64,000 nucleotides of DNA from a virus (taxonomy: Duplodnaviria > Caudoviricetes), in IMG/VR virus record IMGVR_UViG_3300031088_000782, positions 32,001-96,000 of that record. One strand, written 5' to 3'. A program made the translations under genes and the position numbers. The notes under the pieces are model-generated. The model saw nothing but the letters and a program-made list of their open reading frames with translations, did no database searches and had not been told where the DNA came from. Positions within the stretch are counted from its first letter, which is position 1, and each line of letters starts with the position of its first letter. Below, in pieces: positions 1 to 64,000 of the stretch.

Positions 1-1
1 A

Positions 2-232
2 CCTGAAGTTGTTGAAAGAAAATTGAGAATGAAATTCAATTTCCGTGGTGCTAATTATACTCTTGACTTTTATCCTGACTTGTCTTTCGCTGTTGCTGAA
101 ATTGAATGTTTTGATGAAGCCGCAGAATTAGACTGGGAACTATTCAGTTTTGGGTCTTTGCTTTTTGAACATGATTTAAATATGAGTTTAGATGAATCAG
201 CTTACAGAAAATTTTTAGAGCGTTCTCTCTGA
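2..232 (+). CDS. C-terminal part of a gene entering from the left edge; CYTH-like domain possible
   Basis: Frame is open from base 2 (PEVVERKLRMKFNFRGANYTLDFYPDLSFAVAEIE). The K-x-R...LD-x-Y...AEIE pattern resembles the CYTH C-terminal strands. Confidence 0.4.
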   Translation, partial: PEVVERKLRMKFNFRGANYTLDFYPDLSFAVAEIECFDEAAELDWELFSFGSLLFEHDLNMSLDESAYRKFLERSL

Positions 233-337
233 TTGTTTTTTAGATCAATAGATAATTATTTCGAATCGATTTGAAATGTCTTCTAATTTTATACTTCAAA
301 GCGATTCTGATAACTGTTTGATATTTATAAAAAGGTA

Positions 338-342
338 GATAT
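338..342 (+). promoter_or_regulatory. GATAT upstream motif (first of 14 positionally conserved copies; see findings)
   Basis: 51 nt before ATG 389; the same motif lies 41-55 nt before many other starts. Confidence 0.55.
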
Positions 343-388
343 TGTAACTATAAATAGCAATAACGATAAAAAGAATGGACTCCGAGAT

Positions 389-2260
389 ATGGGATTTTTC
401 AAGAAGAACAACAAGGCAGAACCGCCTAAAACAAGCGTTCCTAAAATAGAATATGCTGACCTTAAAACGTCTTTAGTTGAAGCTCTGAGTGTCGGCTCCA
501 AAGACTCTAAATTTCTTGACGTTTTGACAGAGGATGGAGATCAGATATTCATTTATGCTAACAGCGGAGAAATCAAATACGCTTATAGTAAGAATAACCC
601 TTTAAGATTTAGCGAAAGACTATTTTGGGTGTCCGAAGATTCTCTTTCTTTTGAGAAACGAGAAAAACTTTCTACTCTTGTCAATGATTTTAGTAATGTT
701 AATTTTTATGCTGAAATAATGAAAGAAATTCCTGAATCTAAAGATGTAGTAGATGGAATACTTAGGGATTACACGCTTTCTGTTATTCTTAATTCAAAAA
801 GAGCGAAAATCACAAAGATTTTTACCGAACTTTTATTCCATCCTGAAAATGCTATTGTTGAAAATATTAATTTCTTTGAAAAGTCTATTGATGAACTTAT
901 TGATGAAGTTGAGAAACTTGATAAGGATGAAAACAAATTTCTCCATGCTTTGAGTAAGAATAAAGATGAAAAAGTCTCTATCGCTTTACCAGAGGGTTTC
1001 AACCAGAAGCCAAATAATGATATCGAGTATCTTCTTTTCTCTGCGGCTGAAGCAGAAAGCACAATTGCAGAAGTTCGAGAAGCTTCAACAGGATTTGTGT
1101 TTGCAGAAGTTTTGAGTGTTTTGAATTCTCTTATTTATAACAAGGTTATTACTATTGACGAAATTGGAGATGACGATGATGCTTTGCCAACTTTTCCATT
1201 TGAAGAAACAGCTGAAAAAGAATCTATTGTAGTTTCACCAAAAGATGAAGAAACAGAATCTTCTAATGAAGAGAGAAAAGAAATCCCCATTGATGATTAT
1301 TCAACAGTCATTTCAAATGATTTTGATGTTTTCAAACAAGAACCAGAGAACAAAGATTTAGAATCCACAGAAAGCGATTTGATGGTAGAAAATGTTACTG
1401 AGGAGGTTGAGTCCGATAGTGATGATTCTGATACCCATGACAGCACTCTTCATGGCTCTCATCATATTCATCCAAGTTCTGGCATGTTTGAGGTTGAGGA
1501 AGATGATGAATTTGTTTTCGCTTACCCTCCTAAAGATTCTGCTGATGATTCTGTTGGCTCTGAGGATGATGGCGGATTCGATTTCGAGGTTGTTGAAGAT
1601 GCAGAATCAGCAGGAACTACTGGAGCTTTGGATGATGAAGATTTTGTAAAAGATTTTGAAAAAGTTTTGAAGGATAAAAAGATTTCCGAAGAAAACAGAA
1701 AAGAAGTTCGCTCTCTTGTGGAAAACAATGACAAACTTGAGATTGAATTGAAATCTGTGGAACAGGAAGTTGTTTCTGCGCAAGAAGAATACAATAAATC
1801 AGACAGTTCAGCAGAAAGTGATAGTGATTCTCATGATTCTTTATCTACTCTTTATGAAGTAGAATCCCAGAGACAAGAAATAAATACTGCTCGTAAGTCA
1901 GTTCTTGAGCGATTGTTTATTATTACTGATTCTCTTCCAAGTGACTATGTTCAGGAGATGTTGCATCGAATTACTTTGAAATTGGATGGAATTGAATCAG
2001 TAGTTAATGTTGCTTTCAATGTTTCAGAGCAAGAAGATGTATCAGAATCAGAAGTAACAATTGTTAATGTTACAGAAGAATTCGAACCTATTGAAGAAGC
2101 TGTTGGAATTGATGCAGAAGAGTTTAAAGAAAAAGTTGAAAAAGAATTTCATGATGTTCTTGATTTAACAACTGAAGTTGATTTCAGTGAAGAATCGACA
2201 CCTATATATTCAGAATTAATCAAAACGATGGGATTCAACCCTTCTAACAAGACAAAATAA
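389..2260 (+). CDS. Acidic 623-aa hypothetical protein, N-terminal DUF4388/PatA-like domain possible
   Basis: Long ORF. IFIYANSGEIKYAYS resembles DUF4388-type strands; Asp/Glu-rich middle and a coiled-coil segment follow. Confidence 0.45.
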   Translation: MGFFKKNNKAEPPKTSVPKIEYADLKTSLVEALSVGSKDSKFLDVLTEDGDQIFIYANSGEIKYAYSKNNPLRFSERLFWVSEDSLSFEKREKLSTLVNDFSNVNFYAEIMKEIPESKDVVDGILRDYTLSVILNSKRAKITKIFTELLFHPENAIVENINFFEKSIDELIDEVEKLDKDENKFLHALSKNKDEKVSIALPEGFNQKPNNDIEYLLFSAAEAESTIAEVREASTGFVFAEVLSVLNSLIYNKVITIDEIGDDDDALPTFPFEETAEKESIVVSPKDEETESSNEERKEIPIDDYSTVISNDFDVFKQEPENKDLESTESDLMVENVTEEVESDSDDSDTHDSTLHGSHHIHPSSGMFEVEEDDEFVFAYPPKDSADDSVGSEDDGGFDFEVVEDAESAGTTGALDDEDFVKDFEKVLKDKKISEENRKEVRSLVENNDKLEIELKSVEQEVVSAQEEYNKSDSSAESDSDSHDSLSTLYEVESQRQEINTARKSVLERLFIITDSLPSDYVQEMLHRITLKLDGIESVVNVAFNVSEQEDVSESEVTIVNVTEEFEPIEEAVGIDAEEFKEKVEKEFHDVLDLTTEVDFSEESTPIYSELIKTMGFNPSNKTK

Positions 2261-2277
2261 TGCTATATGAGATATTG

Positions 2278-2316
2278 ATATAGGCACAGCTGAAATGTTA
2301 GATGCTGTGTCTATAT
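2278..2316. terminator. 13-bp inverted repeat (one G-U pair), probable terminator or regulatory hairpin
   Basis: atataggcacagc (2278-2290) / gctgtgtctatat (2304-2316), directly after the 2260 stop. Confidence 0.6.
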
Positions 2317-2345
2317 TTCTTTAATCGAACATATAGCAAAAGAGT

Positions 2346-4781
2346 TTGGTGGTTTGTGTAATGTTATTTCTTTCTTCTGAAGATAAGGATGATGACAACA
2401 ATAAAGGGTTTGTCGGACTCCTTGTTGTGCTGTCAATAATCTTTCTCCCCGCTTTCATTCTCGGATGGGGTTATTATAGTTTGATTCGGTTTTTCAAACA
2501 GCGTTTTTCCGTAATAGCTACTGTTGTCCTCTTTGTTGATTTGATTGCTGTGCTCTACGGATTCTTGTCTCATGCAGTAGAAAGAGCTTTAGGTGTTTTT
2601 GCCAATCTTTTCCAAATTCAAAATTTATGGACTGATTTGATACCTTTTGCTATTGTTTTCAATATTATTTTAGGTGGATTTTTTGGATTATTGCTAGTGT
2701 TTATACAAATACAGCAGATTAAAGCTAGCCCTTATAAACTTAAATTTAAGGGAACATGGCTTTATGAATTCAAGTTTAGAAGAACACCTTTACAATATTT
2801 CCGAAAGAAAAAAATTATTGAAGGTTTAAAAGAAGGTAAATATTCATCACCTGAAAAAGCACCACTAGGATTAGATGAAAACAATGGCGATGTTGTTGCA
2901 TCAATGTATGGTTCAGAGAGTGGTAAGCCTACGTTGATCTCAGGAGCAGCAGGTTCAGGAAAAACTATTACTATGCTTTCAATGATTCACAATAATATTA
3001 AAAATGGGAAACCCTCTGTTGTGATTGATTTCAAGCGAAGTCCAGAACTTTCTTCAAAACTTGCGTCTTGGGCAAAAGAAAACAACAGAAAATTTTATCA
3101 TTTTGTGAACGGAGACCCTGATAGATATGATGTTAAAGATTCTCCTGGTCAAGCTTGTTATGACGCTTTGATTAACGGTGATGCATCTAAGGCAGACATG
3201 GTTTTGGGAATGCGAGAATATGATGTTGCGGCTGAAGTCTATAAATCTAGTATGCGTCAGTTACTACAAGTTCTTTTCTCTATGCTGAAGTATGCAGATA
3301 AAAGTAAGGCTCCAAATGTTGATTGGGATCATGGTGAACTTTATCAAGTTGCCTCTTCAATCACTGGTGGTAATTTTACGGATCTTGTTGGGGCTTGTGA
3401 AGGAACAATTATTCAAGCTAGTGCTGAGGAAGTTGAGATTGGGTTACGTAGCAGAACTTCTAGTTTGCATAAGGCTATGGAGGAACTGCGAGGTCAGATG
3501 AGAACTATCATTTCGTCCGAGTATGGGCGTTGGTTAAAAACTGAAAAAGGCGGAAGGAATATTGACCTTTATAAACTTACGTCTGAATCAGATAGTGATA
3601 GCGTTATTCTATTCTCTCTTAACTCTGATTCTGAGAAAGACTTTTCAAAATATTTGGGATCTTTAATCCTAGCAGATTTGAGTGCAGTATCTGCTAAGCG
3701 CAGAAATAATGGCATTAAGAATCAAATAAGTGTTTATGTTGATGAGTTCCAAGCTGTTCCCCCTACAGCCGTTACAAGCCTTTTGGAAAAATCTCGTGAA
3801 TCCAAAATGGGCATGACTCTTTCCAGTCAGTCTTATGAACAGATTGTTGCAGCTTCTGATAACAATGGTGAAGCTTATTTGATCAGTATTATGGATACTT
3901 GTTCTAACTTCATAGTCCATAACGGTGCTACTGAAAAGTCTGCTGTAAGATTGGCTGAAATTATTGGTAAAGATTTCGAAACTGTTTATTCAGCTTCTAA
4001 TCAGAATGATGGTTTCTTATTCTCTATCAATTGGTTTAATAAGAGGAATCAGATTGTGAAAACAGACGAAGAGGAAAGATGGATCGTACATCCTAAAGAA
4101 TTCATGTCTTTGTCTTCTCCAAGTGAAAATAATGGTTATAAATCTACTGCTGTTATCATTAACAAATCACCTGATGATCCTTTGTTTAAAAATAACGCAG
4201 GCGGTGCTGTTGCTAGACATGTTTGGATGATTCCTAATCAAGAAGTAATCAATGATTATTATATTCCTAAATTAGCTTCTGATGACAGTTACGATGAAAC
4301 CGACCTTCCGCCAGCTCTAGTTGAACTTACTGGTAAAGGGCATAATTCTATTCTTGAAGAACAGGAAGCTCCAAGAGATTATCTTTCTGAAAGACTTGAT
4401 GGACATCGCTCAACAGATTCTATTGTTGAAGAATACGATTATTCAGGTATGGAAGATGAAGATCTTGACGGATCTTTTGGATTTGAAACTATTGAAGAAG
4501 ATGAGGATGACAGCTTCAAAGATGTTCAAAGCATAGATTATCGGAAGGTCATGAATCAAAGAAAAACAAACAATGATGATCTTTTTGAATCTGCTCGACC
4601 AAAAACGAGAAGATCAGCCATTGAATCTGCTTCTTTTGAAAGCTTATTCAATTCAGAGGCAACTCCTGATTTGGTGAGACGTAAAGAATCACCAAAGAGC
4701 AGACTACCCAAAAAACCAGACCCAATTGAGGAAGACCTTTATGAAGAGGAAGCTCTGCCCGATATAGAGGAACTTATGTGA
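2346..4781 (+). CDS. Type IV coupling protein (VirD4/TraD/TraG-like) with acidic C-terminal tail
   Basis: N-terminal TM helices, Walker A GAAGSGKT, VVIDFK, Walker B VYVDEFQ, LLEKSRESKMGMTLSSQS. Real start may be ATG 2361. Confidence 0.85.
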   Translation: MVVCVMLFLSSEDKDDDNNKGFVGLLVVLSIIFLPAFILGWGYYSLIRFFKQRFSVIATVVLFVDLIAVLYGFLSHAVERALGVFANLFQIQNLWTDLIPFAIVFNIILGGFFGLLLVFIQIQQIKASPYKLKFKGTWLYEFKFRRTPLQYFRKKKIIEGLKEGKYSSPEKAPLGLDENNGDVVASMYGSESGKPTLISGAAGSGKTITMLSMIHNNIKNGKPSVVIDFKRSPELSSKLASWAKENNRKFYHFVNGDPDRYDVKDSPGQACYDALINGDASKADMVLGMREYDVAAEVYKSSMRQLLQVLFSMLKYADKSKAPNVDWDHGELYQVASSITGGNFTDLVGACEGTIIQASAEEVEIGLRSRTSSLHKAMEELRGQMRTIISSEYGRWLKTEKGGRNIDLYKLTSESDSDSVILFSLNSDSEKDFSKYLGSLILADLSAVSAKRRNNGIKNQISVYVDEFQAVPPTAVTSLLEKSRESKMGMTLSSQSYEQIVAASDNNGEAYLISIMDTCSNFIVHNGATEKSAVRLAEIIGKDFETVYSASNQNDGFLFSINWFNKRNQIVKTDEEERWIVHPKEFMSLSSPSENNGYKSTAVIINKSPDDPLFKNNAGGAVARHVWMIPNQEVINDYYIPKLASDDSYDETDLPPALVELTGKGHNSILEEQEAPRDYLSERLDGHRSTDSIVEEYDYSGMEDEDLDGSFGFETIEEDEDDSFKDVQSIDYRKVMNQRKTNNDDLFESARPKTRRSAIESASFESLFNSEATPDLVRRKESPKSRLPKKPDPIEEDLYEEEALPDIEELM

Positions 4782-4842
4782 TTTCAGACCGTGATTGATA
4801 TTCTCAATAGTATATGTATGATAATTTGTATGGGAGCTTTAA

Positions 4843-6780
4843 ATGCCAATTCCTAAGAATGCTTCACCAGGAGGAAACTCTAACAGGGGTAACGATTCGA
4901 ACAGAGGTCCGGGTGGAAATCCTCCTCGAAATAACCCTAATCGTTCAAATAACCCTAATATTCCACGCAGACCGCCTGCTGGTGGTAATCAGTCACCTTC
5001 AGTGCCTCATTCCCCGCAAAGAGGGAATGGTAACGCAAGGCAAAATCCTGCAAGGTCAGGACAAAACCCAAATCAAGATCCACGTCAGGCAAGACGTCCA
5101 CAGCAGTTACCGCAGAATAATCCTCCGGTAAGAGGTCAAGGCCCAAGACAATCCACTGCTCAGGCTTCTCATTACGTAGATGACGAATTGGGTTTTGAGG
5201 AAAATCAATCAAATCAGGTTCCTTCCCAAGAAGGCAGAAGAAGACCTCCAAGCTCTCACGTTGAGCAGTATGACTATGATGAACGTTCTTTTGATAATAC
5301 ACCTAATCCCTCTCCAAGAGAAAATTATCAGCGTCCAAATCGATCTTACCCTCAAGACGATCAAGAGAGAGAAGTTCGTGAACCTTTTGTCAATGAATTT
5401 GATGAATATGAAGATGAAACATTCAGCCCTATTTCTATTGATGAACAGTTAAGAATAGAAGATGAAGAAGACAATCGTTCATCAAATAATTCTCGTAATC
5501 GTTCACGTAGAGATGAGGAAGTTTCTTATGAGCCTTCTCCCTTAGATGATTATGAAGATGACGAGGAAAAAGAAGTTTCGGTTCCCCAAAAAGCTCCTAA
5601 GTCAAAGCCTAAAAAAGTAAAGAAAAACCGTAAAGATAAAAAAGGGCAAGATGTTTTTATTGATGAGAAAAAAGGTGTTGTAAAACCTTTCGGTGGAAGA
5701 AAAATTAAAGAGAATGAATTTGATAAGAGAAAGAACATTCGTAAAAACGCAATCGTCATTCAATGGGTTGTTATCAGTCTTATCGTTATTCTTGTCGGAT
5801 TAGGTGTGAAAAATGCTGTTGTTCCGCCAAAAACTCTTGATGAACAAGAAGTAGCTGACATTGCTGCAGTTACAACTGGTGTGACAAATTATCCATTAGA
5901 AAAAGGAAAAGGTTTCGCAACTGATTTCATGAAGGCTTACCTTACTATTAACAATGATGAGGTCGCTTCAAAAGTGTTGGGATACTACTATTCTGGAAGC
6001 TTAACTGTTGAGGATGATAATAGTAACAAAGAGGCAACCAGTAATTACAAACAGACTATCCTTTATGGCCCAACTGTTTATGATTCTTTCGCTTTCAATG
6101 ACTACTCAGCTCGTTATACAATAGGATCTTTGGTCAAGCCAGGAGCAGTAGAGGGTAAAGCTTCAGGAGTAGATCCTCATTGGGTATTCTTTAATGTTAA
6201 TGTATATTACAATTCCGCAGCTGATTCATTTACTATTACTGATGATTCACCAACAGTTGTTCCTTCAGCTGAAGTAGGAAATATTGCGGACCTTCCTGAA
6301 CGACAAGTTTTGGGCACAGGCGAAGCAGATCAAGGTATTGGAGAATCTATCAAATCTGTTGTATTCGGATTCTTACAAGGCTATGCTGAATCTTCTCCTG
6401 CAGATCATTCAAGTCTTGATCAATACATTACTGACTCAAAAGACTCGGAACTAATAAAAGGATTAGACGGAGAATATGAATTCTCAGGAGAAATGAATGA
6501 CGCAGTTCAATTTGAAGCTTTCCCTGTTGATGAATCAGAAAGCCCAACTGAGATAAAAGCTCTTACGAAAGTAAGATGGGCCAACAAAGTTAAGGTTTCA
6601 GATCAAGAAACACGAGTTGATTATACCTCCACTTATGTTATGACTCTTCAAAAAGTTGGAGATAAATATTTGGTATCAAAATTCCAACCACAATATTACG
6701 CCTCTGAGGAAGCCGAGAAGCCTGTTGTTCCTGACTATGAAGAAGATCCAGCCACAGATACTTCTATCGAAGAAGAGTGA
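4843..6780 (+). CDS. TcpC-like (VirB8-like) conjugation protein with long disordered N-terminus
   Basis: About 300-aa P/N/R/Q then D/E low-complexity region, one TM (AIVIQWVVISLIVILVGLGV), then tandem TcpC-like domains (GFATDFMKAYLT; WVFFNVNVYY; VVFGFLQGYA; STYVMTLQKVGDKYLV). Confidence 0.7.
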   Translation: MPIPKNASPGGNSNRGNDSNRGPGGNPPRNNPNRSNNPNIPRRPPAGGNQSPSVPHSPQRGNGNARQNPARSGQNPNQDPRQARRPQQLPQNNPPVRGQGPRQSTAQASHYVDDELGFEENQSNQVPSQEGRRRPPSSHVEQYDYDERSFDNTPNPSPRENYQRPNRSYPQDDQEREVREPFVNEFDEYEDETFSPISIDEQLRIEDEEDNRSSNNSRNRSRRDEEVSYEPSPLDDYEDDEEKEVSVPQKAPKSKPKKVKKNRKDKKGQDVFIDEKKGVVKPFGGRKIKENEFDKRKNIRKNAIVIQWVVISLIVILVGLGVKNAVVPPKTLDEQEVADIAAVTTGVTNYPLEKGKGFATDFMKAYLTINNDEVASKVLGYYYSGSLTVEDDNSNKEATSNYKQTILYGPTVYDSFAFNDYSARYTIGSLVKPGAVEGKASGVDPHWVFFNVNVYYNSAADSFTITDDSPTVVPSAEVGNIADLPERQVLGTGEADQGIGESIKSVVFGFLQGYAESSPADHSSLDQYITDSKDSELIKGLDGEYEFSGEMNDAVQFEAFPVDESESPTEIKALTKVRWANKVKVSDQETRVDYTSTYVMTLQKVGDKYLVSKFQPQYYASEEAEKPVVPDYEEDPATDTSIEEE

Positions 6781-6960
6781 TAAAAGATTAAATAATTGTT
6801 TTTATTAAATATTGTTGTAATTTCTTTTTAGAAAACGATATTAAAGAATAATTATAGAATAAAAAACTATTCTGATATTAAGGGTGTAGTATTTATCATA
6901 AAGCCGGTTTATTAACGAATATTACATCTGATCAGAATACTAAATCTACGGAGTAGGAAA

Positions 6961-7350
6961 ATGGAATTTTTAAACATATTGGCATCATCAAATTTGGTTG
7001 ATATGCACGCAGTGGGCAGTTTTGTTGATATGCACGCAGCAGGTTTGACCGATCTTTGGGGCAAAGTTCTCAAAAACTGGATCACACCACTTTACATTGC
7101 AGCGGTTGCTGTATTTGCTATTATCTTCCTTAAGGATAGGGCATGGATGAAGCTTATTGGATTCGTCGGTATTGCAGCAGTTGTTGGAGTTCTTGTCTTT
7201 GCTGGTTCTGAGATCTTCGGACAAAAGAACAAAGGTTTGACAGGAGTTGCAAAGAAAGCGGCTACTGAGATCAATACAGTGAACGGGCCTTCGCTGGCAA
7301 GCGGTGGGGATAACTCGTTCCTCGGTTCGTCAAGTGCATTCAACAAGTGA
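6961..7350 (+). CDS. TcpD/VirB2-like small membrane protein
   Basis: Two hydrophobic helices separated by FLKDRAW, located between tcpC-like and virB4-like genes; SD ggagtagg upstream. Confidence 0.55.
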   Translation: MEFLNILASSNLVDMHAVGSFVDMHAAGLTDLWGKVLKNWITPLYIAAVAVFAIIFLKDRAWMKLIGFVGIAAVVGVLVFAGSEIFGQKNKGLTGVAKKAATEINTVNGPSLASGGDNSFLGSSSAFNK

Positions 7351-7386
7351 AATTTTAATAATAATTAATTAAAATTAAATAACGCA

Positions 7387-7444
7387 AAATAAAGCAAAAG
7401 AAACAAGGTAAGACACAAAAGACCTTGTTTCTTTTGCTTTATTT
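7387..7444. terminator. Perfect 23-bp inverted repeat, intrinsic terminator
   Basis: aaataaagcaaaagaaacaaggt (7387-7409) / accttgtttcttttgctttattt (7422-7444). Confidence 0.75.
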
Positions 7445-7536
7445 ATTTATATTAAAATTGTTTTTATGGGTGTGCGCTATAAGTTGATATTTAATTTGAG
7501 CAATAGTAGTTTTATTATATTTTTCAAGGAGATACA

Positions 7537-8922
7537 ATGACTGAAAACAAGGAAAAAGAAGTTTCACCAAAGAATAACAGGAAAAGGTTAGACATTGCAC
7601 CAGTAGCAATAATTGATAATCTTGTTTTCAGTAGAACAGAAGTTTTTGCTTATTTTCAAGTAACTAATTCGGTATTCGACTTTCTTTCAAATGATCAAAA
7701 AGTAAATTTGGCACTTCGTATTTCAAACGCTTTTAACAATTTAATGAACGACAAGCAACAACCTGTGGAATGTCACACTATCATCACTTCTGTTCCTTTT
7801 GATGTTGATGCATGGGCTGAACAGGTAAGAGGGGTTTCAGAAGATTGGCCGACTGGACCTGGTTTTGAAAGATACATCAATGAACAGATGTTTTATCTTG
7901 AACAAAAAAGCTTTATGAAAAAAGTGACGTATGTTGGTGTTTCTCTTGGAAAAAGGGGAGCTTTGGATATGTCTAATTTGAATGTCTTTGAGAATGGGGT
8001 CAGAGGAGCTTGGGATGTTGTAAAAGCTTGGGGAAACACAATGCTTCAAGTTCCTACTGCATCAGTATCAAGTAAAGAAGAAGATGATATGCGAAGAAAG
8101 GAAGCAGAACTATTCAGAACACTCTCAAACGGCCATTTACAGGCTTCGAGAGCAACGACTGAGGATTTACTGCTTCTCATCAAAAGACAGCTTTATCCGT
8201 CCATGCCTGCGCCCTATCTTGATGTTGATCACGAGAACAGAGTTGGCCCAGGAGATCTTGATTTAGAATTGGGATCCGCTATCGAAAATAAATATAGATG
8301 GCTTAAAATTACACAAATGTTTGATGATATTGAAATTTCTGGCTACAGAGCAGCTTTGTCTTTTGCTAAATTCCCTAAACATATGGAGTATCCTGGTGCA
8401 GCACCATTTTTGTATTTCCCATCTCAGCTGGGAGCGCCATTCACTTGTTACTCCCGTTTCACACTACATCCTAGTCAAAAGATGAAATTAGAGCTTGAGA
8501 AAAAGAAGAAAGAACAGAAAGACGAACTTGAGAACTTAACAGCAGCTCAGGATCAATACGATTCCGCTGTGGACAGTATGCCTTCGGATATTGTTCAATC
8601 ATTGGAAGATATACGACAAATCGAAAACATGCTTTCGCAGGACAAAACAGCTTGGGTCGAAGGATCTTACCGTATCGTTGTTGAAGCTCCTAGCGAAGAA
8701 AGACTAAGGGAATATTGTTCCAAGTTAAAGCAGTCTTATGATGATTTGGGAATTCTCCTACAATGGACAGCAGGCGATCAAAAGCAGTTACTTTTGGAAC
8801 AAATGCCGGGTGATACTCACAGGGTAAAAGCTTTCCAGCAGATTACCAGCCTTAATATGTTATCTACTTCAGGAATGAATTTTAGTTCTGATGTTGGGGA
8901 TCCGATTTTTAAATCTAATTGA
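7537..8922 (+). CDS. N-terminal half of a VirB4/TcpF/ConE-like protein (no ATPase domain)
   Basis: NLVFSRTEVFAYFQV...FDFLSNDQK matches the ConE/YddE-type N-terminus; ends at NFSSDVGDP with no Walker motifs. Confidence 0.65.
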   Translation: MTENKEKEVSPKNNRKRLDIAPVAIIDNLVFSRTEVFAYFQVTNSVFDFLSNDQKVNLALRISNAFNNLMNDKQQPVECHTIITSVPFDVDAWAEQVRGVSEDWPTGPGFERYINEQMFYLEQKSFMKKVTYVGVSLGKRGALDMSNLNVFENGVRGAWDVVKAWGNTMLQVPTASVSSKEEDDMRRKEAELFRTLSNGHLQASRATTEDLLLLIKRQLYPSMPAPYLDVDHENRVGPGDLDLELGSAIENKYRWLKITQMFDDIEISGYRAALSFAKFPKHMEYPGAAPFLYFPSQLGAPFTCYSRFTLHPSQKMKLELEKKKKEQKDELENLTAAQDQYDSAVDSMPSDIVQSLEDIRQIENMLSQDKTAWVEGSYRIVVEAPSEERLREYCSKLKQSYDDLGILLQWTAGDQKQLLLEQMPGDTHRVKAFQQITSLNMLSTSGMNFSSDVGDPIFKSN

Positions 8923-8984
8923 TGTTTTTAAAAAATCAGATAGAGAAGTATTACGTAATATTGAAAAAGTTTAGGAGAAAGTAA

Positions 8985-9788
8985 ATGGCCCAAAGAAAAG
9001 GACGAAGCGGCGGTGGGTTCAAAGGTTTTTTTGCCAGTGGATTAATCTTAACTCTGTTGGTTTGCGGATTAGTAGCAATTGCAAAAAATAACAATCTTCA
9101 GTCCCCCGCCGATGTTTATGAATACGTAAAAAGTTGGTCTGATAAAGCCTGGAGTTGCGGGGCTGGCGAAGCTGAGTGGGAATGTCGTGGTGGTAAAGGC
9201 AGTCCCGGTGGAGATGGAAGCAAAGAAGGCGATGAGGCAGCTTCTAAAATTAAATCTTCTTCTACTAAAAAAGATGAAGCCTTAGCACAACTTGACAAAA
9301 TTGTTATTCGTGATCGCAAAGAGGTAGCTTACAAGCGTTCAGAATGGAAGCATTGGACAGGAAGCCCTTGTGACACCAGAGAGAAAGTACTCAAATCTCA
9401 AGGGGCAAAAGTGAAAACTGATGATAATTGTAAAGCGGTAAGCGGAACATGGGTGGATCCTTATTCTGGTGACATATTTAAAGATTCATCTAAACTTGAC
9501 ATAGATCATGTTATTCCTCTGTCAGCAGCTGCGCAAAGTGGTGGGCAAGCATGGAATAGCGAGAAAAAAGAAAAATTTGCAAATGACACTTCTCAATTAT
9601 TAGCTGTTTCCGCTGGAGAAAACCGTAAGAAGTCAGACAAGGGGCCGGGAGATTATATGCCACCTAATAAGGATTTCAGATGTGATTATGCAAAACTTTG
9701 GATTGACACTGCTCTCAAATATGAGCTTTCTATTGACAAATCAGATAAAACAGCTTTGACTGCTGCTCTTCGAAAATGCTCCGCGTGA
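8985..9788 (+). CDS. Membrane-anchored HNH nuclease (DUF1524/GmrSD C-terminal-like)
   Basis: N-terminal TM; WVDPYSG, LDIDHVIPLSAAAQSG, FAND..LLAVSAGENRKKSDKGP.DYMP, C.YAKLW motifs. Confidence 0.8.
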   Translation: MAQRKGRSGGGFKGFFASGLILTLLVCGLVAIAKNNNLQSPADVYEYVKSWSDKAWSCGAGEAEWECRGGKGSPGGDGSKEGDEAASKIKSSSTKKDEALAQLDKIVIRDRKEVAYKRSEWKHWTGSPCDTREKVLKSQGAKVKTDDNCKAVSGTWVDPYSGDIFKDSSKLDIDHVIPLSAAAQSGGQAWNSEKKEKFANDTSQLLAVSAGENRKKSDKGPGDYMPPNKDFRCDYAKLWIDTALKYELSIDKSDKTALTAALRKCSA

Positions 9789-9818
9789 GTGAATTAAACT
9801 AAGAAAAGGATTATTATA

Positions 9819-10688
9819 ATGGTTAATACAACAAGCAGCTCACGTTCAAAAAGAATTGCAGAAGAATTCAAACAGAATCAAGAGCAAGCAAAAAATCAAG
9901 ATTATCAAATTGGTGCAGCGCAACTCACTGTTGATGAGAAGTTGAAATTTCTGGAAGAGACTGGTCGGGAAGAAATGATCGATTTGTTCAAAGAATGGAA
10001 GCCTCGCGTATCTAATAGAAAAAAACGCGGTGCCCCTCTTGATCAGCGTGTCTCTATTACAGTAACAAGCCAAGAGCGTGTTTCTTTGGATAGAGAACTA
10101 AAGACTGTCAAAGCATCTGGAGAAAAAATCAGTATGTCTCAATTTATTAGAAACAGAGCTTTGGGGACAGTAGATATCAATGGCTGGAAAGAAATAGCAG
10201 AAAAAGCATTGAACGAAATTGAAGATACTGTAAAGAACCAGTCAGAATTGAGAAAGTCAAAACTTGCCATTGCTGAAATGTTTGACAATGAAGAGGATCC
10301 TGACGAAGCTTCTCTATATGCAAAACAGATTGATGATATCAACCGAAAACTGAATAAACTTGTAGGACAAAATGAAAAAAGAGCTAATCGCCTGTCAGGA
10401 CGTATGAGTATGCCAGAAGCCGAGACTGTTAAATGGCGTGCTCAAAAACTTTGCGTTTCTTCATCGGATTATTTAAGAATGATGATTTTTGCATTGGAGC
10501 CAGATTCTAACGCTGATTCTCATATGAGTTTAGATGCAAAAAGAAGATTTTATTTGTCGATTATGGAGGTCGCTAAAAATGGATGGGGAACACCTCCTAC
10601 TATTTACGAGTGCTCACAATGCCAGAATTATATGGATGAAATCAGAAAACTTCGTCAAGAGAATGAACAATTGAGAAAATTTTCTTAA
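9819..10688 (+). CDS. MobC-like protein with two ribbon-helix-helix motifs
   Basis: RVSITVTSQERVSL...ISMSQFIRNRAL and RLSGRMSMPEAETVKWRAQKLCVSSSDYLRMMIF; C-terminal CSQC plus coiled coil. Confidence 0.6.
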   Translation: MVNTTSSSRSKRIAEEFKQNQEQAKNQDYQIGAAQLTVDEKLKFLEETGREEMIDLFKEWKPRVSNRKKRGAPLDQRVSITVTSQERVSLDRELKTVKASGEKISMSQFIRNRALGTVDINGWKEIAEKALNEIEDTVKNQSELRKSKLAIAEMFDNEEDPDEASLYAKQIDDINRKLNKLVGQNEKRANRLSGRMSMPEAETVKWRAQKLCVSSSDYLRMMIFALEPDSNADSHMSLDAKRRFYLSIMEVAKNGWGTPPTIYECSQCQNYMDEIRKLRQENEQLRKFS

Positions 10689-10753
10689 GATATATAGAAA
10701 AGAGATTACTTGATATTAGTATTAACGATCTTATAAATAGGGAAGTACAGACC

Positions 10754-11329
10754 ATGCTTAAGAAATTAACGAAAAAGCTCAATTCGGACAAAGGCGATTC
10801 TCTTGTGTCTACAATTATCATTTTTCCTTTGATGATTATCATGCTTGTCACAGCAATTGACTTCAGTATATATATGGCTAACCGTGGTCAGATACAAGGC
10901 ATTGCGAGAGACGGGGCACGAACTGTTGCTATCATGGGTGGCAATGGAACAAATAAACAGGGAACGGCAATTGAGGCTAAATACGGTAATGCTAGAAGCG
11001 AATCGTGTGCTGGGTTGGAATCTGAAGCATTCACAAGTAAGTCTACTTCTATAGAATGTAACATTATCAGAAATTTAGAAAATTATAAAGGTTTGGTCAA
11101 TGTTGAGATTAAAGCTGTAAAATGTACTCCACAAAAGGCTAATTTCATTGGACAGCGAGTTTCTTGTGAAATTTCTTGGAAGTATGGCGGAATTCCTGGT
11201 TCTACTATGACTTTGATGAGAAATGCCGCATCGTTCAACTCTGATCCTGCTTTACAGGGATTGAATACGACAGCTGGTTCTTCTGAGTCAGAGGTTAATT
11301 TGAACGGTGTCAGTTTGGTAAATAGGTGA
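10754..11329 (+). CDS. TadE-like pseudopilin
   Basis: KG|DSLVSTIIIFPL hydrophobic helix, AID, ARDGARTVA signature; Cys-containing C-terminal domain. Confidence 0.7.
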   Translation: MLKKLTKKLNSDKGDSLVSTIIIFPLMIIMLVTAIDFSIYMANRGQIQGIARDGARTVAIMGGNGTNKQGTAIEAKYGNARSESCAGLESEAFTSKSTSIECNIIRNLENYKGLVNVEIKAVKCTPQKANFIGQRVSCEISWKYGGIPGSTMTLMRNAASFNSDPALQGLNTTAGSSESEVNLNGVSLVNR

Positions 11330-11940
11330 TGATGAAATTGTTAAATTATTTTATTAGCAAAAACAAAAGTGATCGCGGCGATACGCTTGTCATGTTTATA
11401 GTAAGTATTCCTTTCATTATGATCCTTATGGGTTTTTCCGTAAATATTAATCAACAGATAAACAGCGGAATTGAAAACAAAGCAATGGCTCAAACCTCTG
11501 TTGAAACAGCGGTAAAAAGAGTTGACTCACAAGGTAGTTTAAATACTGCTTCTGTGCAAAGCTTTGTTAATGAGTATCGAATCCAAACGGGTGATTCTTC
11601 AATAAAAAGCGGAAGCACGAGCGAATCTCAAGCATATAGGTCACCTGTATGCAGTAAAGCTGAAGTTGATGGAGTTGAAAGAGAGATGCCTTACATGATT
11701 GTCAAGTTAGGGTCTGAACGCGGAGTTGAAAAAACTCAATCTTCTACTTGGGTGATTGAAGGCTTGAACAATGATGAAGTAGAACAGAGAGATTTGGGCA
11801 ACACTCGTTATCGTGTTATCTCTGCAACAGTATATAACACAACAACAAGTTTGTGGGGTGCAGTTGGATTGTCTGATTGCCAGATGCACAAATCGGAAGT
11901 TTCAGCTATTGCCTTCGGAAGCAATGCTGACTTGAATTAA
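11326..11940 (+). CDS. TadE/TadG-like pseudopilin
   Basis: RG|DTLVMFIVSIPFIMILMGFSVN prepilin-like N-terminus; overlaps the preceding pilin-like gene by 4 nt. Confidence 0.55.
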   Translation: MMMKLLNYFISKNKSDRGDTLVMFIVSIPFIMILMGFSVNINQQINSGIENKAMAQTSVETAVKRVDSQGSLNTASVQSFVNEYRIQTGDSSIKSGSTSESQAYRSPVCSKAEVDGVEREMPYMIVKLGSERGVEKTQSSTWVIEGLNNDEVEQRDLGNTRYRVISATVYNTTTSLWGAVGLSDCQMHKSEVSAIAFGSNADLN

Positions 11941-11949
11941 TATTTTTTA

Positions 11950-11986
11950 AAAAAAGAAGTTTACATCACTTCTTTTTTGATAGAAT
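11950..11986 (+). promoter_or_regulatory. Short hairpin followed by an extended -10 (TG-A-TAGAAT) upstream of phoH2
   Basis: aaaaaagaagt / acttctttttt inverted repeat; TAGAAT at 11981-11986 preceded by TGA. Confidence 0.45.
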
Positions 11987-12153
11987 GATTTCAAATTGAA
12001 TATAGTAAGTTTTAATTATTATTAGTTTTCAACATGAAAGGAGATGGCTGTCAAAGGTTATCTCTTTTTGTGTTTTGAATTAGAAAAGGTATATAAGAAC
12101 GCTATTCCGAAAAGCGGTTTAGCTGTACCGAGTAATAGATAGGATAACTAAAA

Positions 12154-13581
12154 ATGGTGAATGATTCCAGAAATATAACAGTCCCACTATCGGAATCTCT
12201 CAAAGGTAAGTATGTTGTTGCTGATACATCCTCACTTTTGATGGCTGGAACAGGAATGTTGAGCATTATGAAGGGATGCTTTTTGATTATTCCAGCAATT
12301 GTTGTTCAGGAACTTGAAGATAAAAGAGCGCATTCAACTATAGGATTTCTTGCAAGAGAATGGTTGAGGTTACTGGAGGACAATCGAGTAAAACACGGTT
12401 TGGAGTTATCCAAAGGAATTGATCTTGAAGATCATGGATTATCTATTCAAGTTGAACCGAACCATTCTAATCAAGGGTCTCTCCCTGTTCATCTTCAAAA
12501 TGGAACGCATGACAGCACTGTTCTTGCTGTAGCGAACAACCTTTTGCAAGAAGGTAAAGAGGTCGTTCTTTTGTCCAACGATATGCCTATGCGACTTCAT
12601 GCCACTTTGGACTTAAAGATCGATGCTTATGAATTCAATGCAACACAGATTATTGGAGCGAAAGATTTCGATGGTCGATACAAAGTTTCTCTTACTGATG
12701 AAGAATATGCTGAAATTTGCGAAAGTGGAACTCGACATAACCAAGATCTTCACGAAGCTGTAATGAAAAAGTTGCCGAAAAACCACTCTAAGAATGCTTT
12801 TATCGAAGTTGTTCTTGAAGGAAATAGCGTTTTGTTTGAAATGATTTTGACAGACGAAAGGCTATCTGAAGTTGGACATAAAGGTAAGGCTTTCGGTATC
12901 ACTGCAAGAACTCGTGAACAAGACGTTGCTCTGGAGTACTTAAAGAAGTCAGCTAAAGATCTTCCTATTGTTTCTATCGGTGGTGGAGCCGGAACAGGAA
13001 AGACTCTTCTGACTATTGCGAATGGGCTTGAACAGTTGAAAGCTGGAGCTTACCAAAAAGTTATTGTATTCCGTTCTCTTCATGAGATGGGTGCAGGACA
13101 GGAAATGGGATTCTTACCAGGTGGTGTTGATGAAAAGATGAATGCTTGGGCTGGAGCAATTTATGATGCTCTTGATGTTTTAGCGGCAAAGAAAAAACCA
13201 TTGAAAAAGAATTCTGGCGTTCATGGACAGGTAGCTCAGAAAGAAGAAGCTGAAAAGCTTCGTGACATGATTGAAATTTCTCCAATTACCTATCTACGTG
13301 GTCGTTCTTTGGCAAACACTTACATGGTTTTGGAAGAAGCTCAAAACTTCTCTCGTTCTGAGATTCTGAATATTCTTTCTCGCGCTGGAGAGGGGTCAAA
13401 GATTATTCTTACTTTCGATGCCGCTCAGGTAGATAACAGATTCTTGCAGGCAGGTAAGAATGCTGATATTTGGTCAGTGATTGAAACCCTTAAAGACGAA
13501 AATCTTTTTGCCCATATTACACTGAAAAAGACTGAACGATCACAAGTTGCTGAACTAGCTTCTCGTATTCTTGAAAAATAA
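12154..13581 (+). CDS. phoH2: PhoH2-type PIN ribonuclease plus PhoH ATPase fusion
   Basis: PIN YVVADTSSLL...VVQELE...DSTVL...LLSNDMPMR; Walker A GGAGTGKT; MGFLPG; YLRGRSL; LEEAQN; LSRAGEGSK; D..QVDN. Confidence 0.9.
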   Translation: MVNDSRNITVPLSESLKGKYVVADTSSLLMAGTGMLSIMKGCFLIIPAIVVQELEDKRAHSTIGFLAREWLRLLEDNRVKHGLELSKGIDLEDHGLSIQVEPNHSNQGSLPVHLQNGTHDSTVLAVANNLLQEGKEVVLLSNDMPMRLHATLDLKIDAYEFNATQIIGAKDFDGRYKVSLTDEEYAEICESGTRHNQDLHEAVMKKLPKNHSKNAFIEVVLEGNSVLFEMILTDERLSEVGHKGKAFGITARTREQDVALEYLKKSAKDLPIVSIGGGAGTGKTLLTIANGLEQLKAGAYQKVIVFRSLHEMGAGQEMGFLPGGVDEKMNAWAGAIYDALDVLAAKKKPLKKNSGVHGQVAQKEEAEKLRDMIEISPITYLRGRSLANTYMVLEEAQNFSRSEILNILSRAGEGSKIILTFDAAQVDNRFLQAGKNADIWSVIETLKDENLFAHITLKKTERSQVAELASRILEK

Positions 13582-13610
13582 TTTTTGAATAAAGTCAAGT
13601 AGTTCATTTT

Positions 13611-13654
13611 CGGGCTGCAGTTGATATTCTTCATAGGATATCAACTGCAGCCCG
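13611..13654. terminator. 20-bp GC-rich hairpin terminator after phoH2
   Basis: cgggctgcagttgatattct / aggatatcaactgcagcccg with a 4-nt loop, followed by cagtttttt. Confidence 0.8.
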
Positions 13655-13715
13655 CAGTTTTTTAGAAAAGCTTGTGCAAGAGTTTTAATAGTCATATATG
13701 ATTGTGGAGTTATGA

Positions 13716-16700
13716 TTGATGAGTAAAAGACTTGATTCTTCTTATATAGAGAATGAGAATAAAATAAATGCCGCTATGGTGAATAACCGAAAGGCTCCTT
13801 TTGCTGTCGCAATTTCAGCATCTCTTGCTTTTGCTGTACTTATGATGATGTTCCAACCATTCTTAATGACTTTATTCAAAAATGATTCTACAACACAAAA
13901 CAACAGTATAGTAACAACTAACTCTACTCTTGCTGAAGCCGGTGAACCAGGATGGTTCTGCAGTGATAAATTCGGCGGAGGAATGAATTCTAAATCAACT
14001 TGGGAAGGCCCATTAGACATTAAAGTATATCCTGAAAAGGGAAGCCGAGAGGTCACTATTCAAGAAGCTTTAGGTGCTGGTTTAGCATTTGTCACTTATG
14101 ACGGCGAAGGCGAAGCCAAAGATCGCATGTTTGTTAAGGGAAAAGAAAAACCAAAACCTGGTGATAAAGTTTTCGGCAGCAGTGAAGCTAAATTTGACAA
14201 ACTCTTTGAAAAGAATAAATCAAAATTAGAAAAGGAAAGAACTCTTGGTAAATGTTTGGGCGGAGTCTTTGTTCCTAACATAGCAAATGCTGTTATGTGG
14301 GTTTCAAGTAGTGTGACAAAAATTGCTCAGTTTACAGCTGTTATGGTATTCAACGGTAATTTGATCTGCGAAAAACCAGGTAAGGGTGGAGCGTGTTTGG
14401 ATCTTATCGGAATTATTGGTGGTAAAGGTTCAAGTGACGGAGGAATTATTGGTGTTCTTACATCAAGCATCTACTACCCTCTGTTGATTATAGCTGTAGC
14501 GATCACAGGTTTGTGGGTCTTGAAGAGAGGTCTTGTTGACAGGAAGCTTCGAGAATCCTTATTTGGCGCATTATGGATGTGCTTGTCGGTGATTATAGGT
14601 CTTGCATTGTTGTTGAATCCACTTCTTATCACTAAAGCTCCAATGGCTGTTTCAAATGTCGTTTCAACATGTGTTATTGGGGCTTTTAATGGTAAAAACT
14701 GTTTTGACTCAAGCGGTGGAAATTCTGTCAAATATGAAGATGGAGATTCAACTTCTGAAAAAGTTTGCCGAAGCAGTTCAGATCAGGCAAGTATTAATGA
14801 ACAAATGACATTCACTACTTCATCTATTACTTGTAGTATTTGGCGAGCATTCATTCTTGAGCCATATGCACAGGGTTCTTTTGGAACTTCATTCAATGAT
14901 CTTGATGTCAAAGCTAATCCACAATTGAATAAATTGATTAAAGATCAGGGGCTTGATCCTAACATTTTCTGTGTTAATCTTGCAACTACAAAATCTTTGG
15001 ATTCTATGAATGGTAAATACATTCAATTGAATAGTACCAAAAACAAGGTATGCAACCTTGCAGCTTACCAAATGTATTTGAAGACACAAGCAACAACAAG
15101 TGGCGATAAGAACGTCTCTGATGTGGATTACAAATGGTACAGAGTTATCATGGTAGCAGCTGCTGATGAGGGATTGTGGGCTAACTGGACTAACACAGCA
15201 GGATCTGCATTCAATAAAATGACAGTTTCAAGCATTTCTCTGTTTGCATCAGGATTGGGAACATTTATTATTTTCATTACATCAATTTTTGCTCTTGTTT
15301 ATTACATTTCCTCAATCCTACTTATGGCTTTTGCTCCAGTATTCTTCTTAATGGGTGTTCATCCCGGTAGAGGAAAGAGGATTCTTTTGGGATGGCTTGA
15401 AAAAGTTATTTCAAATGTTCTGAAATATATGGCTTCTGCGGTGTTCCTTATTGTTACTATCTCGATTTATGGTGGAATTCTGTCATCTATCAGCAATATT
15501 GGATTAACTTTGATTTTCATTATCATCGTTACTATGGCTTTGTTTATGTATCGCTCTGAACTTATTGATTTAATAGGAAGGGCAAATATGGGAGGAGAGA
15601 AGATTTCTAGCTCTCTTTCTGAGAAGCTTGGTAACTCCACTAAGGGTGCCTTGAAGTTTGCTGGTTCAACTGCGGTTGCTGGAGCTGGTGGTGTTGCTGG
15701 CGCAGCTTTGACAAGCGATGGAATGAAGGTTAGCAATCCATTCAAGAAGGGTGGGTTCGAAGAACTTAGGAAAAACAGCAGTGAGCTTCGAAAAGACATG
15801 TCTGCTGGCTTTAAAGATGGTATTAAACGTGAAACTAAGCGTAATCCAGGATTCATTGGAAATGTTGCTCGACAATATGACCGTAACACTGTTGACAACA
15901 AGCAAGACTTGAGAAGCAAGAGGGATCGTGCTGCTGAAGCTGAAGAAGCTGCGGAGAAAGCATATAATGAGAAACGTGATGATTACCAAGAAGTCTTGGA
16001 CAGACAATCCAAGTTCAATTTTGACTCTAATGCGGATAAAGCAGATTTGAAATCTCTTGAAGACAGCCATGAGAACATTAAGAATGTAGAGAATAAAACC
16101 CTTAATGATTTCAGGGGCAAGGCTGACAGAAATTATGCTCAAGAAAAACAAAGAATTGACAGATCTGATATGCTTGATGAAGACAGAATAAAACATCTTA
16201 ACAATATTGCTATCCAAAGAGATGAAAGCCATAATTTTGCTCAACTTCAAGAATTAGTCAACGCTATGCGAGACAATAAGATTCAACTTGACGTAGCAGT
16301 TCGAACAGGTAATGTTGATGAGCAGAATAGACTTAAATCTGAAATTAATTCTCAACAAAGTCAAGCAGGTGAGCTTCGTTCAAAGATTTCTGAAAGAAAT
16401 TACAACCGATTCACAAGAGAATATGGTAATGCCATGAACACTCAAAGAGACATTGGTGCTATTGACACTCTTGATGATGATATGAAGAACGATTTGGCAA
16501 CAAAGAGAGCAGCAGCTTTAACTTACGAAGATAGACGCAATGAAATTGCTCAACAGCTTAACTACGCAGAAAATGAGTTGTCTGAAGCTGAGGCAAGACT
16601 TGACAAAGAGAGTCTAGCTAGCAAGCTATATGATGAAAAGTATATTGGTCATCGTCCAGGTGAGGGATTGAACGACAAGAAAGTCAACAAGATTGAAAAA

Positions 16701-17360
16701 GAGCTGAAGCAACATCAGAATGTCTATAATGACAGAAGGGATAGAGAAATTGCTGCGAATCAAGAAAAGTATGAGAAAACTGTGAATGGAGAAAATGAAT
16801 CACAATCATCTAATTCTTCATCTGGTTCATCAAGAGGGTCGAACAATGAAAACTATTTTGATAAAAATGATGTTGATTTAGTCGAAAAACAGGATATTCG
16901 TCAAATTGTGACTCCACCTAAACCTAGTTCTTCTCCGACAAACCATTTGCCAGATAAGCCTAGCTCTGCTCCAACTAATCATATTCCAAATAAGCCGACT
17001 AAAGCACCAACTAATCATTTGCCACCTAAACCTACTAAGGAACCGGACGCACATAAAATTCCACCTAAGCCTACTAACTTACCTTCTGCTCCAAGAGGGC
17101 AAGATGCAGATAACGTTAGAAGGGCTGAAGCCAGAATTAATAAGGATGACAGTTTTTCAAGAAAAGACAGCAGTAAATCCAACTTTGAAAACAAATTGTC
17201 AAACAAAGAAAACGACAAAGGCAGCGGTAAAGGCGGAAATGGAAACAGGGGAAGCAATTCGTTAGCAGATATTGCCAAACGAAGAGAAGAGATTAGAAAT
17301 AAAAATAACCCCAGTTCCCGACCTGATGACAATGGTAGCGGAAACGGGAATAAGTTCTGA
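13716..17360 (+). CDS. Giant VirB6/TcpH-like polytopic membrane protein, paralog 1 (1214 aa)
   Basis: Multiple TM clusters; SIWRAFILEPYAQGSFG; MAFAPVFFLMGVHPGRG; long coiled-coil cytoplasmic tail. Confidence 0.65.
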   Translation: MMSKRLDSSYIENENKINAAMVNNRKAPFAVAISASLAFAVLMMMFQPFLMTLFKNDSTTQNNSIVTTNSTLAEAGEPGWFCSDKFGGGMNSKSTWEGPLDIKVYPEKGSREVTIQEALGAGLAFVTYDGEGEAKDRMFVKGKEKPKPGDKVFGSSEAKFDKLFEKNKSKLEKERTLGKCLGGVFVPNIANAVMWVSSSVTKIAQFTAVMVFNGNLICEKPGKGGACLDLIGIIGGKGSSDGGIIGVLTSSIYYPLLIIAVAITGLWVLKRGLVDRKLRESLFGALWMCLSVIIGLALLLNPLLITKAPMAVSNVVSTCVIGAFNGKNCFDSSGGNSVKYEDGDSTSEKVCRSSSDQASINEQMTFTTSSITCSIWRAFILEPYAQGSFGTSFNDLDVKANPQLNKLIKDQGLDPNIFCVNLATTKSLDSMNGKYIQLNSTKNKVCNLAAYQMYLKTQATTSGDKNVSDVDYKWYRVIMVAAADEGLWANWTNTAGSAFNKMTVSSISLFASGLGTFIIFITSIFALVYYISSILLMAFAPVFFLMGVHPGRGKRILLGWLEKVISNVLKYMASAVFLIVTISIYGGILSSISNIGLTLIFIIIVTMALFMYRSELIDLIGRANMGGEKISSSLSEKLGNSTKGALKFAGSTAVAGAGGVAGAALTSDGMKVSNPFKKGGFEELRKNSSELRKDMSAGFKDGIKRETKRNPGFIGNVARQYDRNTVDNKQDLRSKRDRAAEAEEAAEKAYNEKRDDYQEVLDRQSKFNFDSNADKADLKSLEDSHENIKNVENKTLNDFRGKADRNYAQEKQRIDRSDMLDEDRIKHLNNIAIQRDESHNFAQLQELVNAMRDNKIQLDVAVRTGNVDEQNRLKSEINSQQSQAGELRSKISERNYNRFTREYGNAMNTQRDIGAIDTLDDDMKNDLATKRAAALTYEDRRNEIAQQLNYAENELSEAEARLDKESLASKLYDEKYIGHRPGEGLNDKKVNKIEKELKQHQNVYNDRRDREIAANQEKYEKTVNGENESQSSNSSSGSSRGSNNENYFDKNDVDLVEKQDIRQIVTPPKPSSSPTNHLPDKPSSAPTNHIPNKPTKAPTNHLPPKPTKEPDAHKIPPKPTNLPSAPRGQDADNVRRAEARINKDDSFSRKDSSKSNFENKLSNKENDKGSGKGGNGNRGSNSLADIAKRREEIRNKNNPSSRPDDNGSGNGNKF
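16920..17090 (+). repeat. In-frame tandem repeat of about 36 bp encoding KP(S/T)xxPTNH(L/I)Px
   Basis: KPSSSPTNHLPD KPSSAPTNHIPN KPTKAPTNHLPP KPTKEPDAHKIPP KPTNLP. Confidence 0.8.
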
Positions 17361-17414
17361 AAGATGATTGAATTTTGAAAAATATTATTAAGATTAAACA
17401 ATCATCTTTCAGAA
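17355..17414. terminator. Perfect 16-bp inverted repeat with a 28-nt spacer
   Basis: ttctgaaagatgattg (17355-17370) / caatcatctttcagaa (17399-17414). Confidence 0.6.
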
Positions 17415-17433
17415 CACAAAACAAGGAGTAAAA

Positions 17434-19128
17434 ATGGCGGAAGAAAAGCCTACTGGACAGGGTCAAGGGAACGAATCATCTAAAAATAATGATAACACTA
17501 ATAAGCAACCCCAAAGTGGCTCTCCTTCTGCTAAAAACAACAATCCAAATGGCACAAATGGCTCTGAGGGCAACATAAAGGCACCAAGAAACGCTTTTGA
17601 TGTAGCTAAACAAGCAACATCAGATCCGGCAGACGAAAAAGGCTCAGAGGGGCAAAAAGGGAAAACTGACATATCTAAAAATATGAAAACAACAGCAGAC
17701 ATTGCTAAAGATCCTAAAAAGGGATTAACAAATGCTGTTAAAGATAAAGGTATGGAAGTTGCTAAAAAAGCGGGCCAAGGAGCAGCTCCCGAAAGCGTTC
17801 AAAAGGGTATGGAAGTCGCTCAAAAAGCTACAGACATTGCCATGAAAGCGAAAAGCGCTTTTCTTGCAACAAAAGGTGGTATTGCTATTTTCGCCGCAAC
17901 AGTAGCGGATCCTATTTTCTGGATTATCGTTCTTGTCATTCTTGTTATTATTATTTTGATTATTGGCATTGTAGGAACTGTTCAAGTTGTCGGCAGAACC
18001 GAAAATGGTGATGGCTGTGGCGTGGCTGGAGATAGTGGTGATGGAGTTGAAGCAAAAGATACGGGAAATTGGCTTGAAAACGCAAGTTCAGCCGCTAATT
18101 GGATGATGTCTACGAAGTTCAAATTCTTAGGCGACAAACCTATGACTTTGAATCAAGCTGCTGGCATTATTGGTAACTGGTCACAAGAATCTCGTGTCAG
18201 TCCAAAAATTGTGCAAGGTGGATCTGGGTTGTCTACCGATATGTCAAACGAAGCTCTTATGGGAGTCAGCGGCGGCGGAAAAGCTGTTGGACTGGCACAA
18301 TGGGATGGAGGACGTAGAACAAATTTGGCAAAGTTTGCGAAAAGTCAGGGAAAACACTGGACTGAAATGACTGTTCAACTTGAATTCTTCAAAACTGAAC
18401 TTGAAGGATACGAAGGTTCAAGTCTTGTTGCCGGAGGATTTAATGACCCATCCAAATCAGCTAAAGATTTAGTGCTGATTTTCGAAGAGAAGTTTGAGCG
18501 TGCTGGAAAACCTGCTATGGAAAATCGTTATAAGGGAGCTGAAGATTTCTTGGCTAACTTCAAAGGTGGAGGAAATTACAGCGAAGACACAGGAGGAAGT
18601 TGCCTTACCGCTGGTGAAGGAGATGTTGATACTTCAGATTTGGTAAACCTTGCTATTTCACTCTCCTATCCGACATCTGCAGAATCAAAAGTTGGACCTG
18701 GTGATTCTTATGGACAAAAGAAAGCAAAACCTGAATATAAGTCTGCAAAAGCCGAAGCCGAAAAGGTTGGCGGTAAAGACGGTATGGCTCTTTATGCATC
18801 ATGCGACCGTTTTGTTGCTACTGTGATAAAGCTAACTACAGATAAAGACATTCCTTGGGGATCAACAGCAGAACAAGGAACTTATCTGAAAAATAGCCCT
18901 AAATGGAAGCAATACACAAAGAAATCAGATGCTAAACCTGGCGATATTTGGATTACAAAAACACGAGGACACGTTATTCTTTATTTAGGAAACGTTAAAG
19001 GTAGAGATACCATTGCTCACGCTTCTTATCTTTCTCGTGTGGCTGCTTTGGGTGATGCTAATTATCTTTCAGCTAATCTTGTTGATACTGGTGGTAGAGC
19101 ATATTACGGATATACTTTTGTAGGATAA
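17434..19128 (+). CDS. VirB1/TcpG-like peptidoglycan hydrolase: phage-tail-lysozyme domain plus NlpC/P60-CHAP-like domain
   Basis: TM anchor; AAGIIGNWSQES...GLAQWDGGR..L (phage tail lysozyme type); ASCDRFV and PGDI...GHVILYLG (Cys-His peptidase). Confidence 0.8.
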   Translation: MAEEKPTGQGQGNESSKNNDNTNKQPQSGSPSAKNNNPNGTNGSEGNIKAPRNAFDVAKQATSDPADEKGSEGQKGKTDISKNMKTTADIAKDPKKGLTNAVKDKGMEVAKKAGQGAAPESVQKGMEVAQKATDIAMKAKSAFLATKGGIAIFAATVADPIFWIIVLVILVIIILIIGIVGTVQVVGRTENGDGCGVAGDSGDGVEAKDTGNWLENASSAANWMMSTKFKFLGDKPMTLNQAAGIIGNWSQESRVSPKIVQGGSGLSTDMSNEALMGVSGGGKAVGLAQWDGGRRTNLAKFAKSQGKHWTEMTVQLEFFKTELEGYEGSSLVAGGFNDPSKSAKDLVLIFEEKFERAGKPAMENRYKGAEDFLANFKGGGNYSEDTGGSCLTAGEGDVDTSDLVNLAISLSYPTSAESKVGPGDSYGQKKAKPEYKSAKAEAEKVGGKDGMALYASCDRFVATVIKLTTDKDIPWGSTAEQGTYLKNSPKWKQYTKKSDAKPGDIWITKTRGHVILYLGNVKGRDTIAHASYLSRVAALGDANYLSANLVDTGGRAYYGYTFVG

Positions 19129-19180
19129 TTTTGATTTTTGATATAATTAAAATTATTAAGCAAAAAGTCAAGGGGAAAAA

Positions 19181-20002
19181 ATGGAAAATGATGAAATTAA
19201 TAGCAAAACAGAAAAAAAGCGAATGATAATGCTTATTGCTGGCATTTTCGCTGTTCTTGCTGTTGTTTTAAGTCTTGCATTTGCGTTCATTCCTGATAAT
19301 TCTGACCAAGAAGAGGATATAAAAAGCGAAGTCGTTGTCTCTAAAGAAGATCAACTTATAATAGAAGAACTCTCTTCTTCTATTATGGAAGATATAGGAA
19401 ATTTTGGGGTTGTCACTGACTCTCTCACAGCTGAAAACGCTTTAGATGTTGAATACATTATTGCGCAAACTCCTAATAGCGGAGGAGAGTTTTATACTTC
19501 CAGAAAAAATTCTTATGACAAGATAAGAGAAGACATTCTTAAAGGCTCTCCTATTGATTACTCACCGAAAGTCGCTTCTGAGTGGATTAACGAATCTGAA
19601 ACAGATGGGCTTATTTCCTATGAAATGATTTCTCAAAATTCAACTGCTGTTGAAAAAGGAAGTTATTTGAATTTTAACGGGACAGATGAAGCAGCTGCTT
19701 ATGTTGATGTTAATTTCACCAGTAAAGAAACTATTAGACAAGCTACAGCGGATGATTCAAGTTGGGATGGAAGTTATGACATTCTTGAAAAAACTTTTCC
19801 AAACAATACTTTGCGCATGACGTTTCTCAAAGATGCTAACAATGAATGGAAATTATATTCTTTGATTAATTTGGAAAACAAGTTCCTTTTGTCTACTTGG
19901 GAAACTCCTTCATCTTTTGATACTTATGCAACAACACAATATGATTTCAAAAAAGTCGGAAAGCTTAACAGAGAAAAACCACTTTCTCCGCCTGAAGATT
20001 GA
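19181..20002 (+). CDS. Bitopic membrane protein, possible NTF2/VirB8-like extracellular domain
   Basis: Single N-terminal TM; LRMTFLKDANNEWKLYSL hairpin. Confidence 0.4.
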   Translation: MENDEINSKTEKKRMIMLIAGIFAVLAVVLSLAFAFIPDNSDQEEDIKSEVVVSKEDQLIIEELSSSIMEDIGNFGVVTDSLTAENALDVEYIIAQTPNSGGEFYTSRKNSYDKIREDILKGSPIDYSPKVASEWINESETDGLISYEMISQNSTAVEKGSYLNFNGTDEAAAYVDVNFTSKETIRQATADDSSWDGSYDILEKTFPNNTLRMTFLKDANNEWKLYSLINLENKFLLSTWETPSSFDTYATTQYDFKKVGKLNREKPLSPPED

Positions 20003-20122
20003 TTATATATTATTTTTAAATTTTGGTCAGTAGTCGATATTTTCAGTAGATGAAATATTGAATTGGTATTTTTGAGTAAATTTTTGGTAATATTCTAGAA
20101 TAGGTATTTCTTAGAGAAGGAT

Positions 20123-20923
20123 TTGATTGTGGCAGATGAGAAAGAAACCGTTGAGAACAACAATAGCATAGATGACATTATTGATTCTGTAGTGGATGAA
20201 GTAGAAAATTCAGAAGATAATTCTAATTCTGTTATAAGTGTATCTGATGACAATAATGTTGATGATAACAATTCTGACGAACCAAAAACTACTGAAGAAG
20301 AAAATGATGAGTCAAAAAGCTTAGATGAAGAGACTATTGATGATCTTTCTGTTGATGATAATTTGTCAAAGGTTAATGAAGAGAATGAAAAAATTTTGGA
20401 AAGTGACACTACCGAATCTGAATTAGATAATTTTGACGAAAAATTTGCATCTGAAGTCAATAGAGATTATTTCGATGATGATGAAGAGTTTCTTGCTGGT
20501 GATGATGCAGAAATTTATGACGAAGATGCTCTTTCTATGTTTCAGCAATCAGATAAAGTTGTTTCAGTTGAGGTTTTGAATCTTTACACACCAGAGGGGA
20601 ATTTGAGAAATCGTTTGTCTTTAAGATCGGATCCCCCTATTCTTGAAATTAAAAGCAACGATGGTCAGACTGCTCAATTCATTTTGACAAAGAATTTTTC
20701 CTATGGACTGTTAGGAAAAATTGATGATGCATATAGTGCTTATTTCGGAATTCAGTCTAAGACTTCAAAGAATAAGAAAAAGATAAAAGACAAAGAAGAA
20801 GATGAAAAATTGACTTTTCAAGATAGAGTGAATAACGGTTTGAATTGGATGCAGGATAATAAAGGAAAAACCTTTATGGGTATTATTATTGTGTTTTTGG
20901 TTATTTTCGGACTGGTCTTCTGA
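20123..20923 (+). CDS. Acidic hypothetical protein with C-terminal TM anchor
   Basis: D/E/N-rich N-terminus; TFMGIIIVFLVIFGLVF at the end. Confidence 0.55.
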   Translation: MIVADEKETVENNNSIDDIIDSVVDEVENSEDNSNSVISVSDDNNVDDNNSDEPKTTEEENDESKSLDEETIDDLSVDDNLSKVNEENEKILESDTTESELDNFDEKFASEVNRDYFDDDEEFLAGDDAEIYDEDALSMFQQSDKVVSVEVLNLYTPEGNLRNRLSLRSDPPILEIKSNDGQTAQFILTKNFSYGLLGKIDDAYSAYFGIQSKTSKNKKKIKDKEEDEKLTFQDRVNNGLNWMQDNKGKTFMGIIIVFLVIFGLVF

Positions 20924-20953
20924 TATATATAATGGTATTTAAAATAGGCTTAA

Positions 20954-21595
20954 ATGGAAGGTTTATTAATGGCTGTTTTCAACAAAAAACCAAAGAAGGC
21001 TGTTAAGCCTAAAAGTCGCTCTCCACAAATAAGGGTGACTCATAAGGCGTATACTAAAATTGTTTTCAAAAGATTGGTGAAAGTCTGTTCGGTTGTCGTT
21101 ATCCTTCTTATGGGGCTGTATGTAGTTTTTGCGGCGACATTGCTGAGAGCTGTTCCTACTACGAACATCGGATTTGTCCCGGTTAAGAATGTTACATATA
21201 GTGGGGGTATTGTCCCTAAAGATGCACAGGTTCTTGTCAATATGGATAAGAAACAAGGGATAGAATTTATGGATAGATTGAAGCAGAGTTTTGTTCCTAC
21301 TTCTGATGCAGCTATTATACAGGTTGTTGCAGGGCCATACGGAAAAATGCATTGGACCGAACCTGATATTCTCAGTGTTGATGGATACCCTACAAATGTT
21401 TCTCTTGCACCTGAAGAAGGGGAAAAATCTCCTTTGGAAAGCAGAGAAAGTGAATATCTTGAAGATGAGTATTTGGCAATTTGCGTTAAGGGTGCCTGCG
21501 GTGAAGCTGGAAGCGGACTGATTATATCTAAAGATAATATTATGGGATCGCCTTTGAGTAAAGAAACCGTTGATAAAGTAGTAGCGGGAGAATAA
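20954..21595 (+). CDS. TM-anchored protein weakly resembling the S26/TraF peptidase fold
   Basis: TM, then IIQVVAGPYG and EYLAICV...GLIISKDNIMG recall S26 boxes; no clear catalytic Ser/Lys. Likely start ATG 20969 (gaagg SD). Confidence 0.35.
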   Translation: MEGLLMAVFNKKPKKAVKPKSRSPQIRVTHKAYTKIVFKRLVKVCSVVVILLMGLYVVFAATLLRAVPTTNIGFVPVKNVTYSGGIVPKDAQVLVNMDKKQGIEFMDRLKQSFVPTSDAAIIQVVAGPYGKMHWTEPDILSVDGYPTNVSLAPEEGEKSPLESRESEYLEDEYLAICVKGACGEAGSGLIISKDNIMGSPLSKETVDKVVAGE

Positions 21596-21837
21596 TGGGT
21601 AAAATGTTTGATGACTTCGATCAAGTCAAAAAGATGAAAGATCCAGAAGCAAGACAAGTAGAAGATCTGAAAAGGTCAAAGAAGAAGCTTCGTGGATACA
21701 GAAAGCAGAGCAGTTCTGTCAGTATGAAAGCTGTTAATTTCAGCTTGATTGTTGTAAGTATTGTTGCAGGTCTTGCAGTTGCAGGAGTAGTAGCATATGG
21801 AGTTTATTTTGGTATTCAACTGTATTTAAACGGTTGA
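21595..21837 (+). CDS. Small membrane protein
   Basis: Coupled ORF with a C-terminal hydrophobic helix. Confidence 0.55.
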   Translation: MGKMFDDFDQVKKMKDPEARQVEDLKRSKKKLRGYRKQSSSVSMKAVNFSLIVVSIVAGLAVAGVVAYGVYFGIQLYLNG

Positions 21838-21852
21838 TCAGATAGGAGTAAA

Positions 21853-22341
21853 ATGACTAGGTCTTTCCTAGAGTTGCTATCAGATCTTCGTGTAGCTGAA
21901 ACTCATGATGAAATAGAAAGTTTAACGAATTCTTTGAGTGAAATCCTTGAAGAAGATGATAAGCACGCCAATTTTTTCCTATATTCAATGTTCAAAGAGA
22001 TAGCTGAAAGTGCATCTTCGAAAAGTTTTTCTTCCGCAGCTAACAGTGAATTTTATACAGTGAAAATAAATTCATACATTGATGATGAAGATGAAATGTT
22101 TAGAACTAAAATATTTGTCAACATGGCTTTCTTGCAAGATAACGGAAATCATGAAGATAATCTTGATGAAAAGATTTTAGATACTATTATTGAATATTTA
22201 AAAAAGAACAATTTAAACATACTGGTAAATGATATTTCAGTAAATACTGTACAATTCAGAAATGGAAAAAAGTTTGAATTAGATTCTTATAGGGGGAAAC
22301 ATGTTTTTCAAGAAGAAGAAACAAGCGGAGGAGAAATCTGA
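21853..22341 (+). CDS. Hypothetical protein
   Basis: SD aggag upstream; 162-aa ORF in the operon. Confidence 0.55.
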   Translation: MTRSFLELLSDLRVAETHDEIESLTNSLSEILEEDDKHANFFLYSMFKEIAESASSKSFSSAANSEFYTVKINSYIDDEDEMFRTKIFVNMAFLQDNGNHEDNLDEKILDTIIEYLKKNNLNILVNDISVNTVQFRNGKKFELDSYRGKHVFQEEETSGGEI

Positions 22342-22729
22342 TTCTCGCTTCCTTCCAAAAGCAGATATTAGTGATTTCGTGCCTCCTGTTGACCCAGCGA
22401 TTGAGCGGATAAATAATTCTGATGCTAATGTTCTAAAAAGTTTACAAAGTGAGCTTGTCAAATCTGGAGTTGTTGATGACAATACAGATAAAGTAGATCA
22501 TGGAACGCAAAAAATTGATGAATTGTTAAATATTATGAAAGATGCTAATAATAACGCGAAAAGCGAAAAAGATTTTAATAGCGAATTTTATGATGCTGAT
22601 GTTGATTTGTATTTTGATAATGATGAAGAATTAAGAAGCCGAAGTGATTTTGATAATCCTGTCCTAGATGGAGTTGACGATTATGGAAATCAGGTGTATG
22701 ATGATAGTAGAAATAAAAGGTTCATCTAA
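22301..22729 (+). CDS. Hypothetical acidic protein
   Basis: 142-aa ORF with SD gggg upstream; overlaps the previous ORF by 41 nt. Confidence 0.5.
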   Translation: MFFKKKKQAEEKSDSRFLPKADISDFVPPVDPAIERINNSDANVLKSLQSELVKSGVVDDNTDKVDHGTQKIDELLNIMKDANNNAKSEKDFNSEFYDADVDLYFDNDEELRSRSDFDNPVLDGVDDYGNQVYDDSRNKRFI

Positions 22730-22853
22730 ATTATTATTCTACTGAAAGAAGTAATTTTATATTAATTTTCAATCACGATAATTAAATATAAATTGTTATA
22801 AAAAACTTCATTTTTCGGGAATGTTTGCATTGATGCTTGAGTTACAATAAAGC

Positions 22854-23837
22854 ATGTGCTTATTCTCGAAAGTGGAGTTAGCGGCATTTGTAAGTAAAAG
22901 TATAAGATTAGTGAGGAAAAATATGAGCAAAGACAAGCATTTGGACAAAGAAGAAGAGCTGCGTTTAGGGTTTCTGATTCAAGATATGCTAAAATCTCGG
23001 GAAATATTGAAAAATAACGAGTTTGAGTTGACAGAGAATGAAGTGTCCATTATTAAAGATAAAATCATCCTGGGAGAGAACGCAGTCGCAAAATTAGTTG
23101 AAGCTTATACAGGATTAGTTCATAATAAAGCAAGAATCTTCAAATCAAAGTATCCAGGTGCACCCGATCTTGATGACATTATTCAAGATGGTATGGCAGG
23201 ATTGCTGAATGGTATTTATCATTATGATCCAACACGCGGAAATAAAGTTTCTACAGTAGTTTCATATTGGATTTTTCAGTCCATTACCCGCTGGACAAAC
23301 AAAACCGGAAGATTAGTTAGACTTCCAGAAAATCGCGTCTCGGATTTTAGTAAAATTTCAGAAATGAGAGCCTCCCTTGACTTCAAAGGCTACACCCCCA
23401 AAGAAGCTGATGAAAAAATTATGAAAGATCTTAACCTTTCTGAAGAAGATCTTTATTACATTACGAATGCCGCGTCTACCCCAGCAAGTTTGAACAAAGT
23501 CGTTTCTTCCGATGAGTCTACAACAAAAGAGCTTATGGATATTGTGACAGAAGATCAAACCTCTGAATCATCCGAAGATCTTGTGATGAAGAATGCCGTT
23601 TATGACATTCTTTCTGACTGTTTCGAAGATCTGAGCGAACTTCAGGTTGATACTGTTGCGTCTACATTCATGTTAGACGGATTTGAAAGCGGACAAATGA
23701 ATGCCAAACAAGTTCGAGAAAAGCATGGTGTATCCCCCACAAAATTTAAAAAACAACTTGGGGAAGCATTGAAGATAATTAAGGTGAGACTTGATGAAAT
23801 TGGAATTAGTTATCAAGACTTTTTTGAGCACAGTTGA
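22854..23837 (+). CDS. Sigma-70 family RNA polymerase sigma factor
   Basis: Region 1.2 KHLDKEEELRLG; region 2 LVEAYTGLV...DDIIQDGMAGLLNGIYHYDPTRGNKVSTVVSYWIFQSITR; RLVRLP; SLNK; C-terminal HTH. Likely start ATG 22923. Confidence 0.9.
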   Translation: MCLFSKVELAAFVSKSIRLVRKNMSKDKHLDKEEELRLGFLIQDMLKSREILKNNEFELTENEVSIIKDKIILGENAVAKLVEAYTGLVHNKARIFKSKYPGAPDLDDIIQDGMAGLLNGIYHYDPTRGNKVSTVVSYWIFQSITRWTNKTGRLVRLPENRVSDFSKISEMRASLDFKGYTPKEADEKIMKDLNLSEEDLYYITNAASTPASLNKVVSSDESTTKELMDIVTEDQTSESSEDLVMKNAVYDILSDCFEDLSELQVDTVASTFMLDGFESGQMNAKQVREKHGVSPTKFKKQLGEALKIIKVRLDEIGISYQDFFEHS

Positions 23838-23867
23838 TCTTGAATAATAATTAAATATAGAATGATC

Positions 23868-23922
23868 AATAAAAGAACCTGCTTTGTTATAATAATATTT
23901 GTAACCAGCAGGTTCTTTTATT
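23868..23922. promoter_or_regulatory. 16-bp inverted repeat enclosing an extended -10 (TG-T-TATAAT)
   Basis: aataaaagaacctgct / agcaggttcttttatt; TATAAT at 23888-23893 lies in the loop. Confidence 0.55.
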
Positions 23923-23953
23923 TTTTCGATTTGATTTTAGGTAGAATACGAAC

Positions 23954-24286
23954 ATGAGCATATTAAAAAAATACGAAACAGACAACAGCCTTTATTTATT
24001 CATAGCTTTTCACAATTCATATGATGATTCAGTACAGGCATCACAAGCAAAACTTGAAAAACTAATGAAAGAAATTTTCAAAAATGATGAAAGATACCAT
24101 TTGATGTCTTCAGGTGAAGAAATAGAAGATAATGAGATTATTTATCGTTTTCAAAAACCACTCATGGCTTCTGAAAGAGAAACACTTGCTTTTTTCACAA
24201 AACTGAAATTAGTTTTTCAAATGACTTCAGAAATGTCGCCTCATTTCACTCAAATGACCGCAGAAGACAAAGGAGCTAATAAATAA
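23954..24286 (+). CDS. Hypothetical protein
   Basis: 110-aa ORF translationally coupled to the next gene. Confidence 0.55.
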   Translation: MSILKKYETDNSLYLFIAFHNSYDDSVQASQAKLEKLMKEIFKNDERYHLMSSGEEIEDNEIIYRFQKPLMASERETLAFFTKLKLVFQMTSEMSPHFTQMTAEDKGANK

Positions 24287-25572
24287 TGAATGCATTATTT
24301 ACTAAAGATAATTTAAAGAAACAATCAGCTGATTTTAGAATTGGTGCTATTATTTCTGATGGTATGTGGTATTCGCTCCCTAAGTGGAGAAAATTAGCTA
24401 AAGTTTCAGAAGAAGAAATTAACAAATGGATTGATGAAAAACTTGATGAAGGAGTTTTGATACAATCTCCCACAGGTGCAAAATCATATCGTTTCCCTTT
24501 GACTGAAATTTACAAATGGTATGACGAACATGAACTTCCTTTGGGTGTTCAACTGATTGATTCTATCTTCCCTCCACGAATTTGGGACGAAATGACAGAG
24601 ACAGAAGGTTTTCTTTCTGCTCCATTGAGGAAAATAGGAATCGTTTCTTTTTCTTGCGGCTCTGATGTTGCATTAGAGATAACTCAGGCATTAAGAGGAA
24701 TAGCAAAGATTAGAGAAACTGATCCCGGAAGATATAAAGCATATTCTTTAAGCTCATCTTATGTAAAAGAAATTATTGAAGATATCTTAAAAAAGCATGA
24801 GCCAATTTCTGCGAATAGAAAAATTTATTCAAGAGCTGAGTCGAAGCGAAGAGAGATGGTTGATTTTACTCCTGATTTCGCTCATGGTTTAGTAATGTTC
24901 TACAAGCAATTTGCAAAAACTTTGGTAAAGAAGTTTATGGATACAATTCAGATTTTTGTTCCTGATCCTGAAGATCAAGAATCTCAAATTCTCATTTGGG
25001 TGATTGCATCTATTGAAAAATTTGATGAATCAGCATCGGTTCCTTTCAGTGGCTATCTCAACAGTGTTCTTAACAGGAGACCTTTTGATCTTCCATCAGA
25101 TCATCTTGGCAAAGAATTAAGCTCGTTCCAAAGAAATCGTTCTCGTAGCATTAATGCCATGAAGAAACGTTTTGGTGAGGATAAGAACTTCACTAATGTG
25201 GAGATAGCTTCAGAGATGGGTATGGCACAGATCAAATTTAACGATTTGGAAGAAAAGCACAGAGTGTGGACACGATCAAGAAATACAACAACTCTTACTT
25301 GGGATGAGAATGCTGATGAGAAATCTATCGAATCTAATCTTTCTGGAGATTTCAGCGGTTCGGGTGATTCTGATATATTACTTGCAAACAAACTTTCACA
25401 ATCGGTTATACAAACAGCTATCAACACAGGTCTTTATGAAGATGCTTTTGCAATTATCAGCCAAATAGATCTTTCTGAAATCAATGTCAGTAAAATACAG
25501 TCGATTTCCGAACCTTTCATTCAAGAACTTGGATTTGTGTTAGGAGTTGAAGGAGAACAGCAAAATGGCTAA
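24286..25572 (+). CDS. Divergent sigma-70-like protein with an extra N-terminal HTH
   Basis: N-terminal WYSLPKWRKLAKVSEEEINKWI...SYRF HTH; region-2-like DQESQILIWVIASIEKFDESASVPFSGYL; region-3-like FTNVEIASEMGM. Confidence 0.6.
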   Translation: MNALFTKDNLKKQSADFRIGAIISDGMWYSLPKWRKLAKVSEEEINKWIDEKLDEGVLIQSPTGAKSYRFPLTEIYKWYDEHELPLGVQLIDSIFPPRIWDEMTETEGFLSAPLRKIGIVSFSCGSDVALEITQALRGIAKIRETDPGRYKAYSLSSSYVKEIIEDILKKHEPISANRKIYSRAESKRREMVDFTPDFAHGLVMFYKQFAKTLVKKFMDTIQIFVPDPEDQESQILIWVIASIEKFDESASVPFSGYLNSVLNRRPFDLPSDHLGKELSSFQRNRSRSINAMKKRFGEDKNFTNVEIASEMGMAQIKFNDLEEKHRVWTRSRNTTTLTWDENADEKSIESNLSGDFSGSGDSDILLANKLSQSVIQTAINTGLYEDAFAIISQIDLSEINVSKIQSISEPFIQELGFVLGVEGEQQNG

Positions 25573-26134
25573 AAGAGAACTAAACGATGAGCAGAAACAG
25601 TTCATAGAGGACACATTGAAATCACATGAGGATCTTGAGATGGCTGTGTCTGAAGGCAATTCTGACAAAGAGAAAGTTAAAATTGTCAAAGTTAAAAAAG
25701 AACGAGTTCCAGGATACAAAAATCCTGTTCACTGGCTTATCGCTGTTACCTCTCTCCCCGTTCTTCTCGTTATCGGATTCTTTGCTCTTTTGATGAGAGC
25801 AGAGCAATATCTTGGCGGAAAAGAAACCTTAGATTACCTTGTAGAGCATAACAAAGGCGAAGAAGGTAGAATGATAAGAGAAGTTGCTGTACAGGCAGGG
25901 CAAGGGTGGCTTCCAGGTTTTCTTACGGTCTATGAATACAGAACTGCTATTGTTGCAGCTCTTATCGCGCTATTTCTTGTAATAATTATTATGTTTGTAC
26001 TTATTGACAACAAAATTCATACTAAAAAAGATTCTGCTGTTGATGATAATAAAGAAAATGAAAATTTGGATTATTCAGAAGATCATAAAGAAAATACTGA
26101 AGAAGATTTTGAGACAAATGATAAAGAAAACTAA
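25547..26134 (+). CDS. Two-TM membrane protein
   Basis: Two hydrophobic helices; likely start ATG 25565 after aaggag. Confidence 0.55.
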   Translation: MKENSKMAKRELNDEQKQFIEDTLKSHEDLEMAVSEGNSDKEKVKIVKVKKERVPGYKNPVHWLIAVTSLPVLLVIGFFALLMRAEQYLGGKETLDYLVEHNKGEEGRMIREVAVQAGQGWLPGFLTVYEYRTAIVAALIALFLVIIIMFVLIDNKIHTKKDSAVDDNKENENLDYSEDHKENTEEDFETNDKEN

Positions 26135-26145
26135 TTGGAGAATGT

Positions 26146-26808
26146 ATGTTTGACAAAATAACCACTGGCAGAAAGAGATTACTAATAGTCCTGGGTATTG
26201 CTTTGATTCTTATTTTGGGAACAGGTGGATATTTTGCATGGTCTGCTTATTCAAATGATAAAAGCCAAACCGAAACTATTGAAAAAGAATCTGCTGATGG
26301 AAATGAATCCGCTAAGCAGGCAAAGAAAACCGTGAGTGGAAAATCTGCAAATCAAGACCGCAAAGATGCTTTGGAAGCAGCTGGTGAAATTCTGACTCTT
26401 GCCGCTAAATCAGACAAAGACATGACACCTGAAGAACGCGCTGAAGCTCTTGACAAGGGAGACACTTCAGTTGTTGACAAATCTTTGAGCAAAAGAATTA
26501 GACTCGCTGATGTGTATTCTGAAGAGGATATGAAAATCAATGTTTATCAGGCTTTGATTGCAATGACTAAGTATATTGCTGTAGATGGTAAAGTCAAACC
26601 TATTTCAGAAGATTCATGGCAAAACGTTTATGTCGATTCAGAAATTGGGGTCGCATATGTTCCTCTAACAACTTTCTATGAGAATGGAACAGTTTTTAGT
26701 TTCGAAATGGTTTATGTAGATGGAGAATGGAAATTCGCTCCATACTCCTTCATGGATATTGTCAAACTCTCAGCAAGCCTTCAAGATTCAGAAGAAAGTA
26801 GCGAATGA
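26146..26808 (+). CDS. Bitopic membrane protein, possible NTF2-like C-terminal domain
   Basis: N-terminal TM; FSFEMVYVDGEWKF hairpin; SD ggag. Confidence 0.45.
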   Translation: MFDKITTGRKRLLIVLGIALILILGTGGYFAWSAYSNDKSQTETIEKESADGNESAKQAKKTVSGKSANQDRKDALEAAGEILTLAAKSDKDMTPEERAEALDKGDTSVVDKSLSKRIRLADVYSEEDMKINVYQALIAMTKYIAVDGKVKPISEDSWQNVYVDSEIGVAYVPLTTFYENGTVFSFEMVYVDGEWKFAPYSFMDIVKLSASLQDSEESSE

Positions 26809-26852
26809 GAGCCTATTTTTGAAGCATTAAAAGCTCTTTAAATTTCGTCCTG

Positions 26853-26903
26853 TAACGCTATACGAAAACATAGCATAAAACCTAACGTTTTCGTATAGCG
26901 TTA
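26853..26903. repeat. Perfect 17-bp inverted repeat with a 17-nt spacer
   Basis: taacgctatacgaaaac (26853-26869) / gttttcgtatagcgtta (26887-26903). Confidence 0.8.
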
Positions 26904-27068
26904 TTGTGTTTTTCGAGAACTTTTTTGGAAAATTGCTTTTATAGTATCACCTATCATATTTTTGTTATTTTTCTCTCAAAATCCTTTCTGTGCTTTTTTA
27001 AACTCATTTTGAAAATTTGATTTTTGAAATTATTGCATAAGAAATTGATAAAATAAAAGTAACTGCCT

Positions 27069-29372
27069 ATGACGAAAAGGATAAGTATGAGCATCAAATT
27101 AAAAAGAGTTGAACTGTCTAATTTCAGAACACATGATCATATTGTGTTTTCACCTGAAAATGATGGAATAACAGCTATCAGTGGTCCTAATGGGTCGGGG
27201 AAATCTACTATTGTCGATTCTGTTGTTTGGGCTTTGTATGGAGTCAAGCCCCAAGGAGTAAGCAAAAATTCAGACTTAACAAAAAGTGATGTTAAATTAG
27301 AGAAAAATGGAAAAGAAGCTTTTGTTAGTGTCAATATTGTCATAGATGGCCAAGAACTGAAAATTAAAAGATTCTTCACTGATGGCGGAAAGCATGTGCA
27401 ATGCACTGTCTCAGAAACAGGAGTTGATGATAAAGGCATACCTTATGAAAATAAAAAAGCAGGAGATGCTGTTTCTGATGCTGAATCATACATTAGACAA
27501 ATTATGAAAATGGACAAAAAAGGATTTCTTGCGGCTATTCTCGTTCAGCAGAAACAAGTTGATAATCTTATTGCAGCAGGATCAAAAGAACGTGCACAAG
27601 TTATTGAAAAATTGATTGGTGTATCATCAATCACTAAGGCGTTAGATTCAGCAAGAGAGCATAATCGTGAACTTAAAAAAGAATTTGATTACATTGATGT
27701 AAATGAAGAAGATTTCGAAAAATTAAAAAAAGAAAAAGAAAAATCAGATAAAGACTTTGAAAAGAATCAGAAAATTCATGCAGACTTAAAAATCAAACTT
27801 AAAGAAATTATTGAAAAAACGAAAGAATCTAGAGAAAAACTAAATTCAGAAACTTCAAAAATAAATTCCGTAGAAGAATTTAATCAAATAGTTGTCACTT
27901 TGCAGGCTCAGATCAAAGCTCAGGAAGAAACTCTGGAAGCCGTCATAGTTGAGAAGAATAGCAAAAAAGAGCAATTGTCTCGTGCAGAAGCAGGAGCATC
28001 TATTGATGAACTCGAACCGCAAGTTCAAGAGCATAGAAGAAAGATAAGACAACTTGAGAACGAAAAATCATCTATGCAAAAAGATCTTGATGAAGCTAAA
28101 AAAGAATTGAAAAATGCTCAGGATTTGATTGAAAAATCTTCTATAAAAACTACCGAAGAAGCTGAGAGTGGATTAGCAAAGAAAGAAGCACAGCTCATTG
28201 CTATGATCAATAAATTAAACAATTCTCGTGCTGAAATCCTATCTTCTGATTCCGAAGTTAAAAAACTTGATAAAGCAATCAAAGTTTTGTCTAATGGTGA
28301 TGGGACATGCCCTACTTGTCTTCAGCATGTTGAAGATGTTTCGGATGCAATTAAGGTTCTCAACTCTCAAAAAGATGAGTTGTTGAGAAAAAAAGAAGAA
28401 GAAAAAGCCAATGTTGAAACATATGAAATCAATATTGAGAAAGTTAATCAAATTATTGAAAAATTTAATCAACTTATCGAAGCTATCAATATTGATGAAG
28501 TTCTTGCTGAAAGCATTACGGAAGATGAAAAAGAAATTCAAAAGCATTCAAGCATGATAAAGGTTTCAGAATCAGAATATGCTGCTTTTGACAAGGTTTA
28601 TCAAGCTGCGAAACGTAAAAGCGAGACAAAAGAAGAATATGACAGACTTCTTTCTCGTTCAAAGAACATCAGTAATGATATAAACACGAAAAACAAAGAG
28701 CTTGAGGAAGCACAAAAAGCCATCAAAGAGTCTGGTGTTATTAGTTCGTCTGCTTTGGAAAAACTTCGCAAAAATTTTGATGAATATTCAGCGAAATATA
28801 ATGATATCCGAGAGAAAGAAGGCAATGTCAGAGTTGACTTGAATGTTTCTGCTGAAAGATCGAAAAATCTTCAGGAAAAAGTTAACGAATACAAGAAACG
28901 ATTAGATCTTCATAGTGAGTTAGTAAAAACTTATGAAATTGCTACAACTACCACCAAAGTTCTTGAAGAATTCAGATCTGATAGAATAGATAATTCCATT
29001 CCAGTTATCGAAGTTTACGCTTCTGATTTGTTAAACCGTTTCACTGATGGAATGTTTACTAGATTGAAAATTGATTCAAAGTTCAATACCAAAGTCGTTC
29101 GATCTGACGGCAGGGAAGTTGCGGTAGGTTTGCTTTCAGGTGGAGAGCTTTCAGCAACAGCAATTGCTTTAAGATTGTCAATTTCAATGTTGTTGAATGG
29201 AGGAGGATCGGAAAATTTGATAATTCTTGATGAAGTTTTGGTTTCCCAAGATGATAACAGAGCAAGTCTTATTCTATCTACTATCAAAGAGGTTTGTAAA
29301 GGTCAAGTTATTCTTGTTGCCCATAATAGTGTAACTGACGAAATTTCAGATAAAGTGTTTGATTTGAGATGA
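27069..29372 (+). CDS. sbcC: SbcC/Rad50-like SMC-family ATPase
   Basis: Walker A GPNGSGKST, Q-loop, coiled coil with CPTC zinc hook, LSGGE signature, ILDEV Walker B, H-loop VAHN. Confidence 0.85.
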   Translation: MTKRISMSIKLKRVELSNFRTHDHIVFSPENDGITAISGPNGSGKSTIVDSVVWALYGVKPQGVSKNSDLTKSDVKLEKNGKEAFVSVNIVIDGQELKIKRFFTDGGKHVQCTVSETGVDDKGIPYENKKAGDAVSDAESYIRQIMKMDKKGFLAAILVQQKQVDNLIAAGSKERAQVIEKLIGVSSITKALDSAREHNRELKKEFDYIDVNEEDFEKLKKEKEKSDKDFEKNQKIHADLKIKLKEIIEKTKESREKLNSETSKINSVEEFNQIVVTLQAQIKAQEETLEAVIVEKNSKKEQLSRAEAGASIDELEPQVQEHRRKIRQLENEKSSMQKDLDEAKKELKNAQDLIEKSSIKTTEEAESGLAKKEAQLIAMINKLNNSRAEILSSDSEVKKLDKAIKVLSNGDGTCPTCLQHVEDVSDAIKVLNSQKDELLRKKEEEKANVETYEINIEKVNQIIEKFNQLIEAINIDEVLAESITEDEKEIQKHSSMIKVSESEYAAFDKVYQAAKRKSETKEEYDRLLSRSKNISNDINTKNKELEEAQKAIKESGVISSSALEKLRKNFDEYSAKYNDIREKEGNVRVDLNVSAERSKNLQEKVNEYKKRLDLHSELVKTYEIATTTTKVLEEFRSDRIDNSIPVIEVYASDLLNRFTDGMFTRLKIDSKFNTKVVRSDGREVAVGLLSGGELSATAIALRLSISMLLNGGGSENLIILDEVLVSQDDNRASLILSTIKEVCKGQVILVAHNSVTDEISDKVFDLR

Positions 29373-29460
29373 TATAAGTGAATTTTATAGGTTTTATCTG
29401 ATCTTTTCGGTGTTTGATATTAATATTTAAACACACAGTCCGTTTATTTGAGGAGTTTTA

Positions 29461-32274
29461 ATGTACAATATTTCTGAGTGGCCTGAATGGAATGCATGTC
29501 TCAATATTCTTTTGGATCCAGAGGTTTCCGAAATAGCAAGCAATGGGCCTAACAGTTTCTTCGTTGTGAAAAACGGAAAAAGAATAAAGTTAGACATTAA
29601 AGTTGCTTCCGAAGAGAAATATGCTGAAGGTGTTGAAAAAGGGCTTGTTCCCAAAGTAAAGACAACCAGGGACTTTGACATCAATGGTTATCTATTTGAA
29701 GGTAGGCTCACTTACAGCGCAGGTGGTACTGAAGTCATCGCTCGTTGTCACATTGGACTTTCTCCTTCAACTGTTACTCCACAAGTTTCCATTGCGAAAA
29801 AGAGTGCATCTTTACGTAATCTTGATTCAATTGCTTCACAAGGATCAATGAGTACAGAGATGATGAACTTTTTGAAAATGACTGTGGATGCGGGGTTGAC
29901 AACAGTGCTTTCAGGTGGAACCGGAGCCGGGAAAGAGGTACATAAAAATACTCTTATTCCAACCCCTTCAGGAATGCGAAAAGTTGATGATTTGAACATT
30001 GGTGATACAATTTTTGATGAAGTTGGTAAAAAAACCAAAATTGTTAACAAATATTCACCAAAAGATCCTAAACATTACAGATTGACATTCAATGATGGAA
30101 CAACTGTTGATGCGGGTATGGGGCATTTGTGGAAAGTATATGCACTGAACGAAAAAGTGAATTTCGGCCATAAATCTCATCCTATTCTTGATGAATCTCA
30201 AGTTGCTAATTTAAACAATATTCTTAATGAAGAAGAAGAATTTATTACTTTTTCTGAACTTAGAGAAAAAATTGGTGGAAATATCGACAAAACTGGATCT
30301 ATAAGAGAAACAGTCAAAGGTTTTGGCACAAAAGCAATTGATTTTTTTAATTTTGAGAAAGATTCAGTTGTTGAAAAAATCAAAAAATCAACAATCAATG
30401 AAAAAGATAAGAATGAAATCCTGAAAAGATTTAATACTGTTCAAGAGTCTTCTTTGTCTTTGAGAAAAGTGAAAGAACTTGTTGATAGCAGATATTTCGT
30501 TTCTAAGATTCTCCCCACTGAGCACAAAATTTCACAAGAAACAGTGTTTGTAAAGAAAGAAGTTGCTACACATCTTTTGAAAGATGACGAATTAAGAAAA
30601 GAAGCAAGAAAAAATCTTGACAAATCTTATCAAAGTGCTACTCGCCCTGTGAAAGTGATGACCACTCAAGAATTGGTTGATTATGGAGTAGTTAATAAAA
30701 AAGGGCGTTTAAATTTTGCTGTTGAAAGCTTACAGAATCCTGTTGAATACGATAAGCAAGATCTTCCTATTGATCCTTATACTCTAGGTGCCTGGTTAGG
30801 TGATGGATATTCAGCAACCGGAAGTATTTGCGGAATAGATAAAGAAGTTATTGAAAAAATTTATGAAAATGGGTTTAACTACAAAGAAAGACAGGATTTT
30901 AACGAAAGACAGAATATTCCTCTGAGTATTTGGACAGTTGAGGGTTTGAGTAAACTTCTCAGAGAAAACAATTTGAAGAACAATAAGCACATTCCAGAAA
31001 TTTACAAATATTCTTCTGTTAAACAAAGAATTCAATTACTTTCAGGATTGCTTGACACCGATGGGACTTTGGATTATCGTCGTGGAACAGTTCATGTTGG
31101 AATGACTGTTGAAAGCATTGTTAAAAACATGAGAGAAATAGTTTGCTCTCTCGGATGGCACGCTACTCCTGTTATTTCTCGTGAGAGAAGCTACAAAGCT
31201 GCTGACGGAACTAAAGTTGAGTGCAAGGATAGTTACGGCTTCAGTTTTGTTCCTGATGTTCAATTGTTTAATATTTCAAGAAAAGCGAAACTTCTGCATG
31301 AAAGATTAGGTAGAGATATTTCTCAGCAAGACAGACGAAACAGGCACTATATCAAAGATATTCAGTTGATTGAAGACGCTAAGGCCGAGGACTATTACTG
31401 CTTTGAAGTAGATTCAGCAACTCATATGTTCTTGTGCTCTGAGTCTTTCATTCCTACTCATAACACTACTATGCTTGAAGCCATGACTAAATTGTTCCCG
31501 AATGATTATAGAATTGCTGTTGCCGAGGATATTCCTGAACTTGTTCTTGTCCAGCCTAACGTCACTTATTGGGAGGCTGTTCCGTTTGTTCCTGGTATGG
31601 ATCCGAATGAAGTTGCCACTTTGCAGTGGGTTGTGAAGCAGTTCCAGCGTAATAGAAATGACAGAATCATCATTGGTGAGACTCGTGGCGCTGAGTTTTC
31701 TGAATTCTTAGTCGCTGCTAACTCTGGTAAAAACGGTTCTTTGACAACAATCCACGCTGATGATCCTGTATCATGCTTGAGAAAGATGACAAATTTTGCT
31801 ATTCAAGGTTTCGGAGGATTGAACATTCGTTCTGTTAACACTGAATTATCTACTGCTGTAAATATTATTGTACAGTTGAATAGGTTCCCTGACACTGGAA
31901 GGCACCGTGTGACTCAAATTCAAGAAGTTACACAAACTTTGAGTAATCAGGAGAATGCTCAAATTTCTACTCAACCTTTGTATTCTTATGATCCGTTGAG
32001 TGACACTTTCCAGAAAGAAGAAAATATGACTGATGGGCTTCGCAATCTTTGTGCTCAGAGGGGCGTTGACATTAGCGAATTCCTGAAGTCAAGATTGCAT
32101 GAGCCTACCCCTGGTCATAATAGCTCTGGAGGCGCTGGTGGGCGAAATAACCCGACTTCAGGCAATAGGACATTAGGTAGTCCATTATCTGATTCTGGAG
32201 CGTCTGAGGGGGCTTCTAAGCGCAGGAGACTTCCTACTGCAAATCCTTTCAGTAAAGGTGGTAGAAACATATGA
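29461..32274 (+). CDS. tadA: TadA/CpaF/VirB11-family secretion ATPase interrupted by an intein
   Basis: After removing the intein: SGGTGAGK|TTMLEAM, IAVAEDIPEL, DRIIIGETRGAE, GSLTTIHADD. Confidence 0.85.
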   Translation: MYNISEWPEWNACLNILLDPEVSEIASNGPNSFFVVKNGKRIKLDIKVASEEKYAEGVEKGLVPKVKTTRDFDINGYLFEGRLTYSAGGTEVIARCHIGLSPSTVTPQVSIAKKSASLRNLDSIASQGSMSTEMMNFLKMTVDAGLTTVLSGGTGAGKEVHKNTLIPTPSGMRKVDDLNIGDTIFDEVGKKTKIVNKYSPKDPKHYRLTFNDGTTVDAGMGHLWKVYALNEKVNFGHKSHPILDESQVANLNNILNEEEEFITFSELREKIGGNIDKTGSIRETVKGFGTKAIDFFNFEKDSVVEKIKKSTINEKDKNEILKRFNTVQESSLSLRKVKELVDSRYFVSKILPTEHKISQETVFVKKEVATHLLKDDELRKEARKNLDKSYQSATRPVKVMTTQELVDYGVVNKKGRLNFAVESLQNPVEYDKQDLPIDPYTLGAWLGDGYSATGSICGIDKEVIEKIYENGFNYKERQDFNERQNIPLSIWTVEGLSKLLRENNLKNNKHIPEIYKYSSVKQRIQLLSGLLDTDGTLDYRRGTVHVGMTVESIVKNMREIVCSLGWHATPVISRERSYKAADGTKVECKDSYGFSFVPDVQLFNISRKAKLLHERLGRDISQQDRRNRHYIKDIQLIEDAKAEDYYCFEVDSATHMFLCSESFIPTHNTTMLEAMTKLFPNDYRIAVAEDIPELVLVQPNVTYWEAVPFVPGMDPNEVATLQWVVKQFQRNRNDRIIIGETRGAEFSEFLVAANSGKNGSLTTIHADDPVSCLRKMTNFAIQGFGGLNIRSVNTELSTAVNIIVQLNRFPDTGRHRVTQIQEVTQTLSNQENAQISTQPLYSYDPLSDTFQKEENMTDGLRNLCAQRGVDISEFLKSRLHEPTPGHNSSGGAGGRNNPTSGNRTLGSPLSDSGASEGASKRRRLPTANPFSKGGRNI
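29935..31464 (+). mobile_element. 510-aa class 3 intein with LAGLIDADG homing endonuclease in the tadA P-loop
   Basis: Block A EVHKNTLIPTPSG; block B GHLW (W at 30130); LGAWLGDG and LLSGLLDTDG endonuclease motifs; block F YYCFEVDS (C at 31399); block G IPTHN followed by T+1. Confidence 0.9.
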
Positions 32275-33374
32275 AAGAACCTATAAGCGGAGCTAAACCA
32301 GTTCGAAAGAATACTAATGACAGAATCACTTTGGAAGCTTTAAAATATTACGTTCCTTTGTTTCATATAGGGGATGAGGCTTCTTTAAGAATTTTGGAAG
32401 ATGATGTTTCTACGGGGGAAAGAAACTTTTTGCAATCAAGAATCCTTTTGAAGCAAATGACTGTTGATAAGATAGCCTCTTTGTCTGGCCCTCTAATTAC
32501 TCGTGAGATAAATAAACTCATCAAAAATTCTCATTTGAATGGGCGTGATGATCTTTTTGACATTCTTTATTACGCTGGAATTAATGGAATGATTAAAGGT
32601 TTACGACACTTCGATGTGAATAAGATGAACAAATCTTCAACAAATTATCTTTTTCAATGGATTGTGACATATGCGAAAAAAGAGTTAGCGGTTATTGAAG
32701 CTCCTTTTGGTGTTGCGCCTTCTCGTTTTCAAAGATATAAAAAGATTTCTGCTGTAAGAAAGAAACTTTCTGAACAGTTAGGTCGTTATGCAAACAATGA
32801 AGAAGTTTTAGAATATTTTGTAAGTGGTAAAGCTGACATTAAAACTATGAGTGGTCGTTTGGATAAAAGTAACGAACCTTATGCTGTGAATAAGAACATG
32901 AGTTTGGGACTTATAGAAGAACAAGAAAATTTTGAAAAGAATTTGAATTATGTAAATCTTTTGGATCCACTGGAAGATTACAATACAGAAGTAACCTTGT
33001 CTCATAATGATGTTCCTCCTTTCAGTCAGACTTTATTTGGTATATTTGTAGAGGCTTATAATTTTACTGTTGAGGCTGTTTCTGTTCTTGTTTCTGAGTT
33101 GAAACATCCTGATGTTAAACCAGAATACGTAGCTTGTGCTTCTGATATGTCAACATCTGAGTATAAAAATCTTTCTTTGAAATGGAAAGAGCTTATGCGT
33201 GATGTAAATGGTCCTTTTTACTCTTTTTTGAGCGAAATGGAAGATAATAATTTTGATCAGTTCAATATTCCTGAAACGAAAAGAAATATTGAAAACTATG
33301 GGAAAAAAATCAAGTCTGAAAAATACTTGTCTCTTTTTGAAAATAAAAAGATAAAAAGGAAAGTTAAAATATGA
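32271..33374 (+). CDS. Divergent sigma-70-like protein
   Basis: DILYYAGINGMIKGLRHFD...STNYLFQWI (region 2); RKKLSEQLGRYANNEEV (region 3); NLLDPL. Confidence 0.65.
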   Translation: MKEPISGAKPVRKNTNDRITLEALKYYVPLFHIGDEASLRILEDDVSTGERNFLQSRILLKQMTVDKIASLSGPLITREINKLIKNSHLNGRDDLFDILYYAGINGMIKGLRHFDVNKMNKSSTNYLFQWIVTYAKKELAVIEAPFGVAPSRFQRYKKISAVRKKLSEQLGRYANNEEVLEYFVSGKADIKTMSGRLDKSNEPYAVNKNMSLGLIEEQENFEKNLNYVNLLDPLEDYNTEVTLSHNDVPPFSQTLFGIFVEAYNFTVEAVSVLVSELKHPDVKPEYVACASDMSTSEYKNLSLKWKELMRDVNGPFYSFLSEMEDNNFDQFNIPETKRNIENYGKKIKSEKYLSLFENKKIKRKVKI

Positions 33375-33754
33375 TGATTAATATTTTGATTGCTATTGAT
33401 TTCATGTTGAAGCAATACATTGTTATAGGTTCAATTGTTGCCTTGGGGCTAGTTGTTCTTCTGGTTGCTTTTACAGTTGTAAAATCATATAGAGATAAAT
33501 CTACTTATGAAAACGAAAGTCTACCTTCTCTTGTTGAGGTTGGTTTGGCTGATTTTGAAGAGGTAGAAGAAGAGGATAATGAGGATGACAGGATATCGGC
33601 ATTCGACTTTGAAGATGAAGAAGAATCTTCTTTCCAAGATGACAGTGCAAACAGTATTCTGGCTGACGCTAACAGAACAACTCAGATAGAAAACGAAAGA
33701 AGAACAAAACAAAGAATTGGCTTGTTCGGTAAAAACAAATCAAACAAGCACTGA
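33371..33754 (+). CDS. Small bitopic membrane protein with acidic tail
   Basis: One TM followed by a D/E-rich segment. Confidence 0.55.
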   Translation: MMINILIAIDFMLKQYIVIGSIVALGLVVLLVAFTVVKSYRDKSTYENESLPSLVEVGLADFEEVEEEDNEDDRISAFDFEDEEESSFQDDSANSILADANRTTQIENERRTKQRIGLFGKNKSNKH

Positions 33755-33838
33755 ATCGTGTTGCCGATATAAATAAGACAACATTTTTAAAATAAAAATA
33801 TAAAGATAAGGCGCAAGCCAAGAAAGTTAGGAGATACT

Positions 33839-34132
33839 ATGCCAGTATTAAACAAGCCGGATCTGATTGCAGAAATCGCTGAGAAAACCGGGGAGTCAAA
33901 GGCAGCTACTGAAAGATTTTTGAATGCTTTTCAGGAAACAGTAGTTGATTCAGTAGTTGACGGAGTTGAGGTGAAGATCAGCGGTTTTGCAGCTTTCTCC
34001 CCTTCCACTCGTTCTGCAAGAATTATGAAAAATCCACGAACAGGAGAGGACATCGAAGTTCCTGAAACAAAGACTGTGAGAATGAGAGTTCTTAAAGCAT
34101 TTAGGGATAGAATCTCTGGTCGAGACATGTAA
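33839..34132 (+). CDS. hup: HU family DNA-binding protein
   Basis: LNKPDLIAEIAEKTG...VKISGFAAF...RSARIMKNPRTGEDIEVP; SD aggag. Confidence 0.92.
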   Translation: MPVLNKPDLIAEIAEKTGESKAATERFLNAFQETVVDSVVDGVEVKISGFAAFSPSTRSARIMKNPRTGEDIEVPETKTVRMRVLKAFRDRISGRDM

Positions 34133-34144
34133 AAATATTTTCGT

Positions 34145-34186
34145 AGAAATAGCCGTAAGATAATAAAAAATCTTACGGCTATTTCT
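34145..34186. terminator. Perfect 17-bp hairpin plus T-run; the downstream TG-G-TAGAAT (34190-34198) is a likely -10
   Basis: agaaatagccgtaagat / atcttacggctatttct then tttt. Confidence 0.75.
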
Positions 34187-34231
34187 TTTTGGTAGAATCT
34201 TTAAAGACCCTAACAGAGAAGAAGGAATACT

Positions 34232-34681
34232 GTGAAAAACAATAACAAAATGATCATTCATTTAAATCTTGATAAAAACTTTATTGAAAAAATTAAAGAA
34301 GAAATGTATAAAGAAATTGAAATTGCATCTAAAAAGTGGAGTGTTTCTTTGAATACTGATGATGAAGATTTGATTATTTCTCATTCTGTCAAACAAGTTA
34401 GACGAAAAACTTCTGAAAACATAAGAACTAATTGGGATTTGTCGGATACATTAACTGTTAAAATTAATTCTATTCATAAAAATGTAGAGATCACTCTTCC
34501 TGCTCCAGAAGCTTCTTCTTCAACCTCATCTCTTATTTATACGAGAGATGGATGGGAGATAGATACTGAAAAAAGAGATGAATCTGTGAGATTGCCTGAT
34601 TTTAGGGATTATATTCAAGATCAGATTATGCAATGGGCAAGAACTGCTGTGTTTTATGGAGTAGCGTCTTTCTCATCCTGA
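34232..34681 (+). CDS. Hypothetical protein
   Basis: 149-aa ORF with GTG start and SD gaagga. Confidence 0.5.
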   Translation: MKNNNKMIIHLNLDKNFIEKIKEEMYKEIEIASKKWSVSLNTDDEDLIISHSVKQVRRKTSENIRTNWDLSDTLTVKINSIHKNVEITLPAPEASSSTSSLIYTRDGWEIDTEKRDESVRLPDFRDYIQDQIMQWARTAVFYGVASFSS

Positions 34682-34702
34682 TTTACAGAAAAAGAGGTAA
34701 AA

Positions 34703-35167
34703 ATGTCTAAACTCACTCGAAGAGAGCTTATTTCCAAAATTTCTCAACACACAAATATTCGAAAAGACGCTGTTGAAGAAGTAGTCAATGGGTTAATTGA
34801 TGTTGCTGTTGAAGAAATTATTAACGATGGAGAATTCAATATTATTGAACTTTTTTCAATTACTTCGAAAGATTGGAAAAAATCGTATTCAATCAATGGG
34901 GAACAAGAAGTTCCTACTCGTCCAAGATTGATAATAAAATTGAGCAGGCGTGTGAGAGACCTGTGGAAGATGCGTATAGATGTTCTCAAAGGCGAAAAAG
35001 GCGTTATTACTAAGGATAACTGGCGAGATGCAAGCAAATACTTAATTGAAAATAAAAAGCCTCTCAAATCCGATTTAAATGCACCTAAAAATATAAACAA
35101 ATCAGCAGTTGAGAAAGAACAAAAAGATAAAGATGACTACAATCCTTTCATTGATGATGAGGATTGA
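34703..35167 (+). CDS. Second, divergent HU/IHF-like protein
   Basis: LTRRELISKISQHTNIRKDAVEEVVNGLIDV...GEFNIIELFSI...VPTRPRLIIKLSRRVRD; the beta-arm NPxTG motif is missing. Confidence 0.7.
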   Translation: MSKLTRRELISKISQHTNIRKDAVEEVVNGLIDVAVEEIINDGEFNIIELFSITSKDWKKSYSINGEQEVPTRPRLIIKLSRRVRDLWKMRIDVLKGEKGVITKDNWRDASKYLIENKKPLKSDLNAPKNINKSAVEKEQKDKDDYNPFIDDED

Positions 35168-35256
35168 TTTTCTGTAATTTGAATATAGTTATTTAGAGAG
35201 AATGAATGATATTAGTATTTAATAATAACTATGCTACAAATTAGGAAGAGAGTAAA

Positions 35257-35808
35257 ATGAGTTCAAATCTGACATACGCATCTTTGCCGATTGAAATTAA
35301 AAAGATCGCCAATGAATCTTTAGGGCTTGGTGTTCTGAAATCATTGTTCAATTATTCTCATACTTACCATTTGATGATAAAAATTTCTGATGGTATATTT
35401 ATTGGATTTGCTCTTTATCATTTTCAGAAAACTCGCTTGAAAAACGGTAAAACTTATGTCACCGGAATTATTGATTGCGTTTCTGTGGCAACAGCTTATC
35501 GTTGTGAAGGTTTTGGAACTTTGCTAACTTTCGGAGTGCTGAGAAAAATGTCAGCTTATGGTGCAGATAGAGTTGAAATAATGTTAAAGACACCTTCTGT
35601 AGATGATTATGATTCTTACCCTGGAGTCCCTGTTATCGGAAGCGAAGATCTTCTTTATTGTTTAGGGTTTAGAAAAATCAGAGTTTACGACAAATACTAC
35701 GAACATAAATCTAAAAAATATGGCTATGATTGTGCGTTTTGTGGAAATAGACCAGATATATGTATGGGAATGTTGTATGCGATAAACGATACTGATTCTT
35801 CAGGATAA
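35257..35808 (+). CDS. GNAT-family acetyltransferase with Cys-rich C-terminus
   Basis: FIGFALY, IDCVSVATAYRCEGFGTLL (motif A), LLYCLGF, CAFC...C. Confidence 0.75.
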   Translation: MSSNLTYASLPIEIKKIANESLGLGVLKSLFNYSHTYHLMIKISDGIFIGFALYHFQKTRLKNGKTYVTGIIDCVSVATAYRCEGFGTLLTFGVLRKMSAYGADRVEIMLKTPSVDDYDSYPGVPVIGSEDLLYCLGFRKIRVYDKYYEHKSKKYGYDCAFCGNRPDICMGMLYAINDTDSSG

Positions 35809-35972
35809 AAATTTTTAAAAGAAATTGATGAAATATTGAATTCTATAATGAAGATGAAGTAATTTTCTCTGTATCTATTCGCATTGATTGTTATAGAAAA
35901 AGTTTTACGAAATAGACACTCAGGCGATATTTCATTGTGATAATTATGAGTGCAAACATATGGAGATTATAA

Positions 35973-38900
35973 ATGAAGTCATTGCGAGAGCGACAGGATT
36001 CGCAATATTTAACTAAAAGCAAAATGGTTAATATGGCAAAAACCAATAACCCTCGCTTCAAGACTTCATTTTTTACTATCATTTCTGCTTTTTTGGCTTC
36101 TGTCTTTCTTTCCATAGCTGTTCTGTCTTTATTCTCATCTTATGATTCTTTTACTGCTTTTGCTGATGATGAAGAAGATTCAAAAGAGGAAATTGATAAA
36201 CTTGCTGATGATTATATTGTTGACAAAGATGATGGAGATCCTTTTTGGGGAACAGTAGATAAGTTCAACAAAGAAGGAAATCCCGCTGCTAAAAAAGATT
36301 TCAGTTCAGTTATGGCTCGTCTTTTCACAACTCAGTATATGAATGATACTCATAAAGGATCTGCTCAGTCAGGGACACAAAACGGTATTGGAAATTCAGG
36401 TAGAAACTGTAAAGTTGATGCTAAGGGCAAAGGAACTCCTTTGTATCATAACTGTGATGTTCCAAATATTGTGACAGAATTAGTTCAAGACGCATCTTCT
36501 TTAATTATGCAAAGTGGCCCAAGTAATGCTGAAATTCAGAAATCAACTCTTATGTGGGGAGCTTTTGGCCTTCCCTCTAAAATTCCCGGAAAGGGAGCCC
36601 CAGTCGATGCTTCTGAAAGGTCTGTCAAATACACAGCATTAGAGCTTTATGGTTATAATCTTCGATACACAAGCTATGCTGGTGAATGGGATCACATCAA
36701 AGTTATGACAACAGCAAGAGCTTTGGCTAACTATGGCTGGATGGATAATATTAAAATGTCTGTTACTGCCGTTTTCCAGGGTGTTGCAACTGGAATGGAA
36801 GTAGCGAGCGATAATTTCACTGACGAAATTTCAACAGGAAATGTTTTCGGTGCTATTGGCGGATTCTTCACAGGGTTTTTTGAGGGTGCTGCAGCTGGCG
36901 GAATTCACTCTATTTTAGATACATCAGATTTGAATGTTTTCAATACTTATGCATGGTATCGTGTAGGTTATGGGGGAACTCTATATAACGCAAGAGAGCT
37001 TACAGGAACAGAGGTAGCTGCAAGAGCAAGAGCTGAAATGATGAATATGATCACATCCGGTCAGCCTGATGATGCTAAAGTTCCAGAAGATCTTGAAAAA
37101 ATCAAATCCGGCCCTGATTACCCTAAAGAAGCTATCTCGAAATGTGTTTTGTTAAGAGGTAAACTTAAAGATGTTTCTTGGGGAGCAGGAAAAACTCCTC
37201 CTGGTGTCACAGAGAACAGATGTGCTTCTATTGCTAAAAGTCAATATGAGATAAGACAGGCTAGTGACAACCCTCCTAAAGGTGACAACGCTGACTACAA
37301 ATGGACAGAAGATGGAAACCAAAAACAGGAGTCATTAGCTTCTTGGAAGAAACGTCATGTTAAAACTTTTGAAGCTGCCAAAAAATACGGCATTAATTGC
37401 AAAATGGGCAAAGATGGCAAAGATAGAGCAAAGAGCATATCTGCTTTTAAATCTTGTTGGCCTGATGAATACGCTGGAGCCGAATCTGAAGCATTAAAGC
37501 ATGATCAAACCGAAAGAAATGAAGAATGGGTTAAGAAAAAATTAGGCCCAAACGCTTTGCAAGAGTGGGTTGCAGCTGATCCATCAAGAAACTTTAACGC
37601 TCCTTGGAATCGCTTCGTGTGTACAACTGCCAGTGGAAAAGATAAGAAAAAAGACGGCCAACTTGTCATGCTATATAATGCTCAGGGAAAGCACAATGAT
37701 GAGTGTGGAGAAGTCAGACCACCAATTCAGGATGGGCTTTTTGGAAATGGTTATCTATCAGATCAAAAACAACCAGGGCTAGACACTCGAAACAAAGTAG
37801 CAACTTCATCTTTCCTCTCAGTCCTAATGCCTTTCGATGCTGACATAACTTCTATTTCTAATATTGGATTAGGCTTAGCTACTTTCGCTACCAGAATTTC
37901 AAACACAGTTATTAATTTAACTTTCAGTCCTGTTTTTGAAAGTTTAGGAATTGACACAATTGTTGTTAAACTTATTAAAGAATTCAGAGATAGCATTTTC
38001 TTCCCTCTTGTCGCTTTAATGGTCGCTATAACTGGTGTTATGGCTCTTTGGTCGGCAGGAAAAAATAAAGACTATAAGAGACAATTCACAAGTATTCTTC
38101 TTATGGCTGGAGTTATATTATCGGGCGTATTCTTGATGTATAAACCAGATATGACATTAAAAGCTGTTGATGAAGTTCCTGCTGAAATTGAAAAAGCTAT
38201 TATTGGAACTATTTTCGCTGTTGGTAGCGATCCGGGGGATCAGTTGTGCACTTCGACTGGAACGGTATCTGGGAAGAAGGGAACTGGTCTTGACGGGAAG
38301 CGATTAAGCTATAATCCTAATGATAGTGCCAGATCATTAATGTGTGAAAACTGGAGAGCATTTGCCTTTAATCCTTGGGTATATGGTCAATGGGGAACGG
38401 ATATGAGTAATTTGTATTCTAAAGGCTCTGGCTCCGCTAGTACTATGAACAACACTAATGGCGATTTGGTCGGAAGTGCTTCTGTCAATATGGGTGGCGG
38501 AAAGAAAATGAAGAATTGGGCTGTTTATCAATTGAACACTATGTCATCAGGAACAGCTTCTTATGTTGATGAAAATCGTCCAACAGGTAGAATAGATAGA
38601 AACTTCTCTCGCCTCATTGACTTGCAAGCTGGGCCAGAGAATGGAAAAGGAACAGATTCTCGCTATTTCGAAACTTGGTCAGGAAGTAATTGGGGAGATA
38701 GGCTTACTGTGTCATTTATGGCACCGATTGTCGCTGCTTTTGGCGCAGTCACTGTTATCGTTTATTCTATTACTAAAATTCAGATTGCTTTTGCTACAGT
38801 CATTATGCTCCTTTTCTTGCCTTTCATTTTCTTGATTGGTATTCATCCAACAATGGGTAGAACAAAACTTAAAGCATATACAGGAACTATTGTGGGATTA

Positions 38901-40055
38901 ATGATTCAAAGAGTTCTGCTTGTTCTTGTCATGGCTGTTATGTTCAAAGTTGTTGTAGGATTCACAACAGCTTCAGGAAGTTATTTGATTAATTCGCTTG
39001 CTGCTATCGCAGCTTGTATTGCTTTCTTGGTTATGCGCAAGCAATTCTTAGATTTTGTCTTTTCAACTGTGAGTTCAAAGATGGGAGCACCTATTGGTGG
39101 ACAGTTTGTGAGCGACCCCGAGAAATGGCAGAGAGAAAAAGTTATCAGACCTAATGGTTTCCTTGCAAACAAGTCTGAAGTGGCTCTCAAAGGAGCGCAA
39201 ACTATTGCGGCTGGTGGAATTGCTGGATTTGTTAGTGGCGGCGTTTCAGGGGCCTACAAGAATGCGGCACAGGCAACTAAGATTGAACGAGACAACCTCC
39301 TTAACAGGCAACGACGTAGAGGTTATGGTCCGCTTCAAGGACTTGTTGAATCAACCAGTGCTGGTAAGAAAAATGCCCAAGAAAAGATCCTTAATGATGA
39401 TAATGTGAAAGCCTCTGAAAGAGAAGCTGTCAAGAGAACTTCCACATATAGGACATATGAAAAGAAGATGAAAGAGTATGAAGAATTTGATGGAGTAGAA
39501 CAGATCGAAAAAGATCCTTCTGGTAGAGAAATCACTGTGAAAGTGGCTAACAACGGCAAGGATATGGTAAAGCCAATTGAACCTACAAAATTGAAGAGTA
39601 GAAATTCTTCAGCTCAAACAAGGCAATTGAAGAACATGGTTTATAAGGGCAGAATTTATGATCACTTAGAGGGTGCTGCAGAGCAAGATTATTATAATGA
39701 TGATGTTGCAAGGGCTGATTATGAAACACGTAAAAACGAATTTGATAATCTTAATGAGGATCGTAAAGCTCAGGATGAACTCATGAAAGAAAGAGCCTCT
39801 AATAATCAAGAAGAAATTGAACAGGAAGAGGATGAGAAGAAGGAACACTTAAATCAGATAAGGAAAGCTCGTAAATTTGAGGAAAACAAGATTCAGAAAG
39901 AAATTAATATAGTCGAACGTCTGGATAATATTGTTGACAAGAGAAAATTCATGAAGGAAAAAATTAAGGAATCACACAGAAAATCCGAAATGGCCAAAGA
40001 GAGAAACCGTAAGGCTAGAGAAGAAACAGAACAAAACGAAAGAGGGGGAATCTGA
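35973..40055 (+). CDS. Giant VirB6/TcpH-like polytopic membrane protein, paralog 2 (1360 aa)
   Basis: Large Cys-containing extracellular N-domain; CENWRAFAFNPWVYGQWG; FLPFIFLIGIHPTMG; coiled-coil tail. Confidence 0.65.
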   Translation: MKSLRERQDSQYLTKSKMVNMAKTNNPRFKTSFFTIISAFLASVFLSIAVLSLFSSYDSFTAFADDEEDSKEEIDKLADDYIVDKDDGDPFWGTVDKFNKEGNPAAKKDFSSVMARLFTTQYMNDTHKGSAQSGTQNGIGNSGRNCKVDAKGKGTPLYHNCDVPNIVTELVQDASSLIMQSGPSNAEIQKSTLMWGAFGLPSKIPGKGAPVDASERSVKYTALELYGYNLRYTSYAGEWDHIKVMTTARALANYGWMDNIKMSVTAVFQGVATGMEVASDNFTDEISTGNVFGAIGGFFTGFFEGAAAGGIHSILDTSDLNVFNTYAWYRVGYGGTLYNARELTGTEVAARARAEMMNMITSGQPDDAKVPEDLEKIKSGPDYPKEAISKCVLLRGKLKDVSWGAGKTPPGVTENRCASIAKSQYEIRQASDNPPKGDNADYKWTEDGNQKQESLASWKKRHVKTFEAAKKYGINCKMGKDGKDRAKSISAFKSCWPDEYAGAESEALKHDQTERNEEWVKKKLGPNALQEWVAADPSRNFNAPWNRFVCTTASGKDKKKDGQLVMLYNAQGKHNDECGEVRPPIQDGLFGNGYLSDQKQPGLDTRNKVATSSFLSVLMPFDADITSISNIGLGLATFATRISNTVINLTFSPVFESLGIDTIVVKLIKEFRDSIFFPLVALMVAITGVMALWSAGKNKDYKRQFTSILLMAGVILSGVFLMYKPDMTLKAVDEVPAEIEKAIIGTIFAVGSDPGDQLCTSTGTVSGKKGTGLDGKRLSYNPNDSARSLMCENWRAFAFNPWVYGQWGTDMSNLYSKGSGSASTMNNTNGDLVGSASVNMGGGKKMKNWAVYQLNTMSSGTASYVDENRPTGRIDRNFSRLIDLQAGPENGKGTDSRYFETWSGSNWGDRLTVSFMAPIVAAFGAVTVIVYSITKIQIAFATVIMLLFLPFIFLIGIHPTMGRTKLKAYTGTIVGLMIQRVLLVLVMAVMFKVVVGFTTASGSYLINSLAAIAACIAFLVMRKQFLDFVFSTVSSKMGAPIGGQFVSDPEKWQREKVIRPNGFLANKSEVALKGAQTIAAGGIAGFVSGGVSGAYKNAAQATKIERDNLLNRQRRRGYGPLQGLVESTSAGKKNAQEKILNDDNVKASEREAVKRTSTYRTYEKKMKEYEEFDGVEQIEKDPSGREITVKVANNGKDMVKPIEPTKLKSRNSSAQTRQLKNMVYKGRIYDHLEGAAEQDYYNDDVARADYETRKNEFDNLNEDRKAQDELMKERASNNQEEIEQEEDEKKEHLNQIRKARKFEENKIQKEINIVERLDNIVDKRKFMKEKIKESHRKSEMAKERNRKAREETEQNERGGI

Positions 40056-43000
40056 TGACAGCATATATTAGCACTCCCGCTCACTCTACACGCCTCAAAT
40101 CAAAGAAAGTGAAAGTTTCTGTATCTCTTATTTTAGCTTTCCTTGTAGCTCTTGTTGGAACCGGAATTTTAGCAATTGCAGCAAATGCCAAAAAAGCAGA
40201 AGCATTTGATGTTACTCAGTATGTCATGTGTGATGTTCTTCCTGCTCCTGCGCCGCAGTTTTACCAAAGCACACAAAGTGATGATATGCACTTTTTAACA
40301 AGATCAAAAAGTGCAATTACTGGTGGAAACAATGATGTTGAAATCGGATTAAACTGGATTCTTGACTTGTTTGGTCCTGGCTATAAAGAAATTAATCAAG
40401 ATATTACTGGACAATCTTTGGATATTGTGGCACCTGATAAGGAAGAAGAAGGTGGCAACAATAATGGGGATGATGAAGGAAACAGCGGAGAAGACGGCGA
40501 AGAGAAGAAGAATTACAATAAGGGTGTTAAAGTAACTCCTTTTGATCGTTTTGGTGTTGCTGGACTTAACTTCACGGCTTATTCAGGAGAATGGAAATAT
40601 ATTGTCATTGATGCTTGCAATGCAGATGGAGAGCCATCAGACCCTAAAGCCGGAGTGTATTATGATGATCGTTTAGAACCTCGTTCAACATGGGATGATA
40701 TGGATAATTCGAAAGATATTCGAACAATTCAATTCACTAAAGGATTAGGTGCTCAACTTGTATCATCGTTTAATGATGTTATGGCAAATGCAGTTTTCAG
40801 TGTAACAAAAACTGTTGTTGTTATCACTATAGGAGTTATTAACTTTGCCTTCTCAGATGTAACTAAAGCTATAGGAATGGACCAACTTATCGGTGATAAA
40901 GGTGGAATCTTCGACATGATCTTCAAAGGAGTATTTACTCCATTGATTGCCATGATTTTTGTTATCACAGCAGCCAATATTTTCTATTTAGCTGTTGTTA
41001 AAAGACAGTTCAGAAACTCTTTGGGGATTCTTGTAAGATCGATTGCTTTGTTCCTTATTGCTATTATTATCTCAACTAATCCTGGTTTTTGGATTAGTAT
41101 TCCTAATAAGATAGCTGTGATGGGGCAATCTATTATTATCACTGCTTTGAATACTAACATGACTACTGGGGATGGATTGTGCGCAACTGACATAGGTTCA
41201 AAAAAGATAGACTTGGTGACAAAGAAGAAAACTAAGAATGAAGCAGATCTTTTAACAAAGACTTCTGAAAATATGCGCTCTGCTATTGGGTGTACATTCT
41301 GGGACACTTTCTTGATGACTCCTTGGGTAGAGGGACAGTTCGGAACAGAATGGAATAAGTTGTGGGCAAAAGGAAAGACAGCAAAATGGGCACCTGAAGG
41401 TTCTTCTGAGCTGAAAAACGGAAACGGCAAAATGGTCGGAAATGCTGAAGTTCCTGTTGGTGACGGAAAGGTTATCAACAATTGGGCTTTGTACCAGATA
41501 AGTACCCAAACTAATGTTCATGTTCCAACAGGACATGAAGGCGAAAAAAGCAAATACACTTCTGGTATTGCCAATGACTGGTGGAGAATTGTTGACGCAG
41601 TGTCCAATTATGATGAAGAAAAAATTTCGGAAACTGTTGCCGGAACAGGTGAGCATGGCACAGATCAAGAGATTGAGTATACTGTTCCTAAAGAAAGCTC
41701 CAAACCAACAAAATATTGGGATGATTGGTCTGGTAACAATACTTGGAATAGAGTTACTACCGCACTGTCATCTTTGGTTATTGCTTCGATAGGAACCGCA
41801 TTACCATTGTTCTTCGGTTTAATGTCTGCAGTATATGCTTTCGGAATTGTTCTGTTGATGATGTTTGCCCCTATTATGCTCTTACTTGGATGTTGGGGCG
41901 GAAGAGGCTGGGAAATTTTCAAAGGATGGGCTGAAATATTAGTCAATACTTTAAGTAAGAGAATCGCTACTGGGCTTCTCTTGGGATTATCGATTACTTT
42001 CATTGTGAAGATTATCAAACTTATGGAAGACATTCCTTGGTGGCAGGGTATTACTTTGCTTATCTTGATTACTGTTTTGTTGTTCAAAGTAAGACATAAA
42101 ATATACGACATTTTCGCTTCGTTCCGATTCTCTACTACTAATTTCGGAGAGACTGCTTCTCGTTTGAATAAGAATTTATCTAGTAAAGCCTCTGCCTATT
42201 CAAAGAATGCTGGAAAGATAGCTTTAGGTTCTGTTGGTGGAGGTGCAGGTTCAAAATTTGCTGGAGGAAGTTTCAAATCTGGAGCCATGTCTGGGTTTAA
42301 GAAAGAATTTGAGAATATGACATTCAGATCAAACAGTAAGTTCCTCAGTCATGCTCGAATGACGAAAGATTCATTCAGAGCAAATGAAGCTGGTGGAGAT
42401 GATGAGCTATTCCGTGGTAGTAAGTATTGTGGAATTTGCGGAAAGTTGATCGCTACAGAAGAGGATCAGAAGGGCACACAGTTGTTCCACGGTGGGCGAC
42501 GAGCTGATGGAACGCTCATCTGTTTAGAGTGCTATCAAGATGGAGTAGATCCTGATGCATCTGAAGTAATCCAAAGAAGCAAGCCTGATAAGAATGAAAA
42601 ACTTAAAGATCCTAAATTGCTAGCACAAGATAAGAAAATTCAATCTAATTATCGCAGAATATTTAGCAAAGAAAGTACTATTAAACATGGTTCAAATCAG
42701 CAGATTCTCAATGATTTGGAAAATGAGAAGGGTGTAGATGGAAAGAATGCTGTTCCTCTTACTATGAAAGAACGTTCTAAGAAAATTACTCAGCTTTCGA
42801 AGTTTGTTTCAAAGGATATTCTTCTTTACATAGAATCCGATACTAAGGAAATTCCTGAAATTCCTGATTTTTTGAAGCCTTATTTAAATGATAGAGATTT
42901 GAAGTTTGGTTGGGAACAGGGTGATTATGAATACATTCAGGCTATGTATGCAGGTGCAATTGTTACATGGTATAACCAAAACTTTGATTTAGAAAACGAT

Positions 43001-43114
43001 GCCAATATCAACACTTTGCGAGCTTCTATGCAAAATGTCCTTACAAAAGGACAGAATAAAGGTCGAATTCCAGAGAAAAATAAAGATCAAAAAGATGACA
43101 GAAGGAATGAATAA
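40055..43114 (+). CDS. Giant VirB6/TcpH-like polytopic membrane protein, paralog 3 (1019 aa), with cytoplasmic CxxC-CxxC finger
   Basis: CTFWDTFLMTPWVEGQFG; FAPIMLLLGCWGGRG; CGIC...CLEC near 42428-42532. Confidence 0.65.
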   Translation: MTAYISTPAHSTRLKSKKVKVSVSLILAFLVALVGTGILAIAANAKKAEAFDVTQYVMCDVLPAPAPQFYQSTQSDDMHFLTRSKSAITGGNNDVEIGLNWILDLFGPGYKEINQDITGQSLDIVAPDKEEEGGNNNGDDEGNSGEDGEEKKNYNKGVKVTPFDRFGVAGLNFTAYSGEWKYIVIDACNADGEPSDPKAGVYYDDRLEPRSTWDDMDNSKDIRTIQFTKGLGAQLVSSFNDVMANAVFSVTKTVVVITIGVINFAFSDVTKAIGMDQLIGDKGGIFDMIFKGVFTPLIAMIFVITAANIFYLAVVKRQFRNSLGILVRSIALFLIAIIISTNPGFWISIPNKIAVMGQSIIITALNTNMTTGDGLCATDIGSKKIDLVTKKKTKNEADLLTKTSENMRSAIGCTFWDTFLMTPWVEGQFGTEWNKLWAKGKTAKWAPEGSSELKNGNGKMVGNAEVPVGDGKVINNWALYQISTQTNVHVPTGHEGEKSKYTSGIANDWWRIVDAVSNYDEEKISETVAGTGEHGTDQEIEYTVPKESSKPTKYWDDWSGNNTWNRVTTALSSLVIASIGTALPLFFGLMSAVYAFGIVLLMMFAPIMLLLGCWGGRGWEIFKGWAEILVNTLSKRIATGLLLGLSITFIVKIIKLMEDIPWWQGITLLILITVLLFKVRHKIYDIFASFRFSTTNFGETASRLNKNLSSKASAYSKNAGKIALGSVGGGAGSKFAGGSFKSGAMSGFKKEFENMTFRSNSKFLSHARMTKDSFRANEAGGDDELFRGSKYCGICGKLIATEEDQKGTQLFHGGRRADGTLICLECYQDGVDPDASEVIQRSKPDKNEKLKDPKLLAQDKKIQSNYRRIFSKESTIKHGSNQQILNDLENEKGVDGKNAVPLTMKERSKKITQLSKFVSKDILLYIESDTKEIPEIPDFLKPYLNDRDLKFGWEQGDYEYIQAMYAGAIVTWYNQNFDLENDANINTLRASMQNVLTKGQNKGRIPEKNKDQKDDRRNE

Positions 43115-43116
43115 TA

Positions 43117-43431
43117 ATGAGGTTAAGTATTGTTGATGAAGCTGTTTGTGAAAAAATAGCTGCAATTAAAAAAGTTTTCACCGCACACAATAAGTTAACT
43201 GAAAGGTTATCTAATGATGTTGAAGGGTTTTTCCCTGAAGAAATTCTGTCTAATTCTGATAACATTTCTATGCTGGAAAGCTACTGGGAATTTCAAAAGT
43301 ATGACCTTATTCTGCAAGAGTATGTTTCTATATGGATTCGATTCTATGAATATGTCTATGATGAAGAAACTGCTTTTTCTGAGGAAGATTTTATTAACGG
43401 AAAAGTTCAGGGATACTTAAATATTATTTAA
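43117..43431 (+). CDS. Hypothetical protein
   Basis: 104-aa ORF starting 2 nt after the previous stop. Confidence 0.5.
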   Translation: MRLSIVDEAVCEKIAAIKKVFTAHNKLTERLSNDVEGFFPEEILSNSDNISMLESYWEFQKYDLILQEYVSIWIRFYEYVYDEETAFSEEDFINGKVQGYLNII

Positions 43432-43530
43432 AATTTTCATAACAATTTCAACATTAGAGAATTTTAAAAATATTGATTAATGCTGATATTGTTACTACAA
43501 GTTTTTATTACATGATGATAAGGAAACAAA

Positions 43531-44916
43531 ATGGGATTCCTCGATAAAGCTAAAAGTACAATCAAAAAGACCACAAAAAACATTGGCGAAGAAACTGTTA
43601 ATGTCGTTGACTATGATGAAGTTTACGAAAAACAAGAAAGAGCAAAGAAACAACGTTTTCCTAAACAAAAAGCGCCTACTGAGGAGCTTGAGCCTGTTGA
43701 TTATGACAACGAACTAGAATCAGAAGAAGAAGAAGAATATTACGACTATGATCATGAGAACGATAACAGAATGTCATCACATGAGGACATCCCTATGGTT
43801 GAAGAAACAGCTTTTGATATAGACATTAGCGAAACAAAAGATTTTATTGCTGAAAAGCAAGAAGTCGAAAGAAGCGAAAGGCATCCTGATAAAAAAGGTA
43901 AGGAAGAAGTTGTCAAAGACATTTTAGAAGTTTTAAACATTCCTATTACTTTTGAAATTGAGAGTGATGTGTATCTACCAGAAGATTTGAAAGATATATC
44001 ATTTGATTTACAAGTTCCTCAAGGTTATGAAATTGGAGAAGTGAACACTTTTGTTTCTCGTGTAAAAGTTTCGATCAACAGATTGGTCGATTTGTTGAAG
44101 CAGAGAAACGAACATGTCGCAAAACTTGCTAGCATGGTAGACAGATTGCAGGTTGATGTCAATAACATGAAGTTCCAGAATGAAGTTGCGAATGGAATTA
44201 ATGTTATGCCTACTTCTTCTTCTGAAAGCGAAGACATTGAAAATGAAAACTTTGAACTTCGTCTTGCTGTGAAACGACTTCAAGAGGAACTTGACAATGT
44301 ATATAGAGAGAACAAGAATTCTTCCGCTTCAAATGGCGAATTGTCTGAATCTCAAAGAGAAAAATTTGATGAACTTCAAGATGAATTGTCTCTTGCACAA
44401 AGAGAAAATGAAGAACTTCGTGATGAAATCTATGACCTGAAAAATCAGAATGCTATTCTTATTGAAAATCAAGATATGCTTGAAGAACAGCAATACGATC
44501 AACAGTATGATTATGATCAGTCAAACAACCATTCGTCTGCTTACGATTTTGATGACGCAAATTCAAACACCATTGTTTATGAAGAAGATGAAGAATTAGA
44601 ACTTCCACAAGAAGAGCTAGAGAATCTTTCCTCTTATGGCAATGACTCACATATTCCTGATCCAGACCAAAATTCTCTATTCTATGATGAAGATTCTGAA
44701 TCTACAGATGATTTCTTATTGAATAATGCTGAATATTACGATAGAGATCTAAGCGAAAATCCACAAAATGATGACTTCTTTGTTTATGACAATGATGATA
44801 GTAATAACGAGAATAATAATACTTACGAAACAGAAACAGACGGAAATTTCACATACTATGAAGATGATGACAGTGATGATGTTCTGAATAATCTTCAGGA
44901 TTGGAAGAATAAGTGA
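43531..44916 (+). CDS. Protein with internal DivIVA-like domain, coiled coil and acidic tails
   Basis: LPEDLKDISFDLQVPQGYEIGEVNTFVSRV matches the DivIVA/GpsB N-terminal signature and is followed by heptad repeats. Confidence 0.7.
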   Translation: MGFLDKAKSTIKKTTKNIGEETVNVVDYDEVYEKQERAKKQRFPKQKAPTEELEPVDYDNELESEEEEEYYDYDHENDNRMSSHEDIPMVEETAFDIDISETKDFIAEKQEVERSERHPDKKGKEEVVKDILEVLNIPITFEIESDVYLPEDLKDISFDLQVPQGYEIGEVNTFVSRVKVSINRLVDLLKQRNEHVAKLASMVDRLQVDVNNMKFQNEVANGINVMPTSSSESEDIENENFELRLAVKRLQEELDNVYRENKNSSASNGELSESQREKFDELQDELSLAQRENEELRDEIYDLKNQNAILIENQDMLEEQQYDQQYDYDQSNNHSSAYDFDDANSNTIVYEEDEELELPQEELENLSSYGNDSHIPDPDQNSLFYDEDSESTDDFLLNNAEYYDRDLSENPQNDDFFVYDNDDSNNENNNTYETETDGNFTYYEDDDSDDVLNNLQDWKNK

Positions 44917-45473
44917 TCACTACTACAGATTTTTCGTTTCTGGAATTATTCGCTTTGCATCTTTTTCCTTTAATAATCGGACTAATTATTGTCAAACTTG
45001 TAAAAATATCTTTAGCAAAGTTTATTCCAATATACTTTTCACTTGCGACTGTAAGTATTTTACTGAAACAATTTTATTATTCAAGTGAATACTTATGGGT
45101 TAGTGTTATTACAGTAGTTGCAGGCTTTGTTGTTTTAGTGATAATGAGTGGATTTGTAGGAAATAAACTATCGTCTGTCAACTATGAATCTATTCTTTTA
45201 TCACTTGGTTTGTTCCCTTGGCTTTTGGATTGGAGAATGTCTGTTGCTTTTATAGTCATTTTTGGATTTGTTATTATGGTTCATTCTTTAATAAAACAGA
45301 AAAAAGCATTTAAAAAGATCGAAGCTCAATATATGTCTTTGAAAGAAGCTAAAATAAAGCTTTCCAAAGAGAAATATGAAACTTTCAGAAAATCCGCTGG
45401 GGTTATCTATGCTGTTCCTATGATTATAGCAGCACTTATTTCTACTTTAATGTTTTCTACAAGCTTCATTTAA
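44913..45473 (+). CDS. Polytopic membrane protein, possibly a degenerate A24 (TadV/CpaA) prepilin peptidase
   Basis: 5-6 TM helices; SSVNYESILLSLGLFPW sits where GGGD-K-L..LG is expected; C-terminal IYAVPMIIAA. Confidence 0.3.
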   Translation: MITTTDFSFLELFALHLFPLIIGLIIVKLVKISLAKFIPIYFSLATVSILLKQFYYSSEYLWVSVITVVAGFVVLVIMSGFVGNKLSSVNYESILLSLGLFPWLLDWRMSVAFIVIFGFVIMVHSLIKQKKAFKKIEAQYMSLKEAKIKLSKEKYETFRKSAGVIYAVPMIIAALISTLMFSTSFI

Positions 45474-45666
45474 TAAAAGTTTAAAATATTCCTTTGTTAT
45501 TTTTTTTAATCCATTTCAATACACTATATAAATTTTGTGTAACTGATATAATATTCCTTGTTTAATGGAATAGTCATATTAAGTTATGACAATTAGAACA
45601 GTTCTAACTTGATAGTTGATATTTCTATTGTAAAGTTTGAAGACTATTTAGTGTTAATGGAGAATT

Positions 45667-46728
45667 ATGGGAACAGATAATAACAATAATTCAGATTTAT
45701 TTGATTTGAATGATGATTCCTTTCAATCCTTAGATGATTTGATTGCTGATGATAACAAAGCAAAAGATGACGCGGATGAGATTATTAATAGAGATAAAAA
45801 AAGATCGTTGATCAAAAAAGTTTCTATTATTGGTGGATCTGCTCTTTTGGTGTGTCTTCTTACTGGAAGCTTGTTTTTAATTAATCCTTTCGGGGGAGAT
45901 CAGAATGTCGGTAAGGATGACAAAAAAACAGTAGCTATTGATAACGATAGTAAAACTACAAAAATTTCAGCTGAAGATGAAGAAGTTAATGAGGATGAAT
46001 TCTACCGTGAAAAGGGAAAAAAGTACCCAAATAAATTAGACAAATGGCAAACAGTTTCTCATGATGAACAGAAAAAATCAGAATTGAATGATGAAATAAT
46101 TAAAAAAGAATCTGGTTCATCTTTAGGTAACGATGCTAATATCCTTCCCTCAGAGAGTATAGGATATACTTCTGATGACTCAAAAGAATTCTTAAAGGAT
46201 GGGAGTATCAATCCTGATTACAGTTATTGGACTTCAGAAGTTTATACATCTGAAGCGGGAGAACATATTGAAAGATTATTAAATCCGACATTTGGAGATT
46301 GGGGGCGAGCGCAATATTCTTCTTATCCTGGTAACAAATATTTTGAAATTGGAAAAATCAGCGATATGTTCACATCTGATTGGATGAAAGAAAATAACGG
46401 AAAGAAGTATTCTGAATTCGTTCCTGTTTATGCTGATTGGAATGGAAATGACTACAATATGGAAGATAGGCTTTTGTCTTCTGGGCCAAGATGGTATGGG
46501 GAAGTGACAAGCAGCACTTCTGATTTCAAGTTTGATGAAGAGGTTCAGCAATACACAGTAGATTACAAAGCGAAAGTTAAATTTACAGCATGGGCTAAAG
46601 ATCAGAGTAAGTTAGAAAAGACAGGAACATTAACTTTACAATTTGTGTCTGATAACAGCAGTCCAAATGATAGTGGTAGCAAATACAAGGTTTTGATTAA
46701 CAAATCAAACCTAAAGGTGGATAAGTAA
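45667..46728 (+). CDS. Bitopic membrane protein with large extracellular domain
   Basis: Acidic N-tail, single TM, beta-rich C-terminus. Confidence 0.55.
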   Translation: MGTDNNNNSDLFDLNDDSFQSLDDLIADDNKAKDDADEIINRDKKRSLIKKVSIIGGSALLVCLLTGSLFLINPFGGDQNVGKDDKKTVAIDNDSKTTKISAEDEEVNEDEFYREKGKKYPNKLDKWQTVSHDEQKKSELNDEIIKKESGSSLGNDANILPSESIGYTSDDSKEFLKDGSINPDYSYWTSEVYTSEAGEHIERLLNPTFGDWGRAQYSSYPGNKYFEIGKISDMFTSDWMKENNGKKYSEFVPVYADWNGNDYNMEDRLLSSGPRWYGEVTSSTSDFKFDEEVQQYTVDYKAKVKFTAWAKDQSKLEKTGTLTLQFVSDNSSPNDSGSKYKVLINKSNLKVDK

Positions 46729-46729
46729 A

Positions 46730-48847
46730 ATGAAAAATTCTAAGTTCGGAAAGATTTTGGGAACAACAGTAGCTTTAGTTACCGCCCTTACTCTGGCTGC
46801 TCCATCTACATCTTTCGCTGCTAATGGAGGCGGAGATACTGGTGGTGGAACTGGCGGCGGTGGCAATGGTGGCGGAAGCCAAACAAGTGTGCAATGGGCC
46901 TCCATTACTAACAAAAATGCTGGTAAGGCATACAGTAAATTTCTTGGGAAAACAGGATTACCTAAAGCTAACGTTGAAAGAGAAATTAGAAAGCGTGTTG
47001 GCGACCTCAATGTTTGTAAGCGTTCAAATGTTATTTGGTTCATAAAATCAGGCGGGAACTGGACATTCAACTACACTGGAGCTACTCATGGAAAAGCATG
47101 GAATGGTAGGGGAACAATCGAGAACCCTAAAACAAAGTATGGTTCTCGTGGTCCTACTGATGCTGAAATAAGAGCCTTCAAAGTGTGGGACAAAACCGAG
47201 AATAAAACTAAAATCAATAAGAAACCAGGATACACAATTATCTGCTCTGGTGCATTCAGTATGCCCGACAAAAAGTGGAAAGAAGTCAGCAAATCTTCAA
47301 ATACAACAAGTAAAGATAAAAAATACACTAATCCTTACACTTGGACAACTGACATTAAACGACAGAATATCCAGAAAAAAGCGAAAGGCACAATAAATAA
47401 AGATCTGATTGGAGAAGAGAACTTAACAGATCAGAAAGGAACTCCTGTAAAGAGCAACTTCGGTAAATTGTGGGATAAAGTAAAAGCAGGCAAATACAAA
47501 AATTTGAAAACTTCTGAATTGAAGAAAAAAGTTGATGCAGCTGTAAAGAAAGATGAAAGCAAAGCACATGGAACAGTCAATCTTAATGCAAAAAATAAAG
47601 CTGGAATGGCTGAGGGTGGAGTTCTTAACGTTTATGAAAGAACACTTCCTGCAACTATTACTTCTACTGAAAAAGTCACTACTGTAACTACAACAACTTG
47701 TAATTTTACTCAAAAATGGGATATGAAGAAAGGCAAATATAAGGATCCTACAAAGAAATGTAAAGATACTAAAGCGAAATCATCTAAGTTCTCTGTTTCT
47801 GCATCAAAAGCTACACAGCAGAACACAGGATTTTGGCAAATGCTTTCGGTTCATTGCAACAAAATCGAACTTGAAGCATTGTTGAAAGCTGATAAGAGTA
47901 TTAAAGTTGTTGATACAGGAGACTCCACTAAGGGAATTGCCGCTGTTGTCTACAGTAAGAAATACAAACAACAACCAGCTGAATTAGATTTTGGTGACGC
48001 CGAAAACAGCAACAAAGCGAAAGCTGCAACAGGTCTATTAGGATTCTATGATAAAGAATGCCCATTCGACTGTACTCCAAGCTCAAATTCAGGAGACGGA
48101 GCAAGTAATGCTAATGGGGCAACAAAGAACAAGGGAACAAATTCAGAAAATGTTGTATCAGGTGGAAAATATGGTGCAACATCTGACGGAAAGAGCAATA
48201 ATTTCTTTGAATTCTTCCGTGATAATGAAGAGAAAGCTGTATCTGTTGATGTTTGGTATCCAAAGAGTTCAGGTGTTGTGAAATATGATAAGAAAGCACC
48301 GAAAACTACAACAATCATCCGAGATCCTGAAGGTACGCCTGGTGTTACAGGAAAAGATGGTGGTAAATTCACCATGAAAACCAAAGGCGGAACAGAGCTA
48401 TTCACAAAAGCACAAGATGCGAAAACTCAAAAGAATTGGAGTGAAGATATATTCTCAAACTCTAATGCAACAATTCTTAAAGGTTTGGAAAGAGAATTCC
48501 TTGTGAAAGCAACTTGGGCTTCAGATACGAATAAACCACAGGTTATCAATACCAAATGGGAATACGATGCTGATGTATCTACTAAGTTCTTTGGAAAAAA
48601 TGTAGGTTTCGGAGCTAAGAGTGCACAGAAAACAGGAAGTGTTGTGACAGCATCAACACCAATTGAAGGAAAATGTTACTCAAACTTTGGAACAAAATCA
48701 CAGTTTGATACAAGTAAATTGTTCAACACCAACACAGGAACAGGAACAACAAACGGTCTAGATAAGAATGTTCTTGAAAAGGCAACAAAGCCACAAGAGA
48801 AACAAACTAATCTTGTGTTCAACTTTGTTCGCTCAACCACAGAGTGA
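46730..48847 (+). CDS. Secreted Lys/Gly/Thr-rich surface protein (adhesin-like)
   Basis: Sec signal peptide ending in SFA-A, Gly-rich linker GGGDTGGGTGGGGNGGG, paired Cys, strongly basic. Confidence 0.55.
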   Translation: MKNSKFGKILGTTVALVTALTLAAPSTSFAANGGGDTGGGTGGGGNGGGSQTSVQWASITNKNAGKAYSKFLGKTGLPKANVEREIRKRVGDLNVCKRSNVIWFIKSGGNWTFNYTGATHGKAWNGRGTIENPKTKYGSRGPTDAEIRAFKVWDKTENKTKINKKPGYTIICSGAFSMPDKKWKEVSKSSNTTSKDKKYTNPYTWTTDIKRQNIQKKAKGTINKDLIGEENLTDQKGTPVKSNFGKLWDKVKAGKYKNLKTSELKKKVDAAVKKDESKAHGTVNLNAKNKAGMAEGGVLNVYERTLPATITSTEKVTTVTTTTCNFTQKWDMKKGKYKDPTKKCKDTKAKSSKFSVSASKATQQNTGFWQMLSVHCNKIELEALLKADKSIKVVDTGDSTKGIAAVVYSKKYKQQPAELDFGDAENSNKAKAATGLLGFYDKECPFDCTPSSNSGDGASNANGATKNKGTNSENVVSGGKYGATSDGKSNNFFEFFRDNEEKAVSVDVWYPKSSGVVKYDKKAPKTTTIIRDPEGTPGVTGKDGGKFTMKTKGGTELFTKAQDAKTQKNWSEDIFSNSNATILKGLEREFLVKATWASDTNKPQVINTKWEYDADVSTKFFGKNVGFGAKSAQKTGSVVTASTPIEGKCYSNFGTKSQFDTSKLFNTNTGTGTTNGLDKNVLEKATKPQEKQTNLVFNFVRSTTE

Positions 48848-48882
48848 TATATAGTTTATAATAATTGATATTACTTTAAACC

Positions 48883-48918
48883 GATGAGGGTATCTTGTCT
48901 CGGCAGGATACCCTCATC
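48883..48918. terminator. 15-bp hairpin terminator
   Basis: gatgagggtatcttg / caggataccctcatc then ttattt. Confidence 0.7.
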
Positions 48919-48952
48919 TTATTTGTAGACAGATGACAACATTGAGGAATAA

Positions 48953-50098
48953 ATGACAGATAGTATTGAAATTGATGCAACAGTAAAGGAGGAAAGCGAA
49001 GAAGAAACTGTAGAAGAAACTCCTGGAAACAACAGAAAAAAGAAAAGAAGAAAAAGAGATGTAATAAAGAAAACCATTAAAGAAGATTCTGGTTTATCTC
49101 TTTTAAAAGTAAGTATAACCGTATTGACAGCTGTTTCAATGGCTCTTATATCTTCTAAATTGACAGGTTTTGTCAACAGTTTAATGTTGGTCGCTTTAGT
49201 TTCCATAGGTTCAGCTGTCATGACTGAATTTTATAGAATCATCCTGTCTCTTACCAGCCTCAGTGCGAAAAAAGTCATTCTTCCAGTTGTCAAAATAAAT
49301 CCAGATGGAACAACCAAAGAAATAGAATTAGAAACAACAGAAGAAGAAATGTCTTCAGAAGACCATAAAAATAACACTACTTCCGAAACAAACAACGAAA
49401 AAACATTAGAAACTAAAAAGCCTAATCCTGTTAAACAATATTTACACAATTCTCCATTAATGAAAATGACTTTGTTGTTCATGGTCATATCTTTGTTGAC
49501 TATTGGAGCGAATTATTTTATAACAACTCATAATGATAAAAACGCAAAGGTTGAACACACAACAACAACTGTACACACAACAGAACAAGAAAGATTATCA
49601 GATAAAGAAAAAGAATCTATAATAGATTCTGCTGTTAATGAGTCAAAAGGTGCAAATCCAAGTCAGACTGAATCAAAAAACAATAAAGATACTAAAAACA
49701 ACGAAGATAAAACTAATACCTCTTCTAATAGTTCAACATCTAACACAAAAGAAAATAATAATGATAAAACTGAAACTGAAAAAGAAACTATCATTGAAAA
49801 AGAGGTTTCAAACAAATCTCTCCCGCAGCAAATAAAGGAACTTAAAAAACAAAATAAAGAACTTCAGGATAGAATTGACTCTTTGGAAAAATCGAACAAA
49901 AACAAATCCTCTTCTTCTAGTAATAATTCATCAAACCCTGACACTAAGCTTATACAGTCATTACAAGATCAAATAGATACTCTACAAGATACTATTGATT
50001 CTCTTCAAAAGCAAATAGATGACATGGAAGAAAAAAATGATAATCAAGCACAAAAACTCAGTCCTAATTCAGCGAAAAGTTCAGCAGAAAGCAAATAA
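48953..50098 (+). CDS. Membrane protein with extracellular low-complexity region and coiled coil
   Basis: Three hydrophobic segments; N/S/T/K-rich linker; LQDQIDTLQDTIDSLQKQID heptads. Confidence 0.55.
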   Translation: MTDSIEIDATVKEESEEETVEETPGNNRKKKRRKRDVIKKTIKEDSGLSLLKVSITVLTAVSMALISSKLTGFVNSLMLVALVSIGSAVMTEFYRIILSLTSLSAKKVILPVVKINPDGTTKEIELETTEEEMSSEDHKNNTTSETNNEKTLETKKPNPVKQYLHNSPLMKMTLLFMVISLLTIGANYFITTHNDKNAKVEHTTTTVHTTEQERLSDKEKESIIDSAVNESKGANPSQTESKNNKDTKNNEDKTNTSSNSSTSNTKENNNDKTETEKETIIEKEVSNKSLPQQIKELKKQNKELQDRIDSLEKSNKNKSSSSSNNSSNPDTKLIQSLQDQIDTLQDTIDSLQKQIDDMEEKNDNQAQKLSPNSAKSSAESK

Positions 50099-50535
50099 TC
50101 CTATTGCTATACCTGCAATTTTTTCCATTTTATCTAAATGCTTTCAATCTTATAGAATATTGTTAAAAATTTTAAATAAAAAACATTTTAAAATACAAAT
50201 GAGAACGCACCCTGAAAAGGTTAGATTGTAAGCCTATTTTTCAAGGTAGTTTCGTGTATTTTGAACGCAATTTTTTAAAAATCATGTTTTGAGTATCCCT
50301 GTATTAAAACAATTTTTATTTTCATCAAAAACGATTCTGACAACAAGATTTGATTTTTGCTATCAGATTCTATGATGTTTTATGTTTAACAATATTGTTA
50401 GAATGATATTAGAAGGTTATAGATAGATTATCTAATTTATCTATACGTCCTTGATTTTTCAGGAGGTGATAGAATTTTTGAAAACTGATAATAGATTGCG
50501 AAAAATTCTGTAAAAACCATAATGATAAAGGATAG

Positions 50536-50769
50536 ATGATTATGAAAATAAATAGAAAATCTGAAAACAATGAAAACAAACGTTTCAACAGAATGCTAGT
50601 CAAGATTTCTCGGGGAAGAAAAAGAAAACCCGAATACGAAGAAAAGAAAGAGATCAGAACAGCCCTCAAGCATTATCACGGCGGACAGACTGAAGCAACT
50701 AATCGCAAAACAGAAGAACATGAGGCATTACATTATGAAGAAAATGCAAATGGATTAGTCCTCACATAA
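50536..50769 (+). CDS. Small basic hypothetical protein
   Basis: 77-aa ORF with SD aagga. Confidence 0.4.
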   Translation: MIMKINRKSENNENKRFNRMLVKISRGRKRKPEYEEKKEIRTALKHYHGGQTEATNRKTEEHEALHYEENANGLVLT

Positions 50770-50789
50770 CAATGAAAATAAACAAATAT

Positions 50790-50838
50790 TAACAAATTGC
50801 GGAAGAGTTGAATAAGCTCTTTCGCAATTTGTTATAAT
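50790..50838. terminator. 18-bp hairpin whose right arm overlaps TG-T-TATAAT
   Basis: taacaaattgcggaagag / ctctttcgcaatttgtta; TATAAT at 50833-50838. Confidence 0.6.
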
Positions 50839-50917
50839 ACTCGGAGAGAACTGTTTGATAGGTGACTCACAAATACAGAAACTTTAAAAATTTGTAAGCA
50901 ATTTAGGGAGTAAAACT

Positions 50918-52579
50918 ATGGGAAAAAGAAAGAAGACTCTTAAAGAATATAAGGAACAAGGCAAAAGAGCACCTTGGATTCCTTATCTTTACGACAGAAC
51001 TTTCCCATATTTCGTTGTTTTAATGACTCTTTCCGCTGTTGTTGGATCATATCTTTTCATCAAAGAAGGATTTGACAGTTTCAACAGAATGCAAGAAAGC
51101 CCGAAAGCCGTTTCACCCTATCAAAATATTACAGCTTCAAATTCTCCTGGAATGAATTGGGGTAGTAAACTTATTACAGAAAAACCTCCCACAGTATCGA
51201 AGTGGCAAAGCACAGGAACCACTAAACCTCAACATGCAGTGGAACCTAAAAACTGCGCTTACATAAAAGATATTCCCACAAGTCTTTTATCAACATATGT
51301 TTCTTCAGGAAGTGGAGTAGAAACACGAATTCAAGTATATGGAGCAGGTCAAGCAGCAAAAAATTTCAACGCATATATTTCAGCATTGGAAAAGTGCGGA
51401 TCTGTTGAAACAGCTTCAGATGATACTGCTGGAGTTGCCAAATATGACGATAATTTCATCATGACAATTGGTGATTCAATAATTTCAGCAACAACACAGA
51501 ATTCAGAAGATAGAGAAAAAGTACTTAAATTCTATATGAAAGAAGCAGAATCGACTCTTAAAGATTCAGGATGCTTGGCTCTAAATGTTACAAAAGAAGA
51601 TGCAAACAGGAGTTTCTTCTATGATTCAAAATCTTATACAGGATTAAAAGAGTCCAAAAAGCTTGAAACAGATGTCAAAATCGACAATCTTCCCACTCCT
51701 ACCTCCATCAAAAGACTGACTATCAAGAACAAATATGCCAGTGAGCCAGAATCTCCTCTTCCAAAAGATTTTCCAGAACTTCCATCAGAAAAAGAAAAGC
51801 CAAATCTTCCTGATGAAGTAAAGAATGAAACTGCTTTTGAAGGGACCGCTGTCTATAAAATCATGGACGAAAATGGTCCCGGATGTGGATGGAAATGGTC
51901 AGCACAGAACACCCCACAGTATGATGAAAAAGATATGCTTGACAATGAGAAAAGAACAATTGCGGACAAGCAGAAAGAGATCGATGACAAAGCTTCAGCT
52001 TATGTAAACAAAAAACTCGAATGGGCTTTCAGTATTGGACTTACTGCTCCAAAAATTGACGAATGGAATACCTATGTTAATAAAGTTAACAAAGTTCACA
52101 AAAAATGGACATGGCTTGATAATGAAAGAGAAAAACTGAGAACTCCTTGGTATAACTATGTTGATGCTCACAGAGATTGGGAAACTTTCGATGACAGAAA
52201 AGACAAAGCATCAGACCAGTATGACAAAAAACTTGAAGAATGCCAAGCAAAACAAGATGAACTTGATGAATGGGAAGATAAGTGGGGAGACAAAGCCAAA
52301 GAGGACAAAAAGGATAAAGAGAAAAATGACAACGGAAACTCTGATGATGACACAACAGAATCTCCAGAAGATCCAGACAATCCTAACCCAACAGAAGAAC
52401 CGGAGCCAGAGCCAACAGAAACACAGGAACCTCCGAAAGAAAACATTCCTGACAAACCGGAAGGGTGTAGCAATCTCCCCCAAAAGCCTGCTATCATCAG
52501 CCAAGAAAAACCGCTTGAACCGAAAGCACCTAAAATTCCTGAAGGTGTAACAATTCCCGACTCTTGGCCGAAAGTTTAA
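50918..52579 (+). CDS. Bitopic surface protein with coiled coil and Pro/Glu-rich tail
   Basis: One TM, several Cys, Trp-rich coiled coil, PEDPDNPNPTEEPEPEP tail. Confidence 0.55.
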   Translation: MGKRKKTLKEYKEQGKRAPWIPYLYDRTFPYFVVLMTLSAVVGSYLFIKEGFDSFNRMQESPKAVSPYQNITASNSPGMNWGSKLITEKPPTVSKWQSTGTTKPQHAVEPKNCAYIKDIPTSLLSTYVSSGSGVETRIQVYGAGQAAKNFNAYISALEKCGSVETASDDTAGVAKYDDNFIMTIGDSIISATTQNSEDREKVLKFYMKEAESTLKDSGCLALNVTKEDANRSFFYDSKSYTGLKESKKLETDVKIDNLPTPTSIKRLTIKNKYASEPESPLPKDFPELPSEKEKPNLPDEVKNETAFEGTAVYKIMDENGPGCGWKWSAQNTPQYDEKDMLDNEKRTIADKQKEIDDKASAYVNKKLEWAFSIGLTAPKIDEWNTYVNKVNKVHKKWTWLDNEREKLRTPWYNYVDAHRDWETFDDRKDKASDQYDKKLEECQAKQDELDEWEDKWGDKAKEDKKDKEKNDNGNSDDDTTESPEDPDNPNPTEEPEPEPTETQEPPKENIPDKPEGCSNLPQKPAIISQEKPLEPKAPKIPEGVTIPDSWPKV

Positions 52580-52821
52580 TAAAAAGAAACAAAAAGGCTT
52601 AAAAAACTTTCGCTAATTTTTTAAAAAAAAATAATATAGAAAAATGAATAATGCAACATCAATCTTGGTAGAATGGTAGTGACCTTGAAAAATATGAGTT
52701 TTGAAAGAATTGAATATTTTTTAAAAGACTTATAGAAATCAATATGGGTCACGCTCAAAGCCATGAGTAAAAGAAACAAATAAGACAATATAAAAAATAC
52801 GTAAGTAAAGGATGTATAAAA

Positions 52822-53343
52822 ATGGCTTCAGTAATCGCAGAAGTAACAGTAGTAGGACAAGTCGGAAAAGTTTACGAGCTTCGCCGCACAAAAGATGATC
52901 GTGCAAATATTGATTTCAGCGTAGCAGTAACAACACGCAAAAGAGATGATAGCACAGGCAAGTGGGAAGACGGAGACACCACTTGGCACAACATCAAAGC
53001 ATGGGGAAAAATTGCTGAAAATGTTGAAAAATCACTTCGTTCAGGAGACCGAGTAATCGTTAAAGGTTACTACACTCTCCGTAATGAATGGACAAAAGAC
53101 GATGGAACAGTTGTGCCAGCAAGAAACCAGTTCGTAGCAACGCACATCGGAGTTGAAATCGGATTCGATCCTGCTCACTCAGATCGTCAACCAAAAGGTG
53201 GAGGATCTTCATCTTACAACGGCAACGGGAACAATTCAGCATCACAGGAAAAAGCTTCCAAGCCAGAGCCAAAGGCATCTAATAACACAGACAGCCTTGA
53301 TGACCTTGATCTCGACCTTGATCTTGATGATCAGCCATTCTGA
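52822..53343 (+). CDS. ssb: Single-stranded DNA-binding protein
   Basis: OB-fold VVGQVG...FSVAVT...TTWHNIKAWGKIAENVEKSLRSGDRVIVKG; acidic tail ending DDQPF. Confidence 0.92.
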   Translation: MASVIAEVTVVGQVGKVYELRRTKDDRANIDFSVAVTTRKRDDSTGKWEDGDTTWHNIKAWGKIAENVEKSLRSGDRVIVKGYYTLRNEWTKDDGTVVPARNQFVATHIGVEIGFDPAHSDRQPKGGGSSSYNGNGNNSASQEKASKPEPKASNNTDSLDDLDLDLDLDDQPF

Positions 53344-53358
53344 AAATAATTGAATAAA

Positions 53359-53402
53359 AATAGTAAAGGCAGCAGTTGTCAAAGATTGCTGCCTTTACTA
53401 TT
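53359..53402. terminator. 18-bp hairpin terminator after ssb
   Basis: aatagtaaaggcagcagt / attgctgcctttactatt. Confidence 0.75.
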
Positions 53403-53492
53403 GCTTAAAAACTTCGCCAAATCATTCGTCAAAAGTGTTCAAACAATTGGTAAAATAAATGATGAATGAAAAGAAAATGATATTAGTAAAAA

Positions 53493-54257
53493 ATGATAAT
53501 GACAGGAGTATCAGCTGTGGATAACAACAGAAATAACTCATATGAAGAAGAGTCAGGGTTTGATCTTACCGAAGGTGAAGAAATCGGAACTGACAATATT
53601 ATGCGCGACCCCACAGACTATACCGATTATGCTGAAAAAGCGCAAACAAGAAAACTCTGGAAAGTCATCTTCATCTTCCTTGCAGTAGGAATAATAGGAA
53701 TAGCTTTATTGTTCGGAACCTTATCAATAATGGACAATAAAGAAGAACAAAAAGAACCTGAAACAGAACAAAGTCAAAGCCCCCAACAAACCCGACCAGC
53801 CGAAGATTCAACAAATCCAATAGCCGAATTGTCAAAAAGCGCACCAGAAGTAAAAGTATCAGAAAGCAAAGTGACAGCAAAAGGAACAGAATTTAAAACC
53901 ACTGATAAAATAACTCTCAACATTAAAGGCTCCAAACTAAAAGAAACCCAAGTAGAATGCAAAGTCAAAAACGCAACAGATTTTTGTCTCGCCGGATATG
54001 CTGAAGTAAGAGATATAAAAATGAACGTCTACTATCTCAAAGACGCAGCACACTCCAGAATTTTTGAATCAACAGAAAACTTCACACCCCAAAATGTTGA
54101 AGGGGCACTCACAGCTGGATCCATGACTATCAACCTATCGGGACAAACGCCAGTCATCACAGTAGTAGCGAAAAACAGTTCAGGATTCATCATCACACTA
54201 CCAGATGACAAACCAGAAACAATAGACACAATTGTTACATCACTCAAAATTTCATAA
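53493..54257 (+). CDS. Bitopic membrane protein
   Basis: Acidic N-tail, one TM, extracellular domain with a Cys pair. Confidence 0.55.
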   Translation: MIMTGVSAVDNNRNNSYEEESGFDLTEGEEIGTDNIMRDPTDYTDYAEKAQTRKLWKVIFIFLAVGIIGIALLFGTLSIMDNKEEQKEPETEQSQSPQQTRPAEDSTNPIAELSKSAPEVKVSESKVTAKGTEFKTTDKITLNIKGSKLKETQVECKVKNATDFCLAGYAEVRDIKMNVYYLKDAAHSRIFESTENFTPQNVEGALTAGSMTINLSGQTPVITVVAKNSSGFIITLPDDKPETIDTIVTSLKIS

Positions 54258-54273
54258 CATTTGAAAAATAAAC

Positions 54274-54318
54274 AATAAATCAGCTATCGTTTTTTTATAG
54301 AATGATAGCTGATTTATT
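54274..54318. terminator. 18-bp hairpin
   Basis: aataaatcagctatcgtt / aatgatagctgatttatt. Confidence 0.65.
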
Positions 54319-54428
54319 CTCCCCCTGACAAATAATTCAAATATATAAAAATAGACATTATTTAATAATTGCAGATATTCGTATATTAGAGAACTTTGAA
54401 AAATATTTAACAAAAGTAAGGAACTTCA

Positions 54429-55853
54429 ATGCAATTAGTCATCATACTTGCCTTAGTCTATGTTATAGCTATGCCAATACTATTTCGTCTGATAGCACTG
54501 CTGCATAAAAAACTCGTTACAGACAGAGCAGCACAAAAAGCAGGGAATAATAAAGCCTTACAAAACAAAGTTCCACAACCAATATGGCGAATATGGAAAG
54601 AAAGAATCAGTTTTACCTTCAAAGACAAAAGAGACGCGAAAATAGGAAAGAAACAACTCAACCTACAAAACAGACAACTCTTTTTTATAATCTGGGGAAT
54701 AGGTCTAGCAGCAGTAGCATTAGGAGCATTCTTAGGGAACTGGAAAATTTATGTGCCATCCTACCTCATCTTCTTCTTCGCAATGGGATATGCAATAACA
54801 GCATCCAAAGACATACTCCAAAAACGAGAAAAAATGTATCGAAGAATGTTTGAAATTGCGCAATCGAAACTCGGAATATCTTCAGAATATTCCGAAAACC
54901 CACAAGCAGTCATCAGAGTATTAGAATGGGCTGACCCACTCAAACCAAACAAAGTTCAATTCGATGTGCCAACAACATTCGGACAAGAAGGCGAAGAAGG
55001 ATTCTTGCGCCAATTTAACCAAGTATTCGGAAACGAGACAGCCTGGGTGCCATTTGATGATGCAGAAAACGGAGTTCCCGGATGGAACTACGAAGAAGGA
55101 ACCGCAACATTCAGGGCTGTCCCGCCTTTGCCAACAATGGCACCGTGGGATGAACATTATGTATTGGGAGAAGGAGTTGCCTGGTCATTCTTTCCGATAG
55201 CCTTGGGCGTAGAGAACGGTGTCTCATTACCAAACCCACAAACAGGCGAAGTAGAGAATGTTTTAGGATTTGATTTATCTGGCGAACAAGTAAAAATTGG
55301 CAAAAAAGCTGGATTAGCAGTTGGGCCAGAGATTACCACTTCCCCAATGTGTTTAACAGGAGATACAAAAGTTGTTTTGGCTGATAACTCTGCAATAACT
55401 TTAAAAGATATGTCTGATTCAAATATTTCAGAATTTTTGGTAAAGAGTAATGAAAATGGAATTATTAAAAACAACATAATGAGAAGTATAATAAAAACAA
55501 GAAGCAATGCTGAAACATTAATTATTGAATTAGATGATGAGGGAATAATTAAGTCTACTTATGATCATTTAATTTATACTGACAAAGGATATGTTAAAGC
55601 TAAAGATTTAAAAACATTTGATAAAGTATTTTGTTTAGATGAAACTTATTCAACAATTATTAATATTAGTAAAGGAGAAGTTGTTGATGTATATGATGGA
55701 GAAGTAGATAAAGCTCATAACTTTTTCATCAAAACGGAGGGGCATTTAGATAATGCAGTCCAGGTTCACAATTGCTTTATCGGCGGGGGAACAGGCGGAG
55801 GAAAAAGTTTATCGGTGGATACACTGGTTGAAATTATCAATAAAGAACAGTAG
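54429..55853 (+). CDS. N-terminal gene of a fractured FtsK/SpoIIIE/TcpA-like ATPase (cis mini-intein plus split-intein N-fragment)
   Basis: TM helices, VQFDVP/FPIALGV FtsK-alpha-like region, then SPM|intein|CFIGGGTGGGK|SLSVDTLVEIINKEQ-stop. No Walker B or motor body in this ORF. Confidence 0.75.
   Translation: MQLVIILALVYVIAMPILFRLIALLHKKLVTDRAAQKAGNNKALQNKVPQPIWRIWKERISFTFKDKRDAKIGKKQLNLQNRQLFFIIWGIGLAAVALGAFLGNWKIYVPSYLIFFFAMGYAITASKDILQKREKMYRRMFEIAQSKLGISSEYSENPQAVIRVLEWADPLKPNKVQFDVPTTFGQEGEEGFLRQFNQVFGNETAWVPFDDAENGVPGWNYEEGTATFRAVPPLPTMAPWDEHYVLGEGVAWSFFPIALGVENGVSLPNPQTGEVENVLGFDLSGEQVKIGKKAGLAVGPEITTSPMCLTGDTKVVLADNSAITLKDMSDSNISEFLVKSNENGIIKNNIMRSIIKTRSNAETLIIELDDEGIIKSTYDHLIYTDKGYVKAKDLKTFDKVFCLDETYSTIINISKGEVVDVYDGEVDKAHNFFIKTEGHLDNAVQVHNCFIGGGTGGGKSLSVDTLVEIINKEQ
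55350..55772 (+). other. 141-aa class 1 mini-intein (no endonuclease)
   Basis: C1-LTGDTKV block A; IKSTYDHLIYT block B; VYDGEVDKAHNFF block F; QVHN followed by C+1. Confidence 0.9.
55806..55850 (+). other. 15-aa split-intein N-fragment (block A only)
   Basis: SLSVDTLVEIINKEQ directly after the Walker A Lys, matching the x-L-x-x-D-T-x-V block A pattern, then TAG. Confidence 0.75.
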
Positions 55854-55854
55854 T

Positions 55855-55917
55855 TTATTCTCCTCTTAAAAGTTGATATAATAAGATATAGAAACTTTTA
55901 AATTAAGGAGAAAATAA
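55855..55917 (+). promoter_or_regulatory. Hairpin sequestering the SD of the endonuclease gene, with a promoter element in its loop
   Basis: TTAAAAGTT (55866-74) pairs with AACTTTTAA (55893-901); TTCTCCT (55858-64) pairs with AGGAGAA (55906-12); TGATATAAT at 55874-82. Confidence 0.6.
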
Positions 55918-55919
55918 TT

Positions 55920-56891
55920 ATGGCTAAAGAAAAATATTATGGCTTTGACAAAAAATACACCGAAAAAGATGTTTGTGAAGAATATAAAAAAGGAAAATCT
56001 TTAAGTCAAATTTATAAAGACATAGGGGTAGCTCAAGTTACAACTAAAAAAATATTAAATAAACACAATATTCAAGAAAGGCAATTTCAAGTAGAATATA
56101 AAGAAGTAATTAAAGAGCTTGAAAAAGTAAGTATTGGGAAAAATGAGATATATGATTTTTATATTGTTCAAGGAAAATCTCAAAAGTTTCTGAAAGATAT
56201 GATTTTTGAGAAAACATCTATCAAAGTTGGAGACAAGGTTATTAATTCTCTTCTTAAATATTTCGAAATCAAAAAGAGTCCTGAACAAATAAAACGAGCA
56301 CAAGGGAATAAGTCTTTAAGCGAAAAAGCTTATAGTTATTCAATGCTTAAAAAAGCTGGATTTAATTCTACAAAAGAGCTTGCCGATTTTTATACAAATA
56401 ATTCAAATATGACTTATAGCGAAATTTGTGAATTATTGAATAATAAAATAGGAAAAGATGTGTTCACTCCACGTTGGCTTGGTAGGCATATGGCGAAAGA
56501 AATTGCAGAAGAAAATAAGGCTAAATCTTCTGTGTCTGAAAGGAGTTTAATGAAATATGTTGATTCAATTTATTCTGGTGAAATTTTGAAAAACAATTAT
56601 AACATTATCCCTCCAAAAGAATTAGACATTTATATTCCTGAATTTAACATTGCTATTGAATTTAATGGATTGTATTGGCATAGTGATAAGTTTATTGTTG
56701 CTAATCATGATATGACTTCTTATGACTATCATTATCAAAAATGGGAATTATGTAAGGATAAAGGAATTCAGCTTCTTTTCGTTTGGGAAGATGATTGGGA
56801 AGAGGATAAAGAAATTATAAAGAAAGCTCTTCTAGATGCTCTTAGCTTAGACAATAGAATTTTTAACCCTAAACTGTTTAGACTCGAATGA
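55920..56891 (+). CDS. Free-standing Vsr/PD-(D/E)xK-type (Hef-like) endonuclease with N-terminal HTH-like repeats
   Basis: SERSL...PKELDIYIPEFNIAIEFNGLYWHSD...YHYQKWELCKDKGIQLLFVWEDDW. Confidence 0.75.
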   Translation: MAKEKYYGFDKKYTEKDVCEEYKKGKSLSQIYKDIGVAQVTTKKILNKHNIQERQFQVEYKEVIKELEKVSIGKNEIYDFYIVQGKSQKFLKDMIFEKTSIKVGDKVINSLLKYFEIKKSPEQIKRAQGNKSLSEKAYSYSMLKKAGFNSTKELADFYTNNSNMTYSEICELLNNKIGKDVFTPRWLGRHMAKEIAEENKAKSSVSERSLMKYVDSIYSGEILKNNYNIIPPKELDIYIPEFNIAIEFNGLYWHSDKFIVANHDMTSYDYHYQKWELCKDKGIQLLFVWEDDWEEDKEIIKKALLDALSLDNRIFNPKLFRLE

Positions 56892-56971
56892 CTGACTATT
56901 ACTAAAAAAAAGAATATTGTTAAAATACTATTACTTGTGAAATTAATTTAAACAGTTAAAAAGGATGGATA

Positions 56972-59239
56972 ATGACTATTAATCTTGATAAAGAGATTAT
57001 TGAAATGTATATAGAGACAAAGAGTTTAACAAAAGTTTCGAAACATTTTAAGAGGTCTCCTGCTACTGTGAAAAGAATTTTAAGAAATAACAACGTTGCT
57101 TTAATTCCTCCTCCTTTGACTGTTCGACAAATTAATGAATTATTGGAGAAGAATAATATAACTGTGAGTGAAATTGAAAAACAGTATTCGAATAAAAGTT
57201 CTAAAGAGTTGAGATTGTGGTTGTCTGATAAAGTTGATTATTCTATTAGTCAGTCTATGATTGAAAGATTGCTGAAATTCTTGAGTATAAATAAGCCTTT
57301 TCAAAGTTTAACAACTGTTGTTGATGAGCGTTCTCAAATTTTGTTGAATGAGTGGGATTACACTAAAAACAATTGCGATATATCAGATGTTTCTATTGGT
57401 TCAAGTAAGGACTTTTGGTGGATTTGTTCTTTAGGTCATAATTTTGAAGCGAATGTTTATGATCGTTATTCTTTAGGTTATGATTGTTCTGTTTGTGCCG
57501 GAAAGATTGTTGTTGCTGGTTTTAATGATCTGCTATCAAATAATCCTGTTGTTGCTTCTGAATGGAATTATAAAAAGAACGATGATTTAAGCCCTGATAT
57601 GGTTACTACGGTTTCGGGGAAAAAGGTTTGGTGGGTTTGTAGTAAAGATAATACGCACGAATGGGAAGCTAAAATTTCTGCAAGAACGAATAAAACTACA
57701 TCTACTGGTTGTCCTTATTGCACAAATCAAAGAGTTGTAGTTGGAAAAAATGATCTGCAAACAAATTTTCCTAAAATTGCCGAAGAATGGGATTACGAAA
57801 AGAATAATGAATTAAAATCTAATCAAGTTTTTTCTAATTCTAACAAAGAGATTTGGTGGATAGGTAAGGATTGTGGGCATAGTTGGAAAAGTAGAATTTC
57901 CGATAGAATGCTTAACAGTTATGGATGTCCTTATTGTAGTGGGAAAAGAGTCTTGAAAGGGTTTAATGATCTAAGAACTACTCATGTTGATTTAGTAAAA
58001 GAGTGGGATAACGAATTAAACAATGAAAGTTTTGAAGAATGCTCATCTGGTTCTCATAAAAAAGTATTTTGGAAATGTTTTGAGAACCATTCATGGAGTG
58101 CTTCCATTAAAGATAGGGTTCGTGGGAATAATTGCCCTGTTTGCTCAGGTAGAAAACTTGTTGTTGGAGTTAATGATTTAGCTACTGTTAATCCTGATCT
58201 TGCTCTTGAGTGGGATTATGACAAGAATGGCGATTTAACGCCTCAAAATGTTACTGCTGGTGCTGATCGTAAAATCTGGTGGAAGTGCGAAAAAGAGCAT
58301 TCGTGGATCTCTGGTTTAACTAGCAGAAATTATTATCAAACTTCTTGCCCTATGTGTTCTCATTCTGGTGTTTCAAAAATGGAACAAGATTTTGGCAAAT
58401 ATTTGAAAAAGATCTACTCAGGAAACATTATTCAAAGCGACAGAACGATTTTAATGCCTAAAGAATTGGACTTTTATCTTCCTGCTTTGAATATGGCTTT
58501 TGAGTTTAATGGTCTTTATTGGCACAGTGAAGCTTCTGGCAAAGATAAAAACTACCATTATGATAAGTGGAAGAAATGTCATGATAAAGACATTCAACTG
58601 ATTACTATTTGGGAGGATGACTGGAATTTGAATCGTTCTGTTGTTGAGAAAGTTTTAGCTTATAAATTAGGCGCGTCAGAGGCAGAAAAAATTGGTGCGA
58701 GAAAGACTTATGTTGATTCCGATGTTCCTTTTAAAGATGTTGAGGAATTGTTGAATAATAATCATATTCAGGGTTCTATTTCTGGTTCTGATTATATTGG
58801 GTTGCGTTCTAAGGTTGATGATTCTTTGGTGGCTGTTATAGTACTTAGACGCTCTTTTAAGGCGACCGGAGAGCTTGATGTTGAGATTGTTCGTTATGCT
58901 ACTTCTCAAAGCGTTCAGGGCGGTTTTACTAAGCTTTTGAAACATGTTGCGAAAGAGTTTGATCCTGTGACTGTTTCTACTTTTTCTGATAATGAGATCA
59001 GTGATGGTGGATTGTATGAACGTCATGGGTTTGAAAAGGTTTATGAATTGAAACCGGATTATAAATATATTCATAATGGAGAGCGTAAGCATAAGTTTTT
59101 ATTCCGAAAAGATCGTTTTAGAGTTAATCCTGATTTATTGTTTGAAGATGGCTTAACTGAGAGTGAGCTTGCTGATTTGAATGGGTTATATAGAGTTTAT
59201 GATTCTGGAAAAACAAAATGGGTTTTAACAGAAAAATGA
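56972..59239 (+). CDS. Hef-like endonuclease with five treble-clef zinc-ribbon (DUF4379-type) repeats
   Basis: 5 copies of EW(D/N)xxxN...W(W/K/I)C..GH.W....R.....CPxC (one copy degenerate); PKELDFYLP..EFNGLYWHSE..IWEDDW; C-terminal EIVRYAT..GGFTKLLKH..GLYRVYDSGK.KW as in T4 Hef-like proteins. Confidence 0.8.
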   Translation: MTINLDKEIIEMYIETKSLTKVSKHFKRSPATVKRILRNNNVALIPPPLTVRQINELLEKNNITVSEIEKQYSNKSSKELRLWLSDKVDYSISQSMIERLLKFLSINKPFQSLTTVVDERSQILLNEWDYTKNNCDISDVSIGSSKDFWWICSLGHNFEANVYDRYSLGYDCSVCAGKIVVAGFNDLLSNNPVVASEWNYKKNDDLSPDMVTTVSGKKVWWVCSKDNTHEWEAKISARTNKTTSTGCPYCTNQRVVVGKNDLQTNFPKIAEEWDYEKNNELKSNQVFSNSNKEIWWIGKDCGHSWKSRISDRMLNSYGCPYCSGKRVLKGFNDLRTTHVDLVKEWDNELNNESFEECSSGSHKKVFWKCFENHSWSASIKDRVRGNNCPVCSGRKLVVGVNDLATVNPDLALEWDYDKNGDLTPQNVTAGADRKIWWKCEKEHSWISGLTSRNYYQTSCPMCSHSGVSKMEQDFGKYLKKIYSGNIIQSDRTILMPKELDFYLPALNMAFEFNGLYWHSEASGKDKNYHYDKWKKCHDKDIQLITIWEDDWNLNRSVVEKVLAYKLGASEAEKIGARKTYVDSDVPFKDVEELLNNNHIQGSISGSDYIGLRSKVDDSLVAVIVLRRSFKATGELDVEIVRYATSQSVQGGFTKLLKHVAKEFDPVTVSTFSDNEISDGGLYERHGFEKVYELKPDYKYIHNGERKHKFLFRKDRFRVNPDLLFEDGLTESELADLNGLYRVYDSGKTKWVLTEK

Positions 59240-59247
59240 CATTATAG

Positions 59248-59997
59248 AATTATGTTTTAATTTTTGTTGAGCCACTTGGATTGTCTAGCACAGGAAATAG
59301 CTCTACAGCTGGAAACATTGCGGCTGGGTTTGTTGATGGATTAATTGGGTTCCCTGTTGTTGAAAAAATTAGTAATTATATTTCTCCTGGTAGCGTTGAT
59401 AATTGTAGTGATGCCTATAAATATAGTGGATATGCTGGTTTTGCAGCTGGATTCATAATACCAGGTGGAGCACTTGTCAAAAGTGTTTCAGTAGCGGGTA
59501 AGATAGGTGTATTAGCTAGTAAAATAGGATCAAAAGTATCTTCTTCAATTAGCAAACGTATTGCTTTAATGAATGAAGATGGCTTTATACTAATAAAATT
59601 TAGTAAAAAAGATTTTGACAGATCTAAAATGAGCGATTTACAAGAAATAAGTAAACTAACGAGAAAAACAACGAATCAAATGAACCGAGAAATAAGAAAA
59701 AATGGTGGTAGTATATCTAATATAACTAGAGTAGACAATCCTAAAGAAATACTTGGACATAAAGAACTGCCACATGTAACATTTAAAAAGTTTAAAGATC
59801 ACGAAGTGGCTTTAAACATAGATGGATCATGGAAACATAATAAAGGAAACTACAAACCTACTAATAAGGAAATTAAATGGCTTAAAAATATGGGTTCTTA
59901 CCACCTGAAAAATAGAAACTTTGGAGACATAAATGAAAATTTTTTTACTAAGTTTTATGGATTTAATGTATGCAATATATTTCATATTAAAGTTTAA
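59248..59997 (+). pseudogene. Orphan Rhs-type C-terminal toxin remnant
   Basis: In-frame upstream of the TTG: NYVLIFVEPLGL (like the Rhs core end DPxGL). Then AAGFVDGL..VDNCSDAY pre-toxin linker and PHVTF..ALNIDGSWKH..WL tip. Probable 1-nt deletion near 59894. Confidence 0.55.
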
Positions 59998-60802
59998 TTA
60001 TAAAAAAGAGGAGATCCTTATAACTCACATAACAGAAGATAGAATTTTAGATATATTTAAATCCAATACTGATATGAGAAAAAGATATTTTTCAAATTTT
60101 AGATTAATGTTAATTGAAGATTTTTATGTTTTAACTACCATTAATACTTCTAATAATATAAAAAAAACTTACTTTAATAAAAATATAAGAAAAGAAAAGA
60201 ACTTTATTTTAGGTTCAATCGAAAAAGAATATGGTACTATCTCTCTTTACAAAAAAAACGAAAATTCTAAATTTTCGCTACATACGAGATTAAATAATAT
60301 TGATAACATTAACTATACAATTTTAGATAGAGTTCAAATGATTTTTGCGGGGGAATGCATTGACGATTTAACTTCTGATTTAGAAAGAAATCTATTTGAA
60401 TACAATTTAGATGTTTATTTTGGAAGTGCTGGGGAATGGTTGAATATTTATCCTAGTGAGATTGTTAAGGAAGAAATTGTTGAGCATAAAGATCTTATTA
60501 TTGATTTTTGCGATAAAAGAGATTTAGTGTTTTGTTATTCAGAAAAATATGAATATGACAAAAAACTTAAAAAACATGTTCAAAAAATTGATTCTATTGA
60601 TCCAAAGTTAGGATTCATTAAAAAAGAATCATTTGATGACTGGATTTCAATGGATGTATTCACACCAAAAACTATAACAAATGATGGAATTTTTTATCAA
60701 TATAGAACAGTTAGAGAAAAAGAAAAAGATGAATTTTTAATAGAACATATTTTTGTTCAACAGTTTAAAAACTTTAAAACAAAAATTAAAAACATTGAAT
60801 AA
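59933..60802 (+). CDS. Very AT-rich hypothetical protein, candidate cognate immunity protein by position
   Basis: SD ggaga at 59923; immediately follows the toxin-like tip; no recognisable motif. Confidence 0.4.
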   Translation: MKIFLLSFMDLMYAIYFILKFNYKKEEILITHITEDRILDIFKSNTDMRKRYFSNFRLMLIEDFYVLTTINTSNNIKKTYFNKNIRKEKNFILGSIEKEYGTISLYKKNENSKFSLHTRLNNIDNINYTILDRVQMIFAGECIDDLTSDLERNLFEYNLDVYFGSAGEWLNIYPSEIVKEEIVEHKDLIIDFCDKRDLVFCYSEKYEYDKKLKKHVQKIDSIDPKLGFIKKESFDDWISMDVFTPKTITNDGIFYQYRTVREKEKDEFLIEHIFVQQFKNFKTKIKNIE

Positions 60803-60863
60803 ACAAATACGAATGGTTGTTGAAAAAATTAGAAAATAGTTCAATAACCATTCGTATTTGTTT
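60801..60863. terminator. 24-bp hairpin, bidirectional terminator between convergent genes
   Basis: aaacaaatacgaatggttgttgaa / ttcaataaccattcgtatttgttt, with A/T runs on both sides. Confidence 0.8.
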
Positions 60864-60934
60864 TTTTAAAATAAGATTATAGATATGGGATGTTTTTATC
60901 CATTTGTTTTATTGTATGTGAAAGTTGATTTTTT

Positions 60935-61120
60935 TCAATTGGAGAATTTTTGATTTTTTAATCCGCCTTCTTCTCTGCAATCTTTTGTTGAAAGTTTTGA
61001 ACTGCTGATGTTGGTTTTATCATTGGAATTAATGGATGAAGCAGTTGCTTGTTGTATAGAAGAATTTGTCAATGTTAAGGATAGTATTATCAGTGATGTT
61101 ATTTTAATAATATTCTTCAT
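60935..61120 (-). CDS. Small secreted peptide (61 aa), the only credible minus-strand gene
   Basis: Strong SD AAAAGGAG on the minus strand; signal peptide MKNIIKITSLIILSLTLTNSSIQQATA-S. Confidence 0.6.
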   Translation of the reverse strand: MKNIIKITSLIILSLTLTNSSIQQATASSINSNDKTNISSSKLSTKDCREEGGLKNQKFSN

Positions 61121-61252
61121 TGCGAAAAACTCCTTTTATGATTAGAGAAACAAGATGAATAATATTTTTATATCGTTATATTTTAATTCACGTTCGATAA
61201 TTCATTTAGAAAAGATTTCATAATTGTTTAACAAATCGGTAGGAGAATAGTA

Positions 61253-62521
61253 ATGACTAAATTTCATGTGAATGTTGAGACTGGTGCCATTGGTAGGTGC
61301 GAAGCTGAAGCTGGAAACTGCCCTGTTACGGGTGAAAGCAATCATGGAGGAAATCTGCAGGAAGCGAAGCAGATTCTCGAAACTCGAATGAAAGAGAAGC
61401 ATGGTGGAAGTTTCGGGAACTCTTTGCAAAAGAAAGATAGAATTGCTGCTGTTAAGACTCGCAAATCTGTTGATGTGACTACTGATGAAATCGCAGGGCA
61501 GAAGCTTTCTAAAAGAGAAGCCGAATTCAGGTCTCGTTTTGCTGAAATGTCTGCTGATGTTGTTGCTTTGAGGGCAAAATTAGGAGATCTTTCTGTTGAT
61601 CAGGAGAAGGGGGATCCAGTTAGAGCACAAGAGTCTCTGAGAAATGCTATTTCTTTTGCTACTACTCGTGGAAACACTCATATCATGGAAAAATTGGCAA
61701 AAGCAAAAGCTATGACAACTAGTGTTATTCGCACAAACAGCGGCGATAAAATTTACTCTGATGATCTGTCTGATGTTGATAGGGCTGTGAAACACATTGA
61801 AGATGGTAGAGAATCTATCCAAGCTTCTGTTATGGCTTTGACTGATGCTCCTGTTGGAAAATATACTGAGAAAACAAAAGAGGGGACTTTCAGTATCACC
61901 GTTTCTGATGATGGAGTTAATAAAGATGAGTTTGACAAGCTTCCAGAAGATGTGAGGCAGCAGATTTCTAAGCCGAGAGAGAATTTGAGTATTGATTTAG
62001 CGCGAGATAATTTGTCGCAGGAAGATTATAATAAAATTGTTAGTCAAATTCAGGTTTTGGATTATGTAAATGGTCGACCTCGTGACATTGGATTGCAGAA
62101 TGTTCCTGTTAAAACGCAACTGTCTGGTAGTAATGACGCTGAGAAAGCACAGGATGGGGCAAGAAGTTTGGCTAATCTTTATGGAGCTTCTAAAAAACAG
62201 TTCGGGGCTAATTTCAAGGATCTGAAAAAGCAGAAAGACGAAATGTCTACTACTGTTAAACAGGCAGCTATGATCAACAGCCAGACAGAAAACACTTACA
62301 TTCCTGGTCGTTCCCGTCACAATGGTTTGATTGTCAGCGGGAGACAGAACATCAATACTAAGGTTGCTCGTGAAGTTCTGTCGAAAGAAAAACTCGATTC
62401 TATCACTAACGTCAGCCATGTCCCTGATATTGAAAAAGCAAAAGAAGTTCTTTCTGCAGAAACTTTTGATAAAATATTTAAGAATAGGAAAGTTTCTTTG
62501 AGAGTCACTGAGGCTTCTTGA
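61253..62521 (+). CDS. Hypothetical protein with N-terminal H-C-C-H motif and internal helical repeats
   Basis: FHVNVETGAIGRCEAEAGNCPVTGESNH; repeats LSIDLARDNLSQEDYNKI / INTKVAREVLSKEKLDSI / PDIEKAKEVLSAETFDKI; SD aggag. Confidence 0.65.
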   Translation: MTKFHVNVETGAIGRCEAEAGNCPVTGESNHGGNLQEAKQILETRMKEKHGGSFGNSLQKKDRIAAVKTRKSVDVTTDEIAGQKLSKREAEFRSRFAEMSADVVALRAKLGDLSVDQEKGDPVRAQESLRNAISFATTRGNTHIMEKLAKAKAMTTSVIRTNSGDKIYSDDLSDVDRAVKHIEDGRESIQASVMALTDAPVGKYTEKTKEGTFSITVSDDGVNKDEFDKLPEDVRQQISKPRENLSIDLARDNLSQEDYNKIVSQIQVLDYVNGRPRDIGLQNVPVKTQLSGSNDAEKAQDGARSLANLYGASKKQFGANFKDLKKQKDEMSTTVKQAAMINSQTENTYIPGRSRHNGLIVSGRQNINTKVAREVLSKEKLDSITNVSHVPDIEKAKEVLSAETFDKIFKNRKVSLRVTEAS

Positions 62522-62550
62522 TTTATCAATTATCGTGAAAGTTATGAAAG

Positions 62551-62820
62551 GTGAATGTTATGGAAAATGATGCATTTGTGAAGACTCTTGTTTATGATTA
62601 TGTAGATAATGGGTATGGTGAAAAAGTTGATGATTCCACTATTCGTTCTTCAGTGAATGATAATGAGTTGTCTTTTGAACCACTTGCTGATGAGGATGGA
62701 AAGACTGTTGGTATTAATGTGTTTACTAATGGTGTTATGACTGTTTCGGCTAAATACACCGATAAAGATTTTGTAGAGACAGTAAATCTTTCAGTTCTTT
62801 CAGATTTGGGTGTTCTCTGA
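62551..62820 (+). CDS. Small acidic hypothetical protein
   Basis: 89-aa ORF, SD aaggtg, likely start ATG 62560. Confidence 0.5.
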   Translation: MNVMENDAFVKTLVYDYVDNGYGEKVDDSTIRSSVNDNELSFEPLADEDGKTVGINVFTNGVMTVSAKYTDKDFVETVNLSVLSDLGVL

Positions 62821-62845
62821 CATTCCTGATTGTGTTATATTTTTT

Positions 62846-62891
62846 ATTCCCTCCGTAGATATTATTTTTATATAGTATTTGCGGAGGGAAT
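62846..62891. promoter_or_regulatory. 16-bp hairpin containing the GATAT motif upstream of the IntC operon
   Basis: attccctccgtagata / tatttgcggagggaat; GATAT at 62858, 46 nt before ATG 62904. Confidence 0.55.
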
Positions 62892-62903
62892 TTTAGGTTT
62901 AGA

Positions 62904-63767
62904 ATGAAATATTTACCGTGGAATAGATTACAGCTTGATTCTCAGCTGAACAATGGGAATCGTGTGTCTAAGCAATCTGTAAGTTTCAGTGTTTATCGAA
63001 CTTTTAAAAAGAAAATGAGCTGGACTCCGATGATTATGAACAATGGTGCAGTTTTTTATGGAGAAGATGAGACACAGATTGATGATTTTCTTGAAACTAT
63101 CCTTTCTCAATCGAAAAAATTTGAAGAGTCTGTAACGATAGCCTTATATGACTTGCGAGAGCATCAGAATAACGCTTTTGAGGCTTTAGAATCGAAGTAT
63201 CGAGTATTTGAGTATCATCCTTATAAAAGCGATTTAAAAACGCTGATAAAGGATTTTGTAATTTTCAGAAATGAGATAAAAGAGAAGACTCAGGCGTTGG
63301 GATTGGTTGAATCTCCACATAGAAAAATTTTGATTCCTATATTTTTGTTGGATAATGATCAAGTTTCTGTTTTGAGTAACGACAAGTTAAGTAAAATTTT
63401 TCAACATTTTTTAACAGAATCTTCTTTTGAGCGAATTTTTCCTTTTGTTATTGCTCCTTTTGCTGAATCTTTTCCTGAAGATATTGTTAAAGCTTTTCAA
63501 TGGTCTGCTTTTTTGGGTTCAGATAACGCTTCTGTGTGCAGAAAAAAAATATATCCTGACAAAGAGGATAGTTTTTACAGTATTCGGCAAATAGTTATTG
63601 GAACTCTTTACACACGTTTGACTGCACGATTGACAGTTATTCATCCTTATAAGTTTACTCCGTCTGAATATTATTTCAAAAAGGAGCAGCAACTCAAAGA
63701 TGAGGACGAAAATTACAATAAGTTTCTTGATATGTTAGATGATGGAACAGTTAGAGATAGGGTTTGA
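62904..63767 (+). CDS. Hypothetical alpha/beta protein, possibly a degenerate FtsK-like P-loop domain
   Basis: GAVFYGED, IALYDL, ILIPIFLLDND, RIFPFVIA follow RecA-like strand order without intact Walker motifs. Confidence 0.35.
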   Translation: MKYLPWNRLQLDSQLNNGNRVSKQSVSFSVYRTFKKKMSWTPMIMNNGAVFYGEDETQIDDFLETILSQSKKFEESVTIALYDLREHQNNAFEALESKYRVFEYHPYKSDLKTLIKDFVIFRNEIKEKTQALGLVESPHRKILIPIFLLDNDQVSVLSNDKLSKIFQHFLTESSFERIFPFVIAPFAESFPEDIVKAFQWSAFLGSDNASVCRKKIYPDKEDSFYSIRQIVIGTLYTRLTARLTVIHPYKFTPSEYYFKKEQQLKDEDENYNKFLDMLDDGTVRDRV

Positions 63768-63769
63768 AA

Positions 63770-64000
63770 ATGAGTATGAAAAAGTTTGGGGATTTAGAGG
63801 TCGGTGACGTTATTCTTGGTGCTGATAATCAAGATGTTGAGGTTGTCAAAGTTTATGATGAACATATTCCCGAAAAAATGTATGAGATTGAACTGGATAA
63901 TGGTGAGGTTGTTAAAGCTTCTGGAAATCATCTCTGGTATGTTGAAACAGATTTTGATAAAAGTTTTCATAGAGAGCGAAAAAGGCTGGGCAAAAAACAT
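63770..64000 (+). CDS. Start of the split-intein C-fragment gene (partial; not in the ORF track)
   Basis: Own translation: MSMKKFGDLEVGDVILGADNQDVEVVKVYDEHIPEKMYEIELDNGEVVKASGNHLWYVETDF..., i.e. intein N2 region and block B with no block A; open to the window end. Confidence 0.8.
   Translation, partial: MSMKKFGDLEVGDVILGADNQDVEVVKVYDEHIPEKMYEIELDNGEVVKASGNHLWYVETDFDKSFHRERKRLGKKH

What the first reader, a model, noticed from the sequence alone, without database searches (positions are those of the whole stretch)
338..62904. Positionally conserved GATAT motif 41-55 nt upstream of 14 genes: candidate element-specific promoter class
Seen (motif start to start codon, distance): 338-389 (51), 4797-4843 (46), 7486-7537 (51), 10712-10754 (42), 19140-19181 (41), 20922-20969 (47), 29416-29461 (45), 35208-35257 (49), 35926-35973 (47), 43485-43531 (46), 45618-45667 (49), 54374-54429 (55), 55875-55920 (45), 62858-62904 (46). 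Consensus is (T)GATATW. Housekeeping-like genes instead show TG-N-TA(T/G/A)AAT (11981, 23888, 34193, 50833, 52669, 53451, 56921). Inference: a transfer/pilus regulon read by an element-encoded sigma factor. Both split-intein halves belong to it, as trans-splicing would require. Alternative: a variant extended -10 (TG-A-TATnnn) read by host sigma; two copies are perfect TGATATAAT.
Basis: partly seen in the sequence, partly recalled or inferred. Interest (0 to 1): 0.8.

Follow-up and report, generated by a model that had tools for sequence, protein, structure and literature searches.

The report
GATAT promoter class of giant elements
The five-letter DNA word GATAT sits about 45 bases in front of roughly fifty genes of a 309-kb conjugation-type mobile element, and in front of the same genes in distant relatives, so it is almost certainly the core of a special promoter type, probably read by one of the element's own three sigma factors.

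Summary
All 14 sites exist at the stated distances. Across the whole 309-kb element, GATAT is the top position-specific 5-mer. There are 42 intergenic sites 40-54 nt before start codons, against 7.1 +/- 2.6 in dinucleotide shuffles. The motif is strand-specific and intolerant of any single substitution. It stays upstream of orthologous genes in 17/19, 18/21 and 10/13 related lineages (30-60% GC) while the flanks diverge completely. The consensus is Y-GATAT-T, with no -35 box. Two of the 14 sites (19140, 55875; TGATATAAT) belong instead to the second conserved class, nGnTAnAAT.

I read GATAT as the -10-type core of an element-specific promoter class. My first choice of reader (about 45%) is the 428-aa one. 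Its fold is closest to SigD/FliA/WhiG, whose -10 core is CGATA(A/T). Its sigma-4 part is predicted to bind the small co-transcribed protein p110. No transcription start data exist, so reader and register remain inferred.

The regulon is wider than transfer/pilus. It also includes RNR, GyrA, ligase and methylase genes.

Other first-stage notes flagged the motif in overlapping windows of this same genome, not on other DNA.

The parts
337..343 (+). Class B box AGATATT, 51 nt before the 623-aa gene at 389
   Evidence: Orthologues in G001 and G003 keep GATAT at 65 and 57 nt.
4796..4802 (+). Class B box TGATATT, 46 nt before the TcpC-like gene at 4843
   Evidence: No orthologue with an aligned N-terminus was found, so conservation could not be tested.
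7485..7491 (+). Class B box TGATATT, 51 nt before the 461-aa gene at 7537
   Evidence: Conserved in 2 of 2 related elements.
10711..10717 (+). Class B box TGATATT, 42 nt before the TadE-like pilin gene at 10754
   Evidence: Conserved in 3 of 4 lineages.
19139..19147 (+). TGATATAAT before the gene at 19181. This is a class A (extended -10) promoter that happens to contain GATAT.
   Evidence: Orthologues have TATAAT-like boxes, and GATAT in only 1 of 10 lineages.
20921..20927 (+). Class B box TGATATA before the 208-aa gene at 20969
   Evidence: Conserved in 18 of 21 lineages where about 1 is expected by chance.
29415..29421 (+). Class B box TGATATT, 45 nt before the TadA/T2SSE ATPase gene at 29461. 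The operon continues into the 367-aa sigma-like gene.
   Evidence: Conserved in 17 of 19 lineages of 30-60% GC where about 1 is expected.
35207..35213 (+). Class B box TGATATT, 49 nt before the GNAT-like gene at 35257
   Evidence: Conserved in 10 of 13 lineages.
35925..35931 (+). Class B box CGATATT, 47 nt before the 1360-aa CD3337/EF1877-type mobilome membrane protein gene at 35973
   Evidence: Conserved in 3 of 3 lineages.
43484..43490 (+). Class B box TGATATT, 46 nt before the 461-aa gene at 43531
   Evidence: Conserved in 2 of 2 lineages.
45617..45623 (+). Class B box TGATATT, 49 nt before the 353-aa gene at 45667
   Evidence: Conserved in 1 of 1 lineage.
54373..54379 (+). Class B box AGATATT, 55 nt before the FtsK-like/HINT N-piece gene at 54429
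   Evidence: Conserved in 1 of 2 lineages.
55874..55882 (+). TGATATAAT before the gene at 55920. Probably class A. It lies in the loop of a hairpin whose 3' arm covers the ribosome-binding site.
   Evidence: The orthologue in G001 has no GATAT at a comparable distance.
62857..62863 (+). Class B box AGATATT, 46 nt before the gene at 62904 (followed at 63770 by the intein-piece ORF). It is embedded in a strong hairpin, 62847-62890.
   Evidence: (hairpin, -30 kcal/mol). Conserved in G001 at 42 nt.
33765..33771 (+). Additional class B box CGATATA, 73 nt before the HU gene at 33839.
   Evidence: GATAT lies 42-82 nt before HU orthologues in about 10 of 16 lineages.
2276..2282 (+). Candidate long-leader class B box TGATATA, 69 nt before the VirD4-like gene. 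Similar candidates start at 6874, 13623, 20036 and 48867.
   Evidence: The whole-element histogram has a secondary bump at 70-99 nt. Conservation was not tested.
22923..23837 (+). Sigma-304: full-length RpoD/SigA-like sigma factor
   Evidence: NCBIfam RpoD/SigA family models at E 2.7e-28 and weaker. PDB SigA chains at E about 1e-16. 58 homologues, all on large syntenic contigs.
23940..23947 (+). Class A box GGTAGAAT, 6 nt before the p110 start codon. It implies a leaderless p110-sigma-428 operon.
   Evidence: Most of the 19 lineages carry a GGTAnAAT-like box a few nt before the ATG, and none has GATAT at 30-60 nt (0/19).
23954..24286 (+). p110: small conserved protein whose stop overlaps the sigma-428 start. 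Predicted partner of the sigma-4-like part of sigma-428.
   Evidence: Alignment A3. Complex model ipSAE 0.68 against a best control of 0.00, with the interface on sigma-428 residues 364-396. This is a model, not a measurement.
24286..25572 (+). Sigma-428: divergent sigma-70-family protein. It has an N-terminal winged helix (about residues 9-96), a PII-like domain (about 115-195) and a sigma2-3-4 part (195-420).
   Evidence: AlphaFold2 model, pLDDT 82.7. Top PDB and Swiss-Prot fold matches are sigma factors; the seven best Swiss-Prot matches are SigD, WhiG and FliA. At least 210 homologues.
32271..33374 (+). Sigma-367: third sigma-like protein, of group 1/2 type, second gene of the GATAT-driven tadA operon
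   Evidence: hhalign against the sigma-304 family: probability 95.6%, E 1.2e-8, 268 columns. Fold matches are SigA/HrdB/SigB over the full length. At least 166 homologues.

Best explanation
Y-GATAT-(T) is the -10-type core of a promoter class without a -35 box. The class belongs to a family of giant (about 100-730 kb) uncultivated conjugation-type elements. It heads about 50 transcription units in this element, 12 to 18 of them in the window. The implied 5' leaders are about 30-45 nt and include a ribosome-binding site.

The class is kept separate from two others. One is a class with nGnTAnAAT extended -10 boxes, which are often leaderless. The other is a block of canonical TTGAC-N17-TAnnnT promoters elsewhere in the element.

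Inferred, not shown: host core RNA polymerase reads the box with one of the element's three own sigma proteins.
- My first choice, at about 45%, is the sigma-28-like 428-aa protein. In this reading G is at -12, the flipped A at -11 and -7 is free, as in the SigD/FliA core CGATA(A/T). Its co-translated partner p110 sits on sigma region 4, which would explain why no -35 box is needed.
- Second, at about 25%, is the 367-aa sigma encoded inside the GATAT-driven tadA operon, which would make the class self-amplifying.
- Third, at about 10%, is the RpoD-like sigma-304.

Such a layout would give a phage-like timed programme: host-type promoters first, then class A, then GATAT.
For: Shown:
- Positional enrichment over shuffled intergenic DNA: 42 sites against 7.1 +/- 2.6. 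GATAT is the top positional 5-mer, p = 8e-17.
- Strand specificity: 51 copies against 2 for the reverse complement.
- No tolerance for any single substitution in GATAT.
- Two divergent gene pairs carry one box for each direction.
- Several boxes directly follow terminator-like hairpins.
- GATAT is again the top or second positional word in two whole related elements of 42% and 47% GC.
- It is retained 30-60 nt before orthologues of tadA (17/19 lineages), the 208-aa gene (18/21) and the GNAT gene (10/13). About 1 is expected by chance in each case. Flanks are unrelated and GC ranges from 30 to 60%. In GC-rich relatives the box is the only AT-rich island before the ribosome-binding site.
- No -35 signal appears at fixed or variable spacing.
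- Class A promoters stay class A in relatives and never carry GATAT: 0/19 for p110 and 0/20 for the SMC-like gene.

For an element-encoded reader:
- Three conserved sigma-family genes.
- For sigma-428, the seven best Swiss-Prot fold matches are SigD, WhiG and FliA. The only profile hit in the PDB is WhiG.
- Published sigma-28/SigD -10 elements are GCCGATAA and GCCGATAT. In them -12G is contacted, -11A is flipped, and -7 is neither conserved nor flipped (PMC12784957, PMC5200910, PMC2532724).
- The Tyr and Asp that align with sigma-28 Y76 and D87 are invariant or nearly so in the sigma-428 family.
- Its region-2 segment is almost invariant across lineages, like the box. Sigma-304 region 2.4 varies widely.
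- The p110/sigma-428 model scores 0.68 against a best control of 0.00. That mark was reached by 58 of 80 solved complexes and 2 of 110 mismatched pairs. Runs agree in at least 38% of contacts and partner pLDDT is at least 66. The interface lies on residues 364-396.
- A distant clade keeps only the sigma-428 orthologue and uses a box identical at 5 of 6 positions, GYTATT.
Against: - No transcription start, expression or binding data exist, and no RNA run holds this DNA.
- The sigma-28 hallmarks TAAA at -35 and GC at -15/-14 are absent.
- The residue aligned with sigma-28 R80 is Val in sigma-428.
- Sigma-428 fails the Pfam and NCBIfam thresholds. Its fold Z-scores (9-10) are only middling for a helical protein.
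- GATAT use tracks the presence of sigma-367: 3 of 3 whole elements with it use GATAT, and 0 of 2 without it do. Sigma-367 also sits in a GATAT operon. Its residue 133 is Val instead of Thr in exactly the lineages with variant boxes GATATG and GATAGT. That association may be shared ancestry only.
- 8 of 51 sites read GATATAAT, so the two classes overlap in sequence.
- The GYTATTG box of the distant clade could equally be a host TAnnnT -10.
- The register test against class A was inconclusive.
Confidence: 0.7

Rival explanations
1. This rival is nested inside the main reading. It gives the same promoter class a different reader: the group-1/2-like sigma-367 (or sigma-304) reads G(-14) A T(-12) A(-11) T T as a special extended -10. 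Because sigma-367 is encoded in the GATAT-driven tadA operon, the class would be a positive-feedback switch for transfer.
For: - Sigma-367 lies in a class B operon in all lineages.
- The three whole elements that use GATAT all have sigma-367. The two that lack GATAT lack it.
- The Gln equivalent to sigma-70 Q437, which reads T at -12, is invariant.
- Thr133 is replaced by Val only in lineages with variant boxes.
- The distant-clade box GYTATT shares G, T, A, T, T in this register.
Against: - Group 1/2 sigmas with region 1.2 and region 4 normally need T at -7 and, without a good -10, a -35 box. Class B has neither.
- Sigma-304 region 2.4 varies among lineages that share an identical box.
- The residue-133 association may be a single event on the tree.
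Confidence: 0.3
2. The host's own sigma reads the box and no element factor is needed. The host factor would be either the primary sigma, treating TGATAT as a weak extended -10, or a host SigD/FliA.
For: - The preceding base is T in about 57% of sites, which gives TG.
- Eight sites are perfect TGATATAAT.
- The box equals the SigD -10 core.
- Primary sigmas are conserved enough to explain conservation across hosts.
Against: - No T is conserved at -7, and there is no -35, no GC at -15/-14 and no TAAA.
- The elements keep a separate, well-formed nGnTAnAAT class and a canonical -35/-10 block, and orthologous promoters never swap class.
- Strict invariance of A at the second position has no role in TGnTATAAT.
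- The family spans 30-60% GC and so presumably very different hosts, not all of which have sigma-28.
Confidence: 0.15
3. GATAT is the binding site of a DNA-binding regulator (activator or repressor) next to some other, unrecognised promoter.
For: The element encodes HU-like and many unassigned proteins. Sigma-428 itself carries an extra winged helix.
Against: - A single asymmetric 5-7 bp word is too short for usual dimeric regulators.
- No second conserved element lies at any fixed distance.
- In GC-rich relatives no other AT-rich, -10-like patch lies between the box and the ribosome-binding site.
Confidence: 0.05
4. The word acts in RNA, for example as a processing or stability signal in 5' leaders of read-through transcripts.
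For: It is strand-specific and at a fixed distance from start codons. Two copies lie in hairpins that involve the ribosome-binding site.
Against: - Both genes of divergent pairs carry it where no upstream transcript can exist.
- It often follows terminator hairpins.
- Pairing that occludes the ribosome-binding site is no commoner than in controls: 0.389 against 0.387.
Confidence: 0.03

Closest known systems
Sigma-28 / SigD / FliA / WhiG promoters (TAAA-N15-GCCGATAA or GCCGATAT)
   Same: The core CGATA(A/T) equals Y-GATAT. G at -12 and A at -11 are decisive and -7 is not conserved (PMC12784957, PMC5200910). The best fold matches of sigma-428 are SigD, WhiG and FliA.
   Different: There is no TAAA -35 box and no GC at -15/-14. 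Sigma-428 has a 190-residue N-terminal extension, fails the family's sequence models, and has Val where sigma-28 has R80. The regulon is that of a mobile element, not a flagellar one.
Bacillus phage SPO1 late promoters, CGTTAGA-N17-19-GATATT, read by gp34 with gp33
   Same: The -10 hexamer GATATT is identical (PMC3601020). A sigma gene is paired with a small co-transcribed protein, inside a multi-sigma programme on a large mobile genome.
   Different: There is no CGTTAGA or any other -35 box. Sigma-428 has no relative detectable by tblastn in 50,697 phage records. The resemblance is in sequence and layout only.
Phage T4 late promoters (TATAAATA, -10 only) with gp55, gp33 and the sliding clamp; and T4 AsiA bound to sigma-70 region 4
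   Same: It works in a similar way. A short -10-only element is used, and -35 recognition is made unnecessary by a small protein acting at or in place of sigma region 4. This part is from my own knowledge.
   Different: The box differs, no homology was found, and there is no evidence for clamp dependence.
Extended -10 promoters of primary sigma factors (TGnTATAAT)
   Same: There is a T/G start, TAT follows, no -35 is needed, and the position before the gene is similar. This element's own class A is of this type.
   Different: Class B has an invariant A after the G and no conserved AAT or T at -7.

Membership tests
Sigma-28/SigD-type promoter | -10 core CGATA(A/T), with G at -12 and A at -11 | tested here: met
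   The cross-lineage matrix gives Y (C 19, T 24 of 46), then invariant GATAT. The literature register is given in PMC12784957.
Sigma-28/SigD-type promoter | -35 box TAAA about 15 nt upstream | tested here: not met
   No position upstream of the box exceeds 0.15 bits. The over-represented upstream words are only AT-rich ones of the kind expected in intergenic DNA.
Sigma-28/SigD-type promoter | Extended -10 GC at -15/-14 | tested here: not met
   The second and third bases before the G are mixed: C17 G13 T12 A4, and T19 G13 A12 C2.
Sigma-28/SigD-type promoter | Read by a FliA-family sigma | tested here: inconclusive
   For sigma-428 the seven best Swiss-Prot fold matches are SigD, WhiG and FliA (E 8e-4 to 8e-3) and the only PDB profile hit is WhiG (E 0.32). 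No FliA sequence model reaches threshold. Nothing links the protein to the box experimentally.
SPO1 late promoter (gp33/gp34) | -10 hexamer GATATT | tested here: met
   The sixth base is T in 78% of cross-lineage sites. The consensus is quoted in PMC3601020.
SPO1 late promoter (gp33/gp34) | -35 box CGTTAGA at N17-19 | tested here: not met
SPO1 late promoter (gp33/gp34) | Homologues of gp34 and gp33 | tested here: inconclusive
   tblastn of sigma-428 against the phage records found only two weak, unrelated hits (E 0.4). PHROGs gave nothing for p110 or sigma-428. Remote homology is not excluded.
Extended -10 primary-sigma promoter | TG at -15/-14 plus TATAAT with conserved T at -7 | tested here: not met
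   G is invariant and T precedes it in 57 of 97 sites. However, the position that would be -7 shows no preference (A22 C4 G7 T21). Only 8 of 51 sites read GATATAAT.
Sigma-70 family (for the 428-aa protein) | Sigma2-sigma3-sigma4 fold and the region 2.2-2.3 sequence pattern | tested here: met
   The model has pLDDT 82.7. Nearly all top fold hits are sigma factors, for example sigma-S at Z 9.7, rmsd 3.7 A over 149 residues, and sigma-28 at Z 9.3, rmsd 3.7 A over 133 residues. The sequence models are sub-threshold (PF04542 E 0.03).
Sigma-70 family (for the 367-aa protein) | Profile homology over regions 1.2-4 | tested here: met
   hhalign against the sigma-304 family: probability 95.6%, E 1.2e-8, 268 columns. 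Fold matches SigA/HrdB/SigB at E 6e-5 and weaker.

The most novel reading that the evidence does not exclude
A family of giant conjugation-type elements runs a phage-like three-sigma programme. Its main promoter class, Y-GATAT-T without a -35 box, would be read by a so far undescribed sigma-28-derived factor that carries winged-helix and PII-like domains. A small partner protein would occupy that factor's region 4. That would be a self-encoded counterpart of sigma appropriation, used for conjugative transfer rather than for phage late genes.
Probability: 0.3. Interest if true: 0.75.

Novelty: new variant of a known kind. Interest (0 to 1): 0.6.

Why it matters
Conjugative elements are usually thought to rely on host sigma factors plus repressors or activators. 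Multi-sigma timed programmes are a hallmark of large phages.

Here one short box, conserved from 30 to 60% GC, organises about fifty transcription units in a family of huge uncultivated elements. These elements carry three sigma genes of their own.

The box gives three things:
- a ready marker for annotating operons in these elements;
- a simple, directly testable pairing problem of three sigmas against three promoter classes;
- two undescribed sigma subfamilies, with at least 210 and 166 members in metagenomes, one of them with a predicted region-4 partner.

If the pairing holds, it offers a compact set of sigma/promoter pairs that work independently of host promoters. It would also be a case of -35-independent initiation by a group-3-like sigma.

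Tried and rejected
- **Expression data:** no RNA holder was listed for this DNA. The best DNA holder is a phyllosphere metagenome that may be the source sample. I therefore did not lay any reads.
- **Single-protein scans of viral contigs:** none found. Relatives were reached through homologue searches and alignments instead.
- **Other collections:** megablast against plasmids found no match. The GTDB genome scan found no relative, so the host stays unknown. Cluster look-up gave no names. A literature search for such elements found nothing relevant.
- **Search for a -35 box:** position matrices and k-mer enrichment returned only general AT-richness.
- **Register test:** I compared box-to-start distances of classes A and B. 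Medians differed by +4.5, 0 and -2 nt in three elements, which is inconclusive.
- **Translational gating:** I asked whether class B promoters generally sit in hairpins that occlude the ribosome-binding site, as at T4 late genes. Rejected as a general feature: 0.389 against 0.387 in controls. Two individual cases stand.
- **A fourth promoter class:** no clear word emerged among the remaining intergenic regions.
- **Sigma region-4 hits at 151-162 kb of the element:** these are helix-turn-helix parts of homing-endonuclease-like proteins, not sigmas.
- **hhalign of sigma-428:** comparisons against the other two sigma families were too weak to use. Against sigma-304, E was 0.05, though in the right register. 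Against sigma-367, the alignment was out of register.
- **Covariation between box variants and sigma residues:** only one or two independent events are available.

Full report
**Setting.** The window is bases 32,001-96,000 of a 309,534-bp IMG/VR record of 35% GC. Nearly all its genes lie on the plus strand. They encode conjugation-type functions. These include a VirD4-like coupling protein, a TcpC-like protein, a VirB6/TrbL-like protein, a lysozyme, a TadE-like pilin, a TadA/T2SSE ATPase and CD3337/EF1877-type membrane proteins. There are also PhoH, an SMC-like ATPase, HU, SSB and sigma-like proteins.

**The observation.** All 14 GATAT copies and their distances are as stated, and the seven TGnTAnAAT boxes are real.
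- GATAT is not over-represented in the window overall. Its placement is what stands out.
- In the whole element, 51-52 copies start 40-54 nt before a start codon, against about 1-8 per 5-nt bin elsewhere. It is the most position-specific of all 5-mers (p = 8e-17).
- Against dinucleotide-shuffled intergenic DNA the count is 42, against 7.1 +/- 2.6 (maximum 16 in 1000 shuffles).
- The reverse complement occurs twice in the same positional window.
- Any single change within GATAT abolishes the enrichment. The sixth base is T or A and the preceding base is not G.
- No other position carries information, and in particular there is no -35 box.

**Conservation.** The RpoD-like sigma of the window has 58 homologues, all on large metagenomic contigs with the same gene order. 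Using these and an alignment of the neighbouring 428-aa protein, I collected 52 related loci falling into 24 lineages. I also fetched four whole related elements.
- GATAT lies 30-60 nt before the orthologues of tadA in 17/19 lineages, the 208-aa gene in 18/21 and the GNAT gene in 10/13. About one per gene is expected by chance. The surrounding sequence is unrelated and GC runs from 30 to 60%.
- In GC-rich relatives the box is a lone AT island just upstream of the ribosome-binding site.
- Pooled over lineages the consensus is B-Y-GATAT-T.
- In two whole relatives (42% and 47% GC), GATAT or GATATT is again the first or second positional word.
- One lineage uses GATAGT and one clade uses GATATG.
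- Of the 14 sites, 12 behave as this class. The two perfect TGATATAAT copies (19140, 55875) do not. Orthologues of the gene at 19181 carry ordinary TATAAT-like boxes.

**A second and a third class.**
- nGnTAnAAT boxes show a similar positional peak. In front of p110 and the SMC-like gene this type recurs, sometimes degenerate, in most lineages, and GATAT is never found there (0/19 and 0/20). Often the box ends 6-9 nt before the ATG, which implies leaderless mRNAs.
- Canonical TTGAY-N17-20-TAnnnT pairs cluster in the array of small genes at about 259-305 kb.
- Orthologous promoters do not change class, so the classes are functionally distinct.

**Why a promoter.** Five points favour a -10-type element over an operator or an RNA signal:
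- the box is asymmetric and strand-specific;
- it lies at a leader-length distance from start codons;
- it often follows terminator hairpins;
- it is present for both genes of divergent pairs;
- it is the only meltable patch in GC-rich relatives.

**Who reads it.** The family encodes three sigma-like proteins.
- *Sigma-304* is a full-length RpoD-like factor.
- *Sigma-367* is the second gene of the GATAT-driven tadA operon. It is homologous to sigma-304 over 268 columns (E 1.2e-8) and folds like SigA/HrdB.
- *Sigma-428* escapes sequence models. Its model (pLDDT 82.7) matches sigma factors almost exclusively. Its seven best Swiss-Prot matches are SigD, WhiG and FliA.

The published sigma-28/SigD -10 element is GCCGATAA or GCCGATAT. 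In it, G at -12 is contacted, A at -11 is flipped, and -7 is neither conserved nor flipped. That matches the information profile of Y-GATAT, except that the sixth base, which would be -7, is still T in about 78% of cross-lineage sites.

p110, whose gene overlaps the sigma-428 start, is predicted to bind sigma-428 residues 364-396, its region-4-like part. The score is 0.68 against a best control of 0.00. That mark was reached by 58 of 80 solved complexes and 2 of 110 mismatched pairs. Runs agree in at least 38% of contacts, and partner pLDDT is at least 66. This supports binding but does not show it. Such a partner could explain why no -35 box is needed.

Against a simple assignment:
- the TAAA and GC parts of sigma-28 promoters are missing;
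- the R80 equivalent is Val;
- the two distant elements that lack GATAT lack sigma-367 but keep sigma-428. They do use a box identical at 5 of 6 positions, GYTATT.

My odds are sigma-428 about 45%, sigma-367 about 25%, sigma-304 about 10%, a host sigma about 15% and other explanations about 5%.

**Scope of the regulon.** In the window the class heads most transfer and pilus operons. Elsewhere it also heads genes for ribonucleotide reductase small subunit, GyrA, NAD-ligase, an Eco57I-type methylase, a Mom-like protein, VKOR, a thioredoxin-like protein and TadC. In the window it also heads HU. 'Transfer/pilus regulon' is therefore too narrow.

**Comparison and verdict.**
- By sequence, the nearest known elements are the SigD -10 core and the SPO1 late -10 GATATT.
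- By logic, the nearest are -10-only late promoters of large phages.
- Membership in any of these families fails on the -35 element.

This is a real, strongly conserved, element-specific promoter class. It comes with two undescribed sigma subfamilies, so it is a new variant of a known kind.

Noticed in passing
window 22889-22900 and the same place in L009-L018, L083-L101: A conserved GTAAGTA(G/A) word lies about 20-30 nt before the start codon of the RpoD-like sigma gene in nearly all lineages, whatever their GC content. In five lineages a GATATT box lies 70-82 nt upstream of that gene. This may be a conserved leader element controlling sigma-304.
   Followed up: no
window 23940-23953; L009-L016 upstream of the p110 and SMC-like genes: Class A boxes (GGTAnAAT) end 6-9 nt before the ATG of p110 and of the SMC-like gene in many lineages. 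This implies leaderless mRNAs for the sigma-428 operon.
   Followed up: partly
window 23954-24286 with 24286-25572: The 110-aa protein is predicted to bind the region-4-like helices (residues 364-396) of the 428-aa sigma-like protein. The score is 0.68 against a best control of 0.00. It could be an anti-sigma, or a co-factor that frees the sigma from -35 recognition.
   Followed up: partly
window 24286-24870 (residues 1-195 of the 428-aa protein): The sigma-like protein carries an N-terminal winged helix (fold matches to small DNA-binding proteins, Z about 8.6) and a PII/GlnK-like ferredoxin-type domain (Z about 8.7). Such a combination may sense a small molecule.
   Followed up: no
G004 and G005 (IMG/VR records of 175 and 198 kb, 60% GC; loci L043-L061): A distant clade keeps a sigma-428 orthologue (35-39% identity), possibly with a very diverged sigma-304-like ORF beside it (E 0.009). 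It has no sigma-367 and no tadA. Its intergenic regions carry lone GYTATTG islands 26-89 nt before about 25 genes each, instead of GATATT.
   Followed up: partly
L016, L100-L108 (p110 and SMC-like promoters): In the clade that uses GATATG, the class A box also differs: GGTAnnGTAG instead of GGTAnAAT. Sigma-304 region 2.4 reads WIRQSIVRE there. Both promoter classes seem to have shifted together in this clade.
   Followed up: no
window 62847-62890 and 55855-55922: Two boxes lie inside strong hairpins (-30 and -18 kcal/mol) whose 3' arm covers the ribosome-binding site. Read-through transcripts would then be translationally closed, while transcripts started at the box would be open. This is not a general feature of the class.
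   Followed up: partly
window 29461-32274 versus L010, L014-L016: The TadA/T2SSE gene is 937 aa here and 793 aa in L011 (the latter with LAGLIDADG/Hom_end hits), but 402-420 aa in most relatives. The intein insertion is therefore lineage-specific.
   Followed up: no

What the first reader, a model, noticed from the sequence alone, without database searches (positions are those of the whole stretch)
29935..31464. Class 3 intein starting with Glu in a Tad/VirB11 secretion ATPase
Seen: the intein begins E-V-H-K-N-T-L-I-P-T-P-S-G, with no N-terminal Cys/Ser nucleophile. It has the complete W (block B, GHLW), C (block F, YYCFEV), T (block G, PTHN) triplet, two LAGLIDADG motifs, and an extra insert of roughly 170 aa between block B and the endonuclease. 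Known: the WCT triplet defines class 3 inteins, which splice through the block F Cys and are reported mainly from actinobacteria and their phages, typically in helicases or terminases. Inference: Glu1 and a pilus-ATPase host look unusual, and splicing may gate pilus assembly.
Basis: partly seen in the sequence, partly recalled or inferred. Interest (0 to 1): 0.75.

Follow-up and report, generated by a model that had tools for sequence, protein, structure and literature searches.

The report
Class 3 intein in secretion ATPase
A self-splicing, mobile protein insert (a class 3 intein with its own homing endonuclease) sits in the ATP-binding loop of a pilus/secretion motor gene of a giant uncultured mobile element; it is real and exactly bounded, but it belongs to a large, already described intein family, and its first residue, Glu, is one of many that this position tolerates.

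Summary
Window 29935-31464 (+) encodes a 510-aa intein in a 937-aa TadA/VirB11-like ATPase gene (29461-32274). It is inserted between Lys and Thr of Walker A (GAGK|E...THN|TT). A natural intein-less allele, 99% identical in the exteins, fixes both boundaries to the residue.

All class 3 marks are present: no N-terminal nucleophile (Glu1), His64/Trp66 in block B, Cys489 at F:4, Thr508-His509-Asn510, and Thr+1. There are two LAGLIDADG motifs. The best sequence matches among solved structures are class 3 DnaB inteins.

The "unusual" reading is only partly supported.
- About 30 orthologous ATPases carry an intein at the same site, with residue 1 = A, D, S, Q, N, E, M or L.
- In 204 related class 3 inteins, Glu1 occurs 5 times and Asp1 13 times.
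- GK|T is the classic P-loop insertion site.
- A cultured actinobacterium's plasmid Tad ATPase already carries a class 3 intein at this site.
- Inteins in archaeal VirB11/CpaF are catalogued.

The roughly 170-aa insert is real, helical, poorly conserved and has no recognisable fold. Nothing supports splicing as a gate for pilus assembly.

Verdict: a new member of a known kind, of low to moderate interest.

The parts
29461..32274 (+). Host gene: a TadA/VirB11-like (PilT/VirB11 superfamily, Pfam T2SSE) ATPase precursor of 937 aa; the spliced product would be 427 aa.
   Evidence: ORF. T2SSE scores 8.5e-20 on the precursor and 3.1e-26 over residues 13-310 of the intein-less allele. NCBIfam best hits are the TadA-type conjugal-transfer ATPase (1.7e-38) and VirB11 (1e-35), both below the curated cut-offs.
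29461..29934 (+). N-extein, residues 1-158, ending in Walker A GGTGAGK.
   Evidence: 157/158 identical to intein-less P0258.
29935..31464 (+). Class 3 intein, 510 aa, from Glu1 to Asn510.
   Evidence: GC is 34.1% (GC3 25%) against 41-43% (GC3 34%) in the exteins.
29935..30141 (+). N-terminal Hint half, residues 1-69: block A (EVHKNTLIPTPSG) and block B (GMGHLWKV, nt 30115-30138) with His64 (30124-30126) and Trp66 (30130-30132).
   Evidence: Aligned to the class 3 MchDnaB1 (6RIX) and MsmDnaBi1 (6BS8) inteins. H64 is invariant and W66 at least 90% conserved in 29 relatives. pLDDT is 94-96.
30142..30648 (+). Extra helical insert, residues about 70-238, lying between block B and the next Hint strand.
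   Evidence: Length varies from 99 to 185 aa among relatives, and mean column identity is 27%. AF2 pLDDT is 86.5 for the segment alone. No Pfam hit. No convincing fold match in PDB, AFDB clusters or the ESM Atlas.
30649..31389 (+). Returning Hint strand (VKVMTTQEL, nt 30649-30675) plus the LAGLIDADG homing endonuclease. Motif 1 is at nt 30784-30813 (D290) and motif 2 at nt 31036-31068 (D376).
   Evidence: Weak Pfam hits to LAGLIDADG_3 and Hom_end. Foldseek gives PI-SceI at 3e-14 and I-DmoI at about 1e-4. Motifs located.
31390..31464 (+). C-terminal Hint half: block F (DYYCFEVDSATHMFL) with Cys489 (nt 31399-31401), and block G (SFIPTHN) with Thr508-His509-Asn510 (nt 31456-31464).
   Evidence: C489 and N510 are invariant; T508 and H509 are at least 90% conserved. 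Aligned to VRCVEVD...VPTHN of 6RIX.
31465..32274 (+). C-extein, residues 669-937, starting with Thr+1 (TTMLEAM) and carrying the Asp box, Walker B (IIIGETRG) and His box (TTIHA).
   Evidence: 267/269 identical to P0258. These motif residues are invariant in 28 intein-less orthologues.

Best explanation
This is a splicing-competent class 3 intein carrying a LAGLIDADG homing endonuclease. It behaves as a selfish mobile element, parked at the classic P-loop site (GxxGxGK|T) of a TadA/VirB11-like motor ATPase of a 309-kb uncultured mobile element.

Inferred mechanism, by homology to tested class 3 inteins:
1. Cys489 (F:4), helped by His64 and Trp66, attacks the Lys158-Glu1 peptide bond and forms the block F branched thioester.
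2. Thr+1 takes over the N-extein.
3. Asn510 cyclises with help from His509.
4. An O-N shift restores GAGKTT, giving an active 427-aa ATPase and a free 510-aa endonuclease that can cut intein-less alleles.

Glu1 has no catalytic role. It is one of at least 13 residue types seen at an almost unconstrained position. The 170-aa helical insert is an accessory module of one intein sub-lineage. Its function is not shown; an aid to DNA targeting or a spacer are the likeliest roles.
For: Boundaries: the intein-less allele P0258 is 99% identical in the exteins and sits in a syntenic contig that is 94% identical at the DNA level.

Class 3 marks and purifying selection on them: in 29 relatives at 25-75% identity, H64, C489 and N510 are invariant and W66, T508 and H509 are at least 90% conserved. 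In 204 relatives, G:5 is Thr in 203, +1 is T, S or C, and -1 is Lys in 166.

Closest solved sequences: the class 3 MchDnaB1 (6RIX/6RIY) and MsmDnaBi1 (6BS8) inteins. Structurally they superpose at 1.4-1.5 A over 69 columns.

Fold: the AF2 model has pLDDT 89.9 and its top matches are PI-SceI at 3e-14 and I-DmoI.

Mobility: both LAGLIDADG acidic residues are intact. Distribution is sporadic, with about 30 intein-bearing clusters against hundreds of intein-less orthologues, including ones at 99%, 81% and 79% identity. Intein GC3 is 25% against 34% in the exteins. In the intein tree, inteins from coupling-protein (TraG/VirD4-like) hosts nest among those from T2SSE hosts.

Residue 1 is free.

Literature: the class 3 mechanism and its P-loop preference (PMC2807308, PMC5222942); GK|T as the classic site (PMC5050341); 1701 class 3 inteins, 82.5% with LAGLIDADG motifs, regarded as constitutively splicing selfish elements (PMC7891396).
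Against: No experiment or proteomic datum shows splicing of this precursor. Tori 2010 found that substitutions at Pro1 of the MP-Be DnaB intein lowered splicing, so residue 1 can tune efficiency and Glu1 may not be fully neutral. Endonuclease activity is inferred from motifs only. No co-conversion tract is visible around the site when the filled and empty alleles are compared. The census of residue 1 is drawn from relatives of this intein and is therefore biased.
Confidence: 0.85

Rival explanations
1. Regulatory, conditional intein. Splicing through the exposed catalytic Cys489 responds to redox state or metal ions and so gates activation of the secretion/pilus ATPase. Because other motors of the element (a second Tad ATPase and DnaB) are also interrupted by class 3 inteins, this could act as a common switch.
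For: The insertion in Walker A must inactivate the precursor (inference). The same genome carries class 3 inteins at the P-loops of a second T2SSE ATPase and of DnaB. The abstract of Kelley 2018 (PMC6195587, listed) describes a mycobacterial DnaB intein as an oxidative-stress sensor. A second Cys (FLC) follows block F in about half of the family.
Against: A 99%-identical allele works without the intein. Distribution among orthologues is sporadic. An intact homing endonuclease and a P-loop preference are what a selfish element at a conserved site would show (PMC5050341, PMC7891396). Nothing in the sequence is specific to regulation.
Confidence: 0.1
2. Dead intein. The insert no longer splices, so this ATPase copy is a disrupted gene whose function is covered by the two other T2SSE ATPases of the element.
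For: Three T2SSE-family genes exist in the 309-kb record, so redundancy is possible. Non-splicing class 3-like inteins are on record (Arth_1007, PMC3196547, from its abstract).
Against: The 937-codon frame is intact. Every catalytic residue is present and conserved in relatives. The exteins remain 99% identical in protein to the intein-less allele, while the DNA of the two exteins has diverged by 2-4% and that of the flanks by about 6%, which indicates purifying selection on the host protein.
Confidence: 0.04
3. The intein splices by another route, not by the class 3 pathway: either class 2-like direct attack by Thr+1, or attack by another nucleophile.
For: No biochemical test was done here. 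Glu1 excludes only the class 1 route.
Against: The WCT triplet is complete and aligned with inteins shown to need Cys F:4 (PMC2807308, PMC5222942). Those papers report the class 2 route only for KlbA-type Ala1 inteins with Cys+1. In the IcmO intein, Cys+1 could not replace Cys F:4.
Confidence: 0.02

Closest known systems
[quoted passage not shown]
   Same: WCT triplet, no N-terminal nucleophile, Thr/Ser +1, THN ending, P-loop insertion. They are the best PDB sequence matches and superpose at 1.4-1.5 A.
   Different: The host is a secretion ATPase, not a helicase. Residue 1 is Glu rather than Pro or Ala. This intein also carries a 170-aa helical insert in addition to the endonuclease, whereas the solved ones are mini-inteins.
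Class 3 intein in the Tad-operon ATPase WP_217924774.1 of Miltoncostaea oceani, on an 815-kb plasmid (RefSeq, annotated only as 'ATPase, T2SS/T4P/T4SS family')
   Same: Same host family and the same GAGK|x...THN|T site. WCT is present (EHLW, MVCISID, VTHN), and so are the LAGLIDADG motifs. Its neighbours are a T2SSF gene and a prepilin peptidase gene.
   Different: Residue 1 is Ala. It has no long insert: the host protein is 773 aa. The host is a cultured actinobacterium. Overall identity is only about 27%.
Bvi IcmO intein (Burkholderia vietnamiensis G4, plasmid-borne; PMC5222942)
   Same: A class 3 intein, shown experimentally to splice by the class 3 route, in the plasmid-borne IcmO protein. 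I know IcmO as a type IV secretion coupling ATPase; the paper itself calls its function not yet established.
   Different: It is a mini-intein of 142 aa with Cys+1, in a coupling-protein-type host rather than a VirB11/TadA-type host.
TerL1-a P-loop inteins of mycobacteriophages (Kelley 2016, PMC5050341), and the terminase inteins of other phages found here
   Same: Insertion between the invariant Lys and the Thr of Walker A. The paper calls the site classic and reports that mycobacteriophage inteins include class 3. The terminase inteins found here are the same type; for example Klebsiella phage fENko-Kae01 shows MGK|ALSNDT...EDHLW...CRCLQV...PTHN|TT.
   Different: The host is the terminase large subunit, and there is no long insert.
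PI-SceI (VMA1 intein; PDB 1VDE, 1LWS)
   Same: Best whole-model fold match (E 3e-14, TM 0.53-0.65): a Hint domain plus a LAGLIDADG domain. From my own knowledge, PI-SceI also has an extra DNA-recognition region built into its Hint domain.
   Different: PI-SceI is a class 1 intein (Cys1). The insert here did not match it or anything else when searched alone.

Membership tests
Class 3 intein | No Cys/Ser/Thr nucleophile at intein residue 1 | tested here: met
   Residue 1 is Glu. The boundary is fixed by the intein-less allele P0258.
Class 3 intein | Trp at block B position 12, two residues after the block B His | tested here: met
   H64-L-W66 aligns to the HQW of 6RIX. W66 is conserved in at least 90% of 29 relatives.
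Class 3 intein | Cys at block F position 4 | tested here: met
   C489 in YYCFEVD aligns to VRCVEVD of 6RIX. It is invariant in 29 relatives.
Class 3 intein | Thr at block G position 5, C-terminal His-Asn, and Ser/Thr (rarely Cys) at +1 | tested here: met
   T508-H509-N510, then Thr+1. In 204 relatives G:5 is Thr in 203.
Class 3 intein | Splicing depends on the block F Cys and passes through a block F branched thioester | not testable with these tools
   This needs the C489A mutant and detection of the branched intermediate in a model precursor.
Class 3 intein | Hint fold | tested here: met
   AF2 pLDDT is 94-96 over the Hint parts. Foldseek matches 6riy and 6bs8 at rmsd 1.4-1.5 A over 69 columns.
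LAGLIDADG homing endonuclease (intein-borne, two-motif type) | Two LAGLIDADG motifs, each with its catalytic acidic residue, in the alpha-beta-beta-alpha-beta-beta-alpha fold | tested here: met
   Motifs at residues 284-293 (D290) and 368-378 (D376). Fold matches to PI-SceI and I-DmoI. Pfam LAGLIDADG_3 and Hom_end score below their cut-offs.
LAGLIDADG homing endonuclease (intein-borne, two-motif type) | Cleaves the intein-less allele | not testable with these tools
   The only support is indirect: presence/absence polymorphism between elements that are about 94% identical at the DNA level.
PilT/VirB11-like secretion ATPase (Pfam T2SSE, PF00437) | Match over the Pfam gathering score, with Walker A, Asp box, Walker B and His box | tested here: met
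   The intein-less form scores 92.4 bits against a cut-off of 24.9. The motif residues are invariant in 28 orthologues.
CpaF/TadA (Tad pilus ATPase) as opposed to VirB11 (T4SS ATPase) | Equivalog-level model match, or an operon with tadB/tadC | tested here: inconclusive
   TIGR03819 (TadA, conjugal-transfer-associated) scores 132.7 bits against a cut-off of 373, and VirB11 scores 123 against 250. This copy lies among T4SS genes and one TadE-like gene rather than next to T2SSF genes. The T2SSF genes flank the other intein-bearing paralogue.

The most novel reading that the evidence does not exclude
The roughly 170-aa helical insert is shared by a sub-lineage of class 3 inteins in both VirB11/TadA-like and TraG/VirD4-like ATPases and has no recognisable fold. 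It could be a new functional module, for example a DNA-targeting or partner-binding domain. Together with the redox- and metal-sensitive block F Cys, it could make splicing conditional, so that this giant element switches on its intein-interrupted motors (two Tad/VirB11 ATPases, DnaB, and a split FtsK) in a coordinated way.
Probability: 0.08. Interest if true: 0.6.

Novelty: new member of a known kind. Interest (0 to 1): 0.3.

Why it matters
The direct value is for annotation and as a resource.
- It is a cleanly bounded class 3 intein with a natural empty-site allele, which makes it a ready-made pair for splicing and homing assays.
- It shows that the first residue of class 3 inteins is almost free, with acidic residues in about 9% of this sample. 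That is useful for intein engineering, where the junction residue matters.
- It adds TadA/VirB11-like ATPases of giant uncultured conjugation-type elements to the hosts of class 3 inteins. This shows the class is not confined to actinobacteria, their phages, helicases and terminases.
- The wider pattern may be more interesting than this single intein: several P-loop motors of one 309-kb element are interrupted by class 3 inteins, and a sub-lineage carries an insert domain of unknown fold.

Tried and rejected
- Megablast of 10 kb around the gene against GenBank phages found no match.
- A scan of reference prokaryote genomes with P0258 found no relative. With an alignment of orthologues it found only relatives at 34% identity or less, so the host organism could not be named.
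- The insert alone had no Pfam family. Foldseek against PDB gave a best E of 0.2 (FAN1). VIA-align against 48,161 chains gave a best Z of 5.1 (coiled coils). AFDB clusters gave a best E of 0.18, with faint SAP and winged-helix rows. The ESM Atlas gave TM of 0.37 or less. None of these is a usable match, and this does not show that the fold is new.
- I looked for a co-conversion tract or raised divergence next to the insertion site, comparing filled and empty alleles, and saw no clear pattern.
- I considered that the two Glu1 inteins of the genome might be recent copies of each other. This is rejected: they lie in different, well-supported clades, and the nearest relatives of each have Q/S or A/M at residue 1.
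- I considered that the element is a jumbo phage, as my first notes assumed. The Terminase_6N and HK97-capsid Pfam models find nothing in the 309-kb record, while T4CP, TcpC, VirB6-like, VirB4-like, TadE and T2SSF genes are present. Only two virion models were tried, so a phage nature is not excluded.
- The supplementary tables of Tori 2010 that list first residues are not held, and the J Bacteriol 2011 class 3 paper is not held.
Full report
**What is there.** Window 29461-32274 (+) is a single open frame of 937 codons. Its ends match Pfam T2SSE, the PilT/VirB11 secretion-ATPase family. The middle 510 residues (window 29935-31464) give weak Hint, LAGLIDADG_3 and Hom_end hits. The protein reads ...SGGTGAGK | EVHKNTLIPTPSG ... 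GMGHLWKV ... LGAWLGDGYS ... LLSGLLDTDGT ... DYYCFEVDSATHMFL...SFIPTHN | TTMLEAM....

**Boundaries.** A database search with the C-extein returned P0258. This is a 427-aa protein from another metagenome assembly, 157/158 identical to residues 1-158 and 267/269 identical to residues 669-937. It reads GGTGAGK-TTMLEAM with nothing in between.
- Its contig (L018) has the same gene order for 10 kb on each side and is about 94% identical at the DNA level.
- The empty site is ...GCCGGGAAG|ACTACTATG...; the filled site has AAA|GAG... and ...CATAAC|ACTACTATG.
- No other pair of cut points gives the empty-site protein.
- The intein is therefore exactly Glu159 to Asn668 of the precursor, the -1 residue is the Walker A Lys, and +1 is the Walker A Thr.

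**Class.** By sequence, the best solved relatives are class 3 inteins: MchDnaB1 (6RIX/6RIY) and Msm DnaBi1 (6BS8).
- Their HQW aligns to H64-L-W66.
- Their VRCVEVD...VPTHN aligns to YYCFEVD...IPTHN.
- So Trp is at B:12, Cys at F:4 and Thr at G:5, the WCT triplet that defines the class (Tori 2010, PMC2807308; PMC5222942).
- In an alignment of 29 relatives at 25-75% identity, H64, C489 and N510 are invariant. W66, T508 and H509 are at least 90% conserved.
- An AlphaFold2 model built on that alignment has mean pLDDT 89.9.
- Foldseek ranks PI-SceI first (3e-14), then other intein endonucleases and I-DmoI. It superposes the Hint part on 6riy and 6bs8 at 1.4-1.5 A.
- Both LAGLIDADG motifs keep their acidic residue, D290 and D376.

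Every sequence-level criterion for a class 3 intein with a LAGLIDADG endonuclease is met. The chemistry itself, namely dependence on Cys489 and the block F branched intermediate, cannot be tested here.

**Is Glu1 unusual?** Not much.
- About 30 cluster representatives of the same ATPase family carry an intein at the same GK|T site. The inteins are 232-522 aa long. Residue 1 is A (12), D (8), S (3), Q (2), N (2), E, M and L (1 each), while positions 2-13 are well conserved.
- The nearest relative (P0003, 75% intein identity) has Gln. The next (P0004) has Ser.
- In a wider set of 204 class 3 inteins taken from two searches, residue 1 is A 112, P 13, L 13, D 13, S 10, Q 8, M 8, N 7, G 6, E 5, R 4, C 4, H 1. 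The -1 residue is Lys in 166, and G:5 is Thr in 203.
- The other Glu1 cases sit in a TraG/VirD4-like coupling protein (P0126), an FtsK-like protein (P0139) and two further proteins.
- The sample is biased towards relatives of the query. It still shows that an acidic first residue is a minority state of a nearly free position, as expected when residue 1 is not the nucleophile.
- Tori 2010 did see lower splicing when Pro1 of MP-Be DnaB was replaced, so residue 1 may tune efficiency.

**Is the host unusual?** Only mildly.
- Tori 2010 already noted that most class 3 inteins sit in ATPase P-loops, and listed one in the IcmO protein of a Burkholderia plasmid.
- Kelley 2016 (PMC5050341) calls the Lys|Thr position the classic P-loop intein site.
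- Novikova 2016 (PMC4760082, Table 3) lists 21 VirB11 and 5 CpaF inteins in archaea.
- PMC7891396 counted 1701 class 3 inteins in nr, 82.5% with LAGLIDADG motifs.
- In the plasmid collection, the Tad-operon ATPase of Miltoncostaea oceani (a cultured actinobacterium, 815-kb plasmid) carries a class 3 intein at the same site: GAGK|AQSLDS...EHLW...MVCISID...VTHN|TS. It lies next to T2SSF and prepilin peptidase genes and is annotated only as an ATPase.
- Relatives of this intein also sit in terminases of Stenotrophomonas, Salmonella, Bacteroides, Microcystis, Clavibacter and Klebsiella phages.

**The insert.** Residues about 70-238 lie between block B and the next Hint strand (VKVMTTQEL).
- The segment is real, lysine- and glutamate-rich, and near neutral (pI 8.7). 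It is the most AT-rich part of the gene, at 30% GC.
- Its length varies from 99 to 185 aa among relatives, and mean column identity is 27%.
- It is shared by inteins in T2SSE hosts and in coupling-protein hosts.
- Modelled alone it is confident (pLDDT 86.5). It is built of about four strand-plus-helix units followed by a long helix.
- It matches nothing convincingly in Pfam, PDB, AFDB clusters or the ESM Atlas.
- By position it recalls the extra DNA-recognition region of PI-SceI. That comparison is from my own knowledge, not a test. Its role is open.

**Mobility.**
- The intein is sporadic among orthologues. Orthologues at 99%, 81% and 79% identity lack it, and one whose whole precursor is 76% identical has it.
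- Its GC3 is 25% against 34% in the exteins.
- In a maximum-likelihood tree of the inteins, those from coupling-protein hosts fall beside and within those from T2SSE hosts. This fits jumps between P-loop genes that share GxGK|T/S.
- I saw no co-conversion signature next to the site.

**Context.** The window is part of a 309,534-bp record that IMG/VR classes as a provirus. The same protein is also on record on a 681,645-bp contig.
- My first assumption of a jumbo phage does not fit well.
- The window encodes a TraG/VirD4-like coupling protein (2346-4781), TcpC (4843-6780), a TadE-like protein (10754-11329), PIN-PhoH (12154-13581), a TrbL/VirB6-like protein (13716-17360) and a lysozyme (17434-19128) upstream of the ATPase. 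Sigma-70-like, SbcC and HU genes lie around it.
- The rest of the record holds a VirB4-like ATPase, two T2SSF genes and two more T2SSE ATPases.
- The Terminase_6N and HK97-capsid models find nothing.
- It looks like a giant conjugation-type element. Earlier notes of this scan reached the same view.
- NCBIfam places the spliced ATPase nearest the TadA-type conjugal-transfer ATPase and VirB11, both below cut-off. "Tad/VirB11-like" is therefore fair, but the exact system it serves is unresolved.

**Other inteins in the same genome.**
- A second T2SSE ATPase (genome 239793-243002), flanked by the two T2SSF genes, carries a 462-aa class 3 intein at the same Walker A site. It also starts with Glu: SGK|EMVAET...NHNW...MVCITV...TTHN|TS (genome 240933-242318).
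- DnaB carries a 273-aa class 3 intein starting with Ala (genome 105618-106436).
- The two Glu1 inteins belong to different, well-supported clades, so the shared Glu is independent.

**Does splicing gate pilus assembly?** The precursor must be inactive, because Walker A is split. Nothing beyond that points to regulation. The near-identical intein-less allele, the sporadic distribution and the intact endonuclease are what a selfish element at a conserved site looks like. Conditional splicing of a class 3 DnaB intein is reported in mycobacteria (PMC6195587, from its abstract), so the idea stays testable. I give it about 10%.

**Verdict.** This is a new member of a known kind.

Noticed in passing
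genome G000:C1:239793-243002, intein at 240933-242318 (outside the window): A second TadA/CpaF-like ATPase (1070-codon frame), flanked by two T2SSF (TadB/C-like) genes, carries a 462-aa class 3 intein at the same Walker A site. It also begins with Glu. Its intein belongs to a different clade from the one studied here.
   Followed up: partly
genome G000:C1:104919-107222, intein at 105618-106436 (outside the window): DnaB helicase with a 273-aa class 3 intein (Ala1; DHRW, VRCIQV, PTHN|T) in its P-loop.
   Followed up: partly
window 63761-64000, running on to genome 96393: A 211-codon frame starts like an intein N-half (block A-like start, GNHLW) but has no C-terminal half. Earlier notes of this scan read it as a piece of a three-piece split class 3 intein of an FtsK-like ATPase. 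I did not test that.
   Followed up: no
window 2346-19128: A co-oriented block of conjugation-type genes: TraG/VirD4-like coupling protein (2346-4781), TcpC (4843-6780), GmrSD_C/HNH nuclease (8985-9788), weak NikA-like (9819-10688), TadE-like (10754-11329), PIN-PhoH (12154-13581), TrbL/VirB6-like (13716-17360) and a lysozyme (17434-19128). Terminase_6N and HK97-capsid models find nothing in the whole 309-kb record, so its virus/provirus label is doubtful.
   Followed up: partly
P0018 (metagenomic orthologue, intein residues 165-630): One orthologous intein has Phe instead of the block B Trp (DHNF) and Asp instead of the block G Thr (ITDHN), while keeping the block F Cys. This is a rare F-C-D variant of the WCT triplet.
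   Followed up: no
window 56972-59239: A 755-aa protein with five copies of the DUF4379 treble-clef zinc-finger domain (E 4.9e-83).
   Followed up: no
L007 (Microcystis phage MaAM05, MW495066.1, 18648-29106): The nearest homologue of the ATPase exteins in an isolated phage record (35% identity) lies next to genes annotated as a secretin and CheB. That is an odd gene set for a phage genome.
   Followed up: no
genome G000:C1:253925-254401 (-): A third T2SSE-family ATPase (578-codon frame, best Pfam score of the three, no intein) lies on the opposite strand, near the Tad/VirB4 cluster.
   Followed up: no

Follow-up and report, generated by a model that had tools for sequence, protein, structure and literature searches.

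We found that a membrane-anchored FtsK/SpoIIIE-like ATPase of a huge phage is probably rebuilt by a natural three-piece class 3 split intein. The first piece is a short tail on the N-half of the ATPase, the second is a free-standing middle piece, and the third is an IntC at the head of the C-half. The N-half and the start of the middle piece lie in the 64,000-nucleotide stretch of viral DNA that we analysed (the window), and the C-half lies further on in the same 309-kb record. An earlier note on this DNA had located the fracture at the Walker A GK-S site, and this was borne out: the N-half ends GGGTGGGK and the C-half resumes SVVQRN. The same note had proposed an atypically split intein made of two pieces, whose halves lie 7.9 kb apart. 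That layout did not hold, because a third ORF, located 114 kb downstream of the N-half, encodes blocks F and G together with the C-extein. Trans-splicing would survive only as a three-piece system.

We observed that the N-half ORF (54429–55853, + strand, 474 aa) has the C-terminus ...CFIGGGTGGGK-SLSVDTLVEIINKEQ-TAG. Part 1 of the N-extein (aa 1–307, 54429–55349, + strand) consists of N-terminal hydrophobic segments and the domain before the P-loop, and ends ...EITTSPM. Part 2 (55773–55805, + strand) is the 11-aa stretch CFIGGGTGGGK, identified from the sequence and alignment as Walker A up to its Lys. Residues G453, T455, G456, G458 and K459 of Walker A were invariant (69 sequences). A search for N-half homologues gave 152 at E ≤ 0.001, and the 120 listed share 46–96% identity over N-extein part 1. 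Between the two parts lies a complete class 1 mini-intein of 141 aa (aa 308–448, 55350–55772, + strand; CLTGDTKVV...VQVHN, +1 Cys), which matches Pfam PT-HINT (1.4e-8) and Intein_splicing (0.004). This mini-intein, 11 residues upstream of the split junction and inside the N-half ORF, does not appear in the earlier note. It is predicted to splice in cis, and only a minority of N-half homologues have it (about 470–487 aa vs about 330–350 aa).

The N-half ORF closes with the first intein piece, a 15-aa N-fragment and its TAG stop (55806–55853, + strand; the tail itself is 55806–55850). Its assignment to intein block A stood up in an alignment with this genome's intact class 3 inteins, whose block A it matches. 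After GGGK the tail reads SLSVDTLVEI, with Ser and no Cys at position 1. Across 116 unique tails, positions 1–11 are conserved ([SA]-L-[SA]-x-D-T-[LP]-V-x-V-h) and the remainder is variable. Position 1 is Ser in 66% of these tails and Ala in 34%, so a nucleophile at this position cannot be required. All 120 listed N-half homologues have a stop 11–60 aa past GGGK, with conservation limited to tail positions 1–11, and the shortest natural tails in the family have 11 aa.

The middle piece is encoded by an ORF that starts at ATG 63770 (63770–64396, + strand; a TTG is present at 63764). It reads MSMKKFGDLEVGDVILGADNQ...SGNHLWYV and crosses the window end at 64000. Under the two-piece reading, this ORF would supply a long IntC and the FtsK C-extein to a 15-aa IntN. 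Translation past 64000, a test set beforehand, showed that the ORF stops at 64396 (genome position 96396) after 208 aa, at ...IEYGDGLEIPTLNKL, and that it lacks blocks F/G, an HN-[CST] junction and any extein. A word-based search gave 30 middle-piece homologues (203–243 aa), along with the 152 N-halves and 774 C-halves, the latter including more distant FtsK-like proteins. A profile search at E ≤ 1e-30 gave 79 clusters (50% identity). Nearly all of these are free-standing proteins 190–260 aa long, and none was fused to blocks F/G. The tail and the 63770 ORF are indeed consecutive intein parts, and natural inteins split at the S1 site exist (VidaL, PolB16). The 63770 ORF, its 30 homologues and nearly all of the 79 clusters nevertheless end without blocks F/G or an extein, and these are encoded in a separate ORF. 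We therefore rejected the two-piece model on the ORF end and the family-wide length, and give it practically no chance.

That the 63770 ORF is the intein part after block A, as the earlier note had it, agrees with our searches. The middle piece matched the DnaB intein of the same genome (phmmer E 1.8e-7) and a TadA-like ATPase intein of the same genome (phmmer E 4.3e-5 over residues 4–171). Its family profile matched residues 16–68 of the solved class 3 MchDnaB-1 intein (E 2.5e-6). By these sequence comparisons, its likeness to inteins is far beyond chance. Because the profile match starts at MchDnaB-1 residue 16, the middle piece lacks the first roughly 11–15 intein residues, and no block A was found in the 208-aa ORF. 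A Foldseek search of the middle-piece model against the PDB returned nothing at E ≤ 0.001, and the top entry was again the MchDnaB-1 intein (E 0.11). The middle piece supplies those strands of the N-lobe that follow block A. It also has block B (SGNHLWYV, including His B:10 and Trp B:12), a helical insert and the N-lobe's final strand. S53, G54, N55, H56, W58 and Y59 of block B were invariant in 32 aligned middle pieces; in a few distant family members, Phe or Ile replaces the block B Trp.

We considered whether the middle ORF could lie outside the FtsK intein, as a domesticated Hint and helical protein such as a DNA-binding regulator, with the tail and IntC as inactive relics or working with another partner. 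Its helical insert (aa 63–180, pLDDT about 95) weakly resembles winged-helix MarR-type folds, and its distance to the N-half or C-half ranges from 1 kb to >100 kb. However, the same insert also occurs inside the intact TadA-like ATPase inteins of this genome. The 15-aa tail and 40-aa IntC lack block B and most of the N-lobe, which are encoded only in the 208-aa ORF, so the two alone could form no HINT fold. The parts that the middle piece is missing (block A and blocks F/G) are exactly those on the other two pieces. The SGNHxWY motif is invariant in the 32 aligned middle pieces, the middle piece is present in a single copy, and the genome has no other orphan IntN or IntC able to use it. In one relative (L022), all three pieces occur within a single 9.8-kb locus. 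A role outside the FtsK intein is accordingly improbable.

The C-half ORF (genome 202050–203198; 170050–171198 in window numbering) lies 106 kb past the middle piece and is the sole FtsK C-half in the record. It begins with the third intein piece, a 40-aa IntC reading MKIKSIKEIAPEPARCIEVDSPDRLFAAGGEFGNAFVTHN and followed directly by SVVQRN, and continues as the C-extein. The IntC contains block F (RCIEVD, with Cys F:4) and block G (FVTHN-S, with the +1 Ser). The C-extein carries the motor motifs VMVDEAGE and RAAGVHLVIATQRP. The C-half matched PF01580 at positions 53–137 and 170–219 (32.4 and 18.5 bits; 51.4 bits summed along the frame, cut-off 24). C16 (Cys F:4), H39, N40 and S41 (+1 Ser) were invariant in 48 aligned C-halves, and G:5 was Thr or Ser. 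The 40-aa IntC heads >100 C-halves, and the block F Cys is present in the IntC heads of those listed. The FtsK/SpoIIIE motifs, with Walker A on the N-half and Walker B and RAAGxH on the C-half, would become contiguous only after splicing.

We aligned the composite of tail, middle ORF and IntC with three inteins that sit intact at P-loops in this genome (two in TadA-like ATPases, one in DnaB) and observed that it is collinear with them. The first break lies in the loop that follows the block A strand, and the second at the exact spot where the intact inteins hold a LAGLIDADG domain. The intact inteins occupy the GK-T site of their hosts. By its residue signature, the split intein is class 3 (W-C-T), and it sits at the P-loop GK-S site, like its three intact counterparts.

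In the proposed mechanism, the tail, middle piece and IntC polypeptides would assemble non-covalently into one HINT domain. The tail (roughly 11–15 aa) would give the block A strand, and the middle piece the rest of the N-lobe, including the block B His and Trp. By the class 3 route, the block F Cys would attack the peptide bond between K459 and S460, the N-extein would be handed to Ser+1, and the Asn would cyclise. Walker A would then be whole in the product (GGGTGGGK-SVVQRN) and connected to Walker B and RAAGVH. The predicted mature protein of about 660 aa would further require, in this genome, cis-splicing of the class 1 mini-intein that lies 11 residues upstream.

Complex prediction with ESMFold2 using three chains gave a median ipSAE of 0.41 compared to 0.01 for the best control, with one of three runs at 0.06; the ipSAE mark is passed by 58/80 solved complexes and 2/110 mismatched pairs, and values ≤0.60 occur in only 7/80 solved complexes and in both mismatched pairs that passed. 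At least 64% of contacts agreed between runs, and partner pLDDT was at least 60. The predicted complex weakly supports assembly. It is also compatible with binding alone, and split intein fragments bind each other tightly. The pieces could then assemble as a regulatory device in which no ligation follows, either as a non-covalent dimerisation module or with cleavage only (for example, release of the C-half via Asn cyclisation). Against this, a HINT domain would keep Walker A apart from the Ser/Thr and Walker B, which makes an active P-loop unlikely. Moreover, all residues for the full class 3 pathway are invariant, including the +1 Ser and Cys F:4, and the intact sister inteins sit at GK-T of DnaB and the TadA-like ATPases, of which DnaB at least should need splicing. 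We regard assembly with no ligation as unlikely.

The three-piece layout appears to be conserved across a large clade of huge phages (>100 relatives). G000 and G001 hold all three pieces at about 50% identity, in the same order and on the same strand. The extein halves of L022 are 6.8 kb apart, and L016 and L021 have the N-half and middle piece together. All three pieces were seen together directly in only three genomes or contigs, and some others show two of the three. With fewer middle pieces than N-halves or C-halves in the word-based search, co-occurrence may not be universal.

Free-standing homing endonuclease genes, identified by phrog_3339 matches, adjoin the pieces, in line with the earlier note's general remark on fractured phage genes. 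Two such genes (323 aa and 755 aa; 55920–59239, + strand) directly follow the N-half and match phrog_3339 'homing endonuclease' at 1.3e-34 and 1.2e-87, respectively; the 755-aa endonuclease has five DUF4379 zinc fingers. Paralogues of the phrog_3339 endonucleases lie on both sides of the C-half ORF. This arrangement would fit a decayed gene, in which an intein-containing FtsK was broken by endonuclease or cassette insertions, or else an assembly artefact. However, the three ORFs are intact and conserved to 40–47% identity in >100 relatives, with the same start and stop positions. The middle piece is under purifying selection (dN/dS 0.047; 31 synonymous and 7 non-synonymous differences vs a 97%-identical relative). 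Parts of the stretch, among them the N-half start and 62763–64000, are also covered by contigs of a run (X2) that belongs to a different study, at about 1–4% difference; no RNA runs contained the locus. The borders of the 7.9-kb gap showed no att-like repeats as a sign of excision restoring a contiguous gene. These data make decay or misassembly very improbable. L021 lacks the homing endonucleases, which are thus not obligatory.

According to a 2023 preprint, the inteins known from nature are encoded by either one gene or two (10.1101/2023.01.30.526203). We found no natural three-piece intein in the literature searched, where three-piece inteins are engineered constructs only. Engineered three-piece inteins cut at S1 and S0 splice (Sun et al. 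2004, cited in PMC11766414 and 10.1101/2023.01.30.526203). The synthetic three-piece inteins described there (Ssp DnaB S1+S0, Sun, Yang & Liu 2004; Npu DnaE and gp41-1, 10.1101/2023.01.30.526203) have the same two cut sites as the phage intein: S1, after the first roughly 11 residues, and S0, the canonical homing-endonuclease insertion site. In both layouts, the N-extein bears a short N peptide, the C-extein bears a short IntC, and the middle protein is free. The synthetic inteins are engineered class 1, whereas the phage intein is natural, clade-conserved and class 3. The phage middle piece also has an additional helical domain of roughly 120 aa.

Natural splits right after the block A strand (S1) occur in VidaL and PolB16 OarG, as in the phage intein. 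Their IntN lengths of 16 aa and 15 aa (PMC13014065) place a 15-aa IntN among the shortest found in nature, as the earlier note remarked; AceL-TerL has 25 aa and GOS-TerL 37 aa, compared to a conserved core of 11 aa in the phage intein. In these four inteins, the remainder is one long IntC on the C-extein, whereas here it is a free protein plus the 40-aa IntC. AceL NrdHF was the first naturally split intein of class 3 to be reported (PMC7891396). Similar to the phage intein, it has no Cys1 but a block F Cys, a phage-like origin, and a fractured gene with a free-standing endonuclease. It differs in being two-piece (98 + 48 aa) with a canonical split, a deviant M-C-T triplet and missing His residues (PMC7891396); the phage family is three-piece, with a canonical W-C-T/S triplet and the penultimate His. 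The fractured genes of Dassa et al. 2009 (PMC2677866) likewise have extein halves in separate ORFs with intein parts and free-standing endonucleases. Those loci have two intein parts around one endonuclease gene, whereas the phage has three parts and extein halves 114 kb apart (6.8 kb in L022). The Bethlehem DnaB (mycobacteriophage, PMC2807308) and MchDnaB-1 (PDB 6RIX) inteins share the GK-[ST] P-loop insertion and W-C-T with the phage intein but are contiguous and cis-splicing; among solved structures, MchDnaB-1 matches the middle piece best.

If the three-piece assignment is correct, nature too uses an architecture so far known from laboratory constructs, and the rare natural split class 3 inteins would extend beyond AceL NrdHF. 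Natural variants would be on offer (116 distinct tails and 79 middle-piece clusters), with an N-tag core of 11 residues, a C-tag of 40 and the catalytic bulk in trans, a layout with appeal for protein semisynthesis, labelling and logic gates. Biologically, one may ask why a huge-phage clade keeps a probable DNA-translocase split when this calls for three or four gene products and, in the present genome, two splicing events around a single P-loop.

The middle piece would be linked covalently to neither extein and chemically unchanged. In a more speculative reading, to which we give a smallish chance, it may therefore act as a reusable, separately regulated splicing factor in trans that turns over after release from the excised 15-aa and 40-aa peptides. 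The timing or amount of one small gene would then decide when the FtsK-like motor assembles. Such a system would amount to a three-input protein AND gate of natural origin. It would also provide a natural template for the ligation of two proteins whose tags are only about 11 aa and about 40 aa long.

Upstream of the middle piece, we observed a gene for an FtsK-fold pseudo-ATPase without Walker A/B residues (62904–63767, + strand, 287 aa), with look-alikes in structure and features among the FtsK/SpoIIIE, EssC and EccC families. It had no match in G001. Only 2 nt separate its stop from the middle-piece ATG, and the two genes are probably often co-transcribed. The next gene after the middle piece encodes a Bax-inhibitor-like membrane protein. 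The pseudo-ATPase also adjoins the middle piece in L016, L017, L019 and L021, and in L022 it is placed after the C-half.

We read the N-half ORF (window 54429-55853, 474 aa) and observed that it ends ...VQVHN-CFIGGGTGGGK-SLSVDTLVEIINKEQ-TAG, which confirms the earlier observation that it stops after a Walker A Lys and a block A tail. Residues 308-448 of this ORF form a complete class 1 intein (mini-intein 1; Cys1...His-Asn/Cys+1; Pfam PT-HINT, 1.4e-8). At window 55350-55805, one Walker A is flanked by two inteins only 11 residues apart, in the order class 1 mini-intein (141 aa), CFIGGGTGGGK and split class 3 intein. Mini-intein 1 is polymorphic: it was absent from a 96%-identical relative (P0031) and from most homologues, and the empty site reads SPM[AVC]F.

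The ORF from ATG 63770 begins 2 bases after its upstream neighbour stops and reads MSMKKFGDLEVGDVILG...SGNHLWYV, as the earlier note had correctly described. That note joined it to the N-half tail as a two-piece split intein. We rejected the two-piece model because the ORF, extended in the whole record as the refutation test set in advance, stopped at window 64396 (...VGRIMNTEQMIEYGDGLEIPTLNKL) with neither an HN-[CST] junction nor an extein. Blocks F and G were also absent from the ORF read to its stop, and the next gene encodes a Bax-inhibitor-like membrane protein.

The record contains a single C-terminal motor half (genome 202170-202595, in whole-record numbering; Pfam FtsK_SpoIIIE positions 53-219 only). 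Its ORF (genome 202050-203198, + strand, 382 aa) starts MKIKSIKEIAPEPARCIEVDSPDRLFAAGGEFGNAFVTHN-SVVQRN..., followed by VMVDEAGE (Walker B) and then RAAGVHLVIATQRP. Judged by these motifs, the C-half opens with a 40-aa IntC that holds blocks F and G; the +1 Ser and the C-extein come next. Both the N-half and the middle piece, the ORF from 63770, lie upstream of the C-half, at distances of 114 kb and 106 kb respectively. A phmmer run against every six-frame ORF of the genome and a search with a profile matched only the middle piece and intact inteins; no other full-length IntN or orphan IntC was found.

Tail, middle ORF and IntC were joined into one composite, which we aligned with three intact P-loop inteins from the same genome. 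These are class 3 inteins at the GK-T P-loop site (window 29452-32271; genome 104919-107222 and 239793-243002), hosted by two TadA/VirB11-like ATPases (first residue Glu) and DnaB (first residue Ala). The composite was collinear with all three. The first break falls in the loop directly after the block A strand, and the second at the exact position of the LAGLIDADG domain of the intact inteins, each of which (3/3) has a LAGLIDADG-motif region. The split intein carries Trp B:12 (SGNHLWYV), Cys F:4 (RCIEVD) and Thr G:5 (THN), and its position 1 is not Cys; going by these residues, its signature is class 3 as defined previously (PMC7891396). The profile of the middle-piece family matched the solved class 3 intein MchDnaB-1 at residues 16-68 (E = 2.5e-6) and also gp41-1 (E = 4.8e-6). 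Because the match begins at intein residue 16, the middle piece lacks the first ~11-15 intein residues. Its helical insert (aa 63-180, pLDDT ~95) is also present in the inteins of this genome's TadA-like ATPases. Searching the PDB with the middle-piece model (Foldseek) returned nothing at E ≤ 0.001, and the sequence profile told more.

We propose that the three polypeptides assemble into one HINT domain, in which Cys F:4 would attack the Lys459-Ser460 bond. The N-extein would then move to Ser+1, after which Asn40 would cyclise. The expected product, GGGTGGGK-SVVQRN, would complete Walker A and join it to Walker B. Mini-intein 1 would also have to splice in cis in this genome, giving a predicted mature protein of ~660 aa (307 + 11 + 342). 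A class 1 route is excluded for a large part of the family, since Ala is the first residue in 34% of natural tails (Ser in the other 66%; 116 distinct tails). Three-chain ESMFold2 prediction hints at assembly, with a median ipSAE of 0.41 (best control, 0.01; one run, 0.06), a value low enough to be wrong more often than right unless the pairing is likely beforehand. Solved complexes reached the ipSAE mark in 58 of 80 cases and mismatched pairs in 2 of 110. The runs shared 64% or more of their contacts and partner pLDDT was at least 60; no interface is reported from this prediction.

We considered the conservation of each piece. A database search yielded 152 N-half homologues, and all 120 of those listed end 11-60 aa past GGGK. 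Across the 116 distinct tails, positions 1-11 hold 1.3-3.9 bits each and later positions at most 1.0 bit. The 30 middle-piece homologues (203-243 aa, 40-97% identity) all begin just before KKFGDL. When 1.84 billion representatives were searched with a profile, 79 middle-piece clusters (50% identity) passed E ≤ 1e-30. Almost all are free-standing and 190-260 aa long; an extein, block A and blocks F/G were missing from all 79. More than 100 C-half homologues start with the 40-aa IntC, with Cys16, His39, Asn40 and Ser41 invariant. Between the middle piece and that of a 97%-identical relative, 31 differences are synonymous and 7 are non-synonymous (dN/dS = 0.047, like that of its neighbours). Pure decay of the gene is excluded by this conservation and by the dN/dS. 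Two further explanations, that the pieces assemble non-covalently without ligation or that the middle piece has a different role, are disfavoured, as the catalytic residues are invariant and the three parts are exactly complementary.

The three pieces were also found in relatives. In G001, a 398-kb relative, all three share one strand and keep this order, with identities of 46-59%; it has the tail AMASDTLVIVRVRRKK and lacks mini-intein 1. In L022, a 128.6-kb contig, the N-half, the middle piece, the IntC with C-half and a pseudo-ATPase gene all fall within 9.8 kb. In the contig L021, 3.4 kb separate the N-half from the middle piece, with no endonuclease gene in between. The contiguous FtsK-like gene that the earlier note suggested seeking in relatives did not appear among the 120 best N-half and 120 best C-half matches. 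Excision of DNA that would join the tail to the middle ORF has no support: we saw no meaningful direct repeats at the borders of the gap, and gap content and length vary among relatives (1.1, 3.4, 5.5, 7.6-7.9 and >10 kb). Conservation in relatives, the dN/dS and the layouts of L022 and L021 therefore show that the three-piece architecture is old in the clade and maintained by selection, not a product of recent decay. The large distances between the pieces in this genome are secondary.

In the C-half of some relatives (P0182, P0240, P0258-P0270), another class 3 intein site follows SGVK, immediately beyond Walker B. The intein there is either contiguous, in C-halves of ~545-670 aa, or split again, with an IntC reading ...YCISVDSPDKQF...PTHN-SEE; the ATPase of those phages is therefore in three extein pieces. 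The present genome has no intein at the SGVK site.

The pseudo-ATPase gene (window 62904-63767, 287 aa) encodes an FtsK/EssC-like fold with no Walker A or B residues and is translationally coupled to the middle piece (TGA-AA-ATG). We rejected it as the missing C-extein, since its fold is FtsK-like but it lacks Walker A/B and an IntC; the true C-half is the ORF at genome 202050. Its adjacency to the middle piece is kept in four relatives' contigs (L016, L017, L019 and L021); the L022 copy comes after the C-half instead, and a search of G001 gave no match. A 492-aa protein, P0287, was considered as a Rosetta-stone fusion of pseudo-ATPase and middle piece and rejected, its N-terminal part not being detectably related to the pseudo-ATPase.

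Homing endonuclease genes border the C-half on both sides. Large free-standing members of phrog_3339 adjoin both extein halves (window 55920-59239; genome 200076-201971, - strand, and 203265-205259, + strand), and a 755-aa member carries DUF4379 zinc-finger repeats. Many other contigs from the same samples also contain short conserved stretches of these genes. Several otherwise unlike ORFs beside intein pieces (window 61253-62521; genome 198892-199287; several in L022, L008, L010 and L011) share the N-terminal motif M..(F/Y)H(V/L)N..(S/T)G.pG.C.a..G.CP. The N-half, the first of the endonuclease genes and the pair formed by pseudo-ATPase and middle piece are each preceded by a GATAT-containing AT-rich motif, 45-55 nt upstream (window 54374, 55875 and 62858).

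Natural split inteins with a short IntN include VidaL (16 aa), PolB16 OarG (15 aa) and AceL-TerL (25 aa) (PMC13014065). One natural split class 3 intein has been reported, AceL NrdHF (PMC7891396), which is in two pieces, whereas the present one is in three. Three-piece inteins cut at S1 and S0 are artificial constructs only, and a 2023 preprint describes natural inteins as encoded by one or two genes (10.1101/2023.01.30.526203). Neither a natural three-piece intein nor any split intein within an FtsK-like gene of a phage was described in the literature searched, which does not span all journals, and our claim of novelty is limited to it accordingly.

The IMG/VR record is 309,534 bp long, and the window covers its bases 32001-96000. 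It has 67 tRNA genes (ARAGORN) and also encodes DnaB, RecA, ligase, two TadA/VirB11-like ATPases and many homing endonucleases; it therefore represents a huge phage. A protein identical to the C-half is known from a 681,645-bp contig, and there are relatives on contigs of 670-730 kb, so the 309.5-kb record, labelled 'provirus' in IMG/VR, may represent only part of a far longer phage genome. A GTDB genome scan with the C-half found one short contig in a MAG labelled Pararhizobium, which is uninformative on host. The DNA runs containing the stretch came from phyllosphere, plant and surface metagenomes; none of the RNA runs searched contained the locus, and the matching contigs confirm it at the DNA level only. 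At least 56 of the tRNA genes are clustered over ~14 kb (genome 145134 to ~159300; ~113100-127300 in window numbering). Among the tRNA genes, one has the anticodon tta, which reads UAA, and another has an abnormal anticodon loop (ARAGORN).
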